From a virus (lineage: Duplodnaviria; Caudoviricetes): a stretch of DNA of 64,000 nt. The translations under genes were made by a program, and so were the position numbers. A model generated the notes under the pieces. It worked only from the letters and a program-made list of their open reading frames with translations, did not search any database and had not been told where the DNA came from. Of this stretch, positions 1-64,000 are shown piece after piece (position 1 is the stretch's first letter; every line of letters begins with the position of its first letter). The DNA is taken from IMG/VR virus record IMGVR_UViG_3300013426_000019, positions 94,769 through 158,768 of that record, one strand, 5' to 3'.

Positions 1-328
1 ACTTACCTCTTGATGTATAGTAGGGGCAAGGCTTAATGATCATTGTGTCTCCTATTAGGTTGTAAGTTACAGCCTTAACGGGTCCAATCTTAACAGGCTT
101 CTTGTCTCTATATAGTGGTTGGCAATGTTGAGGAGCATTGAAGTAATGGGGACCTTCTAGGCCATCATCGTAAGTTGTAATACACTCAATCTCTTGAACC
201 TTAACCCTCTTAGCTGTGTAACCCTCAACAGAGTAGAACTTATACCCCAGAATCTCCGAGTCATATGTAAACTTGGCTGCTATAATAGATCCTTTAGATA
301 ATAATCCTTCAGATACCCGCGCTGTCAT
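1..328 (-). CDS. hypothetical protein, runs off the left edge (MTARVSEGLLSKGSIIAAKF...)
   Basis: Manually translated open frame from ATG at 328 to position 1; AAGGAG RBS and TTGACC-17-TATATT promoter (385..357) upstream; not in the ORF track. Confidence 0.7.
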   Translation of the reverse strand, partial: MTARVSEGLLSKGSIIAAKFTYDSEILGYKFYSVEGYTAKRVKVQEIECITTYDDGLEGPHYFNAPQHCQPLYRDKKPVKIGPVKAVTYNLIGDTMIIKPCPYYTSRGK

Positions 329-420
329 ATTATATGATCTCCTTATCTATATATATATAATATAATATTTGGGGAGTAAGGTCAACCCCTGGGTTGATAT
401 TATTATAAGAGAGGTACACT

Positions 421-573
421 ATGAAGAGTGTTGCAGCGGAGGTATTGATGGAGTTGCTTAATCGAGGAGGGGGTAGAGTAGAGGAAGACGAACTTAGGGA
501 TCTCATAGATCTTAAGAGGCAAGAACTTAACTTAGAACTTAACACAAACCCACTTGAATCTTCTAAGCATTGA
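421..573 (+). CDS. small hypothetical protein, 50 aa (MKSVAAEVLMELL...)
   Basis: ATG 421 with GAGG RBS, open to TGA 573; below the ORF-track cutoff. Confidence 0.55.
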   Translation: MKSVAAEVLMELLNRGGGRVEEDELRDLIDLKRQELNLELNTNPLESSKH

Positions 574-618
574 GGTTATATTATAGATATGTGCAGTACA
601 GTAAGAAGAGAGTTTATA

Positions 619-1365
619 ATGTGTCGTAATTGCCCACAGCGAACACAAGGCAAACCATCTAACATACCAGATGGTTATTATTATGATACCCTTAATGGAG
701 TACAGATCCTTAAAGAGTGTTCTTGTCATATTAAGTGGCGCAAGGCTAACGAAGTATACTATAAGTTAATCAATGCTAACCTTAAGGATAATCCTTATGG
801 CTTTGAGGATTATAAGGGCACAAAGAGCCTAGAGGATGTAAGAGCTTTAGAGTATGTGTCTCAACACTTCGACAAGTTCCTAACTCGTAAGATGATATAC
901 CTATATGGTCCTAATGGCACCCAGAAGACTTCTATGTCGCAGGTCTTAGGTAAGTCCTTAATCGAGCAGGGTTATAAGGTGCAGTATATCTTAATGCAGG
1001 AACTTCTCAATAACCTTATGCCTGACTTCGATGAGACAGATAATGATAAGAAGGCAGTCATTAAAAGGTATATGGAGACTGATCTCCTAATCATAGATGA
1101 AGCCTTCGATAAGAGTAAGGTGACTTTGTATAACTCAGGCTATCAGATCCCGTTCCTAGATAACTTCTTGAGAACACGCTTCGAGATCAATAAAGGTTCT
1201 ATATTGTTTATAAGTAATAAGAAGCCCGAAGAGATAAGTAGTCAGGGATTTGGGGAGTCATTGCAGAACTTTGTGATTAGGAATACAAGAGGCTCTTATC
1301 TTATATTCGAAGATAAGTATATTGAAAATACCTGCCCCGTAGATAGACTGAGCTTGTTCAAGTAA
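619..1365 (+). CDS. DnaC/IstB-like AAA+ helicase loader
   Basis: N-terminal CxxC...CxC, Walker A variant GPNGTQKTS, Walker B DLLIIDE, SN motif; directly upstream of dnaB. Confidence 0.8.
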   Translation: MCRNCPQRTQGKPSNIPDGYYYDTLNGVQILKECSCHIKWRKANEVYYKLINANLKDNPYGFEDYKGTKSLEDVRALEYVSQHFDKFLTRKMIYLYGPNGTQKTSMSQVLGKSLIEQGYKVQYILMQELLNNLMPDFDETDNDKKAVIKRYMETDLLIIDEAFDKSKVTLYNSGYQIPFLDNFLRTRFEINKGSILFISNKKPEEISSQGFGESLQNFVIRNTRGSYLIFEDKYIENTCPVDRLSLFK

Positions 1366-1386
1366 GAGAAGGAGAATTGAGTTATT

Positions 1387-2814
1387 ATGGTACAAGAGAA
1401 GAAGAGAGCGTCTTATGATACTGTGAGATTAGCTGAATATAGATTACTCAATGCATTAGCCAAGAATCCTGCTTATATAGAAGATCCAAGAGTGTCAGTT
1501 GAACTCTTTGTAGATGAACCAGCAAAGTCTGCGTATAACGCGATTATAGCGCTCGTAGAACAGAAGATAAACATCACACCCGCTAGCTTATGGCAGGCAG
1601 CAAGTAACATTGACTACCATGTAGATCAGCGTACTGTACAATGTATATGGAATATAGACAGTGAAGGAGCCTCTAGTTTAGATGATATCTTAGGTATCTT
1701 AAAAACTGCACAACTCAAGAATAACCTTTTAGATAAAGTTGACGACCTTAAAGAACAACTCGAACAACCTGGTGATCTAGATGGAGGTACCTTACTGTCT
1801 AATATATACGGCCTAGATGAGATGCTCCAAAAATCATCTAGAGGAGACTCCCCCCTAATTAGCTTCTCTGAATGGGCTGATATGTATATTGAAGACCTCA
1901 AACTTAGGAAGGCAGGAAGGAAGTATAGTTATGGTGATCCCTTATTAGATGAGTATCTGTATAAAGGAGCTTATCCTGGTGCTATAACTATGATCTGTGC
2001 AGGAACCAATATGGGTAAGTCAACTTATGTATTATCCCTAATTAATAACTTATTAGAGAACAATCAGCCTTGCATGTACTTGTCACTTGAGATGTCAGGA
2101 ACGGATACTATGGATAGACTTATCTCTATGAGGTGTGGTATCCCTAACGAAGAACTATATAACCCAGATCCTACTAACATAGATCACCTCATTGACTTGG
2201 TTGAGAAGGAGAAGCAGGCCCTGCTCAATAGAAAGAACTTTATGTTCTGTGAAGACCCTGATATAGATATGCCTAAGCTTAGGAAGTTGATTAAGGAGTT
2301 TAAGCAGCGCTCTAAGTCAGATTATTGCTTGGTCGCTATTGACCTCCTAACTCAAATGAAGAACTTCATGTCATCTAAAAATAATTCTAATACCGCTACG
2401 GCTATGGAAATAGCTATGAATGATTTGAACGCTCTGGCTAAAAGTGAGAACGTGCATATAGTAGGCGTTGCACAGCTTAATAGAGAAACAGATAATGTTA
2501 AAATTAGAGATTTGCAGGATATTGAAGATTGTAGACCCAATTTGGCTTCTATTAAGAACTCAGGTGCACTCGCGGAAAGATCAAGAGTGGTATTAGTATG
2601 TTTTAGAAATCGCTTTTTTATTGATAGGTACTTGCAGGATGATGAGCAAGCACAAGCCCAACCAGATATTATGGATGTGCAAGTACTTAAAAATAGTAAT
2701 GGACCTTCAGGCAAGAAGCTTAAATATATGTTTGACTCTGATCATTTTAAGTTATTACCCTTAGCAGATGAAGAGCAGGCCAAACTTGACTCCTTAAGAG
2801 AAATCGACTTCTGA
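1387..2814 (+). CDS. dnaB: replicative DNA helicase, DnaB family
   Basis: AGTNMGKS Walker A, SLEM, IDLL, AQLNR, SGALAE motifs. Confidence 0.92.
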   Translation: MVQEKKRASYDTVRLAEYRLLNALAKNPAYIEDPRVSVELFVDEPAKSAYNAIIALVEQKINITPASLWQAASNIDYHVDQRTVQCIWNIDSEGASSLDDILGILKTAQLKNNLLDKVDDLKEQLEQPGDLDGGTLLSNIYGLDEMLQKSSRGDSPLISFSEWADMYIEDLKLRKAGRKYSYGDPLLDEYLYKGAYPGAITMICAGTNMGKSTYVLSLINNLLENNQPCMYLSLEMSGTDTMDRLISMRCGIPNEELYNPDPTNIDHLIDLVEKEKQALLNRKNFMFCEDPDIDMPKLRKLIKEFKQRSKSDYCLVAIDLLTQMKNFMSSKNNSNTATAMEIAMNDLNALAKSENVHIVGVAQLNRETDNVKIRDLQDIEDCRPNLASIKNSGALAERSRVVLVCFRNRFFIDRYLQDDEQAQAQPDIMDVQVLKNSNGPSGKKLKYMFDSDHFKLLPLADEEQAKLDSLREIDF

Positions 2815-4424
2815 TTGAGGAAGATTACAGAGCTTTGAGTTATATTATATATAATATGACAGTGCAAGAAGCGAAGGATATATTACTCAACAATAAGATA
2901 ATAACACCTCTAACTAAGGGTGATGTGGGGTTCAAAGTTAACCCCTCTCTAATAAGACACAATATACCCTTAGAAGAGAAGTTATTAGAATACCCTGAGC
3001 TCTATAAATATCTCCTAACATTCCCCTCTATAAAGGAGGGGTTATATAGATGCTATCATCTACTGGATAAGACTCCTACCTGTAAGTATTGTGGCAAAGA
3101 CTTATACTTCACTAAGGTGAAGTACTCAAGAACATGTGGATCAAAAGAGTGTGTGTTCAAGTTAAACTTAGAGTCTAAACTTAAAAACAACCCAGATGAT
3201 CCTTACAATACTAAAAAGCAAAAAGAAACAGCTAAGAATAAAACAGCGGAGCAACAGGCCACCATAATAGAGAAGAGGAAAAAAACCAAGCTCGAAAAAT
3301 ATGGGGATGCTAATTACAACAACTCTGAAAAAAACAAGGAGACTTGTTTGAAAAAATATGGAGTGACTAACCCTTCATTAGTGCAGGAATTCAAAGATAA
3401 AAGAACTCAAACCAATCTGGAAAAGTTTGGGGAAACTTCAGTCTTCAAAACAGATAGGTTCAAAGAAAAACTCAAGAAGAATAATCTCGAAAAGTATGGA
3501 ACAGAGTATGCATCACAATCAGAGATAATAAAAAACAAGATGAAACAAACTTGTCTCGAAAAGTACGGTGTGGAATATGCGTTCCAAGCTGAGGAGGTTA
3601 AGACCCATATTAAGCAAACTCTGGAAAGTAGAACACCTGAACAAATAGCAGCTACTATAGAAAAAACGGAAAAAACTAATCTTGAAAAATATGGAGTTAA
3701 GTGTGTCTTAAGTAGTCCTGAAATAAAGGATAAAGCTAGAAAAACCATAGAGAAGAAAGTTGAGGAAGACCCTGAATATTGGAAGAAAATAAAAGAGAAG
3801 GGTCTCGGCACCCTAAAAGAAAAATACGGTTCTCTGGAAAAATATTATGAGGTAATTCGAGCAAAAACAAGAGATACTCTAATTAAAAATTATAGCTCCT
3901 TAAAAAAATGCTATGAAGAAAGGAGTGAAAAAGCAAAGGAGAGTAGTTATCAAAAATATGGTGTTGCACATTATAGGAATACAGAAGAGTATAGAGAGAA
4001 GGATAAGGAAATAAGAGAAGCTCAGTACTTGAAGTTCAGAGAAGAAAATCCTACAGTTATATCACTCTTCGAATTAGAGGAAGCCAATAAAGGGTTCTTT
4101 GAGAGTCATGGAGTGAATAAAAATAGAGAACCTATCCTAATAAAGGAGAGTATAGAAGCCCTGGGCTATGAGATAAAAGATTATAACTTCGGTAATGGTG
4201 ATGTATCTAAACACTTCCTAGGAATAGACTTAAAAGGCAAGCCTATCGAGGAGTTCCTGAAAGTCTTCGAGGATATACTCAAAATTAAGTTCAAAGAGTT
4301 TATAGCAGGAGCCTATAGATCTAAGGGTGAAAAAGAAGTATATGATTAAACCTCAAAAATATAGAAACCTCTCATATAGTATTGTTAATTTTAATCTTTA
4401 ATATATTTAACTACTAATATTAGT

Positions 4425-5030
4425 ATGAAAGCAAATGAAGTGATGAAATTATTAAATATCAAAAGCAGGAACACCTTGAGCAGTTATGTAAAGGAGGGTT
4501 TAATAAAAGTAGCTACTACTCCGAGGGGAAGATATATCTACGATGAAGATTCCGTATATAGATTTATAGGACTTAAAAAAGAAAAGAAAAATAAAATAAA
4601 TATATCTTATTCTAGAGTTTCTACGCCCTCTCAAAAAAATCAATTGAAAGAACAAACAAAAAGAATATATGAGTCTTGCTTATCTAAAGGCATACAACTA
4701 GATTTGCAATTAGAAGACGTGAAGTCAGGGATGAATTCAGATAGAAGGGGATTTCAAGAATTAATACAAAGGGTGATAAAAGGGGAAGTGGAATTAGTAA
4801 TTGTAGAAAATAAAGATAGGCTAATTCGCTTTAATTTTGATCTGTTGGAAAATATTTTTAAATATTTTGGAACAAGAATTGTTGTTCTAAGTGAATCTCT
4901 AGATAATAAAAGTTATGAGCAAGAATTAACAGAGGATCTTATTTCTATAATTCATCATTTTTCTATGAAATCGTATTCTCATAGGAGAAAACTAAATAAA
5001 ATTAGAAAAGAATTAGAGGAAAATAATTAA
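4425..5030 (+). CDS. tnpA: IS607 serine recombinase TnpA
   Basis: N-terminal MerR-like HTH, YSRVST catalytic Ser motif, DVKSG, DRLIRF, ELTEDL. Confidence 0.93.
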   Translation: MKANEVMKLLNIKSRNTLSSYVKEGLIKVATTPRGRYIYDEDSVYRFIGLKKEKKNKINISYSRVSTPSQKNQLKEQTKRIYESCLSKGIQLDLQLEDVKSGMNSDRRGFQELIQRVIKGEVELVIVENKDRLIRFNFDLLENIFKYFGTRIVVLSESLDNKSYEQELTEDLISIIHHFSMKSYSHRRKLNKIRKELEENN

Positions 5031-5076
5031 CTCCCTAATTAATCCATACTAATTAATATATAAAGGTATATAAAGA

Positions 5077-6447
5077 GTGAAGACAATAAAGTTGCCTTAT
5101 AAATCAGAAGGTAAAGAAAGAATCCTATCTTATGTGAATAATTTCAATTCCGTATTGAGATTCACATATAATAGAATAACTGATTCTGAAAAAGGCTTAT
5201 CTACGAAGGAACTTACTAAATTCCAAAAAAGCATGAATAATGTCTTCATTGACTCTCACTTTAAAAATTCTGCTATTTTCAAAGCTAAAGCTTTACATAC
5301 GAGAAATCCAAATAAAAAAATATTATTTGGTGGGAAAAAGATATTTGAGCAGAGGAGAAAAAATACTTTAAGTAAGGAAGAGTTTAAAGCTTTGAGGTAT
5401 GCTCCCTTATGTTCTATAGGGGAAGCAGATAAAAAAGGAAATAGGAAATTCCAAATAGTTTCTGATTCCAAAATTCTATTTAAACCCAACAGAAAAGAAC
5501 ATATAGAATTAATCCTCCCAAAACTTAGAAATAATTATAGAAAAGAATTACTAAAATTAATGTCTTTTCAAAATTCTAAGACTATCTCCATTACATATGA
5601 ATTAGATTGCAACTACATATATATTTCTTATGATCTTCCCGCAGGAGAATCTTCTACGAAAAAGAATAGTATCCTTAAGGATAGGATTTTTGCGATCGAT
5701 TTAAATCCCAATTATATAGGATGGTCCATAGTAGATTGGAATAGTGGTGAAGAATATAGATTAGTGGCCTCTGGTTTGGGATCCACCAAGGATCTTAATG
5801 ATTGCGATTTTTCTCTAAAAGGCAAGGGGCTAAATTCTTCCTCAAAAGAAAGAAAATACATTTCAAATAAAAGGAAACATGAACTTGTAGAGATATCTTC
5901 TTATCTCACTTCACTGGCTTATCACTATCATTGTCAAATTTTTTCTATGGAGGATCTAACTATAAAATCCTCTAACAAAGAAAAAGGACATAAATACAAT
6001 AAATTAATCAATAACTGTTGGAATAGAAATCTTCTTACAAATCAAATAGAAAAAAGATGCAAGTTATTGGGTCTCGAATTTTTAAAAGTCAAAGCAAATT
6101 ACAGCTCTTTTGTAGGTAACTTAGCTTATCGAAGAGAGAATAGACCCGATATGATTCTTTCAAGTATTGAGATTAGTAGAAGAGGCTATGAGTTCTACCA
6201 TCAGTACATAAAGAAAGATAAAGAAAAACAAAAGAACATAATTTTCAATGAAAGCAAATCTAATAAAATTCTCATAAAGAAATCGTTGGAAGAATTGAAG
6301 TATGAGAAAGATTTCACATCCATCGAAAAATTATATAAAGAAATAAAAACTCTAAATTTGAGATATAGAGTTTCTTTAAATGAAAATTTAAAGTTTTTCA
6401 GTTTAAAATCTAATAAATCTAAAATTAATTGTTATAATTATATATAG
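5077..6447 (+). CDS. tnpB: TnpB-family RNA-guided nuclease
   Basis: RuvC-I AIDLNP, RuvC-II MEDL, RuvC-III PD...SIEISRRG; no obvious CxxC zinc finger; follows tnpA. Confidence 0.85.
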   Translation: MKTIKLPYKSEGKERILSYVNNFNSVLRFTYNRITDSEKGLSTKELTKFQKSMNNVFIDSHFKNSAIFKAKALHTRNPNKKILFGGKKIFEQRRKNTLSKEEFKALRYAPLCSIGEADKKGNRKFQIVSDSKILFKPNRKEHIELILPKLRNNYRKELLKLMSFQNSKTISITYELDCNYIYISYDLPAGESSTKKNSILKDRIFAIDLNPNYIGWSIVDWNSGEEYRLVASGLGSTKDLNDCDFSLKGKGLNSSSKERKYISNKRKHELVEISSYLTSLAYHYHCQIFSMEDLTIKSSNKEKGHKYNKLINNCWNRNLLTNQIEKRCKLLGLEFLKVKANYSSFVGNLAYRRENRPDMILSSIEISRRGYEFYHQYIKKDKEKQKNIIFNESKSNKILIKKSLEELKYEKDFTSIEKLYKEIKTLNLRYRVSLNENLKFFSLKSNKSKINCYNYI

Positions 6448-7356
6448 ATTGTTATGTTTTAGATATCTTATGTTAAATCTATTGTAGCCGATGAAGTATA
6501 CTATCAGAATAGGGGTATCATCAAAAATCCAGATAATGACAAGCATCTTGAATTAGACATATATATCCCCTCTAAGAAAATAGCAATTGAATATAATGGG
6601 AGTTACTGGCACTCAAGATGTGATAAGAACTATCACTTAAATAAGACCTTAGCTTGTGAGAAGTTAGGCATAAGACTCATACATATATGGGACTATGAGT
6701 GGATATACCAACAAGACTTAATTAAAGGATTCTTGAAAAACCTCCTCACCTCTAAAATCAAAATAGGTGCCAGGAAGTGTGTAGTGAAGAAGGTGGAGTT
6801 AAAAGAGGAAAAAGAGTTCTTGAATACTTATCATCTTCAAGGCTACCAGAAATCTATGGTATGTTATGGCCTATATTACAAAGGAGAGATCCTACAACTA
6901 ATGAGCTTCAGCAAATCTAGATATAGAAAATCTATACCTTACGAGCTACTCAGATTGTGCACCAAAGAAGGTTATACTATAATAGGAGGATCTAACAAGC
7001 TGCTTAGGGAGTTTGAAAGAGAATATAGTCCTAGTAGCATTGTATCTTATTGCAATAGAGATAAGTTCAGGGGAGATGTATATACTCAATTAGGATTTGA
7101 AGCTGAAAAGTTAAAACCTACGGCGTTCTACGTCAAATTAAAGGAGAGTAGCTATTCAAGATTCTCTGCTAGTTCATTAGCTAAAGTTGGCGCTGACAAA
7201 CTTATAGGTACTTGTGATGGTAAAGGATCAAATAATGAAGAGATTGCCTTAAGAGAAGGCTACTTCAAATTGTGGGGTACAGGGCAACAAACTTATGTGA
7301 AAACTATTGAAAAGTAAGGGCCAATTGCTTATACTATATACAAAGAGGAACCTTAA

Positions 7357-7665
7357 ATGTCTAGAAGCACAAAAAAACCTTATATACATTATACATCGTT
7401 CGATCCCAAAACTCAGAGAGCCTTCAGAAACTTGTCTAGAAGGCTTATAAGGCGTAAAGGTAAGTTGAGCGTTAAGGCATGTATGAGCGCAAGAGACTTA
7501 GAGGACGTAGAAGATGTATATCATAAAGGCACCTCCTTTAAAGATGGTTATGATGAGTGGACCCTGCCCTCAGATGGTCATCAGCACTACTATAATATAA
7601 AGTCTGGGAGTTGCTTAACTGAAGAAGAACTTAGGGAAGATAGAAAAAAATCTATGAGGAAGTAG
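7357..7665 (+). CDS. small basic hypothetical protein
   Basis: ORF with GAGG RBS and own -10-like element. Confidence 0.65.
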   Translation: MSRSTKKPYIHYTSFDPKTQRAFRNLSRRLIRRKGKLSVKACMSARDLEDVEDVYHKGTSFKDGYDEWTLPSDGHQHYYNIKSGSCLTEEELREDRKKSMRK

Positions 7666-7688
7666 TAGCTCAAACTAATTAAAACAAT

Positions 7689-8981
7689 ATGATCATATGC
7701 AATGAAGTCACGGAAGGGAAGCCTCTTAAGATAAACACAAAAACAGGGGTTATAGAGTGTCAGAAGCTAATAGTGGACAGCACTCTAAACAATACCATCA
7801 TAGACACAAAGAATGACACAATTAGGACTGACTACTGCTATGTTCGGGAATACATGGAAGAGATTCAATCGAGTTCAGAGAGTCCTATTATAATCTCAAG
7901 TCCGACCATAGAGAAGGCGATTAAGTTATGTAGTCTTAAGAGACCTAAAGCAGATACGGGCCCTACTGTCTGGCTATCATTAAAAGAGCCAACACTTAAA
8001 TATATAGACTTCGGAGATGCTAATAGAACCACTCTAAATATAAAGTATCAGGAGATCTCAGAAGACAATTATCCTAAAGGGCAACCTAAATGGATAGTGT
8101 GGCAATCAGGAGCCTCATTAAGCCTGGATATAATAAATAAGATATCTGCCTACGATATATATGATCTCTGGAATACTCTATATAGATATCATGGCTTCAG
8201 GGGCTTTGATGGTGAATATAAAGGTTACATAGCTCAAATAATACTAAATGCAATAGCAAGCAATGAGGACTCAAACCTATCTGAAGAGTTAATAACGTTT
8301 CCAATAGACCTTGATTATTGTAATATAATCTACTCAAGCGCTGATCAAATGGAGAAATTTGAGTTCTATAGCTGGAATATCTGGAAGGTTCTAGTACCCC
8401 AAATGTTTGGGCTAGAAATTGACGATAAAGGCGAAATCACCTACCTAGAAGGCTCAGAATTGTTCTACAGCAAAGACAGTGATTGCAGAGTATCATTGCC
8501 AATACCTTCAGTATACATAGGACTAGAAAATAATAAGGGCAAGGCAACACCCTACATAGAAATATCTATACCCGCAAATGATACGAGAAAACCACAAATA
8601 GAGTGGGCATGGAGAAGTACCTACAGCTCCTCATTAGAAGAGGACAAGTGGAATCATGCAGATGCAGGAACTACTACTATAAAGTTAACAGACGCTCAGT
8701 ACTTCGATATGGGCGACGGAAATAAATACACAGGCAAGTTCAAAGGACAACTACTAGTAAGAACGCACAAAACTTACGACTTCACGAAAGGCTTCGGTTC
8801 TATAAGAGAAGTATACTCTGATATAAGGTCCATTACACCGGAAGGTTCAGAAGATATAAGAGGTAAGAATATACAAGTAGGTGCAACCTTAGATACTTCG
8901 GGCAAGGTTATATTGGGTAACCTTGCAGTAAAGAAAAATGATACTCTAACAGATATACTAATAGGTGAGAATGCAAGATGA
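7689..8981 (+). CDS. hypothetical protein, probably virion-associated
   Basis: 430-aa ORF preceded by ACTAATT motif; ATGA overlap with the next gene. Confidence 0.6.
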   Translation: MIICNEVTEGKPLKINTKTGVIECQKLIVDSTLNNTIIDTKNDTIRTDYCYVREYMEEIQSSSESPIIISSPTIEKAIKLCSLKRPKADTGPTVWLSLKEPTLKYIDFGDANRTTLNIKYQEISEDNYPKGQPKWIVWQSGASLSLDIINKISAYDIYDLWNTLYRYHGFRGFDGEYKGYIAQIILNAIASNEDSNLSEELITFPIDLDYCNIIYSSADQMEKFEFYSWNIWKVLVPQMFGLEIDDKGEITYLEGSELFYSKDSDCRVSLPIPSVYIGLENNKGKATPYIEISIPANDTRKPQIEWAWRSTYSSSLEEDKWNHADAGTTTIKLTDAQYFDMGDGNKYTGKFKGQLLVRTHKTYDFTKGFGSIREVYSDIRSITPEGSEDIRGKNIQVGATLDTSGKVILGNLAVKKNDTLTDILIGENAR

Positions 8982-10291
8982 GTTTGTTAATTAATGACTT
9001 AAAATCACTAGAAAAAGCAGAAAAAGACACTGTGTTCTTAGTGAGACACACAGATGGATTAGAACATAAGTACTCCTTCGAGACATTAGCCAAGGATGTA
9101 TTAGAGAATATTGTTACTGATAATGCTGACACTACTAGTTTAGGATCTCAGACAAAGCCTATAACCTTAGTATATGCTCAGACAGTTGTGGCTAATACTT
9201 ATAATGGTCATACGTTAGGTAAGTTCGACGACATGACAAGTGCTAGTAGTCCTGAAGCGTCAGCTACTGGTACAGTTGTGCAAATGCTAAATGAGAAGAT
9301 GACGCCACTGGTATCAGGAACAACTCTTAATCGACATGATAATATTGAAATTAGATTAGATGAATTAAGTAGTGATGGTACCCTTAAACAAGCCCTTAAG
9401 TATGTACCTGCAACAATTAAAGGTACCTATAAAGAGGTAGGATATAGCTCCCCAAGAAGCTTGGGCATAAAGATAGGAAACTACTATTTAGGGTCAGCAG
9501 CAACCTTCGGCGTTAAGAGACAATTTATATATGGGGCTTCTACTACAATTGAGGAATATCCTAAAGAAGCCTACGAAGAAGACAGTAAATACCTTGCTAC
9601 TTATGCAGATCTTGCCTACAATACAAAAGAGCTAATCAAAGAGATCTCAAGTAATGTCAAAACTGAAAGCGACAAGCTCACAACCAACAATGCGTATACT
9701 CTCACTACAAACAACAAAGCCCAGAAATTCTACGTTGTAGGCAAAAAAGAAGCAGCAGGAACTACTCAAACTGATAATGAGCGCCGTAAGTTCTATGTCA
9801 GTAAAAACGATGCAAATGCTGTGACAGTAACAATAGATACGGACAACTCCTCCACACTATCAGCAACATATGTAGCCAATGCAATCTGGAACGATATTGC
9901 GGACTACTTAGAGGTAGATGAGGACTTAGAAGTTATATATGGTCGAACATATACAAGAGATCCAGAGACCTTAAAGATTAGGCTAGCACAAAAGAATGAA
10001 CCAATAATAGGAATAGCATCAGATACTTGTGGCTTCAAAGTAGGAAGGAATACAGACATACATCAAATCCCGATTGCAATTGGAGGATGGGTCTTGGCTT
10101 ATGTAGATAACGCCTACAAGCCTGGAACACTGCTTAAGGTAGGTGACGACGGTATCTTAACTAAAGCGACTAAGAGGGATGAAATCTTCAATGCCTTCAG
10201 GATTGCAGCAAGTTATGATAGACCTGAACCTCAAGAATCCTGGCATGGTAAAGAAGTTAAAGGTAGACACTGGGTCAAGGTTAGATCTTAA
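8978..10291 (+). CDS. tail fibre/spike-like protein with C-terminal intramolecular-chaperone-like domain
   Basis: Thr-rich body; C-terminal AIWNDIADY...IGIASD...PIAIGGWV...G..L pattern typical of such domains. Confidence 0.55.
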   Translation: MSLLINDLKSLEKAEKDTVFLVRHTDGLEHKYSFETLAKDVLENIVTDNADTTSLGSQTKPITLVYAQTVVANTYNGHTLGKFDDMTSASSPEASATGTVVQMLNEKMTPLVSGTTLNRHDNIEIRLDELSSDGTLKQALKYVPATIKGTYKEVGYSSPRSLGIKIGNYYLGSAATFGVKRQFIYGASTTIEEYPKEAYEEDSKYLATYADLAYNTKELIKEISSNVKTESDKLTTNNAYTLTTNNKAQKFYVVGKKEAAGTTQTDNERRKFYVSKNDANAVTVTIDTDNSSTLSATYVANAIWNDIADYLEVDEDLEVIYGRTYTRDPETLKIRLAQKNEPIIGIASDTCGFKVGRNTDIHQIPIAIGGWVLAYVDNAYKPGTLLKVGDDGILTKATKRDEIFNAFRIAASYDRPEPQESWHGKEVKGRHWVKVRS

Positions 10292-10306
10292 AAATAATAG
10301 TAGAAA

Positions 10307-10326
10307 TCCCCTCAAATAAGAGGGGA
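10307..10326 (+). terminator. GC-rich hairpin after the tail-fibre-like gene, no U-tract
   Basis: TCCCCTC/GAGGGGA stem. Confidence 0.55.
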
Positions 10327-10359
10327 ATATTATTGCTCAGGGGTTATATTATATACAAT

Positions 10360-11859
10360 ATGAATATATATGAAACATCCCAAGCAACAATAAAAACTGT
10401 TGCACCAGAAGTATCAGCTATTATAGATCAAGAATTACAAGATCAACGCAACTATCTTAAAATGATAGCAAGTGAAAACTACTGCTCTGCTGCTGTTATG
10501 GCTGCTCAGAGTTCAATCCTAACAGATATATACTCAGAAGGCTATCCTGAACATAGATATTATGCAGGCTGTGAGAACATAGATAAACTAGAGGAATTAG
10601 GTCAGCAATATGCCTGTGAGTTGTTTGGAGCTGAACATGCATATCTACAGCCCTCAACAGGCAGTGATTGCAACTTAGCAGCTTATTGGGCAATCTTAAA
10701 GGCCAAAATTATTGATCCTATGTTTAAATACATACAGGAACAATACAGCCCGTTCTCTTACTCAGCTCAAGGAATTAAGTACGAAGAAAATGAGGCTCCA
10801 CGAACCTTAAGTGACTTAACAAAATCTCAGTGGGATACAATAAGGCGTGCATGTCATAGTCAAAAACTTCTGGCAATGGATTATAGTTGTGGGGGACACC
10901 TAACACATGGTTATAGGCAGAATATATCAGCACAGATGTTTGACGTATATCAATACGGAGTAACAACAGATAGAGAAAGCCCTAACTATGGTCTAATAGA
11001 TTATGAGGCCTTAGAAGCAGAGGCGATGAGAATCAAACCTCTAATCCTCTTAGCAGGTTACTCAGCCTATCCCCGCAAGCTCAACTTCAAGAAGTTTAGG
11101 GACATAGCAGATAAGTGTGGGGCCGTCTTAATGGTAGATATGAGTCACTTTGCAGGGCTAGTAGCTGGTAAGGTGTATGAAGGAGAATATAATCCTGTAC
11201 CTTATGCTGACATAGTAACTACAACAACCCATAAAACCTTCAGGGGTCCTAGAGGGGCCATGATACTATGCAAGAGATGGCTAGCTGAATATGTAGACAG
11301 TTCATGTCCAACCTGTATGGGAGGACAACTACCACAAATACTTGCAGCTAAAGTAGTAGCGCTTAAGGAGGCCATGTCAGAAGATTACAAAGACTATGCC
11401 AAACAAATAATCCTGAACTCCAAAGCACTAGCCAAATCACTTATAAATAATGGCATTAAAGTATGTACAGGAGGCTCTGATAATCATATAGTACTTATAG
11501 ATGTAAGCCCTCTGAACTTAAATGGTAGGCAAGCTGAAAATATCTTAAGAGAGTGTCACATAACAGTTAATCGTAATGCTCTACCCAATGATCCTAATGG
11601 CCCTTGGTATACTAGTGGTATTAGATTAGGTACGGCTGCTCTGACAACCTTAGGGATGAAAGAAGCTCAAATGATGGAGATAGGAGAGTACATAGCTAAT
11701 ATCTTAAAAAATGCTCAACCTTATACTATGAAAAGTGGAAATAAAAGTAAAGTAAAGGTTATATTAAATATAGATACAAAGGAAGATATAACAAGTAAGG
11801 TTGTGGAACTTATAAGAGAGTATCCTGCCTATAAGGAGCTAAGTAGCTATGAGCAATGA
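10360..11859 (+). CDS. glyA: serine hydroxymethyltransferase
   Basis: IASEN, YSEGYP..RYYAG, GGHLTHG, DMSHFAGL, TTTTHKTFRGPRG (PLP lysine), SGIRLGT. Confidence 0.95.
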   Translation: MNIYETSQATIKTVAPEVSAIIDQELQDQRNYLKMIASENYCSAAVMAAQSSILTDIYSEGYPEHRYYAGCENIDKLEELGQQYACELFGAEHAYLQPSTGSDCNLAAYWAILKAKIIDPMFKYIQEQYSPFSYSAQGIKYEENEAPRTLSDLTKSQWDTIRRACHSQKLLAMDYSCGGHLTHGYRQNISAQMFDVYQYGVTTDRESPNYGLIDYEALEAEAMRIKPLILLAGYSAYPRKLNFKKFRDIADKCGAVLMVDMSHFAGLVAGKVYEGEYNPVPYADIVTTTTHKTFRGPRGAMILCKRWLAEYVDSSCPTCMGGQLPQILAAKVVALKEAMSEDYKDYAKQIILNSKALAKSLINNGIKVCTGGSDNHIVLIDVSPLNLNGRQAENILRECHITVNRNALPNDPNGPWYTSGIRLGTAALTTLGMKEAQMMEIGEYIANILKNAQPYTMKSGNKSKVKVILNIDTKEDITSKVVELIREYPAYKELSSYEQ

Positions 11860-12220
11860 GAATATCTTAGGCATTACCTTAAGGAATGGTTATGCACTAT
11901 ACTACAATAATAACTTCGATAGGCTTAGGTCTGAGACTATTAAAGAAACCTTAATAGATGCTAAGTGGAAGTATAGTGAGGAAGATAACACAATAGTACT
12001 TAAAAAGAAAGATATAATCTTAGAGTTAAGCTCGACAGGTGTTAGGGCTTATATAGGTAAAATGTGGGAATCACATCGCAAGTATTGGAGAGTAGAAATC
12101 AACCTTACAAACTATGAAGATGTCGAGATAGATAAAGATAAGGGAACCTTAGAGTTCCTAGGTGAAAGTAGTGAAACACAAACAGGAAGATGCATTATAG
12201 CAATTATATATTACAAGTAG
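11849..12220 (+). CDS. hypothetical protein
   Basis: ORF overlapping the glyA stop, AAGGAG RBS. Confidence 0.65.
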   Translation: MSNENILGITLRNGYALYYNNNFDRLRSETIKETLIDAKWKYSEEDNTIVLKKKDIILELSSTGVRAYIGKMWESHRKYWRVEINLTNYEDVEIDKDKGTLEFLGESSETQTGRCIIAIIYYK

Positions 12221-12244
12221 AGTGTGTTGTACTAAATAAACAGT

Positions 12245-12319
12245 GAGAGGGTCATCCAAATAGGATAGGAGCTCCTACTATGTGAGTAGAGAATGTGGGT
12301 TCAAACCCCGCCCCCCTTA
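12245..12319 (+). ncRNA. tRNA-like RNA with degenerate anticodon arm (pseudo-tRNA or tRNA mimic)
   Basis: Acceptor GAGAGGG/CCCCCTT, D-loop with GG, canonical T-arm GTGGG-TTCAAAC-CCCGC; anticodon loop TATGTGA lacks U33; no CCA. Confidence 0.6.
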
Positions 12320-12341
12320 ATGCCTCCCATGTCAACGGCAA

Positions 12342-12443
12342 ATTGGGTATAGACAGCAAAAATTATTCTGGAAACTTAGACATAGACAAATCTAAGAGAA
12401 GATAGGCCCTAGTTGGTCTATCAAACACAAAAACGTACCCAGT
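12342..12443 (+). ncRNA. candidate three-way-junction structured RNA
   Basis: Closing stem ATTGGGTAT/GTACCCAGT, unpaired GACAGCAAA, hairpins CTTAGA/TCTAAG and GATAGGCC/GGTCTATC. Confidence 0.55.
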
Positions 12444-12450
12444 CTTATTT

Positions 12451-12475
12451 GAGAGTTAGGTTATCCCTAACTCTC
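12451..12475 (+). terminator. hairpin terminator closing the ncRNA unit
   Basis: 10-bp stem GAGAGTTAGG/CCTAACTCTC followed by TTCTTGTTT. Confidence 0.65.
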
Positions 12476-12531
12476 TTCTTGTTTAAGAATCCACCAAGTT
12501 CTGGTTATATTATATATAAGGAGCCAACACA

Positions 12532-14061
12532 ATGTCTAAACTAATAGAAGCAGCTTCAAATTATACAACTACTGAAAATGGTGCTAAAACATACAAATCT
12601 ACTACAGATAAAATACTAGACCTCTTCGCTATGGGGGGTGCTCTAAGGAATGCAGATAGTACAAGGATTGTAGAGATGGTAACAAAGGCCTACAAGAAGG
12701 ATCCTATTAAAACTCTACAAGTACTACTATACTTAAGAGATATTAGACAAGGACAAGGAGAGAAGAGGGTATATAGAGAAGCTCTTAAAGAGATCTTAAG
12801 GCCCTATATACCAACTAAAGGGGATATACCTCGCAAACACAGAGCCATACTTGAAAAAGTGTATAATACAACTATAGAGTTAGGCAGCTGGAAAGATATA
12901 ACAGATACCTTGCCTGTAAATGCCTATGCCTTCTATGTTAAGAAGCATATGAGAGATGAGAACTCCCTAATGTTCAAATGGTTACCCTCTATATCAGGTC
13001 CAAGAAATAGCAAAGCCGAAAGCTTAGCCAAGTACTTAGGAATGACTCCTAAACAATATAGAAAATGGCTATCCTCTAAGAGAGCCGAACTTAAGTTAGT
13101 AGAAACCTCTCTGTGCAAGAAAGAGTGGGATAAGATTGAATATGATAAGATACCATCACAAGCTAGTCTTAGGTACCGAGAAACCTTTGAGAGACATGAT
13201 GGGCGTAGGTACAAAGAATATCTGTGCAAGGTTAAAAATAACCTCAAAGAGGTTAAAATCAATACCTCTACACTATCACCCAGCCAGGTAGTTAAGGAGT
13301 GCCTAAATCTAAATTATGAGGACGAAGCCTTAGAGGTATTGTGGTCTAATCTACCCAACTATAAGAACAAGGATAATGCGTTGGTTATAGCAGATACTTC
13401 AGGATCCATGTATGATAATAGCCAGGGTCCTCTATCAATAGCGCTAAGCTTAGCCCTATACTTTGCGGAACATAATACAGGTATCTTCAAGGATGAGTTC
13501 ATCACGTTCTCAGAGTGGCCAGAGTTCTTGAAAGTAGATAGATCAAAATCACTATATGAAAGACTTACAATAGCTAAAGATGCTAATTGGGGTATGAATA
13601 CAAACTTCAAGGCTGTGTTCGATATGATCCTAAAAACAGCTATAGAATATAATATCCCAGAAGAAGAGATGCCTAAGACCCTATACTGTGTAAGTGATAT
13701 GGAGTTCGATGAAGCAACTATGGTAAAGGAGAGTACCAACTTTGAAGCTATCACCAAAGCATATACTAGAGTGGGGTATTGCATGCCTAAAATAGTGTTC
13801 TGGAATGTAAACTCACGTCAAAACAATGTCCCTGTTAAATACAATGATAAAGGTGTGGCACTAGTATCAGGGAGTTCGCCATCAGTGTTCAGCATGGTAG
13901 TGAGTGGTGACTTAGATCCTATTAAGTTCATGGAATCTGCTATCAATAAACCCCGCTACCTAAATCCTGCTATGGAAATAGTAGCCGAAATTAAAAAGGC
14001 TAAGCAACGCCCTAAGAGAAAGGCTAAAAAATTAAAGAGAACCCGGATTGACAGGAAGTAA
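12532..14061 (+). CDS. DUF2828/TROVE-like helical RNA-binding protein with vWA domain (Ro60-like architecture)
   Basis: TENGA..Y.ST...LDLF start, LRDIR.GQGEK, KWLPS, MIDAS ADTSGSM, TNF, SDMEFD, FWNVN. Confidence 0.82.
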   Translation: MSKLIEAASNYTTTENGAKTYKSTTDKILDLFAMGGALRNADSTRIVEMVTKAYKKDPIKTLQVLLYLRDIRQGQGEKRVYREALKEILRPYIPTKGDIPRKHRAILEKVYNTTIELGSWKDITDTLPVNAYAFYVKKHMRDENSLMFKWLPSISGPRNSKAESLAKYLGMTPKQYRKWLSSKRAELKLVETSLCKKEWDKIEYDKIPSQASLRYRETFERHDGRRYKEYLCKVKNNLKEVKINTSTLSPSQVVKECLNLNYEDEALEVLWSNLPNYKNKDNALVIADTSGSMYDNSQGPLSIALSLALYFAEHNTGIFKDEFITFSEWPEFLKVDRSKSLYERLTIAKDANWGMNTNFKAVFDMILKTAIEYNIPEEEMPKTLYCVSDMEFDEATMVKESTNFEAITKAYTRVGYCMPKIVFWNVNSRQNNVPVKYNDKGVALVSGSSPSVFSMVVSGDLDPIKFMESAINKPRYLNPAMEIVAEIKKAKQRPKRKAKKLKRTRIDRK

Positions 14062-14120
14062 CAAATCAGTTATATTATATATGTAAATAAAGAAAACACA
14101 ACACACAGGAGAAACCTAAT

Positions 14121-14522
14121 ATGGAAGCTAAGAAAATTAGAACAGTTGAAAGTAGAATTATGGAACTTGAAGCAAATAGTGATGCTGATGCAGAACTCCT
14201 CAGCAGTGCGCTTGCTAGTATATATGAATTAACAGCTAAGGTAAATAAGCTAGAAGAAAAGGTAGCTAAGTTAGAAAAGGAAAATGAAAATCTCAATACA
14301 TATGTAGAACAGGATATTGACACCAGACTTGAAGATGTTGAGTATGTTCTAGGAATGTATGAGGACCTCGAAGATCTTAATGAAGAAGATGAAGATTGTG
14401 GTGAAGGAGACTTTGGAGAAGAAGAAGCAGAAGATGAACACCATAAATCTGTAGCATCAATCTTAGGCGCATGCGAAGATGTTATTAAGAGTGTCAAGGA
14501 GTATCTTAAGGAGGATAAATGA
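14121..14522 (+). CDS. acidic coiled-coil hypothetical protein
   Basis: ORF with AGGAG RBS; heptad pattern, D/E-rich. Confidence 0.65.
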   Translation: MEAKKIRTVESRIMELEANSDADAELLSSALASIYELTAKVNKLEEKVAKLEKENENLNTYVEQDIDTRLEDVEYVLGMYEDLEDLNEEDEDCGEGDFGEEEAEDEHHKSVASILGACEDVIKSVKEYLKEDK

Positions 14523-15691
14523 AAATAAGAAGTGGCTTTGTGAGCAATAGTTCAAGTTCTAGCTTCATCTTAACTTATGATAAAAAAGGTGTAATAGACT
14601 CAGCCTCTAAGATTGTAGAGTATCTAAAGAATACAAAGGACAACTCTCGATTATACTTCAGAGGAAGAGAACTAAACGAAGGTGAAGATATCTTTGAGTT
14701 AGAAGACGAAGATGCTAGACTCATTAGATTATTCAGTGAACAGTTTGAAGATATAAATGAAGGAACGGAATCTAGAACGGATTACAGCTCTCCAGAGGAG
14801 TATACTGAGATAAATGTACCTAAGGTAAGACTATACACTAAAGCAGTCTTAAGTGCGGATCCTGCTGGCTTTGAATACTACAATTATGGTAAATATAATA
14901 ATATTGTAGATATGTCTGACGTGGAACATCTAAAGCATGATATATCCTTAGCTGTACTAATAAATGGTCCAACTGACGAAGATAGGCAGAAAAATCCTCA
15001 TATCGATGAAGATATTAAGGAGCAGAAAGAGTATGAGAGAATCTTCGAGAAGAGAATCACAGAATATAGACAGCAAAGAGTTAAGAATGTTAAAAACGAA
15101 GACACTCTATATCTTGTAAAGAATGGTTCCAATGTTAATGATATTGTAAGTGAGTTTGTAGATATTGATAATGAAGCCTTAGGAGATTGCTCAGCATCTT
15201 GGGAAGACTTCTCAGAGAGATACTTAGAGGATCCTACAATAGATCCTGAAGACTATAATCCTGACTACTACAAAGCTGCTCATAAATATATCCTAAAGGG
15301 TGATAACTATAAACTTAATAAGAGCTATATAGTTGTATACGATGAACTCCTCGAAGATAAAAATAAGATAATGGAGTATCTTAAAGATAATCTAGATAAA
15401 GACAACTACTTGGTATGGACTAACCCTGCTCTTAATGTTAAAAAGGAAGTCGTTGAAACTATCCTATACAATGTAGGTGGGGAAGAATATGAAGTACTTG
15501 AAAAACTTAACTTCAAAAATTGTAAGAAAAAAGCATACTTATATACTAATGCGGTTATATTATATAATGTAGAAGGCACAATAAGTAAGACAGGATCCTA
15601 TATGTTAGGAGAAGGAAAAATTGCTTGTGTACCTAAAGGTGGGGACTTAAAAGACTTCAGGAAATACATGAAGGAAGAATCTACCTTGTAA
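14519..15691 (+). CDS. MKIRxGFVSNSSSSSF-motif protein (copy 1)
   Basis: N-terminus MKIRSGFVSNSSSSSFI, shared with the ORF at 32454. Confidence 0.75.
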   Translation: MKIRSGFVSNSSSSSFILTYDKKGVIDSASKIVEYLKNTKDNSRLYFRGRELNEGEDIFELEDEDARLIRLFSEQFEDINEGTESRTDYSSPEEYTEINVPKVRLYTKAVLSADPAGFEYYNYGKYNNIVDMSDVEHLKHDISLAVLINGPTDEDRQKNPHIDEDIKEQKEYERIFEKRITEYRQQRVKNVKNEDTLYLVKNGSNVNDIVSEFVDIDNEALGDCSASWEDFSERYLEDPTIDPEDYNPDYYKAAHKYILKGDNYKLNKSYIVVYDELLEDKNKIMEYLKDNLDKDNYLVWTNPALNVKKEVVETILYNVGGEEYEVLEKLNFKNCKKKAYLYTNAVILYNVEGTISKTGSYMLGEGKIACVPKGGDLKDFRKYMKEESTL

Positions 15692-15812
15692 CGTTAAAAA
15701 TATATGGTAATGTGTGAAGCCATATAAATCATCTCCTTAAAAAGTTTATAGTCCCCTCTTGATCTTAGGAGGGGATTATATTATAATATAGTAAAGGAGA
15801 GTAGGAAAAACT

Positions 15813-16907
15813 ATGAAGATTGTTGAATCTAAAAATACGAACTTGTATAAGTATGAAGTAGCAGAAGACTCTAACTACAAGATCTTTGAGAGTGATAAAG
15901 CCCACTACGTCTTCGATAAGAAGACGGGGGTAATGATGAGTTGGGGAGAGACTATGACAGACGATCCTCAGGAGTTCCCTGTACCTACTATCCTAGATTT
16001 AGAGGTATCTACTAAGTGTAATAAGCCAGTACCTTGTAAGTTCTGCTACAAGAGCAATACACATAATGGGGATATAATGTCTCTAGACACCTTCAAGAAG
16101 ATTATAGATACTATGAGTAGAGGCCTAACTCAAGTAGCACTAGGTTCGGGTTACTATGGTATAGAGAATCCTTATATCTTCGATATGATGGATTATGCTC
16201 GACTTAAAGGAATTATACCTAATATAACAGTTGGATGTGTTAGAGAAGACTTGGCTGACGACTATGCTAAAAGAGTAGGGGCAATTGCAATCAGTCGCTA
16301 CGAGGACTCTGTAAACGATTGCTATAACTCTGTTAAAAGAATGACAGATAGAGGAATAACACAAACCAACATACATTATATGATCTGTGAAGAAACCTAT
16401 AAGGGAGCTCTGCAAACATTAGAAGATGCCAAAACGGATCCTCGTCTTAAAAAGTTAAATGCAATAGTCTTCTTGTCTCTAAAAACTAAAGGAAGAGGCA
16501 ATAGAGGGTTCACACCTCTAAGTCAAGATAAGTTCGATAATCTAGTAAATAAGGCAAAGGAATATAATATTGGTATAGGCTTCGACTCTTGCTCATCACT
16601 TAAGGCGTTCAAGGCTTATAAAGGAGATGCAAGTGTATCTAAATTGATTGAACCTTGTGAGTCAGGAAGTATAAGCTCCTATATAAATGTAAAAGGGATA
16701 TATTATCCCTGCTCGTTCGCCGAAGGAACTAAAACAAATAATCTAAATTGGTCTGAAGGTATAGATGTACTGAGCTGTAAAGATACCAATGAGTTCTTGA
16801 CTAAGGTGTGGTATAATAAAAAAACCAAGGAGTTCAGGAAGGCCTTGCGGGAATCTAGAAAGTGCAATGAATATGATTGTAGAGAGTGTCCTCTCTATAA
16901 TGTGTAG
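15813..16907 (+). CDS. radical SAM protein with SPASM/twitch domain
   Basis: CNKPVPCKFC cluster motif (CX5CX2C), PCESG...YYPCSF, C-terminal C...CRECP. Confidence 0.85.
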   Translation: MKIVESKNTNLYKYEVAEDSNYKIFESDKAHYVFDKKTGVMMSWGETMTDDPQEFPVPTILDLEVSTKCNKPVPCKFCYKSNTHNGDIMSLDTFKKIIDTMSRGLTQVALGSGYYGIENPYIFDMMDYARLKGIIPNITVGCVREDLADDYAKRVGAIAISRYEDSVNDCYNSVKRMTDRGITQTNIHYMICEETYKGALQTLEDAKTDPRLKKLNAIVFLSLKTKGRGNRGFTPLSQDKFDNLVNKAKEYNIGIGFDSCSSLKAFKAYKGDASVSKLIEPCESGSISSYINVKGIYYPCSFAEGTKTNNLNWSEGIDVLSCKDTNEFLTKVWYNKKTKEFRKALRESRKCNEYDCRECPLYNV

Positions 16908-16978
16908 GGTATAGTTGGGATATTAAGAACAACTTATGGAAAAAACCGAACTATATATAATAATTAAAGAGGTGAGAT

Positions 16979-17203
16979 ATGAACTTCGAGTTAGTAATGG
17001 CTTGTATGTGGGTATTGACGGGGGCGTTAATAGGAGGCTTAGGAACTCATAGAATTAGAGCTAGTAAGAAAAAAGGAATCCTCTTGGATAAGAAGAAAGC
17101 TGATAACTATGAGGTTATGAAAGGTATAGGATTAAGCTTGTGCTTGTTGGCTATACTGTTCTGGTTGCCTATGAGCTGCGTAGTGAAGACACTACATAAA
17201 TAG
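16979..17203 (+). CDS. small two-TM membrane protein
   Basis: Two hydrophobic segments; GAGGTG RBS. Confidence 0.6.
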   Translation: MNFELVMACMWVLTGALIGGLGTHRIRASKKKGILLDKKKADNYEVMKGIGLSLCLLAILFWLPMSCVVKTLHK

Positions 17204-17350
17204 GAAAAAAACTAGCGAAAATTATCTCCGAAATATCTCTGTGCTGAAAATTAACTAAACCAGGTTAGGAGGAGGTACTTGAAAAAGTACCTTAAAATAA
17301 TCAGTCGACTTAGAGAAAAATATCAATATTAAAGTTATAATATATAATAT

Positions 17351-17426
17351 AGGGGCGAACCCAAGTCGGTAGCAAGGGACTGCCTTATAAGCAGTGTATA
17401 GGAGGGTCCAACTCCCTCGGCTCCTA
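17351..17426 (+). tRNA. tRNA-Ile(UAU), non-canonical
   Basis: Anticodon arm ACTGC-CTTATAA-GCAGT, T-arm GAGGG-TCCAACT-CCCTC, acceptor AGGGGCG/GGCTCCT with one mismatch; A8, C55, no CCA. Confidence 0.65.
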
Positions 17427-17516
17427 ATAATCTAAAAAAAGTGGTAACTGCTTTGGATTGGAAATCCTAGAATGTTCCCACTCCTTAAATTAAAGTAAAT
17501 AGGAGAAGTAAAGAAA

Positions 17517-18356
17517 ATGGCTTATGAGAAAGTAGGGAAGTTCCACCCTGACAAACTAGCCGATAGAATTGCTGGTGCAATCGTAGACTTAGCTTACACT
17601 AAGAATGACAATCCTAAGGTAGCCGTAGAGGCACTATTGGGTCATGGAGTATGTGATGTTATAGTAGAGACATCTGAAGTACTAAGCCATGAAGACATCA
17701 AAGCTATTGTACATAGAATAGCTGGTGATAGTGTTGATGTTATTGTTAGAACATATCCTCAAGATACTCACCTTGCAAATAATCAGAAAGGTGAAATTAG
17801 ATGTGGTGATAATGGGATCTTCAAAGGCATGCCACCTACAGAAGAAGAGAAAACCTTATCTAAGATAGCAAGAGAGATTAATGAAGAGTACCCTTATGAT
17901 GGTAAGTATATCCTGGATGAGAAGACTAAAAAGTTAATTATATGTCAGAGTAACATTAAGCCAGAAGACGAAGAAAAGCTTAAGGAAAAATACTCTGCCT
18001 GGGGATATGATGTGGTAGTTAATCCAATAGGGTCCTGGACAGGTGGTATCGATGTAGATGCAGGCGCGGTCAATAGAAAACTTGGCTCGGATATGGGAAG
18101 AGGGGTTACTGGAGGCGGTATTAATGGTAAAGATATCTCTAAAGCTGATGTCGCTTGTAATATATGGGCAGCTGTTAGAGCTATGGAGTACAATAAGCCT
18201 GTAGAACTATACTGTGCAATTGGTGATACTGAAGTTACAGGCAGAATAGGACATAAAAAAATTAGAGTGCCTTATAAAGAGATTGCCGACTTTGCAAAAA
18301 GCTACGTAGATGGCTTAGGTGGGTTTGAGGCTCTATCAGAATGGGGCTTGTTGTAA
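17517..18356 (+). CDS. metK: compact S-adenosylmethionine synthetase
   Basis: HPDKLADRI, GDNG, DGK, GG..VDAG..NRK, GGGINGKDISKAD; 279 aa, shorter than cellular MetK. Confidence 0.85.
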   Translation: MAYEKVGKFHPDKLADRIAGAIVDLAYTKNDNPKVAVEALLGHGVCDVIVETSEVLSHEDIKAIVHRIAGDSVDVIVRTYPQDTHLANNQKGEIRCGDNGIFKGMPPTEEEKTLSKIAREINEEYPYDGKYILDEKTKKLIICQSNIKPEDEEKLKEKYSAWGYDVVVNPIGSWTGGIDVDAGAVNRKLGSDMGRGVTGGGINGKDISKADVACNIWAAVRAMEYNKPVELYCAIGDTEVTGRIGHKKIRVPYKEIADFAKSYVDGLGGFEALSEWGLL

Positions 18357-18423
18357 TTCAGTGAAATAGTGGAGTCATCAAGAAGTTCGATGGGGAATTA
18401 AAGGAAATATAAGAAATGCAAAA

Positions 18424-18449
18424 AGAGGAGAGCGTAAAAACTCTCCTCT
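18424..18449 (+). terminator. hairpin after metK
   Basis: AGAGGAGAG/CTCTCCTCT; A-tract before, no U-tract after. Confidence 0.6.
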
Positions 18450-18466
18450 ATTATTCTAGAAAAGGA

Positions 18467-18568
18467 TTGATCTAATAGATAAAGTATGTTATGATTATAT
18501 TGTGAGGGAAAGGTAAGAAGAATAGGTGAAGAAAAGGACTAGACAAATCCTAAAGTAAGAATTATAAT
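18467..18568 (+). promoter_or_regulatory. tandem sigma70-type promoters
   Basis: TTGATC-17-TATGAT (18467..18495) and TAGACA-17-TATAAT (18540..18568). Confidence 0.6.
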
Positions 18569-18594
18569 ATATTATATAGGAGAAAGGCAAAGAC

Positions 18595-18948
18595 GTGGGA
18601 ACAACTATGACCATAAAAGACTTAAGAGATTGGCTTGATAAAAACAAAAACTTCGATGATGAAGAACTAGTAGTATATCTACCTGAAGGAGGCGACTACT
18701 CAACTGCCTCTATATCTAATGTAGGAATATCCCCGACAGGGAAACTAGCTCTAATAAGTGACGATGATTATATTATGGGATTTGGGTATCCAGAAGACAG
18801 TGAGGAATACAACGAGGAGTTCAACAGCTTCAGGGATTGTGTAGATGAGAATGCTGTGGACAGAGTAGAAGATTATGCCAATAAGGGTAAAGCTCTATGT
18901 GAGGAGTTAGTTAACCTATTATCTGCAATTCTAGATGAAGTAGAGTGA
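18595..18948 (+). CDS. hypothetical protein
   Basis: ORF with AGGAG RBS; MTIKDLRDWL-type small phage domain. Confidence 0.65.
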   Translation: MGTTMTIKDLRDWLDKNKNFDDEELVVYLPEGGDYSTASISNVGISPTGKLALISDDDYIMGFGYPEDSEEYNEEFNSFRDCVDENAVDRVEDYANKGKALCEELVNLLSAILDEVE

Positions 18949-18964
18949 AAGAGGAGAAGGAATT

Positions 18965-19594
18965 ATGTACGCAAATGAACTAGCTAACAAAAAAATAAGT
19001 ATGACGAGTTATGATACTAAGCAGCTTGACAACATAGCTACTAATGCATACCCTAATACAGTAGTAGACAATCGTTATAGCGATGCCTCCTATAATACAA
19101 CTGTAAATCCAAAATCAGGTAAGTTTGATATCTTCGGCAAAGATAAACATGAAGAAAATAAGACAGCTAAGTATGAGATGACTGTAAAGGACCTCCTAAA
19201 TATAATCAAGGCAATAGAGACAGGCAGGTTGGAAGGTGTCATAGAGTGTTGCGATAGAAGGAATTATGAAGAATTGGGTGAGGATGCTTGGTATCCAATA
19301 TCTAAAGCAACTCTACTAGAAAGTGACTTAACTAGAAACTACTACCGCATTAGAGAAGTAGGTAATGAGGATAAAGATAATCTAATGAATCACTACGAAC
19401 TAGCAAGATGGTTAGCAGCTAATAAAGGTGAATATAGAAATAATCATGGATTAACAGGTACAAGTTTAGACTACTTAGATGATGAGGAAACCAAAGTTGC
19501 TAAAGAATATAGAGTAAGACCTTGGGGGTCTAAATTGTGGATTAAACCTTATAAGACCTTATATACAGAAACCTTCGGAGATAAAGAAGTATGA
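18965..19594 (+). CDS. hypothetical protein
   Basis: ORF with GAGGAG RBS; ATGA overlap with the next gene. Confidence 0.65.
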   Translation: MYANELANKKISMTSYDTKQLDNIATNAYPNTVVDNRYSDASYNTTVNPKSGKFDIFGKDKHEENKTAKYEMTVKDLLNIIKAIETGRLEGVIECCDRRNYEELGEDAWYPISKATLLESDLTRNYYRIREVGNEDKDNLMNHYELARWLAANKGEYRNNHGLTGTSLDYLDDEETKVAKEYRVRPWGSKLWIKPYKTLYTETFGDKEV

Positions 19595-20550
19595 AAATAT
19601 CACACGAGTTCCCCTTGCAGTTCTACCTTAACGGTGTGGCAGAAAGCTTAACAGATTATGACTATTGTCTAGTACATAGATATATTGAAAATAAAGAATA
19701 TAGAGACTATATGAGAGGCCAGGTAGCTAAGGGTAGAACAGTGTACCTGGATAACTCCCTCTATGAATTAGGTAAGGCTTGGAATGATAGAGAGTATGCT
19801 AAAATTATAGAAGAGTTAAAACCTACATGTTATATGCTACCTGATGTCTTCAATGATTGTGAGGCTAATATTAAGTCTCAGGTAGAGTTCTATGAGAAGT
19901 ATAAGTTCCTGGAAAGCACCCCTATTGCAATACCTCATGCAAGCTCCATGACAGAGATGATCTTAGCTACCCACAAATTGTGTAAAGTAATGTCTCCTGA
20001 AGTTATGATTGCTATACCATTTGCTGATAAGTCCTTCAAAAATGATCAGAGATTGTCAGGTAGATACTTCAAACCAGAAGATGTACCTTATATCCCTCTG
20101 AGGCAGGCTCTTAATCGTAAGGTGTTCCTGGAAGTTACGGCTAGTGAACTTAAAACACGTAAAGTACACTTGCTAGGTTGTAAATCACTGGAAGAGTTCA
20201 GCTTGTGGAAAAGTTTAAAGTCTTATGATAAGAGCTTTGTGGCATCCGTAGATACAAGTCACCCCGTTGCTATGACTCTGGAAACTAAAGAAACTGCCCT
20301 CCTTAGAAATACCTACGAAGGAATAAGCGAAGGAGATTATCTAACTGGGACGTTCACGTCGACTACAAGAGCTCAGGACTTTGAAGGTGTGGATGCTAAA
20401 GAAATTAAGATGCCTATGAGTGTCTATAAGCCTATATACCTAATAGATAAACACTTTGAGGATCACTTCGATATGACTAATGTGTTGCCTAGACTTAATA
20501 AGAATGTGGAGTACTTCAGAGAAAAAATAAGAGAGTGGGAGATGAGTTAA
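19591..20550 (+). CDS. divergent TGT/DpdA-like TIM-barrel (candidate DNA guanine transglycosylase)
   Basis: YLDNS, LPDV, VHLLG and SVDTS motifs in TGT-fold order; lies just upstream of the que cluster. Confidence 0.55.
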   Translation: MKISHEFPLQFYLNGVAESLTDYDYCLVHRYIENKEYRDYMRGQVAKGRTVYLDNSLYELGKAWNDREYAKIIEELKPTCYMLPDVFNDCEANIKSQVEFYEKYKFLESTPIAIPHASSMTEMILATHKLCKVMSPEVMIAIPFADKSFKNDQRLSGRYFKPEDVPYIPLRQALNRKVFLEVTASELKTRKVHLLGCKSLEEFSLWKSLKSYDKSFVASVDTSHPVAMTLETKETALLRNTYEGISEGDYLTGTFTSTTRAQDFEGVDAKEIKMPMSVYKPIYLIDKHFEDHFDMTNVLPRLNKNVEYFREKIREWEMS

Positions 20551-20555
20551 AAAGT

Positions 20556-20795
20556 ATGAATGAATTGTATGAGAGGGTGAAAGAATGTAAGAAACAAGGA
20601 TTATCGGATGAAATAATAGTTATTAAACTCTTAGATAAAAATACATCTTCTAGAGATATCCTTGAAGAACTTAAAGAATATAATAATAGAGAAAAGTTAG
20701 CCTCACACTTAAAAGTTTGGGCAAGAACTCAAAAAATAGTAAATAAGCACAATGAATATGGAATCCCAATGATAGATAAAGATGAGGATTGGTGA
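20556..20795 (+). CDS. putative antitoxin
   Basis: 79-aa ORF directly upstream of a PemK-like gene; acidic C-terminus. Confidence 0.5.
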   Translation: MNELYERVKECKKQGLSDEIIVIKLLDKNTSSRDILEELKEYNNREKLASHLKVWARTQKIVNKHNEYGIPMIDKDEDW

Positions 20796-20796
20796 A

Positions 20797-21216
20797 ATGT
20801 ATATGTCAATTAAGCTCCATGAGATGGCAAAATATGAATATACTCTTGAAGAGGTTTTAGATTATGAGAAAAATAATAAAAATAGTTTGAGAGGATGTAA
20901 TACATATGAGATATACTACGCTTATATAGGGAGATATGATCAGCCGGGGGTATATGATAAAAGGCCTTGTGTTGTAATAGAAGACTTAGGAGAAAATGTA
21001 CTTGTGGCTAAAATTACAAGTAAGAGCAAAAATAGTCCTAGGAGATACTTAATTAAAAATTACAGAGGGCTGAATATAGAAAATCCTAGTTATATAAAAC
21101 TGGACGAAGAATTATATACAATAAGTAAAAAATGGCTGACACTCTTTTGTGGAGATATAAAATATTCAGATGCCTTAGAGATAGAAAAATTGATAGGAGT
21201 TAAAAAGTATGAATGA
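20797..21216 (+). CDS. PemK/MazF-like endoribonuclease
   Basis: KRPCVVI...VAKITS...GL...SYIKLD pattern of the PemK fold. Confidence 0.7.
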   Translation: MYMSIKLHEMAKYEYTLEEVLDYEKNNKNSLRGCNTYEIYYAYIGRYDQPGVYDKRPCVVIEDLGENVLVAKITSKSKNSPRRYLIKNYRGLNIENPSYIKLDEELYTISKKWLTLFCGDIKYSDALEIEKLIGVKKYE

Positions 21217-21300
21217 ATTGTATGAGGGGGTGACTTCACCATAATATAGGACTTAGAGGAAAATTGCTGAGCTTAATCGTTATATTAATATAAAGGAGCC

Positions 21301-21870
21301 TTGAAAATGAAAAATATACATATATCCTTAACAGGTGCAGCTTGTTCAGGTAAAACAACGCTTATGAATGCCTTGGCAAAAGAGTATCCTGAATTTGAAG
21401 TACAGAATGAAAGTGTTAGATATCTTAAAAATCAATATGGCATGGACTTCAGGTCAGGTAATGCAGCGTTGCAGTTATCTCTATTACATCTACAAACTAA
21501 GTACCTCCTAACTCCAGGGTATTATCTATTAGATCGCTCAAGTGTAGACTCTTGGTCTTATACTCAGTATTATAAGGATAGAGGTCAGAGCGATATTGAA
21601 TCCAATGTACTTAAATATGTGGAAGATGAATCTAGAAAAAATGCCCAGGAACTAATTGATCTCATTATATATCTTAGACCGGGCGACTTCGAGTTAGTGG
21701 AAGATGGGGTAAGAATTACAGATAAAGATTATATTAAGAATACCGATCTAGAAATGGAGAAGACTATTAAGAGGTGGAGGCTTGAAAATAAAGTAATTGA
21801 ACCTCATGGATCTGTGGAAGAAAGAGTTGAATATTGTAAAAAATATATTGATGAATTAATTGCAAAATAA
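21301..21870 (+). CDS. P-loop nucleotide kinase (AAA_28/NadR-like)
   Basis: ISLTGAACSGKTT, LDRSSVD, EDGVR. Confidence 0.75.
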   Translation: MKMKNIHISLTGAACSGKTTLMNALAKEYPEFEVQNESVRYLKNQYGMDFRSGNAALQLSLLHLQTKYLLTPGYYLLDRSSVDSWSYTQYYKDRGQSDIESNVLKYVEDESRKNAQELIDLIIYLRPGDFELVEDGVRITDKDYIKNTDLEMEKTIKRWRLENKVIEPHGSVEERVEYCKKYIDELIAK

Positions 21871-22015
21871 GGGAAGACTACTTAGGTAGTCCCTTATATT
21901 ATATATATCATCGCGTTTTTTGGGAAGCTTTAGCGCGTTAAATCAAACAAATCCCGCTTATATGGAATGTTATTCCTTTGCGGCGAATTAAAACTTACCC
22001 AAAGGAATTAATAAT

Positions 22016-23920
22016 ATGGAGAAAATTGATAAGATTATCAAATATGATGATCGCTCCAGTACAGTGGATAATCCTTTTGGGATTGTTAAGAAGGCCGTTT
22101 GCTTGGTATCAGGAGGCATGGACTCCGCTACAGTATTATGGCATACGGTTAAGAATTTAGGGGCTGATAATGTTAAGGCTCTATCTATCCATTATGGCCA
22201 AAAAGGGTCTATCGAATTACAGCATGCTAAAAAAGAATGTGAGCAGCTTGGCGTTGAAAGATTTGAAATGGATCTCTCTGATATCTTTAAGTATAATAAA
22301 GATTACTCCTCTTATATAAAAGGATCCTCAAAAGAAATTGAAAGTAAGGGTTACTCAGAACTTATAGAAGAAAAGTTGTCTAAAGGAGAAGCTCCTATCA
22401 GCCCAGAATATATCCCCGCTAGAAACCCTCTACTCCTTAACGTAGCTGCTTCAATTGGATTACAATTATTCAATAATCAGAAATTTGCTATTGTTCAAGG
22501 TATACATGCAGATGATGTTATGAAGGATTCAGTAGGCAACTCTGCTCCTGTATACCCTGATGCAGTGGCAGCCGGCTCTAAAATTTACATGGTTGATGGA
22601 TCTTCTAAAAACATTGAAGATGTAGAAATAGGCGATGCTGTTTGGGGTTTTGATGAAAACACTCAAAAAATCAGTAGATCTATAGTTGTGGACAAAATAG
22701 ATCAGGGTATTAGACCAGTATATCAGGCAGGCCCTACAAAAGTTTCTGAAAATCATTTAATGTGGATGAAAGGAAAGAATTTTCCTATCTTTAGAAGATA
22801 CTCAGAATTAAAGAGAAAAGACCCTTACTATGAAGGCTGGTCTTGGGATGCAGAGCCTTTTAATGTTGAAAATGAGGAAGATTATATTAACGGCTACTTG
22901 AGGGGTTTTCTCGATGGCGATGGTTATATAGGATCGAACGGATACATTTCAATAAGTCAGAAGGATAAATCAGTTCTCGAGGAGTGGTTACAATTAGCAG
23001 ATTTAACAAATTTAGCTTTAGATTCTTCAGCAAAGGGTAGACTCCGCTCGATTTCACGAAAGATTAATGGTATATACGAATGCTACATTTCAAGAGAAGC
23101 TTCCGATCTCTTAAGAAGGATTGAATATAAAGATAGTAGGGATTATGCTGCAGGTTATTTAAATGGTATGATAATTGCTGAAGGTAATTACACATATAAT
23201 CCTAGCTCAAATATGGGTGCTTTGGTCTTTTGTCAATCAGTAGAAGTTAATCCTCAAAAAGTAGATCTAATAGATAAGTACTTAGCTATTGTAGGATGGC
23301 ATTGTAATACCTATATAGATAATCACCATTGTAAAAATTGGAAATTTTCTAAGGCTTGGAGGATTCCTCTTAAATATGGAGCTGGAAAATTAAATATATT
23401 AAGATCTAAAATGGAGGATCATTTAAAGGTAAAAACCTTAAAAGGTATAAGAATATTAGGAATTAATCAGCAAGAATCACTAGGCGAGGAACATTGCTAT
23501 GACTTAACTACTACATCAGGCTCTTTTATTTCCGATGGGCTGTTAGTTCACAATTGTTCTCAGGACTTTGCGAATGCATATAATAAAATGATTCAATATG
23601 CAACTGCTGGACTTGTATATATCTACACTCCTCTTGCTAATAAGACAAAAGCACAGGTAGCAGAATTTGGTATTGCAAATGGTATGACTAAGGCTGACTT
23701 TAAAAATACATGGTCTTGTTATAGCGGAGCTACACATTATGACGCTAAAGAAGGGGAAAACGACCCTAAAACAGAAGATTCTTATTTATGTGCAACTTGC
23801 CAGGATAAATTGAGAGCTCTCGTTAAAGGTGCAAATTATACCGTTGAGGATATTCTAAGTCAATTTGATGTTCCAAGGGAATATGCAGAATTAAAATATA
23901 AAGAATATAAGGGAGTCTGA
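22016..23920 (+). CDS. queC: 7-cyano-7-deazaguanine synthase QueC containing an intein
   Basis: SGGMDS, HYGQ, YIPARN, YPD|C split by the intein, TWSCY, CATC. Confidence 0.9.
   Translation: MEKIDKIIKYDDRSSTVDNPFGIVKKAVCLVSGGMDSATVLWHTVKNLGADNVKALSIHYGQKGSIELQHAKKECEQLGVERFEMDLSDIFKYNKDYSSYIKGSSKEIESKGYSELIEEKLSKGEAPISPEYIPARNPLLLNVAASIGLQLFNNQKFAIVQGIHADDVMKDSVGNSAPVYPDAVAAGSKIYMVDGSSKNIEDVEIGDAVWGFDENTQKISRSIVVDKIDQGIRPVYQAGPTKVSENHLMWMKGKNFPIFRRYSELKRKDPYYEGWSWDAEPFNVENEEDYINGYLRGFLDGDGYIGSNGYISISQKDKSVLEEWLQLADLTNLALDSSAKGRLRSISRKINGIYECYISREASDLLRRIEYKDSRDYAAGYLNGMIIAEGNYTYNPSSNMGALVFCQSVEVNPQKVDLIDKYLAIVGWHCNTYIDNHHCKNWKFSKAWRIPLKYGAGKLNILRSKMEDHLKVKTLKGIRILGINQQESLGEEHCYDLTTTSGSFISDGLLVHNCSQDFANAYNKMIQYATAGLVYIYTPLANKTKAQVAEFGIANGMTKADFKNTWSCYSGATHYDAKEGENDPKTEDSYLCATCQDKLRALVKGANYTVEDILSQFDVPREYAELKYKEYKGV
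22562..23554 (+). mobile_element. intein (331 aa) with LAGLIDADG endonuclease; first residue Ala
   Basis: Starts AVAAGSKIYMVDG..KNIEDV..GD; block B SENH; LRGFLDGDG and LNGMIIAEG; ends CYDLT...LVHN|C. Confidence 0.88.
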
Positions 23921-23922
23921 AA

Positions 23923-24639
23923 ATGAACGAAACTAAAACAACAAAATCTTCGGATGTTAAGTTTGTAGAATTATCGCTATGTATTGCCTTTGTGGTTATT
24001 AGTATTGTATCTAACGTAATTGCTGGTAAAGTAATTAAGTTACCATTTGGTCTTACAGTAGCAGGTGCAAGTTTGTTGGTACCGTTCTATTGTATCTTAG
24101 ATGACCTCAATACTAACTGCTTAGGATACGGCTCGGCCAAACGATGGACCTGGCTATCCTCAGCAGCTAACATCTTCATGTCATGTATGTTTGCTCTTAT
24201 ATGTATCTGGCCAAGCCCTGAATATATTGACTCAAATGCATATAGTACAGTATTAGGCCAGTCTATTAGAGTAGTAGTAGCCTCTCAACTTGCGTTCCTA
24301 GTATCATCGTTCCTCAATAGTTATATTGTATCTAAGATGAAGGCTAGTTATGTTGATAAGGGCGGTGATACTAAAGACAAGTGGCATATCTTCTTCAGAA
24401 CATTTGGATCCTCAATTCCCGCAGTATTAGTGGATGCCTTCATCTTCAACCTTATTGCGTTCACAGGTAATATGCCTATGAGTACGGTTCTGGCTATGGC
24501 CCTTACTCAGTGGGGAGTTAAATTACTCGTAGAGCTTGTAATGCAACCTGTCTTGGTTAATATCATACCTTGGTTCATTAAAAAGACAGGTAAGGATGTC
24601 ATTGACAGAGAAGGATTCAATCCATTCAAAGTTGATTAG
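23923..24639 (+). CDS. yhhQ: queuosine-precursor transporter (YhhQ/QPTR, VUT family)
   Basis: Multi-TM protein; SNVIAGK, GY..AKR, R...AS..AFLVS...NS, R..GSS...VD..IF..IAF. Confidence 0.85.
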   Translation: MNETKTTKSSDVKFVELSLCIAFVVISIVSNVIAGKVIKLPFGLTVAGASLLVPFYCILDDLNTNCLGYGSAKRWTWLSSAANIFMSCMFALICIWPSPEYIDSNAYSTVLGQSIRVVVASQLAFLVSSFLNSYIVSKMKASYVDKGGDTKDKWHIFFRTFGSSIPAVLVDAFIFNLIAFTGNMPMSTVLAMALTQWGVKLLVELVMQPVLVNIIPWFIKKTGKDVIDREGFNPFKVD

Positions 24640-24759
24640 TGGCGAACTAATATGAAGTTATATTAATATATACAAGGGAGATAGTAGATCTCCCTTATAA
24701 TATAGGTGGTGTTTTGACTTCGGTATTCCACCTCAAAAAAACAGCTAAAGGAGAAAATA

Positions 24760-25509
24760 ATGATTAGCAATCACAAGATCCCTATAATGGAGATCTTTAA
24801 ATCAATTGATGGGGAGGCTTTTCATTCTGGACAAGCTACCGTATTTGTACGCACTTTTCAATGTAATCTAAGATGCGTTTATTGTGATACCAAATCCTGT
24901 TGGAATCTAAAAGAGTATGAGAAAGTCTATCATAAAGAACCTCAAATGATGACTGCTAGAGAAATTTTAGATAAAGTAGAAGAATTAGAAAAAGATTTTA
25001 AATATAAATCTATTTGTCTGACAGGCGGTGAACCTCTCTTGGAAGAAAATCAAGATTTTATAATTGAACAATTAATCCCTCTATTCCTAGAAAAAAACTA
25101 CGCAGTAAATATTGAGACAAATGGAGCTGTAGATTATAAAAGAATCAAAGATACTTTTGGAAATCCGGAAATTTTGGATAGTTATGGTAATAGAAAAGGT
25201 GTAACATTAATCACCGATTGGAAATTGTATTCTTCTAAAATGTCTAGAAAAATGATTGAAAACAATCTTAAGATTCTCTCTGAGTATGACCTTATTAAGT
25301 GTGTTATTTCTGATAAGGAAGAAGATTGGGTAGGATTCGAAAGAATATGTAAATCTGGAACAAAAGCTAAGATATACCTATCTCCTATGTTTGGAGAAGT
25401 TACAATGCATAGGATACCAGAATTTGTATTCAATCATCCTCAATATGATATAACTTGTCAGCTTCAACAGCATAAGTTTTTTTGGGATCCTAATCGGGTT
25501 TCTGTGTGA
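24760..25509 (+). CDS. queE: 7-carboxy-7-deazaguanine synthase QueE (radical SAM)
   Basis: EIFKSIDGE, CNLRCVYCDT, LTGGEP, ETNG, LQQHK. Confidence 0.92.
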   Translation: MISNHKIPIMEIFKSIDGEAFHSGQATVFVRTFQCNLRCVYCDTKSCWNLKEYEKVYHKEPQMMTAREILDKVEELEKDFKYKSICLTGGEPLLEENQDFIIEQLIPLFLEKNYAVNIETNGAVDYKRIKDTFGNPEILDSYGNRKGVTLITDWKLYSSKMSRKMIENNLKILSEYDLIKCVISDKEEDWVGFERICKSGTKAKIYLSPMFGEVTMHRIPEFVFNHPQYDITCQLQQHKFFWDPNRVSV

Positions 25510-25528
25510 AGAGGGGAGATAAAAAATT

Positions 25529-26647
25529 ATGTATACTCTAACTACAGAAATAGAATTGCCTATAGCTCATTGTCTTTATAATGGTGCTTATTCAGGATTA
25601 TGCGTAGGTAATGTTTACAGAGATAAAACCAATGATGGGGATTCAGATAGGTACGATTTAGGAGAAAATATCCTTCCCGTATTGCATGGCCATCAATATT
25701 TTATTACAGTTGATCTTATTATGGATGATAATAAGCTCAATGAGGATAGCATGCTTATTGATTTTAAATTATTTAAAAAAATAATTAATAAACATTTAGG
25801 TAAATATGATCATAGTATGATTTTATCAATGAATAATCCTTTAATTAAAATTTATGCACAAAATTTTAAAGACAACGGAGTAGACTTGAGTAGATCACGC
25901 CTTTATATATGGGGAGAAAAAGAAAATCCAACAGCAGAATATATGGCGAGAAGATGGTGGTTTGAACTTTTTTCAGAATTTCAAAGACATCAAGTCCCTT
26001 TGAAAAATTTAAAAATTTCAGTGGGAGAAACCCCTAACAATATATGTTCTTTTAGCTTATCTGAAAATGAAGCCGAATATTACTCTAAAACACCAACATA
26101 CATAGATCAGATAGTTTGTGGTATTTATAAAATTTCAAATTTAAAAACAGGGAAATCTTATATAGGAAGATCCTCAGATATTTTAAATAGGTGGAGACAT
26201 CATTTAAAAGAAGGGACTAAAGGGAATCCTTTCGACTTTATTTTAAGAGAAAATTTTAATCCTTTCGATTGGGATTTTTCTATTTTAGAAGAATGCAATC
26301 CTTCAGAATTAAATGAGAAAGAAATTATTTGGGAAAATCTTTATGGCACAATAGAAAATGGTTATAATGAAGCTGCCTGCGGTAAAGGAAAACCTTATTT
26401 AGAAGTAAAATCTTCAGAGGGAATAAAAGAAAGAAGAATAAAAAATAATAGAGAAGCTTGTAAAAAGAAAAGATTAGCACACCCGGAGGTAAGAAGAGCA
26501 TCTGATAAAAAATATGAAAATACTCCTTGTAAGGATCCAGTATCTAATGAAAATGTCACACTGACAGCTCTTCGGCGCAGAATGAAAGATCACCCAGAAA
26601 GATATAAAGGATATAAAACGGCTCCTTATTATAAAATAACAAAATAA
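25529..26647 (+). CDS. queD: QueD (6-carboxytetrahydropterin synthase) fused to a GIY-YIG endonuclease
   Basis: AHCL, LHGH, IDF, YDH, NPTAE, ETPNN, then CGIYKISN..TGKSYIGRS...R...H...E...GYN. Confidence 0.85.
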   Translation: MYTLTTEIELPIAHCLYNGAYSGLCVGNVYRDKTNDGDSDRYDLGENILPVLHGHQYFITVDLIMDDNKLNEDSMLIDFKLFKKIINKHLGKYDHSMILSMNNPLIKIYAQNFKDNGVDLSRSRLYIWGEKENPTAEYMARRWWFELFSEFQRHQVPLKNLKISVGETPNNICSFSLSENEAEYYSKTPTYIDQIVCGIYKISNLKTGKSYIGRSSDILNRWRHHLKEGTKGNPFDFILRENFNPFDWDFSILEECNPSELNEKEIIWENLYGTIENGYNEAACGKGKPYLEVKSSEGIKERRIKNNREACKKKRLAHPEVRRASDKKYENTPCKDPVSNENVTLTALRRRMKDHPERYKGYKTAPYYKITK

Positions 26648-26661
26648 AGAGGTTAATAAAA

Positions 26662-27339
26662 ATGGAAAGAAATTATAAAATAACAGAAAAAGAAATAGTT
26701 ACAAAAAATATATTCAACGAAAAAGATGAGAAGATGGTTAATCACTTAATCCACAAAATGCTGGGGTTAGACGACTCAGTTGAATTAGATGATAATCTCA
26801 AGGAATCACCTCATCGCTGGTGTAAGCTCTGGACTGAAATGACAGAGGGTTATAGAACAGATCCAAAATCTTATTTGGAAAAGTGCTTCCCATTGGACAC
26901 ACCTAACATGGCAGACGATCCTGAAAAGTTCAATGAAGAAAAAACAGCATCTCTATACCAGAACGGCATAGTAATGGTATCTACAGAAGCTTGGTCGAAT
27001 TGCATACACCACCTAGCTCCTATGCATGGGGAAATATTTGTTCTCTATATACCTGATAAAAAGGTAGTTGGTCTCTCTAAGATTGTTAGAATGGTTAAAA
27101 TGTACGGAAGAAGATTAAATCTTCAAGAGGGCTGGATGAATAATATAGCAGATGCTATGATGGAAGTACTCGAGCCACTAGGAGTTATGGTGTACTTCAG
27201 AGATATGACTCATAGTTGTGTAGCAATGCGAGGAAGTGCTGAGCAGACGAGCAGAACAAATTCAATAGCTGTGCGAGGTGTCTTCATTGATCCTAAAGTA
27301 AAAAATGAAGGATTGATGTTAGTTAATAATTCAAAATAA
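26662..27339 (+). CDS. folE: GTP cyclohydrolase I
   Basis: SPHR, CIHHLAP, YIP...VVGLSKIVR, RRLNLQE, HSCVAMRG. Confidence 0.92.
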   Translation: MERNYKITEKEIVTKNIFNEKDEKMVNHLIHKMLGLDDSVELDDNLKESPHRWCKLWTEMTEGYRTDPKSYLEKCFPLDTPNMADDPEKFNEEKTASLYQNGIVMVSTEAWSNCIHHLAPMHGEIFVLYIPDKKVVGLSKIVRMVKMYGRRLNLQEGWMNNIADAMMEVLEPLGVMVYFRDMTHSCVAMRGSAEQTSRTNSIAVRGVFIDPKVKNEGLMLVNNSK

Positions 27340-27471
27340 TTTATTGCAAAATAATTTATTGAGGCGGGGATGTCACAATGTTTATGATAGGTGAACATGT
27401 TTGTGAAAAAATTTCCACTAAATAAATAAGGAGAAGGGCCTATGATGTCTCAATAGGCCCTAAAAATTATT

Positions 27472-29556
27472 TTGGATAAAATATTAGTTGCAAATTTAAT
27501 GGAAGAATTAAATTCCTTAGGATACAAATTCCGAGGATATTTTTTCAGAAAAAGCCTATCGTCAAATGTCAATATTATTGAAGAAAACAATCAATATTAT
27601 ATTGAAAAGAAAGACTATGATCTTATGAAGAATTTTTATAAGGCCCATAAGGAAAATAGTTTACTATCAAAAGCAGAGTTTGTTAAAGCCTTAGGCGGAG
27701 CTTTATTTTGTGAAAAAAATAATTTTTTCAATATAAAGCCTTCTTTTGAATTAAAAAAAGGAGATTTTTTTCTTAAAAGTGATTTAGAAAAAGCCCATAA
27801 TTATATTGATGAAAAATTAAAGAATATTGAAATTGCAGACTCTTCCTGGACCCCTCTCAGTAAATTCTTAAGGAGTAGTCACATGGATAAATCCGTAATA
27901 ATTTCCAGCATAAGTTACCTTGGATATGAAAAAGAAGATGTTATAAAAAAATTACGCAAAGAAAATTCTGGAAAATTATTTTTAGCTATAAAAGAAAGTG
28001 TCTCCCAGGAAATTTTAACCCTAAAAGAAAAATACTCAGTGGCTGAGCTCAGCGAATTAAAAAGAAGAGATTCATGTCTCAAAAGATTTGGGGCTATTAA
28101 TAATTCATGTACAGCCTCTTGGAGGGAACAAGTCAAAGAAACCTCCTTGAAAAATTGGGGCACAGAACATCCCTGCCAAAGTGAAGAAATCAAAGAAAAA
28201 ACAAAAGAAAATTGTCTGAAATTATATGGGGTGGAATCAACAAATCAGCTCGAGTGGAAAAAAGAAAAAATAAAAAAAGCTGTTAAAGAAAAATATGGAG
28301 TTGATAATATTTTACAAGTTCCTGAAATACGTCAAAAAGGTCTAGAAACAAAAAGAAAAAAATACGGAGAAAATTTTGAAGTATTAACAGCAAGTCAAAT
28401 ACAGCTTCGAGAGAAAAATAAAAGAAAAGAGCAAGAAAAATTACAAGAAAAATTGGGCTTCAGTTTAATTTCAATTATAGATGCAGGAAATTCATTGCAC
28501 AGAGATACTCCTACTTTAAGAAATAAAATTAAATTATGGGATTTTAAAATTTATAAAGGAAAATTAAATCAATATATATCTTTTTCAGATTTTGAAATTA
28601 TAAGAAAAAAATATGATTTAAGTGCGCACTCTTCAAGCTCTACTGAGGAATTAGATCTATTAGAATTTGTAAAGAGTATTTATAAAGGAAAAATAAAACA
28701 TAATTGCTGGGATGTAATTAAGCCTTTAGAATTAGACATCTATATACCCAACAAAAATATAGCTATAGAATACAATGGACTGTATTGGCACAGTGATGCT
28801 TCGAATCTTAAAAAAGGGGAAATACCTGATAAAGAAAAAATATCTAAAAATATAAATAGGCATTTAATCAAAACAATAGATTGTGAGAAAAAAGGTATAA
28901 AACTTCTGCATATCTTTAGCGATGATTGGGAATATAAAAAAGAAATAGTAAAATCGATAATTGCCACTTCTCTGGGAGTATTTGCAAGAAAACTAAATGC
29001 AGAGGACTGTAGAATTGAAAAAATTCCTTTAGAAATTTATAAAAATTTTTTAAACAAAAATCATCTCCAGGGTTATGCTTACGCTAACATAAGAGTGGGG
29101 CTTTACTATAAGGGGGAATTGGTGCAATTATTAGGAATTAATTCAAAAGGTAACCACTCTAAAAAACCTGAATTAGTTAGGGTAGCAAACTCTCTTAATG
29201 TTCAAGTTGAAGGAGGATTTTCAAAATTATTAAATTATATAGACAGTACTTTTTCCTTCAAAGAAATAACATCTTATATTAATAGATCCCTATATTTAGA
29301 AAATAGCTATCAGATTAATAATTTTAAAATAGAAAAATATAATAAACCCTCCTATTCTTATATAAACCAATCTTCTCCTGAAAAAATTCGTATTCCTTAT
29401 TATAATTTTATGAAAGAAAAAATAAAGAAAGCATATGAAAAAGGAGAATTAAAATATTGGGATTCAGAAGAAACGGAAGCTCTTAATATGTATAAAAATG
29501 GCTACTATAGAATATATGATTGTGGGACAATTCAAGTAACAAGATCCTTGAACTAA
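27472..29556 (+). CDS. KYG-repeat homing-endonuclease-like protein (paralog of 2856..7317)
   Basis: K(Y/W/F)G repeats, ELDIYIP..NIAIEYNGLYWHS, HLQGY...GLYY.GE, GYYRIYDCG; start uncertain. Confidence 0.75.
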   Translation: MDKILVANLMEELNSLGYKFRGYFFRKSLSSNVNIIEENNQYYIEKKDYDLMKNFYKAHKENSLLSKAEFVKALGGALFCEKNNFFNIKPSFELKKGDFFLKSDLEKAHNYIDEKLKNIEIADSSWTPLSKFLRSSHMDKSVIISSISYLGYEKEDVIKKLRKENSGKLFLAIKESVSQEILTLKEKYSVAELSELKRRDSCLKRFGAINNSCTASWREQVKETSLKNWGTEHPCQSEEIKEKTKENCLKLYGVESTNQLEWKKEKIKKAVKEKYGVDNILQVPEIRQKGLETKRKKYGENFEVLTASQIQLREKNKRKEQEKLQEKLGFSLISIIDAGNSLHRDTPTLRNKIKLWDFKIYKGKLNQYISFSDFEIIRKKYDLSAHSSSSTEELDLLEFVKSIYKGKIKHNCWDVIKPLELDIYIPNKNIAIEYNGLYWHSDASNLKKGEIPDKEKISKNINRHLIKTIDCEKKGIKLLHIFSDDWEYKKEIVKSIIATSLGVFARKLNAEDCRIEKIPLEIYKNFLNKNHLQGYAYANIRVGLYYKGELVQLLGINSKGNHSKKPELVRVANSLNVQVEGGFSKLLNYIDSTFSFKEITSYINRSLYLENSYQINNFKIEKYNKPSYSYINQSSPEKIRIPYYNFMKEKIKKAYEKGELKYWDSEETEALNMYKNGYYRIYDCGTIQVTRSLN

Positions 29557-29632
29557 AACAGCTACACTACATGGTAGGCTCAGAACCGTAAGTGATCTTA
29601 GAAAAGAGTTCTACTCACTACTAGAAAAATAA
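29552..29632 (+). pseudogene. orphaned 3' end of folE
   Basis: Translates as TKTATLHGRLRTVSDLRKEFYSLLEK*, matching the FolE C-terminal T.T...G.F....R.EF..L pattern. Confidence 0.65.
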
Positions 29633-29651
29633 GTGAATAATCAAAAGAAAA

Positions 29652-29676
29652 AAGGGGGAGAGAAATCTCCCCCCTT
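29652..29676. terminator. hairpin; canonical U-tract only on the - strand
   Basis: AAAAGAAAAAA-GGGGGAGA-GAAA-TCTCCCCC. Confidence 0.65.
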
Positions 29677-29715
29677 AATTATGGATCAAAATTGTGAATA
29701 ATTACAAATAGGGGC

Positions 29716-29744
29716 TTGACATAAAAATAGTAGTGAGGTATAAT
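29716..29744 (+). promoter_or_regulatory. consensus sigma70 promoter
   Basis: TTGACA-17-TATAAT. Confidence 0.8.
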
Positions 29745-29781
29745 TATATCATAATTAAGAGGAGGTTCAAAAATATAAATT

Positions 29782-30249
29782 ATGAGCAATGTAGAAGAGA
29801 TTATCAGACTGTATAATAAAGCCCAAAATCATTTAGAGGATGAGTCACTTAAAAAGGAAGATGGTGAGTATCTTAGCAGATTCTATGAAGGTCTTAAGAG
29901 TAGCTTCGAATACTTAATAGAGCAATTTGGTGGGAATGTAACTTATGATAGAAACCATAGAATGACTGAATTACGGTTACCTAACATTAAAGAGGCTGAC
30001 TCATCTGCTATAAATTCTATTATAGATATGGCAGAGGAAAACGGTAAGTTCTACTGCTCAAAGGAATGTCACTCTCTAAATCGTAGAATGAAAATCTCTG
30101 AGTTAATCAGATCTCTAGAGGAAGCTAAAAAGGAACACGGAAACATAGAAGTCAGAGTACAATATAGAGATGATACCATGGACTACGAAGGTAAGGATAT
30201 GTTAATAAAAGACTACTACGATGAAGAAGAAAACATCTACGTATTGTAA
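29782..30249 (+). CDS. chimeric hypothetical protein (modules A+B+C)
   Basis: N-half resembles 30303, C-half resembles 30956. Confidence 0.7.
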   Translation: MSNVEEIIRLYNKAQNHLEDESLKKEDGEYLSRFYEGLKSSFEYLIEQFGGNVTYDRNHRMTELRLPNIKEADSSAINSIIDMAEENGKFYCSKECHSLNRRMKISELIRSLEEAKKEHGNIEVRVQYRDDTMDYEGKDMLIKDYYDEEENIYVL

Positions 30250-30302
30250 GGGTCTTAAAGGTAGCTTTGGGCATCTGATAAATAAAGGAGAATCATTAAA
30301 AC

Positions 30303-30731
30303 ATGACTAATGTAAAAGCAATTACAAGAGTATATAACAGAGCGATAGATCACTTAGAAAAAGAAGAGTTAAGAAGAGAAGATGGCAAGTATATCAGCAG
30401 ATTCTACGTAGGCTTAAAAGACAGCTTTGAATACCTAATAAAGTACTTTGAGGGCAGGGTAACCTATGATGCTTATCATAAGATAGTAGAATTATATATA
30501 CCTGAAATTAAGAAAGTAGATCCCTCTATTGTAGAGCTCTTCATGAAAAATCATATTGTTGCCGCTAAATTCAATACCCCTCAATATGAAGAAAGATACG
30601 GAAATGAAGGTTATCCTAGAGGCTTCTCCCATAATGTATTACAGTTCATGGAGTTTGTAGGTTATAGTCCAAAGTGGAAGAGTGAAGTATCTAAAGATGT
30701 ACTATTAGGGTTCGTTGCAAAGAATAAGTGA
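30303..30731 (+). CDS. hypothetical protein (module A)
   Basis: AAGGAG RBS; paralogous N-terminus to 29782. Confidence 0.7.
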   Translation: MTNVKAITRVYNRAIDHLEKEELRREDGKYISRFYVGLKDSFEYLIKYFEGRVTYDAYHKIVELYIPEIKKVDPSIVELFMKNHIVAAKFNTPQYEERYGNEGYPRGFSHNVLQFMEFVGYSPKWKSEVSKDVLLGFVAKNK

Positions 30732-30739
30732 AGCAGGGC

Positions 30740-30768
30740 TTGACAAAGATCATATAATATAGTATTAT
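30740..30768 (+). promoter_or_regulatory. sigma70 promoter
   Basis: TTGACA-17-TATTAT. Confidence 0.7.
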
Positions 30769-30790
30769 ATAATTGTAAGGAGATAACGAA

Positions 30791-30949
30791 ATGAGATTAT
30801 CTAAGTTAATTGAAATATTAGAAGATGCAAAAGAAGAACATGGTGATATAGAAGTTAGAATACAGTATATTGATGAGTCTGGGTTCAGTCGCAAAGGCGA
30901 TAATATTAACAACTACTACGATGAGGAAGATGGAACTTATACCCTCTGA
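30791..30949 (+). CDS. small protein (module C only), 52 aa
   Basis: MRLSKLIEILEDAKEEHGDIEVRIQY...; AAGGAG RBS; missed by the ORF track. Confidence 0.75.
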   Translation: MRLSKLIEILEDAKEEHGDIEVRIQYIDESGFSRKGDNINNYYDEEDGTYTL

Positions 30950-30955
30950 GGGAGA

Positions 30956-31315
30956 ATGAATATGGCAAATACAACAAATGATAATGTAGTAGTTACAAAG
31001 ATGGTTAAAAAGTGTGCTTGGTGCCATGAAGACATCGATGTGCAAGAGTTCAGAAGTGAGAATCCTAAATACTGCTACTACACAGGAAATTATATAGCAG
31101 AAGAAGACGGTAAGTTCTACTGTTCAAAGGAGTGCTACTCTCTGAGTCACAGAACGAAAATCTCTGAGTTAATTAAATCCTTAGAAGAGGCTAAAAAGAA
31201 GTATGGGGACGTAGAGGTCAGAGTGCAATATAGAGATGATACTATATTCTATGAGGGCATGGATATGGTAGTGGAGAACTACTTCGATGAAGAAGACAAC
31301 GTCTACGTATTATGA
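30956..31315 (+). CDS. zinc-finger-like (CxxC...FYCSxEC) plus module C protein
   Basis: CAWC and FYCSKEC motifs; C-terminus shared with 29782 and 30791. Confidence 0.7.
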   Translation: MNMANTTNDNVVVTKMVKKCAWCHEDIDVQEFRSENPKYCYYTGNYIAEEDGKFYCSKECYSLSHRTKISELIKSLEEAKKKYGDVEVRVQYRDDTIFYEGMDMVVENYFDEEDNVYVL

Positions 31316-31327
31316 GGAGTTAAAAAA

Positions 31328-32056
31328 ATGTTTATAGTGCTAGAACATATAGATGGGGCAGGGGGGACAACACAAGCAAAAGCCTTAGCCACTTACTTAA
31401 AGAATATAGAAATCCCTGTAGAAGTAACAGCCGAACCTACGACTGAAAGTAAGTATGGTAGAGTTCTAAGACTAATGCAGAGGGGATATGAGTTAAAAGA
31501 AGCAATGGATAACCTAGCCCTAAAAGAGGAGGATATGGAAATTGCAACCCTTATAGAGCTCCTATATAAAAAGTATGATGTATCAAACAAACAGATCCTC
31601 TATAGTACCCTCTACACCTTAGATAGAGCTCAGCATATTAGAAAGATTAAATCTCTATTAAATAGAGGTACCTGGGTTATATGTGATAGATATAAGTTAT
31701 CGTCACTGGCATATCAAGGTATTGCGAAAATAGGAGAATCTGAAGAATCTACTCGTCTAAAACAAGAAGGCATTATGGAAGCAAATAGCGGGTTTAGAGA
31801 TCCTGATCTCAGCATCCTCCTAGATATTCCTGTTGAAGAGTCCCTTAGAAGAATAGATAAAAGAGGGGAGACTAAAGAGATCTTTGAGAATAAAAAAACT
31901 CTAGAAGCTGCTTATAATATATATAAAGACTACTTTGAGGACAGTAATAATTGGAGTGACACTAAAAAGAGATGTATAATAGATGCAACTCAGACACCTG
32001 AGAAGGTAACAAAAGAAATTATAAGACAGATTTGCGCTAACTTCGGGAGGGATTAA
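31328..32056 (+). CDS. tmk: thymidylate kinase family protein (P-loop Lys replaced)
   Basis: FIVLEHIDGAGGTTQ, EPT, DRAQH, CDRY..SSLAYQG, PDL...LD. Confidence 0.82.
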   Translation: MFIVLEHIDGAGGTTQAKALATYLKNIEIPVEVTAEPTTESKYGRVLRLMQRGYELKEAMDNLALKEEDMEIATLIELLYKKYDVSNKQILYSTLYTLDRAQHIRKIKSLLNRGTWVICDRYKLSSLAYQGIAKIGESEESTRLKQEGIMEANSGFRDPDLSILLDIPVEESLRRIDKRGETKEIFENKKTLEAAYNIYKDYFEDSNNWSDTKKRCIIDATQTPEKVTKEIIRQICANFGRD

Positions 32057-32058
32057 AA

Positions 32059-32292
32059 ATGCATGACTGGGACTTCGATATAACGTTCTGCAATGGTGAG
32101 ACTACTAAAAAAGTATGTCCTGTGAGAGATACTTGTAAAAGATACTGGACTGAAAAACATACGGGGGAAGCAGAGAGGCTGGGATTAAAGTATCACTCCT
32201 TCTTCTTGTGGGATAATCCAGACGAGATTACTGATAAAGGTTGCAAATACTATTGGGAGAAGCCTAATAATGAGGCTAACCGAAACGAGTAG
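32059..32292 (+). CDS. small Cys-rich protein
   Basis: DITFC...CP...C.RY...C.YYW. Confidence 0.65.
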   Translation: MHDWDFDITFCNGETTKKVCPVRDTCKRYWTEKHTGEAERLGLKYHSFFLWDNPDEITDKGCKYYWEKPNNEANRNE

Positions 32293-32453
32293 TCTGTATA
32301 AGCTTAAAGATATCTTAAGATATCCTCTACAGCAGAAAGCAAAACTCTCAGGTACTTGTGGGGGTATGGTAGTGAGCATATACTAACAAAAGTTCAGGAA
32401 GAAGAAAGCTCTAGGAATATAAGAAGTGCACTCATAAAGGGAGGGAATAAAAA

Positions 32454-33269
32454 ATGAAAATAAGAAATGGCTTTGTAAGTAATAGTTCAAGCTCTAGCTT
32501 CATTGTATACAAGAAAAGTAATATAGGTAACTTCGATTATAAATCTGCCAAGTCTTATCTGGGAGAAAAATGTGACAGTCTCTGCACTTACTTCAAATGT
32601 ATTGAAAATGATCATAACTTCAAAGAATACTCTATGATACTCCCAATAAGTAAAAAGGGCGTTAACAAAAACTTCGGCTGGGAGTTCGAAAGATATTATA
32701 GCTTTGAAGACAAAGTCAACTTCATGTATCTCCAAATGCAAGAAATCTTAAAAATAACAAACATAAAGTTATTATATCTCAGAGATGGCGATGGTCATTG
32801 GGAAGATCCTAAATATCTTGAACTTGAGAACTTAAATGATAAGGTAGGTAATGTCCTAACCTCATTAGGTTGTGCCTTAAAAGAGATATGTGTTGGATGT
32901 AATGATCTTGACAGAAAGGAAGAAAATAATAAGTGGTGCTTCGATATATATACAGATTATAACCAACTATACGGAGACTCTGCTTGCATGGTAGATCCCT
33001 CCTTTGAGCCCTTCGAGATTGATCATCAATCATTATGGACTGATAAAATGCACTTCGAGGAATTAATGACCTTCTTGGACAAGCTAACCACTAAAGAAGG
33101 TATACTAAATTATCTACTAGGCGACTCATACATACAAGGTGGAAACGACAACGAACCTGCAGAAGACTTAACCCCTGAATATATAGAATCCAAGAGGTAT
33201 GTGAAAAAATACCTAGAGGAGACATGTGGTAAAGAGTGTGCTGATAGGTTCGAAGGAATGTACATGTGA
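32454..33269 (+). CDS. MKIRxGFVSNSSSSSF-motif protein (copy 2)
   Basis: N-terminus MKIRNGFVSNSSSSSFI; IDHQS and GNDN motifs. Confidence 0.75.
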   Translation: MKIRNGFVSNSSSSSFIVYKKSNIGNFDYKSAKSYLGEKCDSLCTYFKCIENDHNFKEYSMILPISKKGVNKNFGWEFERYYSFEDKVNFMYLQMQEILKITNIKLLYLRDGDGHWEDPKYLELENLNDKVGNVLTSLGCALKEICVGCNDLDRKEENNKWCFDIYTDYNQLYGDSACMVDPSFEPFEIDHQSLWTDKMHFEELMTFLDKLTTKEGILNYLLGDSYIQGGNDNEPAEDLTPEYIESKRYVKKYLEETCGKECADRFEGMYM

Positions 33270-33856
33270 AGGAGGATCAAACAATGCAAAAAATCTTAAA
33301 ATATATAAAAATAGGGCTTGTGTTATTAATTAAGGAATTAGCTCGACTTGTAAGTGCAATGGCGTTAACAGCACTCATTATGTTCTTGATACCTGGTTAT
33401 CTAGAATATAAATCTCTAAACCTAATGCTTATAATCTTTATGATGAATATAACTCTACTGCCTATATGGGGTGGGTTTGTGTCTAAATGTCTAACCTACT
33501 TATACTACTGGTTGTTTGCCGGAGACTCGGATAATGACTTACTAGACTTAAGCGAATATGAGCCACAATACTTCTCCTTTGAAGAAGATGGCCATAAGCC
33601 TAAATCATTAAGTAATATAGAAGAATTATATACTAAACATGCCAATAATAGATCCGGGATGAACAAGGAGTATAATAAGGGCTACATCTCAGGCATAACA
33701 GATACTCTTAAAGAGATGAGCCTAGATTACCTAGAAAAAGATGATAATGAAGGTAATGCTATCTTAAATATCAGAGGTATTGACAATGCCTACATTATAG
33801 ATATGGAGTCTGAGGAAGGTAATAAGGCAAGTAGCAAGGAATCTAAAAATGGATAA
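33266..33856 (+). CDS. membrane-anchored hypothetical protein
   Basis: Two hydrophobic N-terminal segments. Confidence 0.6.
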   Translation: MKEDQTMQKILKYIKIGLVLLIKELARLVSAMALTALIMFLIPGYLEYKSLNLMLIIFMMNITLLPIWGGFVSKCLTYLYYWLFAGDSDNDLLDLSEYEPQYFSFEEDGHKPKSLSNIEELYTKHANNRSGMNKEYNKGYISGITDTLKEMSLDYLEKDDNEGNAILNIRGIDNAYIIDMESEEGNKASSKESKNG

Positions 33857-34547
33857 TATATGCATAGACGGAAATAACCTAACATGTATAGCTTACTCGA
33901 CACCAGTACCTGGAATAGATAGCGCCTTAGAGAGGACGTATAGTGTTCTATCTAGGATGCTGGGTAAACTTAAGCAAAAGTATGACGGCAACTTCTACGT
34001 ATGCTGGGACACTAGAGGAGGTACTACATTCAGGAAACAAATAGACTCAAATTACAAGGCTACTAGAGACCCCTCTAAGTTTGACTTCACTGTTATTGAG
34101 AAATGTAAGGTGCTATATGAAGACTTCGGGATTAAATCTATAAATATACCTCAATGTGAAGGTGACGATGCACTGTTTGTATTATGTAAATACCTGAGGA
34201 AGAAGGATCCTCAGAGTAATATAGTAATAATATCTAGAGACAAGGACCTCTTACAAATTGTGCAGAAGGGTTATGCTAATACTCAATATGATCCTGTTAA
34301 GAAGAATAATATAGTGCCACCTTGGTATGATGTAGTTAAGTATAAAGCACTAGTAGGAGACAGTTCGGATAATATATCGGGAGTAAAAGGAATTGGACAA
34401 AAAGCTGCTATTAAAATTATATCGGGAATGAAAACCCTAACTGAGGAACAAGAGATCCAATATCAGAAGTGCCTAAAATTGGTTGATGCAACTATGAATC
34501 CCAACTTCGAAAAAAATTATAGCTTAGTTGAAACCTTAAACCTGTAA
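33849..34547 (+). CDS. 5'-3' exonuclease / T4 RNase H-like flap nuclease
   Basis: IDGNN, WD, YKATR, EGDD, SRDKD, GDSSDNISGVKGIG (H3TH). Confidence 0.9.
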   Translation: MDNICIDGNNLTCIAYSTPVPGIDSALERTYSVLSRMLGKLKQKYDGNFYVCWDTRGGTTFRKQIDSNYKATRDPSKFDFTVIEKCKVLYEDFGIKSINIPQCEGDDALFVLCKYLRKKDPQSNIVIISRDKDLLQIVQKGYANTQYDPVKKNNIVPPWYDVVKYKALVGDSSDNISGVKGIGQKAAIKIISGMKTLTEEQEIQYQKCLKLVDATMNPNFEKNYSLVETLNL

Positions 34548-34636
34548 AGGTTAAATTACATTAGAACATAAGCACTAATTAAGTAGCTACTATTATCTAC
34601 TAATATATTGTGGCTAAATTATCGTGAGGAATAATC

Positions 34637-35407
34637 ATGGAAAGTAATATCAGGAACTCCAAAGAAGAAATTGTAAAAAAGAAATTAGGAAGTGAAGATA
34701 TAGATCTCAGCAACGTTAAAGAAGAAGATCTTGACAAAGCTATCACTGATGAAGATAAAAAGAACCTTATAAAAGATGAAACTCAGACAAAAGATCTAGA
34801 CTTAGACAATCTTAAAGATGATCAACTAGATAATCTATTGGGCCATCTTGACTTTGAGTCTAAGGGATCGAGCTTGGCAGAATCCATAGATGATGCAGTA
34901 GCTTATATGATAAGAGACGGATATGAAGATAAGACTATCTGTGATGTCTTGAAGAACTATGTACAGCTTAAGACAGATGAGGCTGAGAAAATCTATAATG
35001 ATATCTCCTCTACACTTGAAATGGTAGTAGATATTGATGACAAAAAATCAAAGGATACGCCTCATATTGAGGACCTAGAAAAGAGTGAAGGCGAGAAAGT
35101 CAAGGAACCTGACTTACCCGAAGTAGAATATGGCTATGAAAAAGAGGCTAAGAAAGAGCCGGAAGCTGAAGACATATCCACTAAAAAAGAAGAAAAGGTA
35201 ACTAAAGACTTAAAAGAAAGTGCCGATGAAGTTATCCACTACTATTATAGAGGGGAAGAAATCTCTGGAGATGAAGCAGAGAAGCTGCTTGGACTTAAAA
35301 CACTGAATGATTATATCAATGAAGCTCAGACTATGTACGTGATTGACCCTGCAGGAAGTGAGAAGAATGGTGTTAAGTGGGATGACTTCACTATAAAAAT
35401 TGACTAA
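34637..35407 (+). CDS. acidic hypothetical protein (possible prohead/scaffold component)
   Basis: Very D/E-rich; ACTAAT motifs upstream. Confidence 0.55.
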   Translation: MESNIRNSKEEIVKKKLGSEDIDLSNVKEEDLDKAITDEDKKNLIKDETQTKDLDLDNLKDDQLDNLLGHLDFESKGSSLAESIDDAVAYMIRDGYEDKTICDVLKNYVQLKTDEAEKIYNDISSTLEMVVDIDDKKSKDTPHIEDLEKSEGEKVKEPDLPEVEYGYEKEAKKEPEAEDISTKKEEKVTKDLKESADEVIHYYYRGEEISGDEAEKLLGLKTLNDYINEAQTMYVIDPAGSEKNGVKWDDFTIKID

Positions 35408-35437
35408 CCCCTCCTTAAAAAAATATAATGAAAACGA

Positions 35438-35466
35438 TTGACCTCTCAGCAATGAGAGGTTATAAT
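35438..35466 (+). promoter_or_regulatory. sigma70 promoter
   Basis: TTGACC-17-TATAAT. Confidence 0.7.
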
Positions 35467-35493
35467 ATATACATACTAGGAGGACTTAGAATT

Positions 35494-35766
35494 ATGGAAA
35501 GAAGAAATGAATGTAGATATTGTGGTAGAGTGGCACATGGATATGGTTGTGGCTTAAGTCCTAATCACTATCATATGGAAGAAGGTGATCCAGATCATTG
35601 TGTCTGGTGTGGCTCAACAAGTTATGGTTATAGCTGCGGGCTCAACCCAACAGGAATGCATGTGCATGTGCATGGGCATGGAGATGGTAAATGTATCTAT
35701 TGTGGTAAACCATATCAACGAGGTAGACGTTGTCCAGCATCGCCATCAGGCCTCTGTGAAGCATAG
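35494..35766 (+). CDS. triple Cys/His-repeat metal-binding protein
   Basis: Three C-x-(Y/W)-C-G...C...(S/N)P...(H/C) units; AGGAGG RBS before ATG 35494. Confidence 0.7.
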   Translation: MERRNECRYCGRVAHGYGCGLSPNHYHMEEGDPDHCVWCGSTSYGYSCGLNPTGMHVHVHGHGDGKCIYCGKPYQRGRRCPASPSGLCEA

Positions 35767-35808
35767 GATAAGAAAGCAACTTATTATATATAATGAGGAG
35801 TTATAAAA

Positions 35809-36045
35809 ATGCCAGAATCATATGAGAGTTATAGATTAAGAGCCTTAGAGGCTGAAAGAAGAAGCCTACAGGCTGACTTAGTTAAATATATCAAATTAGC
35901 TTATAAAGACGGGAATATAGACAGCACATCATATACAAATCTAATGAAACAGCCTTCTGTGCAGGATATGGCATTGGGATTGATAAGTGATCTCTACCAT
36001 AAAATAGATATCTTGAAATTAAAGCTATCTGAAAAAGACAACTAA
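35809..36045 (+). CDS. hypothetical protein
   Basis: GAGGAG RBS. Confidence 0.65.
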   Translation: MPESYESYRLRALEAERRSLQADLVKYIKLAYKDGNIDSTSYTNLMKQPSVQDMALGLISDLYHKIDILKLKLSEKDN

Positions 36046-36059
36046 AGGAGAGAACTGAA

Positions 36060-36590
36060 ATGGCAACAAGCTTCAAAGATTATCATAATACAAAGTACCC
36101 AACATCTAAGAGTCTTAATGAGCCTAAGAAGAGATATAATGAAAGTATCAGTAACGACTACCCGGTAACTATCAGCACTAAAATTATGGTACCCGCTAGG
36201 TCTATCTCCGAGGAAGACTTAGACAGTGTAGAGAATCGCTGGGGAGATATCCCCCACTACTGGGATAAGAGAGATGAAAACTCAGATACAAAAGGTGAGG
36301 CTGTTACTTTCGATATCTTAGAGTGGGCTTATGGTGATCCTGAAATGGAGACAAACATGGCAGATGATTGGGGAAGACGAGAAGGTAGATACAGAGTCTT
36401 TGAGTTCACCTCTGAAACAAGTGTCTATGTTGAAGTTAACAATGATTATGATGACATAGACTTAGACAGAGACTTAGGTAGTGTAGACGAGCTGGATGAT
36501 GCTTACGACGGAGCTCTAAGTACTCTAATGAAGGATCTCAAAAAGAAGTACGGTATAGAAGCTAAATACGACTATACAATTGAATGTTAA
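36060..36590 (+). CDS. acidic hypothetical protein
   Basis: AAGGAG RBS. Confidence 0.65.
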   Translation: MATSFKDYHNTKYPTSKSLNEPKKRYNESISNDYPVTISTKIMVPARSISEEDLDSVENRWGDIPHYWDKRDENSDTKGEAVTFDILEWAYGDPEMETNMADDWGRREGRYRVFEFTSETSVYVEVNNDYDDIDLDRDLGSVDELDDAYDGALSTLMKDLKKKYGIEAKYDYTIEC

Positions 36591-36611
36591 GTTAAGTGAA
36601 TCAAAAATAAT

Positions 36612-36633
36612 AGGAGGGCTTAAAGGTCCTCCT
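36612..36633. terminator. hairpin between convergent genes
   Basis: AGGAGGGC/GTCCTCCT. Confidence 0.6.
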
Positions 36634-36637
36634 TATA

Positions 36638-37207
36638 TTATGCCTTACCCTCTTCAGAATTAGGTTCACTGTAATCTTTATACAAACACTGCAACCTTAT
36701 ATCATCTGCATAATTACCGCTGTTCCACGCCTTGATGTCGGCAATTGCCCCTTCAGGACTTATGTGGGTCTTATCATACCTGACATAGTTGAGAAGCCTC
36801 CAGCCATCCCCCTCATTAGCCACAGCTACAAAGTGTGACTGGGTGAAGGGATGCTTAGTGTTAGTTACAATCCACTCCTGAACAGGAATATTATGATAGA
36901 TATAGTAGGAAGACCATATACGAGCCCAGTTATCACAATCTCTGTCAGTTGTTAAGTCCTTGAAGAAGAATTGAGGCTTATCAAGAGGCTGGCTATTGTC
37001 TAATAATCCTCTAAGCTTATCCCAATTATATGTATACTTAAATCCGTTAATCAACCTTGAAAATGCCGAAGGTGACAAGTCTCTGACGTCTTCCCACTTA
37101 TCTAGATCAGGTAACTTCTCCCAATCCTTAGGCCGAAATAATTGCCAAGTTAAGGGCTCAAACAATCTACGCAAGCAAGCAACAAATCTCAAAATCATCT
37201 CCATCAT
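36638..37207 (-). CDS. transglutaminase/papain-like cysteine peptidase candidate
   Basis: DCDNWA followed by HFVAV and LLNY, a Cys-His-Asn triad order. Confidence 0.5.
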   Translation of the reverse strand: MMEMILRFVACLRRLFEPLTWQLFRPKDWEKLPDLDKWEDVRDLSPSAFSRLINGFKYTYNWDKLRGLLDNSQPLDKPQFFFKDLTTDRDCDNWARIWSSYYIYHNIPVQEWIVTNTKHPFTQSHFVAVANEGDGWRLLNYVRYDKTHISPEGAIADIKAWNSGNYADDIRLQCLYKDYSEPNSEEGKA

Positions 37208-37230
37208 GAATAAATTAGTTTGGAGGGGGC

Positions 37231-37259
37231 TTGACTAACTTGCAAAAATAAGGTAATAT
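37231..37259 (+). promoter_or_regulatory. sigma70 promoter
   Basis: TTGACT-17-TAATAT. Confidence 0.6.
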
Positions 37260-37288
37260 ATAAATGTAAATAAGGAGCTTAGAAAAAT

Positions 37289-37948
37289 ATGGCAAATGAT
37301 GCCCCACTTGTGTTCTTGGATGTAGAGACAACAGGGTTAGACTACAAGACATGTTCAATTATACAGCTATCAGGAATCATTAAAGTTGTAGGTAAAGAAG
37401 AGGTCACCTTCGATTATAGAATTAGACCTTATAAGAATGACACAATCTCTGAAATAGCAGCGGAGAAGACAGGTCTAACACAAGATATAATAATGCAATA
37501 CCCTGAAGTAGGTGGGGTGGTTAAGGAGTTCAAGGCTCTATTAGATAGCACCCTGAAGATTGAAGGTAGCAATAGAATTAGGCGTGCATACTTTGTTGGT
37601 TATAACTCTCAGTTCGATATGGACTTTGTGAGAGATCTACTAGACCTAAATGGCTCTAACTTCAAGAGATACTTCTACTTCCCGGATATTGATGTAATGA
37701 GATTATATGCTCTATACTTTATGTGCAAGAGAGGTAGTATTAAGAGCTTCAAGCTAACAGATATATATGAGGCAATCTTTGGGGAAGAGTTGGTAAATGC
37801 CCATGATGCCTTAGTTGATATACAAGCTACAAAGAAGTTATATGAAGCAATCTTCTTGAGATATCAACTCAACATAGATATGGCAGAAGCAGTTAAAATA
37901 GTTGCGGGTGAAAACGAGCAAAGCGAAGAAGAGAAGGTTATACTATAA
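37289..37948 (+). CDS. DEDDh 3'-5' exonuclease (DnaQ-like)
   Basis: LDVETTG, GYNSQFD, HDALVD. Confidence 0.9.
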   Translation: MANDAPLVFLDVETTGLDYKTCSIIQLSGIIKVVGKEEVTFDYRIRPYKNDTISEIAAEKTGLTQDIIMQYPEVGGVVKEFKALLDSTLKIEGSNRIRRAYFVGYNSQFDMDFVRDLLDLNGSNFKRYFYFPDIDVMRLYALYFMCKRGSIKSFKLTDIYEAIFGEELVNAHDALVDIQATKKLYEAIFLRYQLNIDMAEAVKIVAGENEQSEEEKVIL

Positions 37949-37950
37949 TT

Positions 37951-39978
37951 ATGTTAATCCTAAAACGCTTACACATGCAAAACTTCATGTCTATAGATGA
38001 ACTAGATATAGACTTCGAAGATAACGAAGTTATGGCTATATGCGGCCAGAACGGTTCCGGTAAATCATCCTTGCTCTATGCCATTGCCTTCCTGTTAACA
38101 GGCTATAGAAAAGGGGAGAGTTACAGAGACTATGTTAAGACGGGTTGTGATACAGCCTATCTATACTTAGAGGCAACACTTAAAGGATCCCCACTATATT
38201 GTGAGGCAGAGTTATTAGGTAATCAGAAGAAAGGTATAATGCAGCCTACTAAGAGGAAGACTATCTACAAAGGAGTGACTTACCTTAATAGTGATCACAA
38301 TCAGTTCATTAAGGAGAATGAGTTATCTTATGTGGAGTCACTCCTCTTCATGTTCCAGGACTCTAATAAAGATATTATAGATGCCAAACCATCTGAAAGA
38401 GCAGCTATGTTAAAGAAGCTCTTAAAGTTTGAGTTCACGGATATAGTAGATAAGTTAAATCAGGAACAAGAGTTGAAGAAGATTGAAAAAGTGGAGAAGG
38501 GTGCAATCTTAGATGAGCTAAAAACACATACCTTCGAGACTCAGAGACTGGCAAGAGAAATACCGCCTACAATGATAGCTCAGTGGAGTAGTAAAGTAGA
38601 TGAAATAAATAACAATCTCAGGAAGCTAGAGGATATAAAGGGAATATCCGAAGATAATATAAATAGATCTCTGAATGAAATAAGGTTCAATATTAAGAAT
38701 ACTGAGCAGAGTATAGAAAGAGAAGAAGTAGAAGAAAAACAGATCCTTCGACTACTAGAAGCAAAGAACGAAGAGCTAAATAAGGTAAGTGAAGAAGACC
38801 TAATAAATGAGCTGAGTAAACTGCAAGAGGAACTTAAAATACATCAAAATGAATATAAACTCCTAAGAGATAAAGCAGAAGAGATAACTCAAACTATAAA
38901 GGTTGAAGAGTATCAAAAGAGTGAGTTAACTAAGCAGATTAAAATAAGCAGTAAAGGTGTCTGTCATGCGTGTGGGCAGGCAATAACACAAGAACATATA
39001 GATAGCTTAAATACTAAACTAAAAGCTGTTGAGGATCAAATAGAAAAGTCTAAACAGAGCTTAGAGGACCTACATTATGATAGGAATAATACTAAAGAAA
39101 AAGAACTAAATGCAGCAATAACTCAACAACGCAATAAAGTACAGTCACATAAAAATAGCCTAGCTGAAGTTGAGTATAATAAGAAGAGACTCGAAAGCAA
39201 TAGAGAGTTAAGCGCGGAGAGGAAGAAGTACTTAAATGAGTTAAGGAACAGGGAAAGTAGTACTCTGGAAGAATTACAGAGGTATGCTAAAATAGCACCT
39301 ATAATTAGAGAGAAGGATGAACTTGTAGCTGAGCTGGATCAACTAAAGGAGAAGATCCAAAAAGCACAAGAAGAGAAGATTAGAAACGTAGAACGTAAAA
39401 GGAATAACGAAATCATCTTGAAAGAGAAGGTGCAATGTGAAGAGAAGCTTAATAAGTTAACGGCAGAAATCAATAATCTGTTATTGGAAATAAGCTTATC
39501 TAAATCAGCCTCTACAATCTTTGAAAGTTCGTTCCCGTCGTTCCTGGTACTACAAGCAACTCAAAGACTAGAGAATTATATAAATGAGATTGTTCAGAAG
39601 ATCTTCCCATATATGAAGGTTAAGTTGCAAATGCAGAGATCCGGGGTAACGTTCCTGTATACAGCTGAGAGTAGCAATGATGAGTGGTTACCTGTAGCAA
39701 TGGCTTCAGGAGCTCAAAAGGCAGTATTAAGCTTGGCTTATAAGACATCCCTTGCAAGACTGTATGGCCTAACTTGTATAATGTTAGATGAGGTGGATGC
39801 AAGTTGCACTGCTAACAATGCTGAGATTATATATAAGTTTGTAGCTAGTCTTAATTGCTTCCAGCAACTAATCTTCATCAGTCATCGTCCTGAGAGTATA
39901 CAGGCAGCTAAGTCTGTTAATCCAGGTGTGGTCGTATATACAGTAGATAAAGGCACATATACGCTAGTGGAGGAGTAA
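37951..39978 (+). CDS. SbcC/Rad50/gp46-like recombination ATPase
   Basis: GQNGSGKS, Q-loop, coiled coil with CHAC zinc hook, ASGAQ signature, LDEVD, SH. Confidence 0.9.
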   Translation: MLILKRLHMQNFMSIDELDIDFEDNEVMAICGQNGSGKSSLLYAIAFLLTGYRKGESYRDYVKTGCDTAYLYLEATLKGSPLYCEAELLGNQKKGIMQPTKRKTIYKGVTYLNSDHNQFIKENELSYVESLLFMFQDSNKDIIDAKPSERAAMLKKLLKFEFTDIVDKLNQEQELKKIEKVEKGAILDELKTHTFETQRLAREIPPTMIAQWSSKVDEINNNLRKLEDIKGISEDNINRSLNEIRFNIKNTEQSIEREEVEEKQILRLLEAKNEELNKVSEEDLINELSKLQEELKIHQNEYKLLRDKAEEITQTIKVEEYQKSELTKQIKISSKGVCHACGQAITQEHIDSLNTKLKAVEDQIEKSKQSLEDLHYDRNNTKEKELNAAITQQRNKVQSHKNSLAEVEYNKKRLESNRELSAERKKYLNELRNRESSTLEELQRYAKIAPIIREKDELVAELDQLKEKIQKAQEEKIRNVERKRNNEIILKEKVQCEEKLNKLTAEINNLLLEISLSKSASTIFESSFPSFLVLQATQRLENYINEIVQKIFPYMKVKLQMQRSGVTFLYTAESSNDEWLPVAMASGAQKAVLSLAYKTSLARLYGLTCIMLDEVDASCTANNAEIIYKFVASLNCFQQLIFISHRPESIQAAKSVNPGVVVYTVDKGTYTLVEE

Positions 39979-39992
39979 TATCCTCCACGTAA

Positions 39993-40505
39993 TTAAAATT
40001 GTATGAAGGCTCCAGCACCATATATGAAGGACTGTGTCCTGGTTACATCGATACCTAACTTAGCATAAATACCAACCTTGCCTAATAAGACAGCCCCTAA
40101 AGCTATAGATACTTGTTGAGGTAGGGTGCCTGCGAAGTTTAGGTCAGCCCCTAATAATCCTACAATAGACTTAGGCTTAGTATACTTCTTGTAGTTAGCA
40201 ATGAGGGCTTGGTACTTAGAATCTAAACTACTATACTTATCTCTAAGTGCCAGGTTCTCCGCGACATAACTCTTAACCTCACTAGCCAACTCCTTGGAAG
40301 ACTTATCAAGCTCATCATACTTAAAGTCCAGCTCATAATAAGCCTTGGCAATCTCTAACAACACATCCTTATCAGTCATACCCTCAGGGACTACAACATC
40401 ATAGATGCCCTTAGAGGTCTCAACTGTATATACTGTATCCCCTGCACATATAACCCCTACACACATTAGGAGTGACAATATAATTATGGTTAATCTCTTA
40501 ATCAT
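39993..40505 (-). CDS. secreted coiled-coil protein with C-terminal amphipathic beta-strands (spanin-like candidate)
   Basis: Signal peptide, coiled coil, terminal YGAGAFIQF. Confidence 0.5.
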   Translation of the reverse strand: MIKRLTIIILSLLMCVGVICAGDTVYTVETSKGIYDVVVPEGMTDKDVLLEIAKAYYELDFKYDELDKSSKELASEVKSYVAENLALRDKYSSLDSKYQALIANYKKYTKPKSIVGLLGADLNFAGTLPQQVSIALGAVLLGKVGIYAKLGIDVTRTQSFIYGAGAFIQF

Positions 40506-40809
40506 TGCTGTGTTCTCCTGGTAGAATCTTCTTGATAAGATCTCTCTCGGTAGGCTTACTTATACTCTCTATCTCTTCGATCTTATTAAGGACCTCACTC
40601 TCCTTATCCTCTACAGATTTGGTTGTGTCCTCAATGTCACTCTTTAAATCCTTAATTTGCTTACCTTGCTCCTTAATCTCTCCTTCTAACTTACCCTTAG
40701 AAGACCCAAACAGAAGTCTAATTATGAGAGCTCCAATAGGTATGATAAGCAAAGTCCAACCCTTCTTGAAGAAGTTCTTAATCTTAGTCCAAATATCTTG
40801 TATGCTCAT
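40498..40809 (-). CDS. single-TM coiled-coil protein (i-spanin-like candidate)
   Basis: N-terminal TM followed by coiled coil; 8-bp overlap with the next gene. Confidence 0.5.
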   Translation of the reverse strand: MSIQDIWTKIKNFFKKGWTLLIIPIGALIIRLLFGSSKGKLEGEIKEQGKQIKDLKSDIEDTTKSVEDKESEVLNKIEEIESISKPTERDLIKKILPGEHSND

Positions 40810-40849
40810 GTAATATTAAGTTGCCTAAACCTCACTTATTATATATAAG

Positions 40850-42070
40850 GTGGTAATTATGAACTCAAGAATAGTAGAAGCCGGTGTGGCTAAGAATATA
40901 GATCAAGCGTTCAAGAATGTATTATGGAGTATTGCGCAGCAGTCGTCGAAGAGGTACTATCAGCCTCTTAACTTAACTACCCCAAGACAACAGCAGCAGT
41001 TTACACTTAGAACATATAACTCTCTGTTGTATAGAGCAGGCACTAATCAAATCAAGATGGATACAGATGCAGCTGTACTTAGGAATGTGGCTAATAAGGA
41101 TGCCAAAGCTGCCTATAATGCAAGTGTCTTAAAAGCTCAGCAAATGACCCAAGCAAAGCAACAGACTCAACAAACTACTCAAACTGCTCAATCTAATCAG
41201 CCTGAAACCCAACAAGCGCAAACTAGTACTGCAAAGCCTGCTCAACAAACACAGACACAGCAAGCGCAGGCCCAACAGAAAGGCACAGGAATAGGTAATA
41301 GTGGTGTAAAGAATATAGGAAAAGAAGGTACCATCAATATGAGGGATCTTGAGATTATAAAACAAAACTTAGGGAATCTAGGGGGGAGACTATCACGTCT
41401 AAATAAAGGCTTCAAAAACTCTATAGTTGACCTTAGAATAATGGATGATCCTGCAATAGGTAAAAAAGTATATAAACTCCCGGCCCATCTAGTGCTTACA
41501 ATAAAAACAGGAATCCCTGTTCCTGTTAAGGATAAGCAACAAGCTCCTAAAGAGCAATCCAAAGAGCAACAAGCTCCTAAAGAGCAATCCAAAGAGCAAC
41601 AAGCTGAATCTAATACTCAGCAAACAGCACAATCTGGTACTGAAAAATCAAGTACTGAAGAACCAAAAGTTAAAGAGGCTATAATTACAGAAGAAGATTG
41701 TGCTCTTCTCGAGGCCTATAAATATAAAGAAGAACTCTATAAATATGAAGAGTTGTTTGGAAAGAAAGTAGATCCTGCAAATTATATTATAAGTGAAGAG
41801 GGAAGAGAAGATATAAAGAAGGTAATAGAAAACGCCTTTGAGAATAGCTTGATAAATTATGAGCAAACAACTCTAATCCCTAAAGTAGGAGAAATAAAAA
41901 TTATGGATGCACGAGGTACAGAAATTAAAGATCCAGGTGAAGATGAGGAACTAGAAGGCTATATAGAAATTGAGACACCAGTTACACTCGAAGAGGGTAA
42001 ACCTAAATTAGGTGATAGAATCTTACATGGTGTTGGCACAGTCCTTAAAGTTCTAAGCGCAGGTAGGTGA
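40850..42070 (+). CDS. Gln/Thr-rich low-complexity protein
   Basis: Q-rich linkers and an internal tandem repeat. Confidence 0.65.
   Translation: MVIMNSRIVEAGVAKNIDQAFKNVLWSIAQQSSKRYYQPLNLTTPRQQQQFTLRTYNSLLYRAGTNQIKMDTDAAVLRNVANKDAKAAYNASVLKAQQMTQAKQQTQQTTQTAQSNQPETQQAQTSTAKPAQQTQTQQAQAQQKGTGIGNSGVKNIGKEGTINMRDLEIIKQNLGNLGGRLSRLNKGFKNSIVDLRIMDDPAIGKKVYKLPAHLVLTIKTGIPVPVKDKQQAPKEQSKEQQAPKEQSKEQQAESNTQQTAQSGTEKSSTEEPKVKEAIITEEDCALLEAYKYKEELYKYEELFGKKVDPANYIISEEGREDIKKVIENAFENSLINYEQTTLIPKVGEIKIMDARGTEIKDPGEDEELEGYIEIETPVTLEEGKPKLGDRILHGVGTVLKVLSAGR
41534..41605 (+). repeat. 30-bp in-frame tandem repeat (QQAPKEQSKE, about 2.4 copies)
   Basis: CAACAAGCTCCTAAAGAGCAATCCAAAGAG repeated. Confidence 0.85.
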
Positions 42071-42118
42071 ATATGAACCCTGACTTAAAAGCTCATGTGA
42101 ATCCCTGAAAACAATAAA

Positions 42119-42138
42119 GCCCTCACATTGTAGAGGGC
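42119..42138. terminator. hairpin at the major convergence of transcription
   Basis: GCCCTC/GAGGGC. Confidence 0.5.
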
Positions 42139-42191
42139 ATTAAATTACGTTAAATGCAGCGCATATTGCGCATATAAACAGCGATTCGGTG

Positions 42192-45100
42192 TCAGGACAT
42201 ATAACTACTATGGCTGATATCCTTGACAATAACTAACCTTAAATTGGTCTTCATGTAAGCTAAAGCAGCCTTCTGGGAATCCCAAGATATTCTAGAGCCA
42301 TCCTTAAGGGTCTTAACACCTGTGGAGTTAATACCCTTAACCCAGGGTATACACCAGGCCTGCTCTTCATTAAGATTACCTGCATCGTCAAATACAACCT
42401 TAGAAGCAGCATACATCCTAAATGATACTTTGCGCAAGAAGTTAATGTAGTTGAGTATAGCAGGCTTACCAGCAGCAACCATTACTTCATCCAAGCCCTC
42501 TGTACTCATAACAGCTTCCTGGTACCCCGTGCTCTCTCGAGGTCTACCTTCAAGAGTTATCCACTCCTCCAAAGTCTCGTTAGTTGTAGTATCTCTGCGA
42601 TATATCTTCTTCTTGAGTGTAGGCATCCAGTACTGATCCTTGTCAACTTCAGGGTCCTTAGCTGGGTTAGAGGGATCTGAATCTATATCATTGATAGGGT
42701 CTTTAGTTAAGTGACCTTTATAGTAGTTAGCACACCACTGGGCTATATCAGCTGCGTAGATATTAGGGTCAGCAGCGGTCATACAACTCTTACTAGGATC
42801 CATAATCATGTTGAAGTTATATCTAATATCCTTAAGCTGACCTAAGTATATAACTGGCACAATCCTATTACCACTCTCATCAGTATTATCATCAGATACT
42901 AAGTAGAGATGATCATTGGGGTTAGAGTTAGTGAAGGCCTTGAGTGCTCGAGGAGTCTTAATCTTGACCTTACCCACATACTTCTTCTTATTATCTGCAG
43001 GACCCTTCTCAAAGGCTATATCATAGGCTTCATCTGATACACCGTAGTCAATATAAGATTCAGTGTCCTTGATATAGATAGCATCGTATAAGTACTGATA
43101 CTCAGGGATCTTAACACCTACTCCAAACTCTTTGAAGTCATCATCCTTGTTAGCCAGGGCAGCCATGTTGTTCTTCTGAACTGTACCATATCGAGCGCCT
43201 AATAACCACCCCATAGACTCACCGTCTGTGGCATCATTGAAGCCCCCTGCTCCTCCTAACTCCTCTCTAAGATCCTTTAAGCTTTGACCTTGATAAGATG
43301 TAACCTCGTTGGTATTGGACGTCTTGACCATTATGTCTCTATAAGGTGTATGGATCTTCTTGAGGTCTTCGGTAGGTATACTCTGAGTTTGGCCATCTGA
43401 ATCCTCAGTTCTAATATCAGGATATGATGTAACCAATCCGCTCTCATCTGTATCTGAGGTATAAGCTAATAAGTCAAGCTCGTTGTCTTTGACATATAAG
43501 TCAATATACTCCGCAGGTGTACAATACAACTTGACTATCTCCTCTTCACTATAGAATGGACAACTCTTCTGAACTAAGCATCTTGAGCAAGTCAAGATAC
43601 ATTGGTTAGATATCTCAGCTCTTAAGGCCTCCATCTCTGACTTGTAGTAGAACTTGCCAGGTAGCTTAACATTGGTGTTAGTTGCATCTTGCGCTGGTAA
43701 CCAAGCTAACTCGTTCATCTTAGCCACAGGTACTACGTTCATGTACTTATCATAGCTACTTATAAGGTTGTTAGCATAGTTCTCTATGTTCTTGTTATAG
43801 ATATTATCTCTTACAAACGGCATAAGCCTAGCTAGGGTGCCTTCAGAGGTGTTGAGACGATTATTGAGCATTAAGTATCTGCGATAGTATAAACTATTGG
43901 ATCTACCTTGTGGTTCTTTGTCCCCTTTAACGTACTTGACGTAATAAGGTGCTGAACCTGTACCTTCAAGTGCACTCTTAATGAAGCTGCCTATAGCCTC
44001 CAGTACTGTTACCGTTGCATCTGTTATAGAGGTGCTATATATTGTTAGGGGTATTATAGCATAACTATTGGCCTTAGCATTGCTTTGTATTACCTTACCC
44101 ACCTCTGTGCTGTCATTAGGTGTTAAGATGTTAGTGTTAGGATCATAAGTTGGTACAATTGTGGTTAACTTAATGTTAACTGCAGCTGCACCGGTGTTAT
44201 TAGGATCCTCCTTCTCACCTAATACATTGTAGAAGTAGTTAACACCTTCTGAGTTCTGGGAGTTGTGAGATCCTAAGTATGCTCTGACTTGTTCCCTTGT
44301 AGGTAGACTATACTTAGCGCTTCCCATTATTGTTGAGGCTCTCTTGAAGGTTCTCTCCCTTATTATTACCCTAAGAGCATCTATTAAGAGTTGTCGCTCT
44401 CTATATTCAGTGTCAGTTAAAGCTTTAAGAGCTGTAGCGTCGTCGCTGGTTAACATATGTCTTCTAATCCAAGCACTCTCAGTGTCTCCGCTGAACATAC
44501 CTACTACTAGATCAAGTGTATAACTTAACCTTGCTCCAAACTTACTCAGAATATTTGGATTGTTTGTCTTAAGTGATTGCTTGGCTTCTCTAAATGCATC
44601 TAATAACTCAGGGGCACTGAACGCTGCAAGACTACCATTCTTTATACGTTCAAAGTCTATCTTGAGTCCTTCGCTATCATTTAAAGTCTCATAGTCTACA
44701 GAGGTGCCGAAGACTGCATTAACAGAATCTGCAGTATAATAGTCAAGATAGATTGCTTTGAGATTCTCTTGGACTGTGTTTGCTCCTATTGCCTTAAGTC
44801 TTGCTTGAGTTATCATATCATAGATTACATCTACAATGGCATTATCTAACTTACTTGCCTCTTGTATTAAGACATCGCTCATCAGGATTTGCTTGTCCTC
44901 CTTTAAAGCTATAGCAGTTGGGTTACCAAGGCTTAAGAACGCTTTAGTGTTATTGCCGAAGTATCCATCTATCTTCTCACATAATTCTCTTGTCAAGTTG
45001 CCTGAAGACACCAGTGCTTTAGATATATCATCCCTCATCTCTTTGAGAGATGGTCTCTCCTTAAGTATGTTGGTAGCTCCTTCTTTGGGTCTGAAGGTGA

Positions 45101-48100
45101 TATTTTTAATTCTATTAGCTAGCTCTTCACTGAAGGCTTCATCATAACCTTCTTTTCCAACCTTATCCTCCCAGCCATCATTGTTCTTAGATGTATCTGT
45201 AATTACCTCATACTCTGTGCTATAATAAGGGCTCTTAGTATCTATTCTGCCTAACAACCCCTGTACGTCTAAGTCTGTAATCTTGTAGGTTGTGTCGTTT
45301 ATAGGGATATCGAATCCTGCCCGTACCAGGTCATTCAATACGGGCCTCATTTGTGTCAGACCATCTACTAGATCCGGGAACTCACTCATTAATAAGGGGT
45401 TCTGTGTTCCTGTTTGATCCTCCAAGCCTGACAACTTGAAGTTCTTGAATATATCGTAGCACGTATTACTTAAGATACTCTTAATACTGTTATTAAGGCT
45501 TGAGCTTTCACCATATATCATATTGATTATAGGCCTGAAGTTTAAGCCTCCTACGTCAGCTCTCTCTAAGTCTGCTCTAGACTGGAACCTTGGTAGACCT
45601 GGTATGATCTTCTTGTTCTTAAGGGTATCTACATCATTTTTATTTACGAGCTCGTTTGTGATAGACTTGTCCCTATTATGCTTAACATTAACCTTAAAGT
45701 AGTTAGAAGGCCAAGACATAGGTGTTACACATAGAGGCTCACTTATGCTTATTCCTATAGGTTTGTCATCCTGATCATATAGCTTTATATTATCTAAGGA
45801 TAACTCTAATGGACTTAAGAAGTAAATATAGCAGTCATATAACGTACCTGTCGATACTTCTACCTCATCCATTATTATTGAGTAGGTAGGGACTCTTAAT
45901 CTCAGACCTAGAATAGTACCACCGCTGGTAGGGTCTATTTTAGCTGAAATGAGAGCTACTAGTCCCGATCTGCTCATATCTGTAGAGTTAGCTACTCCTG
46001 GCGTTCTTCTCTTCACCCTCCTAGATGAGGACTGTATATCTTTTGAGGTTACTTCATCTAGTTCCTCTAGATTATCTACAATGAAGTTATCCCGAACTTG
46101 ATTGATAAGAGCTTCTAAGGAGTTGTCAGTGTTCTTTATCTTTTTAGACTTTTGACTTGACTCTATTATGTCCTTATTATTATCCCTCTTAGCCTTGAGT
46201 TCACTAGACCCAGGTTCGAAGTCAGTGTCACTATTTTTAACTGTATTAGCTGCTAGCATTACAGGTTGAGGTACAGCAGTCATAGCGTAACTTTCTATAG
46301 GTGTATATTCCCCTGTAGATTCATTAAGTCTTGCTCTGAACTTCCTTCTGCAATCTCCTAACGCATAATCTCCCTCTATTAGAGATCCTAGATTGTATGA
46401 CTCATCTCCATCAGTATAAGTGACATTAAAACCACCCCCGCTCTCTGCAGTGTTTATCTTATAATCTACCTCTTTGAAGCCTGTTATTATCTTAGATACT
46501 CTACCTATAGATGTTGAGTATAATCCTTTAGGATAGCTTAGAGTAATAGTTTGATCTGGCGTTTTAAGGTATACTTGCTTAATCTTAGAAGGCTGATACT
46601 TCCTAATCTTAGACACCTTGAAGCTTATAACAGAGTTGTCATCTAACAAACTTATCATAGATCTTTGTGATGTCTTAGTACCATCTTCTTTATATTCTTC
46701 TAGGCCTAGATTCTCCCTAGACATCAAGATTAGAGTATTAGGTAAGTTGTCGCTATAATCTGGGTACACCAGATATGCACCTTGAGGCACTTCTCTTGTA
46801 TTATTAGATAACTCGTCCTTTATGGTTATTGTGGTTCCTTTAGGTGACAATGCTTCGTAAGGTGACAGGAGCTTAATCTTAATATCTGAGATATCTACCC
46901 CTTCCTTCCTTTTGGTACTCTCATCTGTAATAATTGAGTTTCCTTGATTTATTGATATGTCCCCTAAAGTTACTGTATACTTGACAGCTACGTTCTTACT
47001 ATACTCAGTGTAGATTCTGCCTAGATCTGCTGTACCTGCTTCATTGATAGATTCACCGTCTATTACTCTCTGAACTTCTTTTGATTCATAATGAGGTGCA
47101 TACGTGAACAGACCAACCTTATCCTCTCCAGTCTGAACCATTGTATTTTCGGTTATTGTAGTATGCGTGGCTTGCTTTGTTGTTCTAGCATAGACACTAT
47201 CCCCTTGGGTATCTGTCAGGTCTATATTTAAAGTATAAGTGCCGTCATTATTATCCTTAAGGGCTTGAAGGCTGTTCTCTATATATTGATATATAGATTG
47301 CTGAGGTTTAGACTCCTGAGCCTCAAACACCTCCTTAAATTTAGAAGGGTATATTAGGCTTGTTGTAGCGGCCTGTCCAATACTATTATCTCTTAGAGTA
47401 TTCAAGGTCACAACGTTCTCTAAAGCCCTGAGATTGAAGTTGGTGAAGTTGTTTACCTTATATTTATCGAACAGTGTCCCCGAAGCATTAACCAACTTAT
47501 CATATGCTAGAGTTAACTTACCCTTGTATTCATATATCTCACCGTTGTCTAATCTAGTAGCCCCCTTGATTACTTTGTCACCTACCTTAACAGTAGTGTT
47601 CTCATAATCCTTAGATGTTAGCCTTAGAGGGGCGTTGTTGAACGTTCCTCTATTAAGTAGGTGACCTTTGTAATATCTAGTACCAACAGGGATACTGACA
47701 CCCTTCTTGGAGGCCTCAATTGCATCATTGATGAACTTCCAGGAAGTTACTGTATTTATATCCCCTGCTGTGCTCCTCTTATAAGGCTCCTCATACAAGC
47801 CATCTAGTAATCCACTGGCTTGTGCAACGTAGATATTCTCTATTGTTACAAAGCTTCTAACAATATTGTAGATTCCAGTGCGTCTCAAATATTCAGGTAT
47901 TGGATTATCTGCTCTTGTTGTTAACATAGCCTCAGAGGACGTGGCTGTTGCTACTCTAAACATATAAGCCTTATACTTAGCATCCTTAAGCGCCCAATAA
48001 GATTCTATATTTCCAACGGAGTTGCTTATATCACTAGTGCTTACAATCTCTGCCTCCACTAGTAGAGTTTCTGGTATTGCTTCTAAGTTCCCTGTATCCT

Positions 48101-49211
48101 CTATAGGCTCTGCATTACCTGGATAATCTCTGAGATAGTATACTGTTCCAGCGGGTATATCTCTTAGGTCCTTAATACAATCCTTTACCTCAATATATTT
48201 AGGGCTACTTGAATCATTTGCATCGTAGTCTGGATTAGGTATCTTATAAGGCCCCCAGGTTAGGATATTAGTAACTTGACCCTCTGAGTTATCTTGATAC
48301 TTAAACACAAATAACTTGTAACCTGTGGCTGTATTATCTCTGTTAGGTATTAACAAGCATACATCTTGAGGTCTAAGCTTAATTAAGTATTGTGTATTGT
48401 TATCTTCAGGGTGAGTAATGAACGTGACACCAGATACTTTATAGTTTATTGCCTCATCATAATCAACGTCTATTACCCCTAATTTATTGAGTAATTTAAC
48501 TTCAGATACTGTACCTTTGACACTAAGGGTATCTTTTTGTATCTGTATGTATCTATTCTGTATAATATTGTCTGATTCAGCTTCTTCAACATCTATAGAC
48601 TGGATCTCGCATTGTATAGTTGCAGGTTCTATCTTAGTACTTCCAACATAGAACACACTAGGCGTGATTCCTCTATATATATACTCTATATGATCTTGCC
48701 CTAGCCATGGTGATACCTGTATATTAACTTCTGACGGCGTGCCTGTTGTATTGTAGAAGTGCTCAGCAGGAGCTTCACCCATTATAGCTCTGTTGATGAA
48801 GAACTTATCCTCTGAGTCTATTAGACTTAGAGCATTATTCACACCTTTAGGTGCTGCATATATAGATGTTGGATCTACCCTCTTACTACCTGTTGATTCG
48901 TCTATCTTATAAGTATACAATAAGCTTGTATTTGTGTTATCTAGGTAGTCTATTGTAGGTATAGCTTCAGTTATGTTGGCTCTCTGCTCCCCTGTTAAGA
49001 CTTTAAGGATTGTATGATAATCCCTTATCTTATTATTATACTTCGTGAACGAGAGCCTGAACCCTGATCCTCCTTCATATGTACCTTGCTCATCATATGT
49101 CTTAGTCCCAGAGTTACATATTACACCATCTTGTTCTAAGAGGTCTACTATGAACTTATGTGTTGCATAATTTGCATAATTACTTGTTAACTTTGCCATT
49201 TGCTCTCTCAC
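42192..49211 (-). CDS. giant (2339 aa) probable virion/baseplate-associated protein
   Basis: Distal gene of the baseplate operon; contains CILTCSRCLVQKSC Cys cluster. Confidence 0.6.
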   Translation of the reverse strand: MREQMAKLTSNYANYATHKFIVDLLEQDGVICNSGTKTYDEQGTYEGGSGFRLSFTKYNNKIRDYHTILKVLTGEQRANITEAIPTIDYLDNTNTSLLYTYKIDESTGSKRVDPTSIYAAPKGVNNALSLIDSEDKFFINRAIMGEAPAEHFYNTTGTPSEVNIQVSPWLGQDHIEYIYRGITPSVFYVGSTKIEPATIQCEIQSIDVEEAESDNIIQNRYIQIQKDTLSVKGTVSEVKLLNKLGVIDVDYDEAINYKVSGVTFITHPEDNNTQYLIKLRPQDVCLLIPNRDNTATGYKLFVFKYQDNSEGQVTNILTWGPYKIPNPDYDANDSSSPKYIEVKDCIKDLRDIPAGTVYYLRDYPGNAEPIEDTGNLEAIPETLLVEAEIVSTSDISNSVGNIESYWALKDAKYKAYMFRVATATSSEAMLTTRADNPIPEYLRRTGIYNIVRSFVTIENIYVAQASGLLDGLYEEPYKRSTAGDINTVTSWKFINDAIEASKKGVSIPVGTRYYKGHLLNRGTFNNAPLRLTSKDYENTTVKVGDKVIKGATRLDNGEIYEYKGKLTLAYDKLVNASGTLFDKYKVNNFTNFNLRALENVVTLNTLRDNSIGQAATTSLIYPSKFKEVFEAQESKPQQSIYQYIENSLQALKDNNDGTYTLNIDLTDTQGDSVYARTTKQATHTTITENTMVQTGEDKVGLFTYAPHYESKEVQRVIDGESINEAGTADLGRIYTEYSKNVAVKYTVTLGDISINQGNSIITDESTKRKEGVDISDIKIKLLSPYEALSPKGTTITIKDELSNNTREVPQGAYLVYPDYSDNLPNTLILMSRENLGLEEYKEDGTKTSQRSMISLLDDNSVISFKVSKIRKYQPSKIKQVYLKTPDQTITLSYPKGLYSTSIGRVSKIITGFKEVDYKINTAESGGGFNVTYTDGDESYNLGSLIEGDYALGDCRRKFRARLNESTGEYTPIESYAMTAVPQPVMLAANTVKNSDTDFEPGSSELKAKRDNNKDIIESSQKSKKIKNTDNSLEALINQVRDNFIVDNLEELDEVTSKDIQSSSRRVKRRTPGVANSTDMSRSGLVALISAKIDPTSGGTILGLRLRVPTYSIIMDEVEVSTGTLYDCYIYFLSPLELSLDNIKLYDQDDKPIGISISEPLCVTPMSWPSNYFKVNVKHNRDKSITNELVNKNDVDTLKNKKIIPGLPRFQSRADLERADVGGLNFRPIINMIYGESSSLNNSIKSILSNTCYDIFKNFKLSGLEDQTGTQNPLLMSEFPDLVDGLTQMRPVLNDLVRAGFDIPINDTTYKITDLDVQGLLGRIDTKSPYYSTEYEVITDTSKNNDGWEDKVGKEGYDEAFSEELANRIKNITFRPKEGATNILKERPSLKEMRDDISKALVSSGNLTRELCEKIDGYFGNNTKAFLSLGNPTAIALKEDKQILMSDVLIQEASKLDNAIVDVIYDMITQARLKAIGANTVQENLKAIYLDYYTADSVNAVFGTSVDYETLNDSEGLKIDFERIKNGSLAAFSAPELLDAFREAKQSLKTNNPNILSKFGARLSYTLDLVVGMFSGDTESAWIRRHMLTSDDATALKALTDTEYRERQLLIDALRVIIRERTFKRASTIMGSAKYSLPTREQVRAYLGSHNSQNSEGVNYFYNVLGEKEDPNNTGAAAVNIKLTTIVPTYDPNTNILTPNDSTEVGKVIQSNAKANSYAIIPLTIYSTSITDATVTVLEAIGSFIKSALEGTGSAPYYVKYVKGDKEPQGRSNSLYYRRYLMLNNRLNTSEGTLARLMPFVRDNIYNKNIENYANNLISSYDKYMNVVPVAKMNELAWLPAQDATNTNVKLPGKFYYKSEMEALRAEISNQCILTCSRCLVQKSCPFYSEEEIVKLYCTPAEYIDLYVKDNELDLLAYTSDTDESGLVTSYPDIRTEDSDGQTQSIPTEDLKKIHTPYRDIMVKTSNTNEVTSYQGQSLKDLREELGGAGGFNDATDGESMGWLLGARYGTVQKNNMAALANKDDDFKEFGVGVKIPEYQYLYDAIYIKDTESYIDYGVSDEAYDIAFEKGPADNKKKYVGKVKIKTPRALKAFTNSNPNDHLYLVSDDNTDESGNRIVPVIYLGQLKDIRYNFNMIMDPSKSCMTAADPNIYAADIAQWCANYYKGHLTKDPINDIDSDPSNPAKDPEVDKDQYWMPTLKKKIYRRDTTTNETLEEWITLEGRPRESTGYQEAVMSTEGLDEVMVAAGKPAILNYINFLRKVSFRMYAASKVVFDDAGNLNEEQAWCIPWVKGINSTGVKTLKDGSRISWDSQKAALAYMKTNLRLVIVKDISHSSYMS

Positions 49212-49212
49212 T

Positions 49213-50526
49213 TTACACTATATAGTCATATTCCTTTTTAGATATAGACTGTATAGATAATTCATCACCCACAGGGTTGATTCCTAAGTCCGAGTTTAAG
49301 ATTGTATCTAACATTGATCCTCTCGATGTTGTACTATCACTCCCTCTATTATTGATTCCTACTATATCTATTGTTGATAGGGATCCTAAGGCTGGTAAGT
49401 GTGCAGCCTCTCTTGCTCTAGCTATCGCGCCCTCAGAGCCATACATATAATTACGCACTACTTTGCTCATTAGGTTATTACGTAATATACTTCCTATCTG
49501 TGAGTTTAGACCATTCCCCTCATCATACTTAAATTGTGATAAGTCGTTTAAGGTTCCAAGAGTCTCTGAGAGGGCTTTGTCTATTGCACTCTCATAGTTT
49601 AAGCTCATTATAGTAGTCTGATAGAAGTCCTCATTGAACAACCCTTCTATTATATTATACCAGTCATTGTCTTTATATTTAGATAATACGGCCTCTCTTA
49701 CACTTATTGTCTTAAGTGCCCCCGTCAGCAATGAGGGTACCTGTATCTTAACCCCAAAGATTAACTTCTTAACAGGCTGTATTGTCATAGCTGCTAACTT
49801 CTGCATTTGTTGCTGCAGATACTCTGTTAACTGACTGCCTGCTAGACCTGCTGACGCACCCCCCGTTACCCAGGCACTTACTAGATTGACTGTTATAGTT
49901 ACCATAGGTATGGAGGCCTCTACTACCTTCATTATATTCTGAGCTGTATTGACCATCTCAGCCATAGTAGACAATACGCTACCATATGTTTGTACAGCTT
50001 TAAGGTTAGATACAGCAGATGTTAGAGAGGGATCACTTGTTATAGAGTTTAGAGCCTGCGTGCCTAAGTCGGACAAGCTACTTAACCAATTATCTCCTGA
50101 AGTTCCTAGTAGATAGTTAAGTAGGTTCTCGAGTTTAGAAGATAGAGTCTTAGTTGCATCTTTGAAGTTTACGGCGTAAGGAGCTACTTCCCCCATTAAG
50201 GCTCCTAAGGTTATATTGTCCTTAGTATTCCAGGCATCCTTGATTCTCTGTATCTTAGATTCTAAGAACGATAGTGAGGCACTTGCAGCAGCATCGGCTA
50301 CATCTGTATATTGATCAGCCTCAAAGATACCACTTGCATTATCCCCCAACGTTCTAAGTTGAGCTGCTACTCTCTTGTATCCTGAAGTTGCTGTTACTCC
50401 TATGTTAGATATGTCTGGGGCATCTATTCGAGATCCTTGTACTCCAAAGGCTTCCTGACTCCAACCCTCCGTTACTGTCTTAGATAGACTATTAGCTGCC
50501 CCTATTGTATTTGTCCACTCTGCCAT
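49213..50526 (-). CDS. probable virion structural protein
   Basis: Helical Ala/Ser-rich ORF in the baseplate operon. Confidence 0.55.
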   Translation of the reverse strand: MAEWTNTIGAANSLSKTVTEGWSQEAFGVQGSRIDAPDISNIGVTATSGYKRVAAQLRTLGDNASGIFEADQYTDVADAAASASLSFLESKIQRIKDAWNTKDNITLGALMGEVAPYAVNFKDATKTLSSKLENLLNYLLGTSGDNWLSSLSDLGTQALNSITSDPSLTSAVSNLKAVQTYGSVLSTMAEMVNTAQNIMKVVEASIPMVTITVNLVSAWVTGGASAGLAGSQLTEYLQQQMQKLAAMTIQPVKKLIFGVKIQVPSLLTGALKTISVREAVLSKYKDNDWYNIIEGLFNEDFYQTTIMSLNYESAIDKALSETLGTLNDLSQFKYDEGNGLNSQIGSILRNNLMSKVVRNYMYGSEGAIARAREAAHLPALGSLSTIDIVGINNRGSDSTTSRGSMLDTILNSDLGINPVGDELSIQSISKKEYDYIV

Positions 50527-50532
50527 CTTACT

Positions 50533-51207
50533 TTATGCCTTTACATATGATGATACAAAGCTACCTTCAGATGTTGAACCATTGGTTACTACTACTCCTG
50601 CAGATGGGTTTGTACCTAAGCCAACATATGGTGCTTGTAACTTAATCTCTGAGCCCGACATACTTACTCCTGTAGAGTCTATCTTAAGGGAGGTACCATT
50701 AGATACTCCTCCTATGTGTATGTAGAACTGTGTAGGTCTCATTATTAGGATTGAGCCTGAACTGTATGCTATGATTGTACCCCCAGTACTTCGCTCAATG
50801 AAGTGGATGCAATTAGAGTCCCAGTATGTAACCTTAATATCAGTGAACACTACTCGTTCACCTAGTAGCTGCGCTGTAACATCTGAGATCTTGTCTTGTA
50901 ATGACTCCTTGGGGATTGATAGTGGTATTGTTGTGCTACCTCGTGTTAGGGTATTGTAGTCATCCTCACTATAAGCTGCATAGTTAGCTAGACCTAATAT
51001 ATAACCGTTGTTGAACTCATCATCACATATACACCACACCAGCTCATTCTCTTTACCTGTATATAACTCGTCTCTGAAGAACGAAGGCCATATAGGGCAA
51101 TCTGCTGCCTCTAAGGTTTCCATGTGTGGGAGTATTCTAATTTGAAGTCTGCTGTTTGTGTTAGACGCAACACCTACTACTCTACCTATATATAATCCAT
51201 AGCTCAT
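50533..51207 (-). CDS. baseplate central spike (gp5/gpV-like OB fold plus beta-repeats)
   Basis: YIGRVV...RLQIRI...WP...LVW...YILG N-terminus; beta-rich C-terminus. Confidence 0.6.
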   Translation of the reverse strand: MSYGLYIGRVVGVASNTNSRLQIRILPHMETLEAADCPIWPSFFRDELYTGKENELVWCICDDEFNNGYILGLANYAAYSEDDYNTLTRGSTTIPLSIPKESLQDKISDVTAQLLGERVVFTDIKVTYWDSNCIHFIERSTGGTIIAYSSGSILIMRPTQFYIHIGGVSNGTSLKIDSTGVSMSGSEIKLQAPYVGLGTNPSAGVVVTNGSTSEGSFVSSYVKA

Positions 51208-51240
51208 ATTAAGTTAGTTGAGGCAGAAGAAGGCTCGGGC

Positions 51241-52365
51241 TTAATACCTTGCCAAGAACGCCGAGAACGTTGTAACTACTCCTCTATTAGTATATTGTCG
51301 CTCTATATGGTCTATAACATAACCCTTAGTTACAATCCTATCCTTAGTACTTGTATCATAGTTAGGGAGGACTACTCTTATTAGGGATCCTAGTGTCACT
51401 GCTCCTAGCCCTAGACTATCTACCTTGCCTTGCATCGTAAAGGTTGAGAGGTTGGCACTTAGATAATCCCGAGTAGCTATAGCCTCTGCATCATCTGGTG
51501 TATAACTCCAGTCATAATACTTAGCTGTAGGAGGCGTTGTTGTATATATATCCTTGTTGTTAGCCTCAGAGTTACTCAGAGATAGTGAGTTTGTAGGTGT
51601 CTGGGAGCTCGCAAAGGCTGCTACTGTAAAGTAAGCTGTTGTATTTGCTGAAGACGTTTGTGTTGAGGTCCATAACTTGTAATCCTTAAGTCTCATGTAT
51701 TGTGTTGCAGATTCAGCCATGGCTGCTTGTGTTATGTAACCTTGTTCAGCTGCGGCATCTGTTACAAAGGTGTACTTAACTTCTGAATTGAAGAAGTCCT
51801 TAAGACTCTTAAGATTAAGAGTGTTATTAGAGTCCGTATATAAGTATAGTGGGGTACCCTGTGATAGTCCATATCTTAAGATCCTCTTCATGTAAGCTTG
51901 AGGTGTCTCCGATATCCTGTAACGTTTATGAGGTGTATCTGTTGAGCTGTTGATACCAGCCTTCAGCCCTGTTGGCTCAAACTCTGACTTATATAGCAAT
52001 GCTATTATCTCGCTTACACTGCCGAAGTATGAGGCTGTGGCTATTGTAGAGTTATAGTACCAACTCGATATTAAGGTTATGTCTACTGTAGATGTTACTG
52101 TTGAACCTGCTTTGTAATTGTTGTTAACAGTTAGGACTCTCATGTTACTGATATACTCCAGGTTGTCTCTACGCAGGGTAACAACAGCTTCGGTACCTAT
52201 ATTAGCACTTAGAACCTTGTAGTATTGTTGTGCTATATCTGTTATGTTAAGTTTGACCCCGAAGTATAGCTTGTTGATATCCTCCACACAAGAGAACGAT
52301 GTAATTAGATCTTGTGGTAACTCACCTATGCTTAATAAGGGGAAGTTGATCTTGAATATTGCCAT
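51241..52365 (-). CDS. baseplate hub (gp27/gpD-like)
   Basis: Size and position; EDI...G.L.ITD start and GYVIDHIERQY end. Confidence 0.55.
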   Translation of the reverse strand: MAIFKINFPLLSIGELPQDLITSFSCVEDINKLYFGVKLNITDIAQQYYKVLSANIGTEAVVTLRRDNLEYISNMRVLTVNNNYKAGSTVTSTVDITLISSWYYNSTIATASYFGSVSEIIALLYKSEFEPTGLKAGINSSTDTPHKRYRISETPQAYMKRILRYGLSQGTPLYLYTDSNNTLNLKSLKDFFNSEVKYTFVTDAAAEQGYITQAAMAESATQYMRLKDYKLWTSTQTSSANTTAYFTVAAFASSQTPTNSLSLSNSEANNKDIYTTTPPTAKYYDWSYTPDDAEAIATRDYLSANLSTFTMQGKVDSLGLGAVTLGSLIRVVLPNYDTSTKDRIVTKGYVIDHIERQYTNRGVVTTFSAFLARY

Positions 52366-52367
52366 AC

Positions 52368-52688
52368 TTAATCGTTCCTCTTAGTGAAGGAGGATTGTAT
52401 ATCCCCTAACTCGGGGAAGTATACCTCATCATTGGGTTTAAGTAAGTTCTTGTGTGCTACGCCATTAAGAGTTAGTACGATGTCGTCGTATACTGCAGCA
52501 CCATATATTAAGCTAGCTTCATTCCAGAACTTAATAATCTTGGAGTCTGTCATTGTATCTTTAAGAGGTATCTTAGACATCTTGAAGTTAAGATAGTTTA
52601 GAGATAGAGGATCCGGATAATATGATCCTGATACCTCGTCTTGTACTACTCCTGATGTCATGAAGTCATATCTACTGTATGTTGCCAC
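52368..52688 (-). CDS. gp53/LysM-like baseplate protein
   Basis: IYG...DIVLTLNGV...L.P...YFP. Confidence 0.55.
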   Translation of the reverse strand: MATYSRYDFMTSGVVQDEVSGSYYPDPLSLNYLNFKMSKIPLKDTMTDSKIIKFWNEASLIYGAAVYDDIVLTLNGVAHKNLLKPNDEVYFPELGDIQSSFTKRND

Positions 52689-52702
52689 TTCTAATTACCC
52701 CC

Positions 52703-53785
52703 TTAATTGAGTCTGAACCTTGCAGCTAAGTTATCTTCACTGCCTGCTGATAGCGCTATTGGTATTATATTATAGCACTTAAGTGTTATTGTCCCCGATA
52801 CAGGATAACCATATTGATCTGTATCCGGAGAGAAGTCTACTGTAGCATCTCTAATTAGACACCTCTTCAGAGATAAGAACGTACCGAACTGCATCTCAAA
52901 GGTATAGTTCTCGTAGGATCTTGTTACTAGATCCTGTAAGTAACTACCCATCTTATCTAAGATGCCCTCCCCGCCCTCTGCATCAGTGGCTATCTCTGTA
53001 CTTGTGTTCTTGTTGGCTGCACCATTATCACTATCATCTTCCTTGCTAGATGTAAACCACTCCTTAGCAGCAGAATATGCATCTGTAAGAGCGTTAATGG
53101 TGTCGCCCGCTAGATTACCTATTATAGTTCCTAGTAGGGCCGCCCCTGTTGGGTAAGGGCCGTTAACTATAAAGTGATTTAGGTATTGGGGTAATACAGG
53201 TGCTAGTAAGTTTAAGATAGGTTTGGCTACCTCCTCCTTAGCATTCCAGATACCATACTTACCCATAGAGAACTTAAAGGTAAGGCTGAACTCTAACCCT
53301 TTAAGGGAGTCTTGAGCACTCCAACTTGGTACTTGTGCAACCCACGGTGTTAGCGATGTTGTTGTTTGAGTGCCACCAGTGCCTGTTAAACCTTGTATGA
53401 AGCCTCCCACAGCCTCTACCCCTGACCCTATAATATCGGAGATATTGGTGTTCTTGTCGAAGCCTAACTTACTTGCTACCGCAGAGATAGCCTTGGTCTT
53501 GCCAAGCCAATTACCAGCGGCGTTACCTGCAGCAGATATTATTGCCTGAAGAGGATACTTATCACTCCTGCCATTATCTATAGATATCTGTGGGAAGTTA
53601 TCTTCAATGTAAAGATCTATATTGTTGTTAACATTAAGAGCATCTAAGTTCTCAGAGGATCCTACTGCTAACTTCTTGTCTCTCCTATTAGTCAAGATGT
53701 ACCGTAGATTGCTCTTCCAGGTCTCATTTGTGCTAGCAGAACCGTTCCTCTTTATAGTTATTATTCTATTTGGATTAGGTCTCAT
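52703..53785 (-). CDS. tail tube initiator (gp48/gp54-like)
   Basis: FSLTFKF and CLIRDATVDFS...GYPVSGTITL tube-fold pattern. Confidence 0.55.
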   Translation of the reverse strand: MRPNPNRIITIKRNGSASTNETWKSNLRYILTNRRDKKLAVGSSENLDALNVNNNIDLYIEDNFPQISIDNGRSDKYPLQAIISAAGNAAGNWLGKTKAISAVASKLGFDKNTNISDIIGSGVEAVGGFIQGLTGTGGTQTTTSLTPWVAQVPSWSAQDSLKGLEFSLTFKFSMGKYGIWNAKEEVAKPILNLLAPVLPQYLNHFIVNGPYPTGAALLGTIIGNLAGDTINALTDAYSAAKEWFTSSKEDDSDNGAANKNTSTEIATDAEGGEGILDKMGSYLQDLVTRSYENYTFEMQFGTFLSLKRCLIRDATVDFSPDTDQYGYPVSGTITLKCYNIIPIALSAGSEDNLAARFRLN

Positions 53786-53801
53786 CTAATTATCCTCTTC
53801 A

Positions 53802-55823
53802 TTATCCTGGTATATTCAAACTTAAATCATCACTCTGTTGTTCACCTGTACTCACTACTACGGGGCTCGTATCCTTCTTGGATATTGAGTCTACATAGGT
53901 TGTTATTGTACTGAGGGTTGTGTTGATATCATTAAGAGTGCTTATTATACGTTGATTGTTCTCCTCTTGTGCATCTGAGGTTATTGTTGCCTTGGAGTCT
54001 AAGGAGAAGATCATACTCTGATACATACCATTGTTATCTAAGTTTGCCTTGATACTGTTAACTTGTGCCTTCAATAAGGTCTTTGTTAGATCTAAGATAC
54101 TCTCTTGCTTAATAGATCTTAAGGCCTCAGCACTTGGCATGTCACTGTCACTAAGTTCAAAGACCTTAGAGCTTATGGCTTTGAAGAATGTAGTAGGTTT
54201 GCTATTAGAGGTCTTGTCGTTCTGTAAATCCTTAAGGGCATCCTTGATGTACTTGTCACTCGCCTCTGAGGATACTTGTCCTAAAGAGTCAAAGTAAGAG
54301 GTTATGTAGCTTACTATACCTTGATCTCTGGCTTGTGTTACTACATCTGTTGTCTTAAGAGCTTCTATGTCTTGTGGATTAAGTAAGTCCGATATTAAGC
54401 TCTTAAGAGCCTTGGTATTACTATCATCTGTATCCCCACCAAACACACTTGCAAAGAAGTTCCTAACTGACTTACCTGCTGAAGTTGCTCCAGACTCCTT
54501 AACTTCCGAAGATGCCGCTGCCTGGGCTAATGCTTCGAAGTAGCTTCCTATGTAGGTTACTACACCTTGCTTCTTGGCATCCTTGATCTCATCCCAGCCT
54601 AATGCCTCACTAACTGTTACTTGAGTAATTAGGGCATCTGCTATATCTTTAAGGTTCTGATTAACCCCGGAATTTGTTGATAATCCAAATAGAGTACCTA
54701 AGAAGTTCGTGACTGACGTAGCGGCAGCCGCTGATACACTTGTAGCTAATGTGTCTATAGATTGTGACTTAGCTTGTGCTTTAAAGTATGCATCAATGTA
54801 GTATATTATACCGCTGTGTACTGCTGCATCTAGCTCACCTCTCTCGTCACCTTGCTTAATAGTATCAGTTGTCTGAGACTCTATAAGATCATTGACTATG
54901 GATTGTATGTGCTCATAAGACCTAGAAGGAGCTTGTATACCAAATATGCCACTAAATAAGCCCTTAATAAACCCATTAATTGAAGAGCCTATAGATGTAG
55001 CTAACCCCGTTGCAAAGGTGTTCGTAGCCATGATCGCTGTTTGTGTAGCGAAGTAAGTACTTAAGTAGGCAATCATACCTATCTTAACTGCCTTGCCTAC
55101 TGCCTCATCACCTGTATACATCTGAGCTGTTTGAGTATCTATGATAGCCTCAGTTATCTCCTTAAGCTTGTTGGAGGTCTTATCTGACTCAGTTGCTTTG
55201 CCAAATAGACTTGTGAAGAAGGATCTAACGGCCTTACCCGCTCCTTCACCTATGGCTTGTAATGTGCCCGATACTAACAACGAGGCTGATTGTTGTAGGA
55301 AGTATGCTTCAAGATATGCTATGAACCCTACCTTCTGGGCAGCTAGAACTGTCTTATCCTCTTTAAAGCTGCTTGCTGTTAAGTTCTGATTAAGCTCATC
55401 TATAATAGATTGCATGTGTGAGGTTGTATCGTCAGATACTCCCCCAAACAATCCCTTAACAATACCTGTCGCAACTGTTGCAGCTCCCGCTACGGCCAGC
55501 ATAGGCTTCAAGAGGCTTATTATGCTTGCAGTAGAATTATCACTGCTGCTCTTATTATCTTTGCTATTGTTAATGATAGTATCTAGGTCTTGATGCAGCA
55601 ATAAGAAGCCTGCAGGTATAACTGCATTTAAATTACCTGTAGCATTGATGATATCACTAACCTTAGGAGTTGAAGATACTGTAGGCTTAGAGGTCCAGAA
55701 GTTCTCAAGTCTCAGTAGAGTACTCTCAATAACAGCATTGAAGTCTGAATTAGAGACCTCTACTACTAACTTACTCTGTTCATCTGTTAATAGGCTGCTT
55801 ACGCCTTTAGGTGTGTCTGCCAC
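53802..55823 (-). CDS. tape-measure-like repeat protein
   Basis: Five roughly 80-aa helical repeats (G...Y(I/L)..YF); follows the chaperone genes. Confidence 0.55.
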   Translation of the reverse strand: MADTPKGVSSLLTDEQSKLVVEVSNSDFNAVIESTLLRLENFWTSKPTVSSTPKVSDIINATGNLNAVIPAGFLLLHQDLDTIINNSKDNKSSSDNSTASIISLLKPMLAVAGAATVATGIVKGLFGGVSDDTTSHMQSIIDELNQNLTASSFKEDKTVLAAQKVGFIAYLEAYFLQQSASLLVSGTLQAIGEGAGKAVRSFFTSLFGKATESDKTSNKLKEITEAIIDTQTAQMYTGDEAVGKAVKIGMIAYLSTYFATQTAIMATNTFATGLATSIGSSINGFIKGLFSGIFGIQAPSRSYEHIQSIVNDLIESQTTDTIKQGDERGELDAAVHSGIIYYIDAYFKAQAKSQSIDTLATSVSAAAATSVTNFLGTLFGLSTNSGVNQNLKDIADALITQVTVSEALGWDEIKDAKKQGVVTYIGSYFEALAQAAASSEVKESGATSAGKSVRNFFASVFGGDTDDSNTKALKSLISDLLNPQDIEALKTTDVVTQARDQGIVSYITSYFDSLGQVSSEASDKYIKDALKDLQNDKTSNSKPTTFFKAISSKVFELSDSDMPSAEALRSIKQESILDLTKTLLKAQVNSIKANLDNNGMYQSMIFSLDSKATITSDAQEENNQRIISTLNDINTTLSTITTYVDSISKKDTSPVVVSTGEQQSDDLSLNIPG

Positions 55824-55840
55824 AATTATATCTCCTCTCC

Positions 55841-56023
55841 TTAGACTCCCTGAGATGCTACACTTGCCCTGATCATATTAGCTAGAGTTGTGTATCTATT
55901 CTGGAAGTCGTGGAACTCCATATTATTAATCTCACTTAAACTTGTATTAAGTCTAAGCATCATCCCTGTCGTCATAGTCATCAGATCCTGATAACTGCAT
56001 GGCTTGAAGGATAACAGAGAGTC
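55841..56023 (-). CDS. gp51-like/GT extension (60 aa) in the +1 frame
   Basis: DSLLSFKP...LSEINNMEFHDFQNRYTTL...*; frame opens just before TTT CGA. Confidence 0.6.
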   Translation of the reverse strand, partial: DSLLSFKPCSYQDLMTMTTGMMLRLNTSLSEINNMEFHDFQNRYTTLANMIRASVASQGV

Positions 56024-57017
56024 GAAAGGGAAAGGCCTGCTTGACTACTTTGCCTGAAATTGGATTGAGCATGCTTACTTCAGGCTTAATCCCAAATCTC
56101 ATACTTTGTTGCTTAGTGTTAAGCTTGGCTATCATACCATAATCAAGTCTAGCTTCGTCCTTTAAGAGCTCGTACTTCTCTCCTACTGTTAAGTTGCTTA
56201 TGTCTTCACCATTGTAGTTGACTATTGATATAATCTTTGCCACTTCAGATAGAGTCTTGAGTCTCTCTGCTAAGTAGTCATTGTATGCCTTCTCTTCCTC
56301 AGGATCATAGTGTATCAACTTATCTACCAACTCTGTGTTGTCTGTATCACTCTTAAGTTGGTTTATAATATTCCAATTGAACTGTATCTTGCTCTTTATA
56401 CCTTTGAACTTAGCTTCTTCTTCAGCATAGTATGTGTCTAGCCAGTTCTTAATAACTAGCTGATCCTTGTAGTGTATATAGTCAAATATACAGTAGAACC
56501 CCGTCCTCTTGTTTGTAATTTTGATCTTAGAGGTAAAGTCCTCTGGGAGATCATATATTTCTACATCTTTAGATATATCTATGCAAGTTCTTGGTACCCA
56601 CTTCTTGGTCTTGACATCTTCTAATCTCTTAGGTGTTTGTTCCAGTATCTTGTAATCTTCTGGGCTTAAAGGATATGGGATGTCTTCTAACTTATTCTTG
56701 TAGAAGGTCTTGAAGATGTATAACATCAACTCCTCAACTTCCTTCTCATGCCAATCTCCCACGTCTACATCTTCATATATCATATTGTTTAAGATACTTA
56801 TAAGTCTAGCAGGTATCTCGGATTCTGAGGACATGGCTAACTCTACAATATCAGATACTTTGAAGTTCCTAACATGTACTACCTCTGGCGCACCTACCTT
56901 GCCCTGTGTAGATAGTCTAACCTCTATATAACCTACTGGGATAGTTTGTATGCTGTCTACCACCCTCTCTGAATTCCTTAATGTATTCAATATAATATTG
57001 TTATCTCTTAATCTCAT
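55953..57017 (-). CDS. baseplate hub/tail assembly chaperone (gp26-like)
   Basis: VRL...VHVRNFKVSD motif; upstream of the tape-measure-like gene. Confidence 0.6.
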   Translation of the reverse strand: MRLRDNNIILNTLRNSERVVDSIQTIPVGYIEVRLSTQGKVGAPEVVHVRNFKVSDIVELAMSSESEIPARLISILNNMIYEDVDVGDWHEKEVEELMLYIFKTFYKNKLEDIPYPLSPEDYKILEQTPKRLEDVKTKKWVPRTCIDISKDVEIYDLPEDFTSKIKITNKRTGFYCIFDYIHYKDQLVIKNWLDTYYAEEEAKFKGIKSKIQFNWNIINQLKSDTDNTELVDKLIHYDPEEEKAYNDYLAERLKTLSEVAKIISIVNYNGEDISNLTVGEKYELLKDEARLDYGMIAKLNTKQQSMRFGIKPEVSMLNPISGKVVKQAFPFRLSVILQAMQLSGSDDYDDRDDA

Positions 57018-57190
57018 ACTTCTGTTTATCTTAATCCTTCTTCTTCCTTTGCATTAGGCCCCCTAGAGGCTTAATATAATTAGTTTATAGGGCGATTTGT
57101 TTGGACAATTTATGCATTTTTTTTTGATAGAGCTTGAACTAATTTAATAATTAAATTATTATTATATTGTTAATAAGGAGTATATAAGTT

Positions 57191-57847
57191 ATGTCTGAAG
57201 ATAAGAACTTAAATGGTGGATTTGAATATCCAGACACAAATGGTATGGGTACTAAGGCTAAAAGAATAGCTAATATCTATTCTGATATTCTAAGTCTAGG
57301 TAATAGACTCCCAAAGCAAATCTCAGAAGAGGATTATATTAAGGCTAGAAACGCTGTTAAGGCTATGTGGGATGCTATGAATAATAGTCATATTGCTAAG
57401 GCAACTCACAGTGGTGTTCATTTTACTAAGAATGGTGATTTCCCTAAGGAAGGATCATTCATTAGTATATACTATACTAGCCGTCTGTCTAGTAGTGGTG
57501 AGTTAAGAGGTACAATCTATGATGATGATGATCTTAACTACTATAGACCTGCAACAAGCTCCGTAAATATGTTAGGAGGTCCTAGAGCCCCAAAAGAGGT
57601 ATATGTCTATGCTTATGATGCAAAGGCTAAGGGAATTAGCAAAGGTAGTCATAAATTTGTATATTTTGTAATCTGGCATAATAGCGCTGCGCATCTCTTC
57701 AAGTATTATACGGATATTGATGTTCTCCGAGAAGAACCTACTATTTCGGCCAAAGATATTCTTAGATGGGCTTATGTTGATAAAGGGGAGCTTACTAAGT
57801 GGATCCCTGACTATATTCTCGATGATGCATTTGAGAACTTAGACTGA
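57191..57847 (+). CDS. hypothetical protein
   Basis: AAGGAG RBS; oriented against its neighbours. Confidence 0.6.
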   Translation: MSEDKNLNGGFEYPDTNGMGTKAKRIANIYSDILSLGNRLPKQISEEDYIKARNAVKAMWDAMNNSHIAKATHSGVHFTKNGDFPKEGSFISIYYTSRLSSSGELRGTIYDDDDLNYYRPATSSVNMLGGPRAPKEVYVYAYDAKAKGISKGSHKFVYFVIWHNSAAHLFKYYTDIDVLREEPTISAKDILRWAYVDKGELTKWIPDYILDDAFENLD

Positions 57848-57867
57848 TTCTTAATCTTACACACAAC

Positions 57868-57897
57868 AATAAAGGAGGACCGAGGTCCTCCTTTATT
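57868..57897. terminator. bidirectional hairpin terminator
   Basis: AATAAAGGAGGACC-GA-GGTCCTCCTTTATT. Confidence 0.75.
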
Positions 57898-57915
57898 TGT
57901 AATATTCACATTCAA

Positions 57916-59535
57916 TTACATCATAGGCATACTAGGAGCTGCAGGCATTGATGTCTTAGGTTCAGGGATCGTTGTAATCGATGCTCCCGAAGTTAGTACT
58001 AGACTTGCCACAGATGCTGCATTCTCAAGTGCACATCTTGTTACCTTAGCAGGATCAATAACTCCTTCAGCAATCATATCTACAATCTTACCTGTTAGAG
58101 CGTTGAAGCCTTTACCTGGTTTAGCTGTTGCAACCTTATCAGCGATTACTTCACCTGCTAAGCCTGCATTTAGAGCAATCTGCTTAACTGGTGCACTTAG
58201 CGCTTTAATTACAATGTTGTAACCCCTTAGCCAATCAGTATCTGCATCTGTTGGGGTTTTAAGCTTAGCTGCGATCTGACATAGAGTTGTACCGCCCCCT
58301 GGTATAATGCCTTCTTCAATTGCAGCTCTTACTGCATTGATAGCATCTTCTACTCTATACTTCTTCTCCTTAGCTGCAGCTTCTGATACATCGCCAATGT
58401 TAATAACAGCTACGCCACCTGCTAATCTTGCTAAGCGTTCCTGTAGTTTTTCTTTGTCGTAATCTGAAGTTGCTTCTCCTACCTGAGTTCTAAGCTGTGT
58501 TACTCTATTCTTAATCTCATTAGGATCTCCTTCACCACCTATAATAGTTGTGCGATCCTTTGTAACCTTAATAGACGATGCACTACCTAGCTCATCAAGA
58601 CTGACATCTTTAAGGTTTGTGCCCAAATCTTCTGAGATCATTGTTGCACCTGTTAAGATTGCAATGTCCTCGAGCATATCTTTCTGTCTATCACCAAAGC
58701 CAGGAGCCTTGACAGCACATACTTTAATTAAGCCTCTTAGACTATTAACTAGTAATGTTGTGAGTAGATCACCCTCAACCTCTGGTGCTATAATTAAGAA
58801 CTGCTTACCTGTCTTAACTACCTTTTCTAGTAGAGGCATAAAGTCTTGAATGTTACCAAGCTTCTTATCTGTTACAAGGATAAGTGGTTCTTCATATTCA
58901 GTTGTAAGATTGTCTGAGTTTGTGCAGAAGTAAGGTGATATATAACCTCTATCGAAGCTCATGCCTTCTACAAAGTCAATGTATGTTTCAGTTGTCTTAG
59001 ATTCCCCAACTGTAATAACTCCGTCTGATCCTACCTTTTCAATAGCATCTGCAATTAGACTGCCAATTACAGGATCATTGTTAGCTGAGATCTCCGCTAC
59101 TCTTGTAATCTGATCTTTACTATCAATCTCCTGGGCCATCTCTTTAAGTTTAGCTACTACATCCTTAACGGCTTCATTCATACCGTTTCTAAGCTTAATT
59201 GGATTTACGCCTGTAGATACTGCTTTAACTCCTTCTTCCAGGATTGCCTTAGCTAGTACGCTACTTGTGGTTGTACCGTCCCCAACATTCTCATCCGTCT
59301 GAGATGCAATATTCTTAATGAGCTGTGCTCCCATATTTTCTAGAGGATCACTTAATTCAATTGCTTTTGCAACAGTTACACCATCTCTTGTTACAGTTGC
59401 AGGACCATATGAGTTTTCAACTAGTACTGTTCTTCCAGCTGGTCCTAATGTCTGAGCAACAGCATCCACTGTCTGCTCTACCCCCTTCATGAGGGACTTT
59501 CTCATTTCTTCATCAAATGTAATATTTTTTGCCAT
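57916..59535 (-). CDS. groL: group I chaperonin GroEL
   Basis: TLGP, DGVTVAK, GDGTTT, FDRGY, KAPGFGD, EKLQERLA.LAGGVA, GVIDP. Confidence 0.96.
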   Translation of the reverse strand: MAKNITFDEEMRKSLMKGVEQTVDAVAQTLGPAGRTVLVENSYGPATVTRDGVTVAKAIELSDPLENMGAQLIKNIASQTDENVGDGTTTSSVLAKAILEEGVKAVSTGVNPIKLRNGMNEAVKDVVAKLKEMAQEIDSKDQITRVAEISANNDPVIGSLIADAIEKVGSDGVITVGESKTTETYIDFVEGMSFDRGYISPYFCTNSDNLTTEYEEPLILVTDKKLGNIQDFMPLLEKVVKTGKQFLIIAPEVEGDLLTTLLVNSLRGLIKVCAVKAPGFGDRQKDMLEDIAILTGATMISEDLGTNLKDVSLDELGSASSIKVTKDRTTIIGGEGDPNEIKNRVTQLRTQVGEATSDYDKEKLQERLARLAGGVAVINIGDVSEAAAKEKKYRVEDAINAVRAAIEEGIIPGGGTTLCQIAAKLKTPTDADTDWLRGYNIVIKALSAPVKQIALNAGLAGEVIADKVATAKPGKGFNALTGKIVDMIAEGVIDPAKVTRCALENAASVASLVLTSGASITTIPEPKTSMPAAPSMPMM

Positions 59536-59562
59536 TTATATTTTCCTTCTATATTTGACAAG

Positions 59563-59588
59563 TCTACTCTCTATACCTAGAGAGTAGA
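59563..59588 (-). terminator. hairpin between SSB-like gene and groL
   Basis: TCTACTCTCTA/TAGAGAGTAGA. Confidence 0.6.
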
Positions 59589-59606
59589 TCTTTTATTTAG
59601 ATTTTT

Positions 59607-60899
59607 TTACACAAACGATACACCACAGTTAGGGCATGCTTCTACAGATAGAGGTGCCGCAATACCACACCCTTCCTCAGGACAACATGCTAACTCTTCT
59701 ACGGGGCAGTCCCACTTAATATCTGTGACTCTACCTGATGAGTCTTTGATAACTTCTAAGACCATTGCCTTCTGCTCGTCTGTTAGAACCTCTGGGTGTG
59801 GTAGATCTCTCCAAGCTTCTTTCTTTGCTTCAGTTTTTACCTCAGCCTTAGGTGTTCTTCTAGTAGGGGCAACTGATTCCACTGTAGATGTTTCCTTAAC
59901 TTCTTCCACAGCTGATGTTGATGTAGTCTTATTCTCATCTGCATAGAGTTCATCCCACATCTTCTTTTCACTTGCCTGTCTCTCTACTAGTTCTTCGTAG
60001 AACTGTGTTCCAAGTGCTGCGTCAATTCTCTTAATGGTATTCTTAAGTTTGTTATATAACTTTGTATATGTTGTTACCCTATATAACTTCTCTAAGTCGT
60101 ACTTTTCCCAAGATCTCTCTTCAGCAGTTAAGTCAGATTCCGTTGAGATTATATCTCTTACAGATGCATCTACTTCCATTGGTGAGTGTGATGCATTTAC
60201 TACATTGAACGGATTATTCATTGATCCTGTTCTTGTAATTGCCATATCATACTTCTCCCAATTACCGTATGACGCAAAGAGATGATTTAGTTTGGCTGAG
60301 ATTGCATATGCTGAGATACCTTCATCAATATACTCTGTACCATTGGCTCCTGTTGATGATCCTTTGGCAAGTAATACTGTGTGCTTATTCTCTCTATGCC
60401 ACTCCATTTGAGATCTGTCGATAACGTTCATCATTAGGACTTCCTTGCCCTTCCAGCCTTTTTCAAACTTTGCTCTAGGATCTGTCTCATCTAAGCCGTT
60501 CTTGTCTACTAGATTATAGATATCAGGGAATGCCTCTTTTACTGGGAAGGTCTTGACGCCATTAACCCACTTGACTCCGGAGACTTTCGTGATGATCTTG
60601 TTGATGATGTAATTAGGATCTTCTGAGATAGATGGTCTAATGAGTCTGAACTTCTTACCATCATCACCCATAACCCATGCCATGGTAACTGTTCTTGCTG
60701 TGTAGTTGTCTAACTTTGAATTTGGTGGGCCGCCCTGAGCTCTAATAATCTTTGGTACATTTGGTGTTAGTGGTGCCCATTTAATGTCTTCATAGTCTCT
60801 TGAATAAGAGTAACTGTTGTTGCTGTTGCTTCTAGCTGCTTGTGCTTCCTGTTCTTTTGCATAGGCTAAGAACATGTCATCGAATGACTTACTGTCCAT
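59607..60899 (-). CDS. gp32-like single-stranded DNA-binding protein with C-terminal zinc ribbon
   Basis: NVIDR, YD..ITRTG, YDLEKL pattern; CP..C...CPNCG C-terminus. Confidence 0.5.
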   Translation of the reverse strand: MDSKSFDDMFLAYAKEQEAQAARSNSNNSYSYSRDYEDIKWAPLTPNVPKIIRAQGGPPNSKLDNYTARTVTMAWVMGDDGKKFRLIRPSISEDPNYIINKIITKVSGVKWVNGVKTFPVKEAFPDIYNLVDKNGLDETDPRAKFEKGWKGKEVLMMNVIDRSQMEWHRENKHTVLLAKGSSTGANGTEYIDEGISAYAISAKLNHLFASYGNWEKYDMAITRTGSMNNPFNVVNASHSPMEVDASVRDIISTESDLTAEERSWEKYDLEKLYRVTTYTKLYNKLKNTIKRIDAALGTQFYEELVERQASEKKMWDELYADENKTTSTSAVEEVKETSTVESVAPTRRTPKAEVKTEAKKEAWRDLPHPEVLTDEQKAMVLEVIKDSSGRVTDIKWDCPVEELACCPEEGCGIAAPLSVEACPNCGVSFV

Positions 60900-61042
60900 G
60901 TTTTAATACCTCTTTCTTTAACCACATAGGGTTTCTTGGTTTAATTGTTGATCTCTTCTGGATCATCTTCTATGTTATTAATATAACATTATATTTAGTA
61001 GTTTTCGTCATATTTTGGAATTTTTTTTCTTACTTAAAGGGC

Positions 61043-61071
61043 TTGACATTTCTATTATAATGTGCTATTAT
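61043..61071 (+). promoter_or_regulatory. sigma70 promoter with extended -10
   Basis: TTGACA-17-TATTAT with TGn. Confidence 0.7.
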
Positions 61072-61096
61072 ATATATAGATAAGGAGATATAAGTT

Positions 61097-61303
61097 ATGC
61101 AATTTAAGATTGAGTCAGTTACACGCGTAGGCAATACTACTGTATCATGTCAAGAGCTTATGGAGGCTCTTAAGTGGGTGGCACCTAATACCCCAATCTC
61201 TATTAAGATAGATGATAACTACGCAGGTATCGCAAGTGTTGAGCTTGAAGCCACTCCTGAGGGTAATGAGGATCATGAGGTTACAATCACTCTTAATACT
61301 TAA
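61097..61303 (+). CDS. small hypothetical protein
   Basis: AAGGAG RBS and promoter. Confidence 0.65.
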   Translation: MQFKIESVTRVGNTTVSCQELMEALKWVAPNTPISIKIDDNYAGIASVELEATPEGNEDHEVTITLNT

Positions 61304-61341
61304 TCTCTCTTCCTGTCTATTTTCCTTTTCACTCTTAATTA

Positions 61342-62112
61342 TTAGGCCTCTTCATGAGGCTTAATTTTGTAGAAGTATCTCTTAGTTGTAGCATATGTTG
61401 GGAACGTCTGTAACTTGTACTTCAATAGACCCCTAGAAGCTGTTCCTAAGTTAACCACAAATGGTCTTCTATTTAGATTATACAAGTATCTGTAAGATAG
61501 ATAGTCTAGATATCTAGATATATTCTTGAAGCGAGGGTCATACTTGCCCAACATGTAAGTATAGGTTAGCATACCACTCTCATCAAACCTACCACAGTCA
61601 AACACCGCATAGCCAACTAAGACATCTCCTAAGTAGAAGAATAAGTTGATAGTTTGACCCTTAAGTCTACTCATACTTTCTTTAAAGTATCTCTTATCAT
61701 AACCCAAGTGAACATTCCAACCATAATTCTTATCCCCAATTTTATCCCACCATACATTCATTAGGTTCTCTAGTTGTGCTTCATCTTTCCCTGAGTAGTC
61801 CCGCAGTCCTCTCTCAACAAAGACTTTGTTATACTTATTACGTATATTCCTTAAGTGTTTATATTTAGATCCCTCTAACTTAAAGAACTCCTTATCGAAG
61901 GGTCCTTGTGTAACTTCTATCTCTGATGAGCTCTTAGTAGGGCCAGGATTATCCATATACATATATGACACCTCGGCATTGTTATCCTTGAAGTTAGGAT
62001 CGAAGGTTACAATCTTAGTATGAGCCTTGTCCTTATAATATGTAAGAGGTCCTATTAGTGTTGCTGCTTTAGGTAACATGCCATATATTGATATGCTGTT
62101 TGCGTAATTCAT
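61342..62112 (-). CDS. DUF2156/GNAT-fold protein
   Basis: LEGSKYKHLRNIRNKY, LVGYAV, VNLG...GLLKYK; ATG 62112 overlaps the MTase stop (ATGA). Confidence 0.55.
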   Translation of the reverse strand: MNYANSISIYGMLPKAATLIGPLTYYKDKAHTKIVTFDPNFKDNNAEVSYMYMDNPGPTKSSSEIEVTQGPFDKEFFKLEGSKYKHLRNIRNKYNKVFVERGLRDYSGKDEAQLENLMNVWWDKIGDKNYGWNVHLGYDKRYFKESMSRLKGQTINLFFYLGDVLVGYAVFDCGRFDESGMLTYTYMLGKYDPRFKNISRYLDYLSYRYLYNLNRRPFVVNLGTASRGLLKYKLQTFPTYATTKRYFYKIKPHEEA

Positions 62113-63227
62113 AACTTCTCCATTGTCACGCATACTTCGTTATTCTTTGTATTGCCTGCCTTTTTAGTTAGATGGCTTCTGCTTGTTTGATAAGGTAGTC
62201 TCTCTAACTCCCTTAACCCTAAGTTCTCCATAATACTTGTCATATCCTTAAGTAGCTCTTTACCTTGATAAGACTCTATCATTATTAGGGTGAACCTACC
62301 TTTACTTCTTAACTTACTTGTGCAATTACTTACTGTAGGAGTCCAATATTTACTTAACCACTCATCATATTGATGATAGCTATCTATAGATTGAGAGCCC
62401 CCTGAATATATCTCTAAGTCTAAGTAGGGAGGGCAAGCTATCACATAATCAACCTCAGGGATAGTTTGATACATTCTAGACTCTTCGCTACCCCCTCTGT
62501 AGAACCGACTACCAGTGTCACCTAACTTGTGTGCTAACTCCGCAGTATTGGCTGTTACAGCTGCAGGGTCTATGCCATAATATACCTTGTCTAAACTATT
62601 GGCAGCGAGATATCTTGCAGACCAACCTATTGAAGGGTCTAATACTTTATTTCCCTCACAATATCTAGATATTAAGAACTTGGCTACCATAGGCTTGAAG
62701 TTACTCGGACTGAACCCTATCGCTGAACTCCTGAATCCTTGTATTAGCATATCGTCAGACATATCGAATAAGTAATGTGCTCCCGCTTTGTACCACTTGC
62801 CCCTCTCCCCCCAATCTGTCTTAGAGCTGGCATAGCCCATACGGTTTTTCAAGACCTTTAGGAGTAACTTATCATCGTAGAATGCACTCATTATAGACGG
62901 TGTCTTAGGCCCTCTACAGTCCCAATAGCTAGGATTAATACTTCTACATATATCTAACCCTAGAGATCCACTATTCTTAATCTCCCCTTTGTCGTTTAAG
63001 ACGTCTTTAGGGTCTTTGTCTTTAAGCTTACCTAAACTCTCAAATAGCTCACTCTTAGTCATCTCCGGGTATGGGAACCCTACTGTTCTGTAGTGCTCAA
63101 ACACCTTCTGAATCCAATAATCTTTGTCCTTCCAGATATTTTGAGCTGTTAGGATTGTACCTTCTAGGATAAGTGGTGTCTTAGACGAGTAATTAATGTA
63201 GCATACTTCTTCGCTCTCGTAGTTCAT
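62109..63227 (-). CDS. DNA amino-methyltransferase (m6A/m4C type)
   Basis: VLDPSIGW SAM-binding motif, YYGIDP, ACPPY..LEIY catalytic motif. Confidence 0.8.
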   Translation of the reverse strand: MNYESEEVCYINYSSKTPLILEGTILTAQNIWKDKDYWIQKVFEHYRTVGFPYPEMTKSELFESLGKLKDKDPKDVLNDKGEIKNSGSLGLDICRSINPSYWDCRGPKTPSIMSAFYDDKLLLKVLKNRMGYASSKTDWGERGKWYKAGAHYLFDMSDDMLIQGFRSSAIGFSPSNFKPMVAKFLISRYCEGNKVLDPSIGWSARYLAANSLDKVYYGIDPAAVTANTAELAHKLGDTGSRFYRGGSEESRMYQTIPEVDYVIACPPYLDLEIYSGGSQSIDSYHQYDEWLSKYWTPTVSNCTSKLRSKGRFTLIMIESYQGKELLKDMTSIMENLGLRELERLPYQTSRSHLTKKAGNTKNNEVCVTMEKL

Positions 63228-63252
63228 ATTATTATTATAACCTTAACGGGAC

Positions 63253-63849
63253 TTACATTGCACTCAGTTTAGATTCATTAGCGAAGGCAAGGGATTCTGT
63301 CTCTACATTCTTACATAATCTGTTAAGGATTAAGGCATACTTATCCCAGCTATCTAATAATCTCCGAATTACTGCTACTTTGTTGTTAGCTGCATTGGCT
63401 TCTCTTGTTAGTTTATGTAATTCTTCTTGATGATTAACTCTTACATATGCTTCGATCTCACTTGAACTACACCACTTCTGCGCGGATAGAGATAGAGGAT
63501 TGAGCTTCTCCCTGGCTTCTATATACCACTCTGCTTGTTTGTCTTTAAGCAACTCATCTGCCTTGTAGGCCTCTTGCTTGGCCATGACGTCTAGACCTAT
63601 TAGAGATGTTTGAATTCTGTTGTAATCCATTAAGGCGTTGTTAAGCTCAAACCAGCCTGGGGATCCTTGTAGCTCCCCTAAGTTCGAGTACTTCTGCATT
63701 TGACTTATCTGTTGCTCTACAAACTCAAGTAACTTGTCTTCAGCTGTCTTCTCTTTAATCGTGGCTGTGTATGTATCGAAGGCATTGTCTACATCTGAGA
63801 AGCTGTTCTGGGGTGTAGTGGTCTTGTTAGAACTCCTAGTTGGTATCAT
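63253..63849 (-). CDS. UvsY-like helical recombination mediator candidate
   Basis: Long helical protein with SSSEIEAYV; near SSB-like gene. Confidence 0.4.
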   Translation of the reverse strand: MIPTRSSNKTTTPQNSFSDVDNAFDTYTATIKEKTAEDKLLEFVEQQISQMQKYSNLGELQGSPGWFELNNALMDYNRIQTSLIGLDVMAKQEAYKADELLKDKQAEWYIEAREKLNPLSLSAQKWCSSSEIEAYVRVNHQEELHKLTREANAANNKVAVIRRLLDSWDKYALILNRLCKNVETESLAFANESKLSAM

Positions 63850-63952
63850 GTGTAATCTCTCCTCTCAATTATAGTATAACTCTTAGTTAGCAAAGTTTGA
63901 GGTAATTATATAATTTAAGTTAAGGCAGTTGAAGTCTCAGCCCCACCAAGCC

Positions 63953-63984
63953 TATCTATATATCCATTTATGGATATATAGATA
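63953..63984. repeat. 15-bp perfect inverted repeat
   Basis: TATCTATATATCCAT-TT-ATGGATATATAGATA. Confidence 0.8.
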
Positions 63985-64000
63985 TACTTGTATTTATATA

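Follow-up and report, generated by a model that had tools for sequence, protein, structure and literature searches.

Strong, ongoing purifying selection purges U-rich tetramers from every strand of this phage genome that is read into long transcripts, with UUUY the most affected, followed by AUUY and by any run of three U, in coding and noncoding DNA alike. The window, the whole 64,000-nt stretch that was analysed, comprises bases 94769-158768 of a virus record of 158,768 bp. Across the genome, T-runs and A-runs were counted on the sense strand of the native domains (106,856 nt) and compared with dinucleotide-preserving shuffles; words in 79 native genes were compared with a synonymous-codon shuffle that keeps the protein and the codon usage of each gene. 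Gene calls were greedy ORF picks, and the native set holds only genes oriented with their domain; at least one pick (genome positions 108843-109265) is an antisense artefact and lies outside that set. Islands and embedded genes were compared with the relative G001 (93-95% identical). A single relative was found in IMG/VR, and no near-identical phage in GenBank.

The sense strand of the native domains carries 19 runs of four or more T (199±8 in the shuffles) and 588 runs of four or more A (808±21). For the native genes the synonymous shuffle predicts 203 TTTT, 266 TTTC and 1092 TTT, and 6 (z -17), 11 and 331, respectively, are observed. These counts lie far below nulls that preserve codons and composition, and the depletion is confirmed to be stronger than first described. 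The by-eye counts of the initial annotation proved exact: TTTT is absent from the + strand in both 7320-20500 and 29780-42070, a single + strand AAAA, at 46428, occurs in 42192-57017, and phenylalanine is mostly encoded by TTC (562 TTC to 254 TTT), with TTT used chiefly before G, where TTC-G would give a CpG. By length, the T-runs on the + strand of 7320-20500 number 2154 single T, 547 of two, 39 of three and none of four, and A-runs there reach 7. The asymmetry between strands was likewise borne out, with early genes keeping AAAA at 0.84 and GAAA at 0.83 against TTTT and TTTC at about 0. Late genes also avoid AAA runs (AAAA 0.21), which may represent slippage-type repeat avoidance layered on top; slippage of this type would lead to the avoidance of A-runs and T-runs alike, and the early genes have A-runs of up to 7 and no T4.

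The avoided word had been taken to be TTTT, which is indeed purged, but the motif is broader and includes TTTN and ATTY. The lowest ratios of observed to expected counts (O/E) are those of TTTT and TTTC (0.03-0.04), followed by ATTT, TTTA and ATTC (0.17-0.29, TTTA being at 0.25); ATTA and ATTG, unlike ATTC and ATTT, are not avoided. The effect depends steeply on run length (T3 0.30, T4 0.03), and neither TT nor TTAT is depleted, nor are TNTC-type words (TATC 1.13, TCTCT 1.00). TTTY stands at 0.03-0.04 in each of the three reading frames; the noncoding DNA (4.9 kb) lacks both TTTT (24.6 expected) and TTTC (12.7 expected) while AAAA there is at 0.95. Fourfold-degenerate sites show practically no AT skew (0.02±0.19). 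Depletion is slight for TT[ACG]TT, and for TT[ACG]TTT it does not exceed that of TTT alone; the NusG-type TTNTTT pause motif was rejected as the target on that ground. Purine loading, or the avoidance of duplexes, was also rejected, because CTTC, which is complementary to the abundant GAAG, is enriched. Residual TTT gave no clear base-pairing signal, either in this phage (paired 0.665 vs 0.655 for all U) or in the second avoiding clade described below (0.692 vs 0.642); that it is not clearly more paired than other U counts against an RNase.

Which strand is purged depends on the orientation of the transcription unit. Two native + sense domains are free of TTTT in the T-run counts: 7320..20500 (no run of four or more T in 14.1 kb), with SHMT-like, DUF2828/TROVE-like, radical SAM and SAM-synthetase-like genes by Pfam, and 29780..42070, with genes for thymidylate kinase, FEN, a DEDD exonuclease and an SbcC-like protein, directly downstream of a sigma70-like promoter at about 29714-29781. 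In the native - sense domain at 42192..64000, which holds the structural block, a 2339-aa protein and GroEL, AAAA is nearly absent from the + strand and only three T4 occur on the sense strand in 21.9 kb. The avoided strand switches in this way at least eight times in 159 kb. Of the two settings initially considered for the bias, transcription stood and replication strand did not, because the polarity flips match gene orientation and the skew is that given above. Units with sigma70-like, with TTATATTATATA and with CACTAATTA promoters are alike free of T4, and early genes under perfect sigma70-type promoters are purged as completely as late genes. T-runs are present in the spacers between divergent promoters. 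Of about 10 T4 exceptions inside genes, 4 are in the final gene of their unit.

Genes embedded in antisense had been said to obey the regional strand rather than their own sense, and this was upheld for two - strand genes that are real by the codon positions of their substitutions relative to G001. The first, at 36638..37207 (4/7/37 substitutions at the three codon positions; ORF intact in G001), has 10 TTT and 2 TTTT in its own sense, and 1 TTT and no TTTT on the regional + strand; the second, at 39993..40505 (4/6/24), has 6 TTT in its own sense and 1 on the regional + strand. A + strand gene embedded in the - domain (57191..57847) has its own sigma70-like promoter and a T9 run in the non-transcribed spacer upstream, and here both strands are partly depleted, with two T4 each. 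Around convergent junctions both strands are purged. Together, the regional purging of embedded genes and the purging of both strands at convergent junctions imply extensive read-through.

Many native genes are followed by GC-rich stems of 6-10 bp, and such stems also occur at convergent junctions. The tails of internal hairpins read TTATATTAT, TGTTATTAT or TTTATTG and contain no run of four T; an example is the terminator-type hairpin at 36591..36637 on the + strand, which has TTATATTAT in place of a T-run. The bidirectional hairpin of the convergent junction at 42071..42191 has a - sense tail reading TTTATTGTTTTC, one of the rare places where T4 occurs; it is here that the - transcription unit ends. 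Of the elements of a canonical intrinsic terminator the GC-rich hairpin is thus present and the 3' U-run absent. The non-avoiding relative L004 has canonical terminators with a hairpin and T8-T10, and terminator U-tracts have been lost in the avoiding lineages. A cut 3' of a terminator hairpin would be harmless, yet U-tracts are missing at convergent junctions too, an observation that runs against an RNase.

DNA that is rich in TTTT forms islands that total 43.5 kb and contain 518 T-runs and 704 A-runs; their GC content is lower than that of native DNA (0.314 vs 0.386). The islands in the window are insertions or replacements relative to G001. Absent from G001, and on the + strand here, are a TTTT-rich IS607/TnpB element (4349..6468, GC 0.28), a PemK/MazF-like toxin cassette (20580..21198), the QueC intein with Hint and LAGLIDADG domains (22561..23553), which carries T-runs, and a DUF7487 endonuclease-like gene of 694 aa (27338..29646, 31 TTTT); the element and the toxin cassette are recent imports. 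At the queE and queD-GIY-YIG cassette (24755..26659, + strand, 25 TTTT, GC 0.30-0.32), G001 has a T4-free, non-orthologous queD-queE pair that is only 31-36% identical. The suggestion that TTTT marks recent imports therefore holds for the IS607 element, the PemK-like gene, the intein and the endonuclease at 27472, which are absent from G001, and for queE/queD, which is replaced, but not for the 3' end of dnaB, whose T-runs are older because they also occur in G001. The PemK-like gene was rejected as the cause of the avoidance, being a recent cassette missing from a genome that avoids equally. Bacterial-type imports (DegV, IS elements, queE/D) are rich in T-runs, and ordinary host transcription therefore tolerates them. 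A search with TnpB and the DegV-like protein against genome contigs found no relative that would indicate a host; the DegV clusters of a protein atlas are mostly from Bacillota or Mycoplasmatota. Islands make up 27% of the genome, and that they abound in sites and yet seem to be functional also counts against an RNase.

That the selection is ongoing is seen in the 1,317 substitutions relative to the close relative, which would be expected to create about 19 T4 and created 1. The trait was gained twice, because in a protein tree relatives without avoidance fall between two avoiding clades, one consisting of this phage and G001, the other of the L002/L005/L017 group; L018, L020 and L019 are non-avoiding sisters of these clades. 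In the second avoiding clade the O/E is 0.03 for TTTC, 0.05 for TTTT, 0.67 for TTTA and 0.95 for TTTG.

The asymmetry, strand-specific and beyond the nulls, points to a factor acting on single strands, as initially proposed. We tentatively favour the reading, to which we give somewhat less than an even chance, that U-rich tetramers break long transcripts through a single-strand-specific endoribonuclease. Each tetramer would act in cis as a breakpoint of a long polycistronic transcript, so that one site would cost all genes downstream and would be purged, whereas the complementary strand, non-transcribed spacers and recent imports would be left alone. The candidate agent would be active in infection and recognise UUUY/AUUY, and might be a host enzyme of the abortive-infection or toxin type, a host enzyme that initiates decay, or a phage nuclease for shutoff or competition; site-free phage messages would survive, and U-rich messages of the host or of rivals would be cut. 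As with an mRNA-interferase target, a single-strand word is lost regardless of frame and coding status (TTTY 0 against 37 expected in noncoding DNA), and the base specificity, with TTTC avoided about as much as TTTT, TTTA less, and ATTC and ATTT included, fits a recognition site better than it fits weak rU:dA hybrids. RNA-handling genes of the phage (a ligase-like DUF6267 protein, a fusion of HD and nucleotidyltransferase domains, a TROVE-like DUF2828 protein) suggest conflict at the RNA level; no RNase of UUUY specificity was identified in the phage, nor was any RNase recognised beyond the PemK-like gene. The enzyme would not be lethal to every message, because the own-sense mRNA of embedded genes still contains UUU.

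A serious rival, omitted from the initial list of candidates, is premature termination or pausing, in which the RNA:DNA hybrid is weakened at U-rich stretches, every one of which carries a small chance of stopping the host RNA polymerase. Losses would multiply across read-through units of 10-20 kb; T-runs would be purged and internal terminators disarmed by losing the U-tract but not the hairpin, a solution in cis that takes the place of antitermination factors. The missing terminator U-tracts of the avoiders beside the hairpins with T8-10 of L004, the read-through implied by embedded genes and convergent junctions, the T4 exceptions in last genes and in the tail ending the - unit, and the drop from T3 to T4 all suit this explanation, which also has analogues in the T5NT signal of poxvirus early genes and in the oligo-T of archaeal and Pol III transcripts. 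It accounts poorly for the avoidance of ATTC and ATTT, with only two or three U, for TTTC being avoided as much as TTTT and more than TTTA, for the lack of specific depletion of TTNTTT, and for the hundreds of T-runs carried by host-type imports and sister phages, and we consider it rather unlikely. Neither a phage RNA polymerase nor a known antiterminator was found: no ORF has a DFDGD-type motif and none of about 85 proteins matches an RNA polymerase in Pfam or PHROG; the 2339-aa protein has no Pfam, PHROG or PDB-sequence match, and a 2368-aa protein matches only PHROG families of unknown function. Poxvirus early genes avoid the internal T5NT early-termination signal, likewise a T-rich sense-strand motif that acts in cis and is excluded from transcribed DNA, but the phage, apparently using the host polymerase, purges all temporal classes and a shorter motif (UUUY/AUUY), which its terminators lack as well. 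Archaeal RNA polymerase and RNA polymerase III terminate at oligo-T, and the threshold of about four T on the non-template strand and the sense depletion inside units are similar; here, however, promoters are of the bacterial sigma70 type and T-runs go unused at most unit ends. DnaB, DnaC, DnaG, PolA, GroEL and DegV/FakA of the phage are of bacterial type.

Attack on single-stranded DNA by a DarT-kind ADP-ribosyltransferase or nickase, on the non-template strand exposed in transcription bubbles or on the lagging-strand template, is improbable. DarT/DarTG systems ADP-ribosylate thymidine in single-stranded DNA at T-rich four-base motifs (TTTW, TNTC, TTT/TCT), and the strand-specific bias, the T-rich tetramer and the confinement of avoidance to transcribed DNA resemble their action, but base preferences fit poorly: TTT is avoided, yet TNTC-type words are kept, and avoidance is stronger for TTTC (0.04) than for TTTA (0.25), the opposite of TTTW. 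Moreover, the complementary strand keeps 588 T-runs and the islands more than 500 per strand, which would leave the genome vulnerable during replication, and at least eight flips with gene orientation are implausible for replication direction. We also see little chance that a transcription-associated mutational process, rather than selection, preferentially removes T-runs from the non-template strand. The link of the pattern to transcription would suit such a process, and imports seem to ameliorate with time (Dak2, GC 0.43, has 2 T4 and its partner DegV, GC 0.31, has 21); against this, the neutral skew at fourfold sites indicates no general loss of T, TT and TTAT are undepleted, and the choice of codons responds finely to context, as in the CpG trade-off. 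We know of no process with such a mutational signature. A translational cause is least plausible, and very improbable: UUUY is the classic shift-prone tetramer, at which tRNA-Phe slippage or codon-pair effects might act, and Phe codon choice does vary with neighbouring bases, but the cause is not translation because avoidance is equal in three frames and extends to noncoding DNA and to the antisense of embedded genes.

Beyond the endoribonuclease reading, a possible if doubtful interpretation is that RNA composition serves self/non-self discrimination, through a factor of phage or host origin, a nuclease or one that causes termination, that acts on UUUY/AUUY in single-stranded RNA. Independently of each other, two lineages would have changed over 100 kb apiece, down to promoters, terminators and synonymous sites, until their transcripts were invisible to it, with the messages of host and competing phages remaining targets. 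Eukaryotic RNA viruses are depleted in CpG (ZAP) and in UU/UA (RNase L), and mRNAs without ACA resist MazF; in those cases too short RNA words are lost, there to a factor that targets single-stranded RNA, whereas the nuclease of the phage case is hypothetical. Phages also avoid restriction sites, and T7 has its EcoP15I sites in a single orientation, comparable cases in which a system that targets nucleic acid causes a short word to be lost, or biased in orientation, across the genome, but the word here is non-palindromic, is abundant on the other strand and flips its orientation with each transcription unit. To our knowledge there is no other case of genome-wide, near-total loss of an RNA word in a dsDNA phage, and a full-text literature search found no published report of a U-run purge in one.

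The signature provides, within this family, a map of transcription units at base-pair resolution and separates native from newly acquired DNA, and it shows that terminators without a U-tract are compatible with a functioning phage. The two avoiding clades and their sister lineages offer a natural comparison for tracing the responsible gene. If a factor directed at UUUY RNA exists, it would represent a new principle of defence or host shutoff in gut bacteria and, if true, a bacterial counterpart of the pressures that ZAP and RNase L exert on animal viruses.

On recount, the TTTT and AAAA tallies made by eye in the initial annotation proved exact: the + strand holds no TTTT in window positions 7320-20500 and 29780-42070, and a single AAAA (at 46428) in 42192-57017. 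Genome-wide, we examined 106,856 nt of native domains, oriented by sense, and found 19 runs of four or more T where dinucleotide-preserving shuffles gave 199±8, together with 588 runs of four or more A on the same sense strand. As a second and deliberately conservative null, which retains the already biased codon usage, we shuffled synonymous codons within each of 79 native genes (84 kb). Against this amino-acid-preserving expectation, TTTT remained far too rare (6 vs. 203±11), and TTT was found 331 times vs. 1092 expected.

The complete table of NTTN words, scored against the same synonymous shuffle of native genes, revealed a base-specific target. Observed/expected ratios (O/E) were 0.03 for TTTT, 0.04 for TTTC, 0.17 for ATTT, 0.25 for TTTA, 0.29 for ATTC, 0.48 for CTTT and 0.58 for GTTT, while ATTA, ATTG, CTT[ACG] and GTT[ACG] were normal or enriched. 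TTTG appears normal only because Phe-TTT is chosen ahead of G, a context in which TTC would create a CpG, and in the other two frames its O/E is 0.2-0.3. CpG itself is strongly depleted (O/E 0.37 here and 0.31-0.75 across the family, with normal GpC); at Phe codons, this depletion and the avoidance of TTT pull in opposite directions. Only 3% of codons preceding a TT-starting codon end in T, and interrupted T-rich words are barely depleted (TT[ACG]TT, O/E 0.79). The pattern is alike in all three frames and is also present in the noncoding DNA of the native domains, oriented by sense (4.9 kb; TTTT 0 vs. 24.6 expected, TTTC 0 vs. 12.7, AAAA O/E 0.95), so translation is not its cause; nor is a general mutational loss of T, since AT skew is about zero at fourfold-degenerate sites. 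Of the rare sense-strand TTTT that survive, nearly all have a purine as the next base (window 46428; genome 28613, 75472, 89083, 91366, 96495, 97369 and 152028), seven of them in the context (G/C)TTTTAG. In minimum-free-energy folds of native mRNAs (window 42192-57017, reverse complement; genome 101450-115570), A residues are largely unpaired because U-runs are few (paired fraction 0.38 for A and 0.17 for AAA, vs. 0.43 and 0.29 in non-avoiding relatives).

At least eight switches of the T-free strand occur in this genome, each coinciding with the orientation of the gene blocks, which fits transcription units rather than replichores. T6-T9 runs occur in divergent-promoter spacers just upstream of promoters and are gone downstream; this is compatible with avoidance limited to transcribed DNA but is no proof, as the regional rule would in any case permit T-runs on the strand that carries all of them. 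Two embedded antisense genes are real, given their open frames and codon-position-biased substitutions relative to a 93% identical relative (4/7/37 and 4/6/24 by codon position). They obey the regional strand, as the initial annotation had claimed, with TTT found 10 and 6 times in their own sense vs. once each on the regional strand. The Hsp20 gene (PHROG match; own-sense TTTT 5, AAAA 0) behaves likewise, and a hand tally of nine embedded genes gave a TTTT O/E of about 0.5 in own sense vs. about 0.06 in regional sense. Part of this signal could stem from a separate avoidance of AAA-runs in late genes, whose Lys codons are mostly AAG and whose AAAA O/E over all frames is 0.21, vs. 0.84 in early genes. 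The late and structural genes concerned lie at window 50533-55823 and genome 21907-27785 and 61406-73265; early genes retain A-runs of up to 7. Late-gene AAA avoidance may reflect either slippage avoidance or antisense read-through.

The close IMG/VR relative G001 (67.8 kb, 93-95% identical) is equally purged of T-runs. Its alignment to the window showed that the IS607/TnpB element, PemK cassette, QueC intein and DUF7487 endonuclease gene (694 aa) are all absent from it, and where our phage has queE and queD-GIY-YIG, both T-rich, G001 carries a TTTT-free queD-queE pair of only 31-36% identity. TTTT thus marks recently acquired DNA, in agreement with the initial annotation. G001 has a T-run-rich island of its own (9285-15543 of its locus L012; 6.2 kb, GC 0.31, seven ORFs of 144-479 aa) at a position that is free of islands in our phage, whose islands sum to 43.5 kb with a GC of 0.314 (native DNA, 0.386). 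The PemK-like gene is ruled out as cause of the purge, its cassette being absent from G001. Over the 19.5 kb common to both phages, 1,317 substitutions left one TTTT in G001, vs. 19±5 expected from random placement of the same substitution spectrum; selection against TTTT is ongoing. IMG/VR classes the G001 record as a 29% complete "provirus"; no integrase or host flank was seen in the 48 kb inspected.

Over one syntenic structural block, sense-strand runs of four or more T amount to 0.07 per kb in this phage, 0 in G001 and 0.23-0.45 in a second avoiding clade (L002, L005 and L017), while other relatives carry 3.9 (L019), 4.0 (L018), 4.7 (L016), 7.2 (L021), 7.4 (L015), 8.3 (L004) and 8.4 (L020). 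In a maximum-likelihood tree of a 673-aa protein, the sister of our phage's clade comprises the non-avoiding L018 and the P0014 phage (L020), and that of the L002 clade is the non-avoiding P0006 phage (L019). Two independent gains of avoidance are the parsimonious reading of this tree, whose root is not fixed; a single gain followed by several losses is possible. The second clade has a sharper core motif (O/E 0.05 for TTTT, 0.03 for TTTC, 0.67 for TTTA and 0.95 for TTTG), and UUUY is the common denominator of both.

Even terminators are affected: the non-avoiding L004 has textbook ones, a hairpin followed by T8-T10, whereas avoiding lineages keep the hairpins with TTATATTAT or similar as tail. 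Three classes of promoter-like motifs occur at window 29714-29781 and genome-wide (e.g., genome 2723, 9681, 17495, 19843, 30122 and 116662): a sigma70-type GCTTGACA-N17-TATAAT; TTATATTATATA(C)AT, which precedes start codons by 12-38 nt and in many cases immediately follows a hairpin; and CACTAATTA, which reads ACTAATTT in relatives and ACTAATTA in this phage. Judging from these forms, the third putative motif has also lost its T-run.

We regard it as established that the purge reflects selection on the strand transcribed across long units, frame-blind and with a base-specific target. U-rich tetramers would then act as cis-acting breakpoints in long transcripts. We tentatively favor a hypothetical endoribonuclease as the agent, because avoidance is base-specific (TTTC about equal to TTTT and both stronger than TTTA; ATTY avoided with two or three U), because T-runs are tolerated by ordinary transcription in the host, as host-type imports show, and because units with sigma70-type promoters are purged as completely as late units. 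Premature termination or pausing at U-rich stretches, which we consider less likely, is at least as good an explanation for the lost terminator U-tracts and for the read-through architecture, and requires no unknown enzyme. A DarT-like attack on single-stranded DNA, also proposed in the initial annotation, is unlikely, as T-runs are still abundant on the complement and in islands and the base preferences do not match. No candidate nuclease, RNA polymerase or antiterminator was found among the phage genes. Motif avoidance under a nucleic-acid-targeting factor is of an established kind. We are not aware, however, of any dsDNA phage described as having a near-total, transcript-strand-specific loss of U-rich tetramers that extends to its terminators and has two origins, and a literature search returned none.

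The window covers bases 94769-158768 of the virus record (158,768 bp, GC 36.5%), which has the gene set of a large tailed bacteriophage. The phage encodes DnaB, a DnaC-like loader, a DnaG-type primase, a split PolA, clamp-loader-like proteins and FEN; FolE, QueD, QueE and QueC of the 7-deazaguanine pathway with a YhhQ-type transporter; and GroEL, an SHMT-like enzyme, thymidylate kinase and a TROVE-like DUF2828 protein. A 2339-aa protein (window 42192-49211, - strand) matches nothing in Pfam, PHROG or PDB sequences; in every relative the structural block closes with a gene of 2360-2490 aa. A second large protein, of 2368 aa (genome 65682-72788, + strand), matches only PHROGs of unknown function. 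A bacterial host using Shine-Dalgarno sites is evident from GGAGG-type ribosome-binding sites and from several TTGACA-N17-TATAAT promoters that are nearly perfect, and DegV/FakA-type imports suggest Bacillota or a neighboring group; relatives were found in metagenomes of gut and other origin. Genome 2811-7741 encodes a DUF6267 protein of 921 aa and, next to it on the downstream side, a 716-aa protein in which DUF5662, a poly(A)-polymerase-like nucleotidyltransferase and a cytidylyltransferase are fused. The two may form a kit for RNA repair or RNA tailing, of relevance should the conflict take place at the RNA level.

What the first reader, a model, noticed from the sequence alone, without database searches (positions are those of the whole stretch)
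12229..14061. Ro60-like (DUF2828/TROVE-vWA) gene with two adjacent ncRNAs: candidate new ribonucleoprotein system
Seen: a self-contained unit of promoter motif (ACTAAATA, 12231), tRNA-shaped RNA with an intact T-arm but defective anticodon loop (12245..12319), a ~100-nt three-way junction with a 9-bp closing stem and unpaired GACAGCAAA (12342..12443), and a terminator, directly upstream of the TROVE-vWA-like gene. Established: bacterial and phage Ro60 genes sit next to Y RNAs, including the tRNA-mimicking YrlA class. Inference: these are Y-RNA analogues for the poorly characterised DUF2828 branch, with the closing stem plus ACAGCAA as the protein-binding site. They could act in RNA repair or decay, or as decoys for host anticodon nucleases. 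I do not recognise the RNA as a named family.
Basis: partly seen in the sequence, partly recalled or inferred. Interest (0 to 1): 0.8.

Follow-up and report, generated by a model that had tools for sequence, protein, structure and literature searches.

The report
Phage Ro60-like protein with handle RNA
A large phage carries a gene for a Ro60-like RNA-binding protein preceded by a small structured RNA whose short stem plus ACAGCAA "handle" recurs beside the same gene in very different phages, which points to an undescribed relative of the Ro/Y-RNA particle.

Summary
The gene at 12532-14061 is a DUF2828+DUF7788 protein (PHROG 850). It has an intact vWA MIDAS motif. The 310-nt spacer before it holds a sub-threshold tRNA-like element (Rfam tRNA 24 bits, cut-off 29), a ~100-nt structured RNA and a terminator-like hairpin.

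A covarying 8-10-bp closing stem followed by invariant ACAGCAA recurs next to DUF2828 homologues.
- It was found in 73 of 80 viral loci and 60 of 77 metagenome loci. All 349 model hits lie on the gene's strand.
- In whole genomes of Listeria, Mycobacterium, Campylobacter and Felixounavirus phages, the significant copies lie only beside the gene.
- T4, T5, Bxz1 (true TROVE Ro60) and Bas51 have neither the gene nor the motif.
- No Rfam 15 family matched the element, and my paper searches found no description of it.

The inner module varies: nothing, anticodon-arm-like hairpins, tRNA-like bodies or whole tRNAs. Here it is two plain hairpins.

The proposed ACTAAATA promoter is not supported. A homologue, Bas63 gp130, is reported as Ro60-like and as a counter to the Ppl defence.

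Best reading: a Y-RNA-like partner RNA. Binding is untested. This scan noted the same system earlier in at least 77 other genomes.

The parts
12245..12319 (+). Sub-threshold tRNA-like element. It has a 7-bp acceptor-like stem with one A:C mismatch, a 4-bp D-like stem, an aberrant anticodon arm, and a canonical T arm GUGGG/UUCAAAC/CCCGC.
   Evidence: Rfam RF00005 24.0 bits against a cut-off of 29. ARAGORN -ps90 calls tRNA-Thr(tgt); default ARAGORN calls nothing. In the 94% relatives the A:C mismatch is A:U, but one D-stem pair and one T-stem pair are broken.
12341..12444 (+). Handle RNA. Closing stem 12342-12350 pairs with 12435-12443. Invariant ACAGCAA at 12353-12359. Inner hairpins at 12375-12396 and 12401-12422.
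   Evidence: Fold z -2.99. Model R2, built from other phages only, scores it 21.5 bits, E 4.5e-4. The three substitutions in the relatives are U:G to C:G in the closing stem plus two loop positions.
12451..12485 (+). Terminator-like hairpin (10 pairs, 5 G-C) followed by TTCTTGTTTA.
   Evidence: Consensus scan. The hairpin is kept in the relatives, with changes in the loop only.
12503..12517 (+). Copy of the recurring promoter-like motif GGTTATATTATATA.
   Evidence: 10 copies in the genome, mostly before ORF starts. It overlaps a sigma-70-like match at 12483-12511.
12518..12523 (+). Shine-Dalgarno-like AAGGAG, 8 nt before the ATG.
   Evidence: Read from the sequence.
12532..14061 (+). DUF2828+DUF7788 protein, 509 aa. 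The C-terminal vWA domain has MIDAS residues D288, S290, S292, T357 and D389.
   Evidence: Pfam and PHROG 850. The MIDAS columns are invariant in 37 homologues. It is 35% identical to Bas63 bas63_0130.

Best explanation
The ~100-nt RNA at 12341-12444 is a single-copy member of a widespread family of phage small RNAs. Each member carries a constant 'handle': an 8-10-bp stem with a conserved base (5' U-W-A-G ... C-U-W-G 3'), followed 1-2 nt later by single-stranded ACAGCAA. The handle encloses a variable module.

Inferred model:
1. The DUF2828/DUF7788 protein encoded next to it binds the handle, as Ro60 binds the conserved stem of Y RNAs. The protein has an N-terminal part of about 270 residues (its fold untested here) and a vWA domain with an intact MIDAS.
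2. The variable module is thereby displayed or gated. In other phages it is an anticodon-arm mimic, a tRNA-like body or a whole tRNA.
3. The particle acts on tRNA-like RNAs or on host factors during infection, most likely in phage-host conflict. A homologue is reported to counter the Ppl defence.

In this phage the RNA is probably made on the transcript of the upstream genes and ends at the terminator at 12451-12485. The protein gene has its own promoter.

Shown: the family, its covariation, and its specific, strand-matched linkage to the gene. Inferred: binding, the Ro60-like fold of this protein, and the role. The tRNA-like element at 12245-12319 is most simply a remnant or unconventional version of the tRNA genes that flank this gene in most phages.
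For: Discovery without selection:
- Model R1 (window plus L001 only) gave 25 non-self hits over 754 kb, 24 on the gene strand. Most lie within about 450 nt of the gene. A re-run of R1 on 11 of those loci printed the ten best alignments: nine show ACAGCAA after a stem of varying sequence, one of them without the leading A, and the tenth has ACCGCAA.
- The 7-mer ACAGCAA occurs 531 times on the gene strand and 64 times on the other strand in 165 loci plus the window.
- Of 434 unique gene-strand occurrences, 32.5% have a perfect 8-bp closing stem within 75 nt. With the 5' arms permuted the figure is 4.8%.

Census with model R2:
- 201 hits at E<=0.1 in 80 viral loci, all on the gene strand, in 73 of 80 loci by my count of the table.
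- 148 hits at E<=0.01 in 77 metagenome loci, all on the gene strand, in 60 of 77 loci by my count.
- In the 94 distinct metagenome hits, 89.0% of cells pair against 67.9% in shuffles and at most 43.4% when the partner is slid. There are 211 double-change cells against 65.6 in shuffles. The outermost pair is U:G in 56 of 94 hits, and U:G cannot pair on the opposite strand.

Whole genomes:
- Listeria LP-048 has 3 hits, all 72-341 nt upstream of the gene.
- Mycobacterium phage DuncansLeg has 2 hits, both just downstream of the gene.
- Campylobacter F365 has 2 hits, between tRNA-Met and the gene.
- Felixounavirus Andreotti has 3 hits in the adjoining tRNA array, at E 0.0025, 0.010 and 0.057, plus one stray at E 0.6 elsewhere in the genome (24090-24118).
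- Bas63 has 1 significant hit, between two tRNAs 0.5 kb from the gene.

Negative controls without DUF7788: T5 has 0 hits, T4 has one at E 0.68, Bxz1 has 0 and Bas51 has 0.

Reverse test, starting from an RNA pattern alone:
- 37 of 92 loci read hold the gene in the stored stretch. All 37 are on the same strand, at a median distance of 75 nt.
- 31 of 49 further records hold the gene elsewhere on the record.
- Among records at least 90% complete, 16 of 18 hold it.

Module mimicry:
- 39 seven-nt inner loops against 5.5 in shuffles.
- 27 of them have U at position 2 and a purine at position 6, against 0.7 in shuffles. CUGUUAA occurs six times.
- 7 of 41 mid-length elements enclose an ARAGORN tRNA or tRNA-like call.
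- A sub-threshold YrlA match lies inside a handle element of DuncansLeg.

Protein:
- With the protein's own families set aside, 24 of 30 nearest ESM Atlas clusters are TROVE+vWA_Ro60.
Against: - No binding, expression or end-mapping data exist. No RNA run holds this sequence.
- TROVE homology is not shown here. There is no PF05731 hit at E<=10. A profile search of PDB gives only a weak vWA hit and no Ro60. hhalign against a TROVE alignment aligns only 23 MIDAS columns at 52% probability.
- In the preprint, gp130 alone, expressed from a plasmid or from T7, countered Ppl. That activity therefore does not need the phage's own handle RNAs.
- Seven of 80 viral loci and 17 of 77 metagenome loci show no hit. 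Two complete phage records carry the RNA pattern without the gene. In KVP40 the only hit lies 7.8 kb from the gene.
- R2 with default filters misses the window's own element.
- The window element's inner hairpins (10-nt and 6-nt loops) are not tRNA-like.
- R2's seeds were chosen for perfect pairing, so the pair counts on A6 are circular. The counts on A9 are fitted to the model.
- Only two haplotypes of this phage exist, so there is no covariation test within the lineage.
Confidence: 0.6

Rival explanations
1. The handle hairpins are cis-acting processing or stability signals of phage tRNA-array transcripts, recognised by host RNases. They are not partners of the DUF2828 protein. The gene is merely a frequent resident of tRNA regions.
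For: - 52 of 80 viral loci have tRNA genes within 3 kb of the gene, and all 311 tRNAs are on its strand.
- Handles lie between tRNAs in Felixounaviruses.
- Some handles enclose whole tRNAs, so that leader and trailer pair.
Against: - tRNA arrays of T4, T5, Bxz1 and Bas51, which lack the gene, have no handles.
- Loci without any tRNA carry several handles, for example L069 and L048.
- This phage has no canonical tRNA at all, yet it keeps one handle next to the gene.
Confidence: 0.15
2. The element is an operator in the leader of the DUF2828 mRNA. The protein binds it to repress its own translation, so there is no free RNP.
For: - By a strict pattern, 81 of 104 elements lie upstream of the gene, 47 of them within 500 nt.
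- The median distance is 75 nt in the reverse test.
Against: - Here a terminator-like hairpin and a promoter-like motif separate the element from the gene.
- 22 of 104 elements lie downstream.
- In DuncansLeg both copies lie downstream.
- There are up to 8 copies per locus.
- Some modules are whole tRNAs.
Confidence: 0.1
3. The tRNA-like element at 12245-12319 is a decaying remnant of a tRNA gene from the array that usually adjoins this gene. It is not a working partner RNA and not a working tRNA.
For: - It scores below Rfam's cut-off, and default ARAGORN rejects it.
- U33 is replaced by A and the D loop is short.
- The two haplotypes each carry different broken pairs: the acceptor stem in the window, the D and T stems in the relatives.
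- Sub-threshold tRNA-like calls are common in homologous loci, 67 on the gene strand against 4 on the other.
- The synteny tRNA-handle-gene matches Campylobacter phage F365, where the tRNA is a good tRNA-Met.
Against: - The spacer is 99% identical among the 5 copies, while the end of the neighbouring ORF differs more.
- The T arm and most of the acceptor stem are intact.
- It is the only tRNA-like element in a 159-kb genome, so it may have been kept for a reason.
Confidence: 0.5
4. The hairpins are selfish repeats (REP or MITE-like, or homing sites) that spread within tRNA regions and have no RNA function.
For: They occur in several copies, in tandem, as hairpins.
Against: - All 349 model hits lie on one strand.
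- U:G pairs work only on that strand.
- The core is invariant while the stem covaries across unrelated phage families.
- This genome has a single copy.
Confidence: 0.03

Closest known systems
Ro60/Rsr with Y RNAs, in particular bacterial and mycobacteriophage YrlA (Chen et al. 2014, PMC4201824, passages read; Rfam RF02553)
   Same: - The gene for a vWA-containing RNA-binding protein has one or more small RNA genes within a few kb on the same strand.
- The RNAs have a closing stem formed by their 5' and 3' ends, carry a short conserved single-stranded motif, and enclose a tRNA-like module.
   Different: - The protein is DUF2828+DUF7788, not Pfam TROVE.
- The conserved RNA motif is ACAGCAA after a U-W-A-G stem base, not GNCGAAN0-1G.
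- No YrlA match exists in the window.
- The true TROVE phage Bxz1 has no handle.
- The modules range from none to whole tRNAs.
phiRo60 of Thermus phage phiLo with Yrl1 and Yrl2 (NAR 2025, PMC12135203; abstract and passages read)
   Same: A phage-encoded ring protein with two partner RNA genes just upstream of its gene. Binding was shown there by EMSA and cryo-EM.
   Different: That protein is a canonical Ro60 homologue (PDB 9KOP) and was not found by my profile of the DUF2828 family. Its RNAs carry the CGAA motif.
Bas63 gp130 (PhageMaP preprint, doi 10.1101/2024.10.10.617714; passages read, figures and supplements not seen)
   Same: - It is the same protein family. bas63_0130 is 35% identical over residues 1-477, E 1.5e-71, and lies directly upstream of tRNA genes.
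- The authors report a Ro60-like predicted fold and suggest that some neighbouring 'tRNAs' may be Y RNAs.
   Different: - In the passages I read, the preprint describes no stem-ACAGCAA element.
- The one significant handle in Bas63 lies between tRNA-Met and tRNA-Asn and is not an annotated tRNA.
- The reported function, countering Ppl, was obtained with the protein alone.
Pseudo-tRNAs and unconventional tRNAs in phage tRNA arrays
   Same: The element at 12245-12319 is cloverleaf-shaped with a good T arm. It lies where homologous loci carry tRNA genes.
   Different: It is below the detection thresholds, has no U33, and is the only such element in a genome without tRNAs.

Membership tests
DUF2828/DUF7788 phage protein family (PHROG 850) | Matches to Pfam PF11443 and PF25043 above their cut-offs | tested here: met
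   110.6 bits (cut-off 29) and 172.9 bits (cut-off 27.1). PHROG 850 at 1e-129 over 5-476.
Ro60/TROVE family | TROVE (PF05731) domain detectable by sequence | tested here: not met
   No PF05731 hit at E<=10 for the protein or in six frames of the genome. hhalign of 37 homologues against 28 TROVE proteins aligns only 23 columns at the MIDAS, probability 52%.
Ro60/TROVE family | C-terminal vWA domain with a MIDAS motif | tested here: met
   D288-x-S290-x-S292, T357 and D389 are invariant in 37 homologues. The MIDAS stretch aligns co-linearly with that of Bxz1 Ro60. There is a weak vWA hit to 8s05.
Ro60/TROVE family | Ring of HEAT-like repeats closed by the vWA domain (fold) | not testable with these tools
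Ro60/TROVE family | Partner small RNA gene(s) close by on the same strand | tested here: met
   Handle RNA lies 88 nt upstream on the same strand in this window. The same holds in 73 of 80 and 60 of 77 homologous loci.
YrlA / Y RNA (Rfam RF02553, RF00019) | Match to the covariance model; GNCGAA-type Ro-binding motif | tested here: not met
   No Y RNA or YrlA hit at E<=10 in 12150-12600 or at gathering score in the window. The motif here is ACAGCAA. The only YrlA signal is a sub-threshold 27.3 bits (cut-off 69) in mycobacteriophage DuncansLeg.
tRNA (Rfam RF00005) | Score at or above the gathering threshold; canonical 7-nt anticodon loop with U33 | tested here: not met
   24.0 bits against 29. 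Default ARAGORN finds none. The loop is UAUGUGA with A at position 33.
Stem-ACAGCAA handle RNA family (defined here, model R2) | 8-10-bp closing stem, 1-2 nt, ACAGCAA; same strand as and near a DUF2828 gene | tested here: met
   R2, built without this window, scores 12341-12444 at 21.5 bits, E 4.5e-4 in 4 kb with filters off. It is the best hit in that stretch.

The most novel reading that the evidence does not exclude
DUF2828 proteins and handle RNAs form a second class of Ro-like particle, independent of TROVE Ro60 and Y RNAs. One universal protein-binding handle presents interchangeable tRNA parts: anticodon arms, tRNA bodies or whole tRNAs. Phages would use these as decoys, sensors or repair platforms against host defences that cut or sense tRNAs. 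The Ppl counter-defence of Bas63 gp130 would be one read-out of this.
Probability: 0.3. Interest if true: 0.9.

Novelty: new variant of a known kind. Interest (0 to 1): 0.8.

Why it matters
Homologues of this protein occur in 710 of 50,697 deposited phage genomes. These include therapeutic and model phages: Felixounaviruses, Listeria P100-like phages, staphylococcal and enterococcal myoviruses, mycobacteriophages and Campylobacter phages. The protein is usually annotated only as 'RNA-binding', 'vWFA' or hypothetical.

A conserved, easily recognised RNA partner would make its function testable. It would add a new small-RNA family to phage annotation; these hairpins are currently unannotated or hidden in tRNA arrays. 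It would also connect a reported anti-defence activity to an RNA mechanism. The tRNA-mimicking modules suggest a link to the tRNA-centred arms race between phages and bacteria.

Tried and rejected
- Closer relatives for covariation within the lineage. The viral and metagenome scans returned only four 94% relatives whose spacers are identical to each other. There is therefore no lineage-level covariation test.
- Sequence route to TROVE. A PDB profile search, hhalign against one Ro60 and hhalign against 28 TROVE proteins gave only the MIDAS stretch.
- Expression. No RNA holder is listed for the window; the 4 holders come from one study and their kind is not on record.
- Homology of the tRNA-like element to the tRNA-Met of Campylobacter phage F365. 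Nothing was shared beyond generic tRNA positions.
- ACTAAATA as a promoter. It is not a recurring motif.
- R2 with default filters misses the window element because of its long insert. It was found only with filters off.
- An R2 hit at 15058-15118 (E 0.025) lies inside an ORF and was treated as chance.
- Papers. 'DUF2828' gave 5 papers, none relevant. 'DUF7788' gave 1, irrelevant. 'ACAGCAA' with 'phage' gave 0. 'Ro-like'+phage+tRNA gave 7, which are genome announcements plus the LeBron toxicity screen.
- Supplements were closed. Supplemental Tables S1 and S2 of Chen et al. 2014 (which 22 phages were included) and Supplementary Fig. 7E of the PhageMaP preprint could bear on prior description and were not seen.
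- The pair counts on A6 are circular, because the seeds were chosen for 8/8 pairing. I rely instead and on the whole-genome controls.
- In the reverse test, 16 of the 108 stretches (L261 and higher) were not read by my script. L172 was not held.
Full report
WHAT IS THERE

The window is the last 64 kb of a single 158,768-bp virus contig. It has 36.5% G+C and CheckV estimates 74% completeness. Default ARAGORN finds no tRNA gene in it.

The ORF at 12532-14061 (+) encodes 509 aa. It matches Pfam DUF7788 (7.9e-51, residues 282-458) and DUF2828 (1.1e-31), and PHROG 850 'RNA-binding protein' (1e-129). In an alignment of 37 homologues the vWA MIDAS residues D288, S290, S292, T357 and D389 are invariant.

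A 311-nt spacer lies between the preceding ORF (11849-12220) and this gene. It holds four things.
- A cloverleaf-like element at 12245-12319. It matches Rfam tRNA end to end at 24.0 bits, below the cut-off of 29. ARAGORN calls it tRNA-Thr(UGU) only at lowered stringency. It has an A:C mismatch in the acceptor stem and A instead of U33.
- A ~100-nt structure at 12342-12443. A 9-bp closing stem encloses two hairpins, and ACAGCAA lies unpaired at 12353-12359. The fold has z -2.99, and 3 of 200 shuffles fold as well.
- A terminator-like hairpin at 12451-12475 followed by a T-rich run.
- A copy of GGTTATATTATATA at 12503-12517. This motif recurs 10 times in the genome, mostly just before ORF starts.

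The gene therefore most likely has its own promoter, and the two RNA elements lie at the 3' end of the upstream transcript.

THE PROTEIN FAMILY AND ITS NEIGHBOURHOOD

tblastn finds homologues in 710 of 50,697 deposited phage records, 705 of them nearly full length. They come from Escherichia and Salmonella Felixounaviruses and from Listeria, Staphylococcus, Enterococcus, Bacillus, Mycobacterium, Campylobacter, Vibrio and other phages. They are annotated variously as 'RNA-binding protein', 'Ro-like RNA binding protein', 'vWFA protein' or hypothetical.

In 80 IMG/VR loci with 34-43% identical homologues, 52 have at least one tRNA gene within 3 kb. All 311 tRNAs are on the gene's strand. At lowered ARAGORN stringency, over all 161 loci held then (viral and metagenome), 67 further tRNA-like calls fall on the gene strand and 4 on the other.

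Annotated examples show the same picture.
- In Felixounavirus Andreotti the gene is followed 166 nt later by an array of 18 tRNAs.
- In Listeria phage LP-048 it lies among tRNAs. An RtcB-like ligase and an HD phosphohydrolase lie 1-3 kb away.
- In Campylobacter phage F365 a tRNA-Met lies 243 nt upstream.
- In mycobacteriophage DuncansLeg a tRNA-Tyr lies 1.2 kb upstream, and a 387-nt gap follows the gene.

THE DECISIVE TEST: IS STEM-PLUS-ACAGCAA CONSERVED NEAR HOMOLOGUES?

Only four close relatives of this phage were found (94% protein identity), and their spacers are identical to each other. There are thus just two haplotypes. Their three differences inside the structured RNA are one U:G to C:G change in the closing stem and two loop positions. 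That is compatible with the fold but proves nothing.

I built a covariance model R1 from the window element and that relative alone and searched 99 sources, 754 kb in all. It returned 25 non-self hits at E 0.07-10. Of these, 24 were on the gene strand, and most lay within about 450 nt of the DUF2828 gene. The ten best alignments, printed in a re-run of R1 on 11 of those loci, share a closing stem of about 9 bp whose sequence differs from locus to locus, then 1-2 nt, then a conserved core. Nine show ACAGCAA, one of them without the leading A, and the tenth has ACCGCAA. U/A-rich and A-rich linkers follow.

Counts that involve no selection agree.
- ACAGCAA occurs 531 times on the gene strand and 64 times on the opposite strand of 165 loci plus the window.
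- Of 434 unique gene-strand occurrences, 32.5% have a perfect 8-bp stem closing within 75 nt. With the 5' arms permuted among occurrences the figure is 4.8%. On the opposite strand it is 23.3% against 9.8%, with n = 43.

A second model, R2, was built from 77 short elements of other phages, without the window or its relatives.
- It recognises the window element at 21.5 bits, E 4.5e-4 in 4 kb with filters off, as the best hit there. Default filters miss it because of the long insert.
- It finds 201 hits at E<=0.1 in the 80 viral loci, all on the gene strand, in 73 of 80 loci by my count.
- It finds 148 hits at E<=0.01 in 77 metagenome loci, all on the gene strand, in 60 of 77 loci by my count.

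In the 94 distinct metagenome hits, 89.0% of cells pair. The figure is 67.9% in shuffles and at most 43.4% when the 3' partner is slid. There are 211 double-change cells against 65.6 in shuffles. The pair G6:C is invariant, and the outermost pair is U:G in 56 of 94 hits. U:G would be C:A on the other strand, so the structure is read on the gene strand, as RNA.

Two caveats apply. The seeds of R2 were chosen for perfect pairing, which makes the counts on A6 circular. The alignment A9 is fitted to the model.

SPECIFICITY

Whole-genome searches with R2 gave these results.
- Listeria LP-048 (133 kb): three hits, all 72-341 nt upstream of the gene.
- DuncansLeg (76 kb): two hits, both just after the gene.
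- F365 (132 kb): two hits, between tRNA-Met and the gene.
- Andreotti (83 kb): three hits in the adjoining tRNA array, at E 0.0025, 0.010 and 0.057, plus one at E 0.6 elsewhere.
- Bas63 (87 kb): one significant hit, between tRNA-Met and tRNA-Asn 0.5 kb after the gene.

Four tRNA-bearing phages lack DUF7788 and also lack the motif.
- T5: 0 hits.
- T4: one hit at E 0.68.
- Bxz1: 0 hits, although it encodes a true TROVE Ro60.
- Bas51: 0 hits.

KVP40 turned out to have the gene, and it has one hit (E 2.5e-4) on the same strand 7.8 kb away.

- Of the 92 loci I read, 37 hold the gene in the stored stretch. All 37 are on the same strand, at a median distance of 75 nt.
- Of 49 further records searched whole, 31 hold the gene elsewhere on the record.
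- Among records at least 90% complete, 16 of 18 hold it.
- For comparison, about 1.4% of deposited phages have the gene.

In this phage's own genome ACAGCAA is at background frequency (9 and 12 occurrences on the two strands). The element beside the gene is the only convincing copy.

ANATOMY OF THE FAMILY

The handle is constant and the enclosed module is not. Among 215 unique strict elements, 114 span 70 nt or less.

In 107 short forms:
- 90 have an inner hairpin, against 60.5 in shuffles;
- 39 inner loops are 7 nt long, against 5.5 in shuffles;
- 27 of those have U at position 2 and a purine at position 6, as anticodon loops do, against 0.7 in shuffles;
- CUGUUAA occurs six times, and CUUGAAA, CUUUUAA and CUGAUAA also recur.

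Seven of 41 mid-length elements enclose an ARAGORN tRNA or tRNA-like call, for example tRNA-Val in L140 and tRNA-Ala in L144. In DuncansLeg a sub-threshold YrlA match (27.3 bits, cut-off 69) lies inside a handle element.

The window's copy has two plain hairpins, with 10-nt and 6-nt loops, that do not look tRNA-like. It is also a single copy. By the strict pattern other loci carry 1 to 8 copies, mostly upstream of the gene: 81 of 104 upstream and 22 downstream.

IS THE PROTEIN Ro60-LIKE?

By sequence the answer is inconclusive here.
- There is no TROVE hit.
- A profile search of PDB finds only a weak vWA match (8s05, E 0.0013) and no Ro60.
- hhalign against Bxz1 Ro60 and against 28 TROVE proteins aligns only the MIDAS stretch, though at a co-linear position. 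Probability is 28% and 52% respectively.

Indirect support comes from two sources. With the protein's own families set aside, 24 of 30 nearest ESM Atlas clusters are TROVE+vWA_Ro60, at score 0.93. [quoted passage not shown] I verified that bas63_0130 is a homologue of the window protein: 35% identity over residues 1-477, E 1.5e-71, directly upstream of the tRNA array.

HOW IT LIKELY WORKS

By analogy with Ro60 and Y RNAs, the protein probably binds the handle and carries or gates the variable module. Known precedents are a closing stem with a conserved motif bound on the ring's outer face, tRNA-like modules in YrlA (Chen et al. 2014), and phage phiRo60 with two upstream Yrl RNAs. The particle would act on tRNA-like RNAs or on host factors.

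The preprint reports that deleting g130 impairs Bas63 on a strain with the Ppl defence. It also reports that gp130 alone, from a plasmid or from T7, restores plaquing. The family therefore has an anti-defence role. At least that read-out does not need the phage's own handle RNAs, which weighs against an obligate RNP.

RNA-repair genes are near the gene in some phages, and LeBron encodes a polynucleotide kinase and an RNA ligase. They are not near the gene in this window.

The tRNA-like element at 12245-12319 is most simply what is left of the tRNA genes that usually adjoin the gene. A role as a second partner RNA cannot be excluded.

COMPARISON AND NOVELTY

The logic is that of Ro60 with Y RNA. 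The members differ.
- The protein family differs by every sequence test I could run.
- The RNA motif is ACAGCAA rather than GNCGAA or CGAA.
- No family of Rfam 15 matches. I checked the window, and six loci that hold many copies, at E<=1.
- The range of modules is much wider.

My searches found no paper describing the element. The nearest statement in print is the preprint's suggestion that some Bas63 'tRNAs' might be Y RNAs. Supplements were closed, so I could not check the lists of Chen et al. 2014.

After finishing my own analysis I looked up this scan's notes. The same system has been reported from at least 77 other genomes with the same reading. Those are unchecked AI notes and I do not count them as support. 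I therefore file this as a new variant of a known kind. This window holds a minimal, single-copy instance in a phage without tRNAs.

Noticed in passing
window 12503-12517, 14068-14082, 10342-10356, 2838-2852, 15553-15567, 574-588, and four more in the genome before the window: GGTTATATTATATA-type motif occurs 10 times in the 159-kb genome, mostly 10-30 nt before ORF starts. It is probably this phage's main promoter element.
   Followed up: partly
window 15058-15118 (+): Model R2 gives a 19.5-bit hit (E 0.025 over the window) with an exact ACAGCAA, inside ORF 14519-15691. Taken as chance, but not examined further.
   Followed up: no
L164 5508-5640 (Mycobacterium phage DuncansLeg, after gp55): A handle element encloses a stretch (5546-5615) that matches the tRNA-like part of Rfam YrlA below threshold (27.3 bits, cut-off 69). 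This hints that the tRNA-like modules of handle RNAs and of YrlA are related.
   Followed up: partly
L140 1622-1734, L141 2698-2810, L144 2697-2809, L050 1872-1994, L056 5351-5458: Handles whose closing stem encloses a complete ARAGORN tRNA (Val, Val, Ala, Ile, 'Tyr'). The leader and trailer of the tRNA would then pair to form the handle.
   Followed up: partly
short-form handles in many loci, e.g. L050 2560-2627, L069 2852-2914, L072 5546-5612, L101 333-396, L165 3823-3892: Inner hairpins with 7-nt loops that read like anticodon loops. CUGUUAA is the commonest. There are 27 loops with U2 and R6, against 0.7 in shuffles.
   Followed up: yes
L240 1011-1065 and L259 8768-8821 (IMG/VR records rated 100% complete, 75 kb and 46 kb): The handle pattern is present but no DUF7788 gene is found anywhere on the record. 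This is either a chance match or a handle used with another partner.
   Followed up: no
Vibrio phage KVP40 NC_005083 168343-168909 (-) and 176662-176725 (-): I chose KVP40 as a control, but it has a DUF7788 gene and one handle hit 7.8 kb away on the same strand.
   Followed up: partly
L131, L136, L138, L140, L141, L143, L144, L152, L156 and related loci, about 4457-4501 on the minus strand: A short hairpin with ACAGCAA lies on the strand opposite the gene, at the gene's 3' end, in one family of gut-type contigs. It accounts for most minus-strand matches to the strict pattern.
   Followed up: no
L012 2493-2786, L045 6702-7191, L066 2510-2874; L069 2340-2461: ARAGORN or Rfam call tmRNA-like elements close to DUF2828 genes in several loci.
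   Followed up: no
window 10333-11859: A long serine hydroxymethyltransferase-like gene (Pfam SHMT 7.6e-119) lies two genes upstream. A radical SAM/SPASM gene lies at 15813-16907. No RNA-repair genes are adjacent.
   Followed up: no
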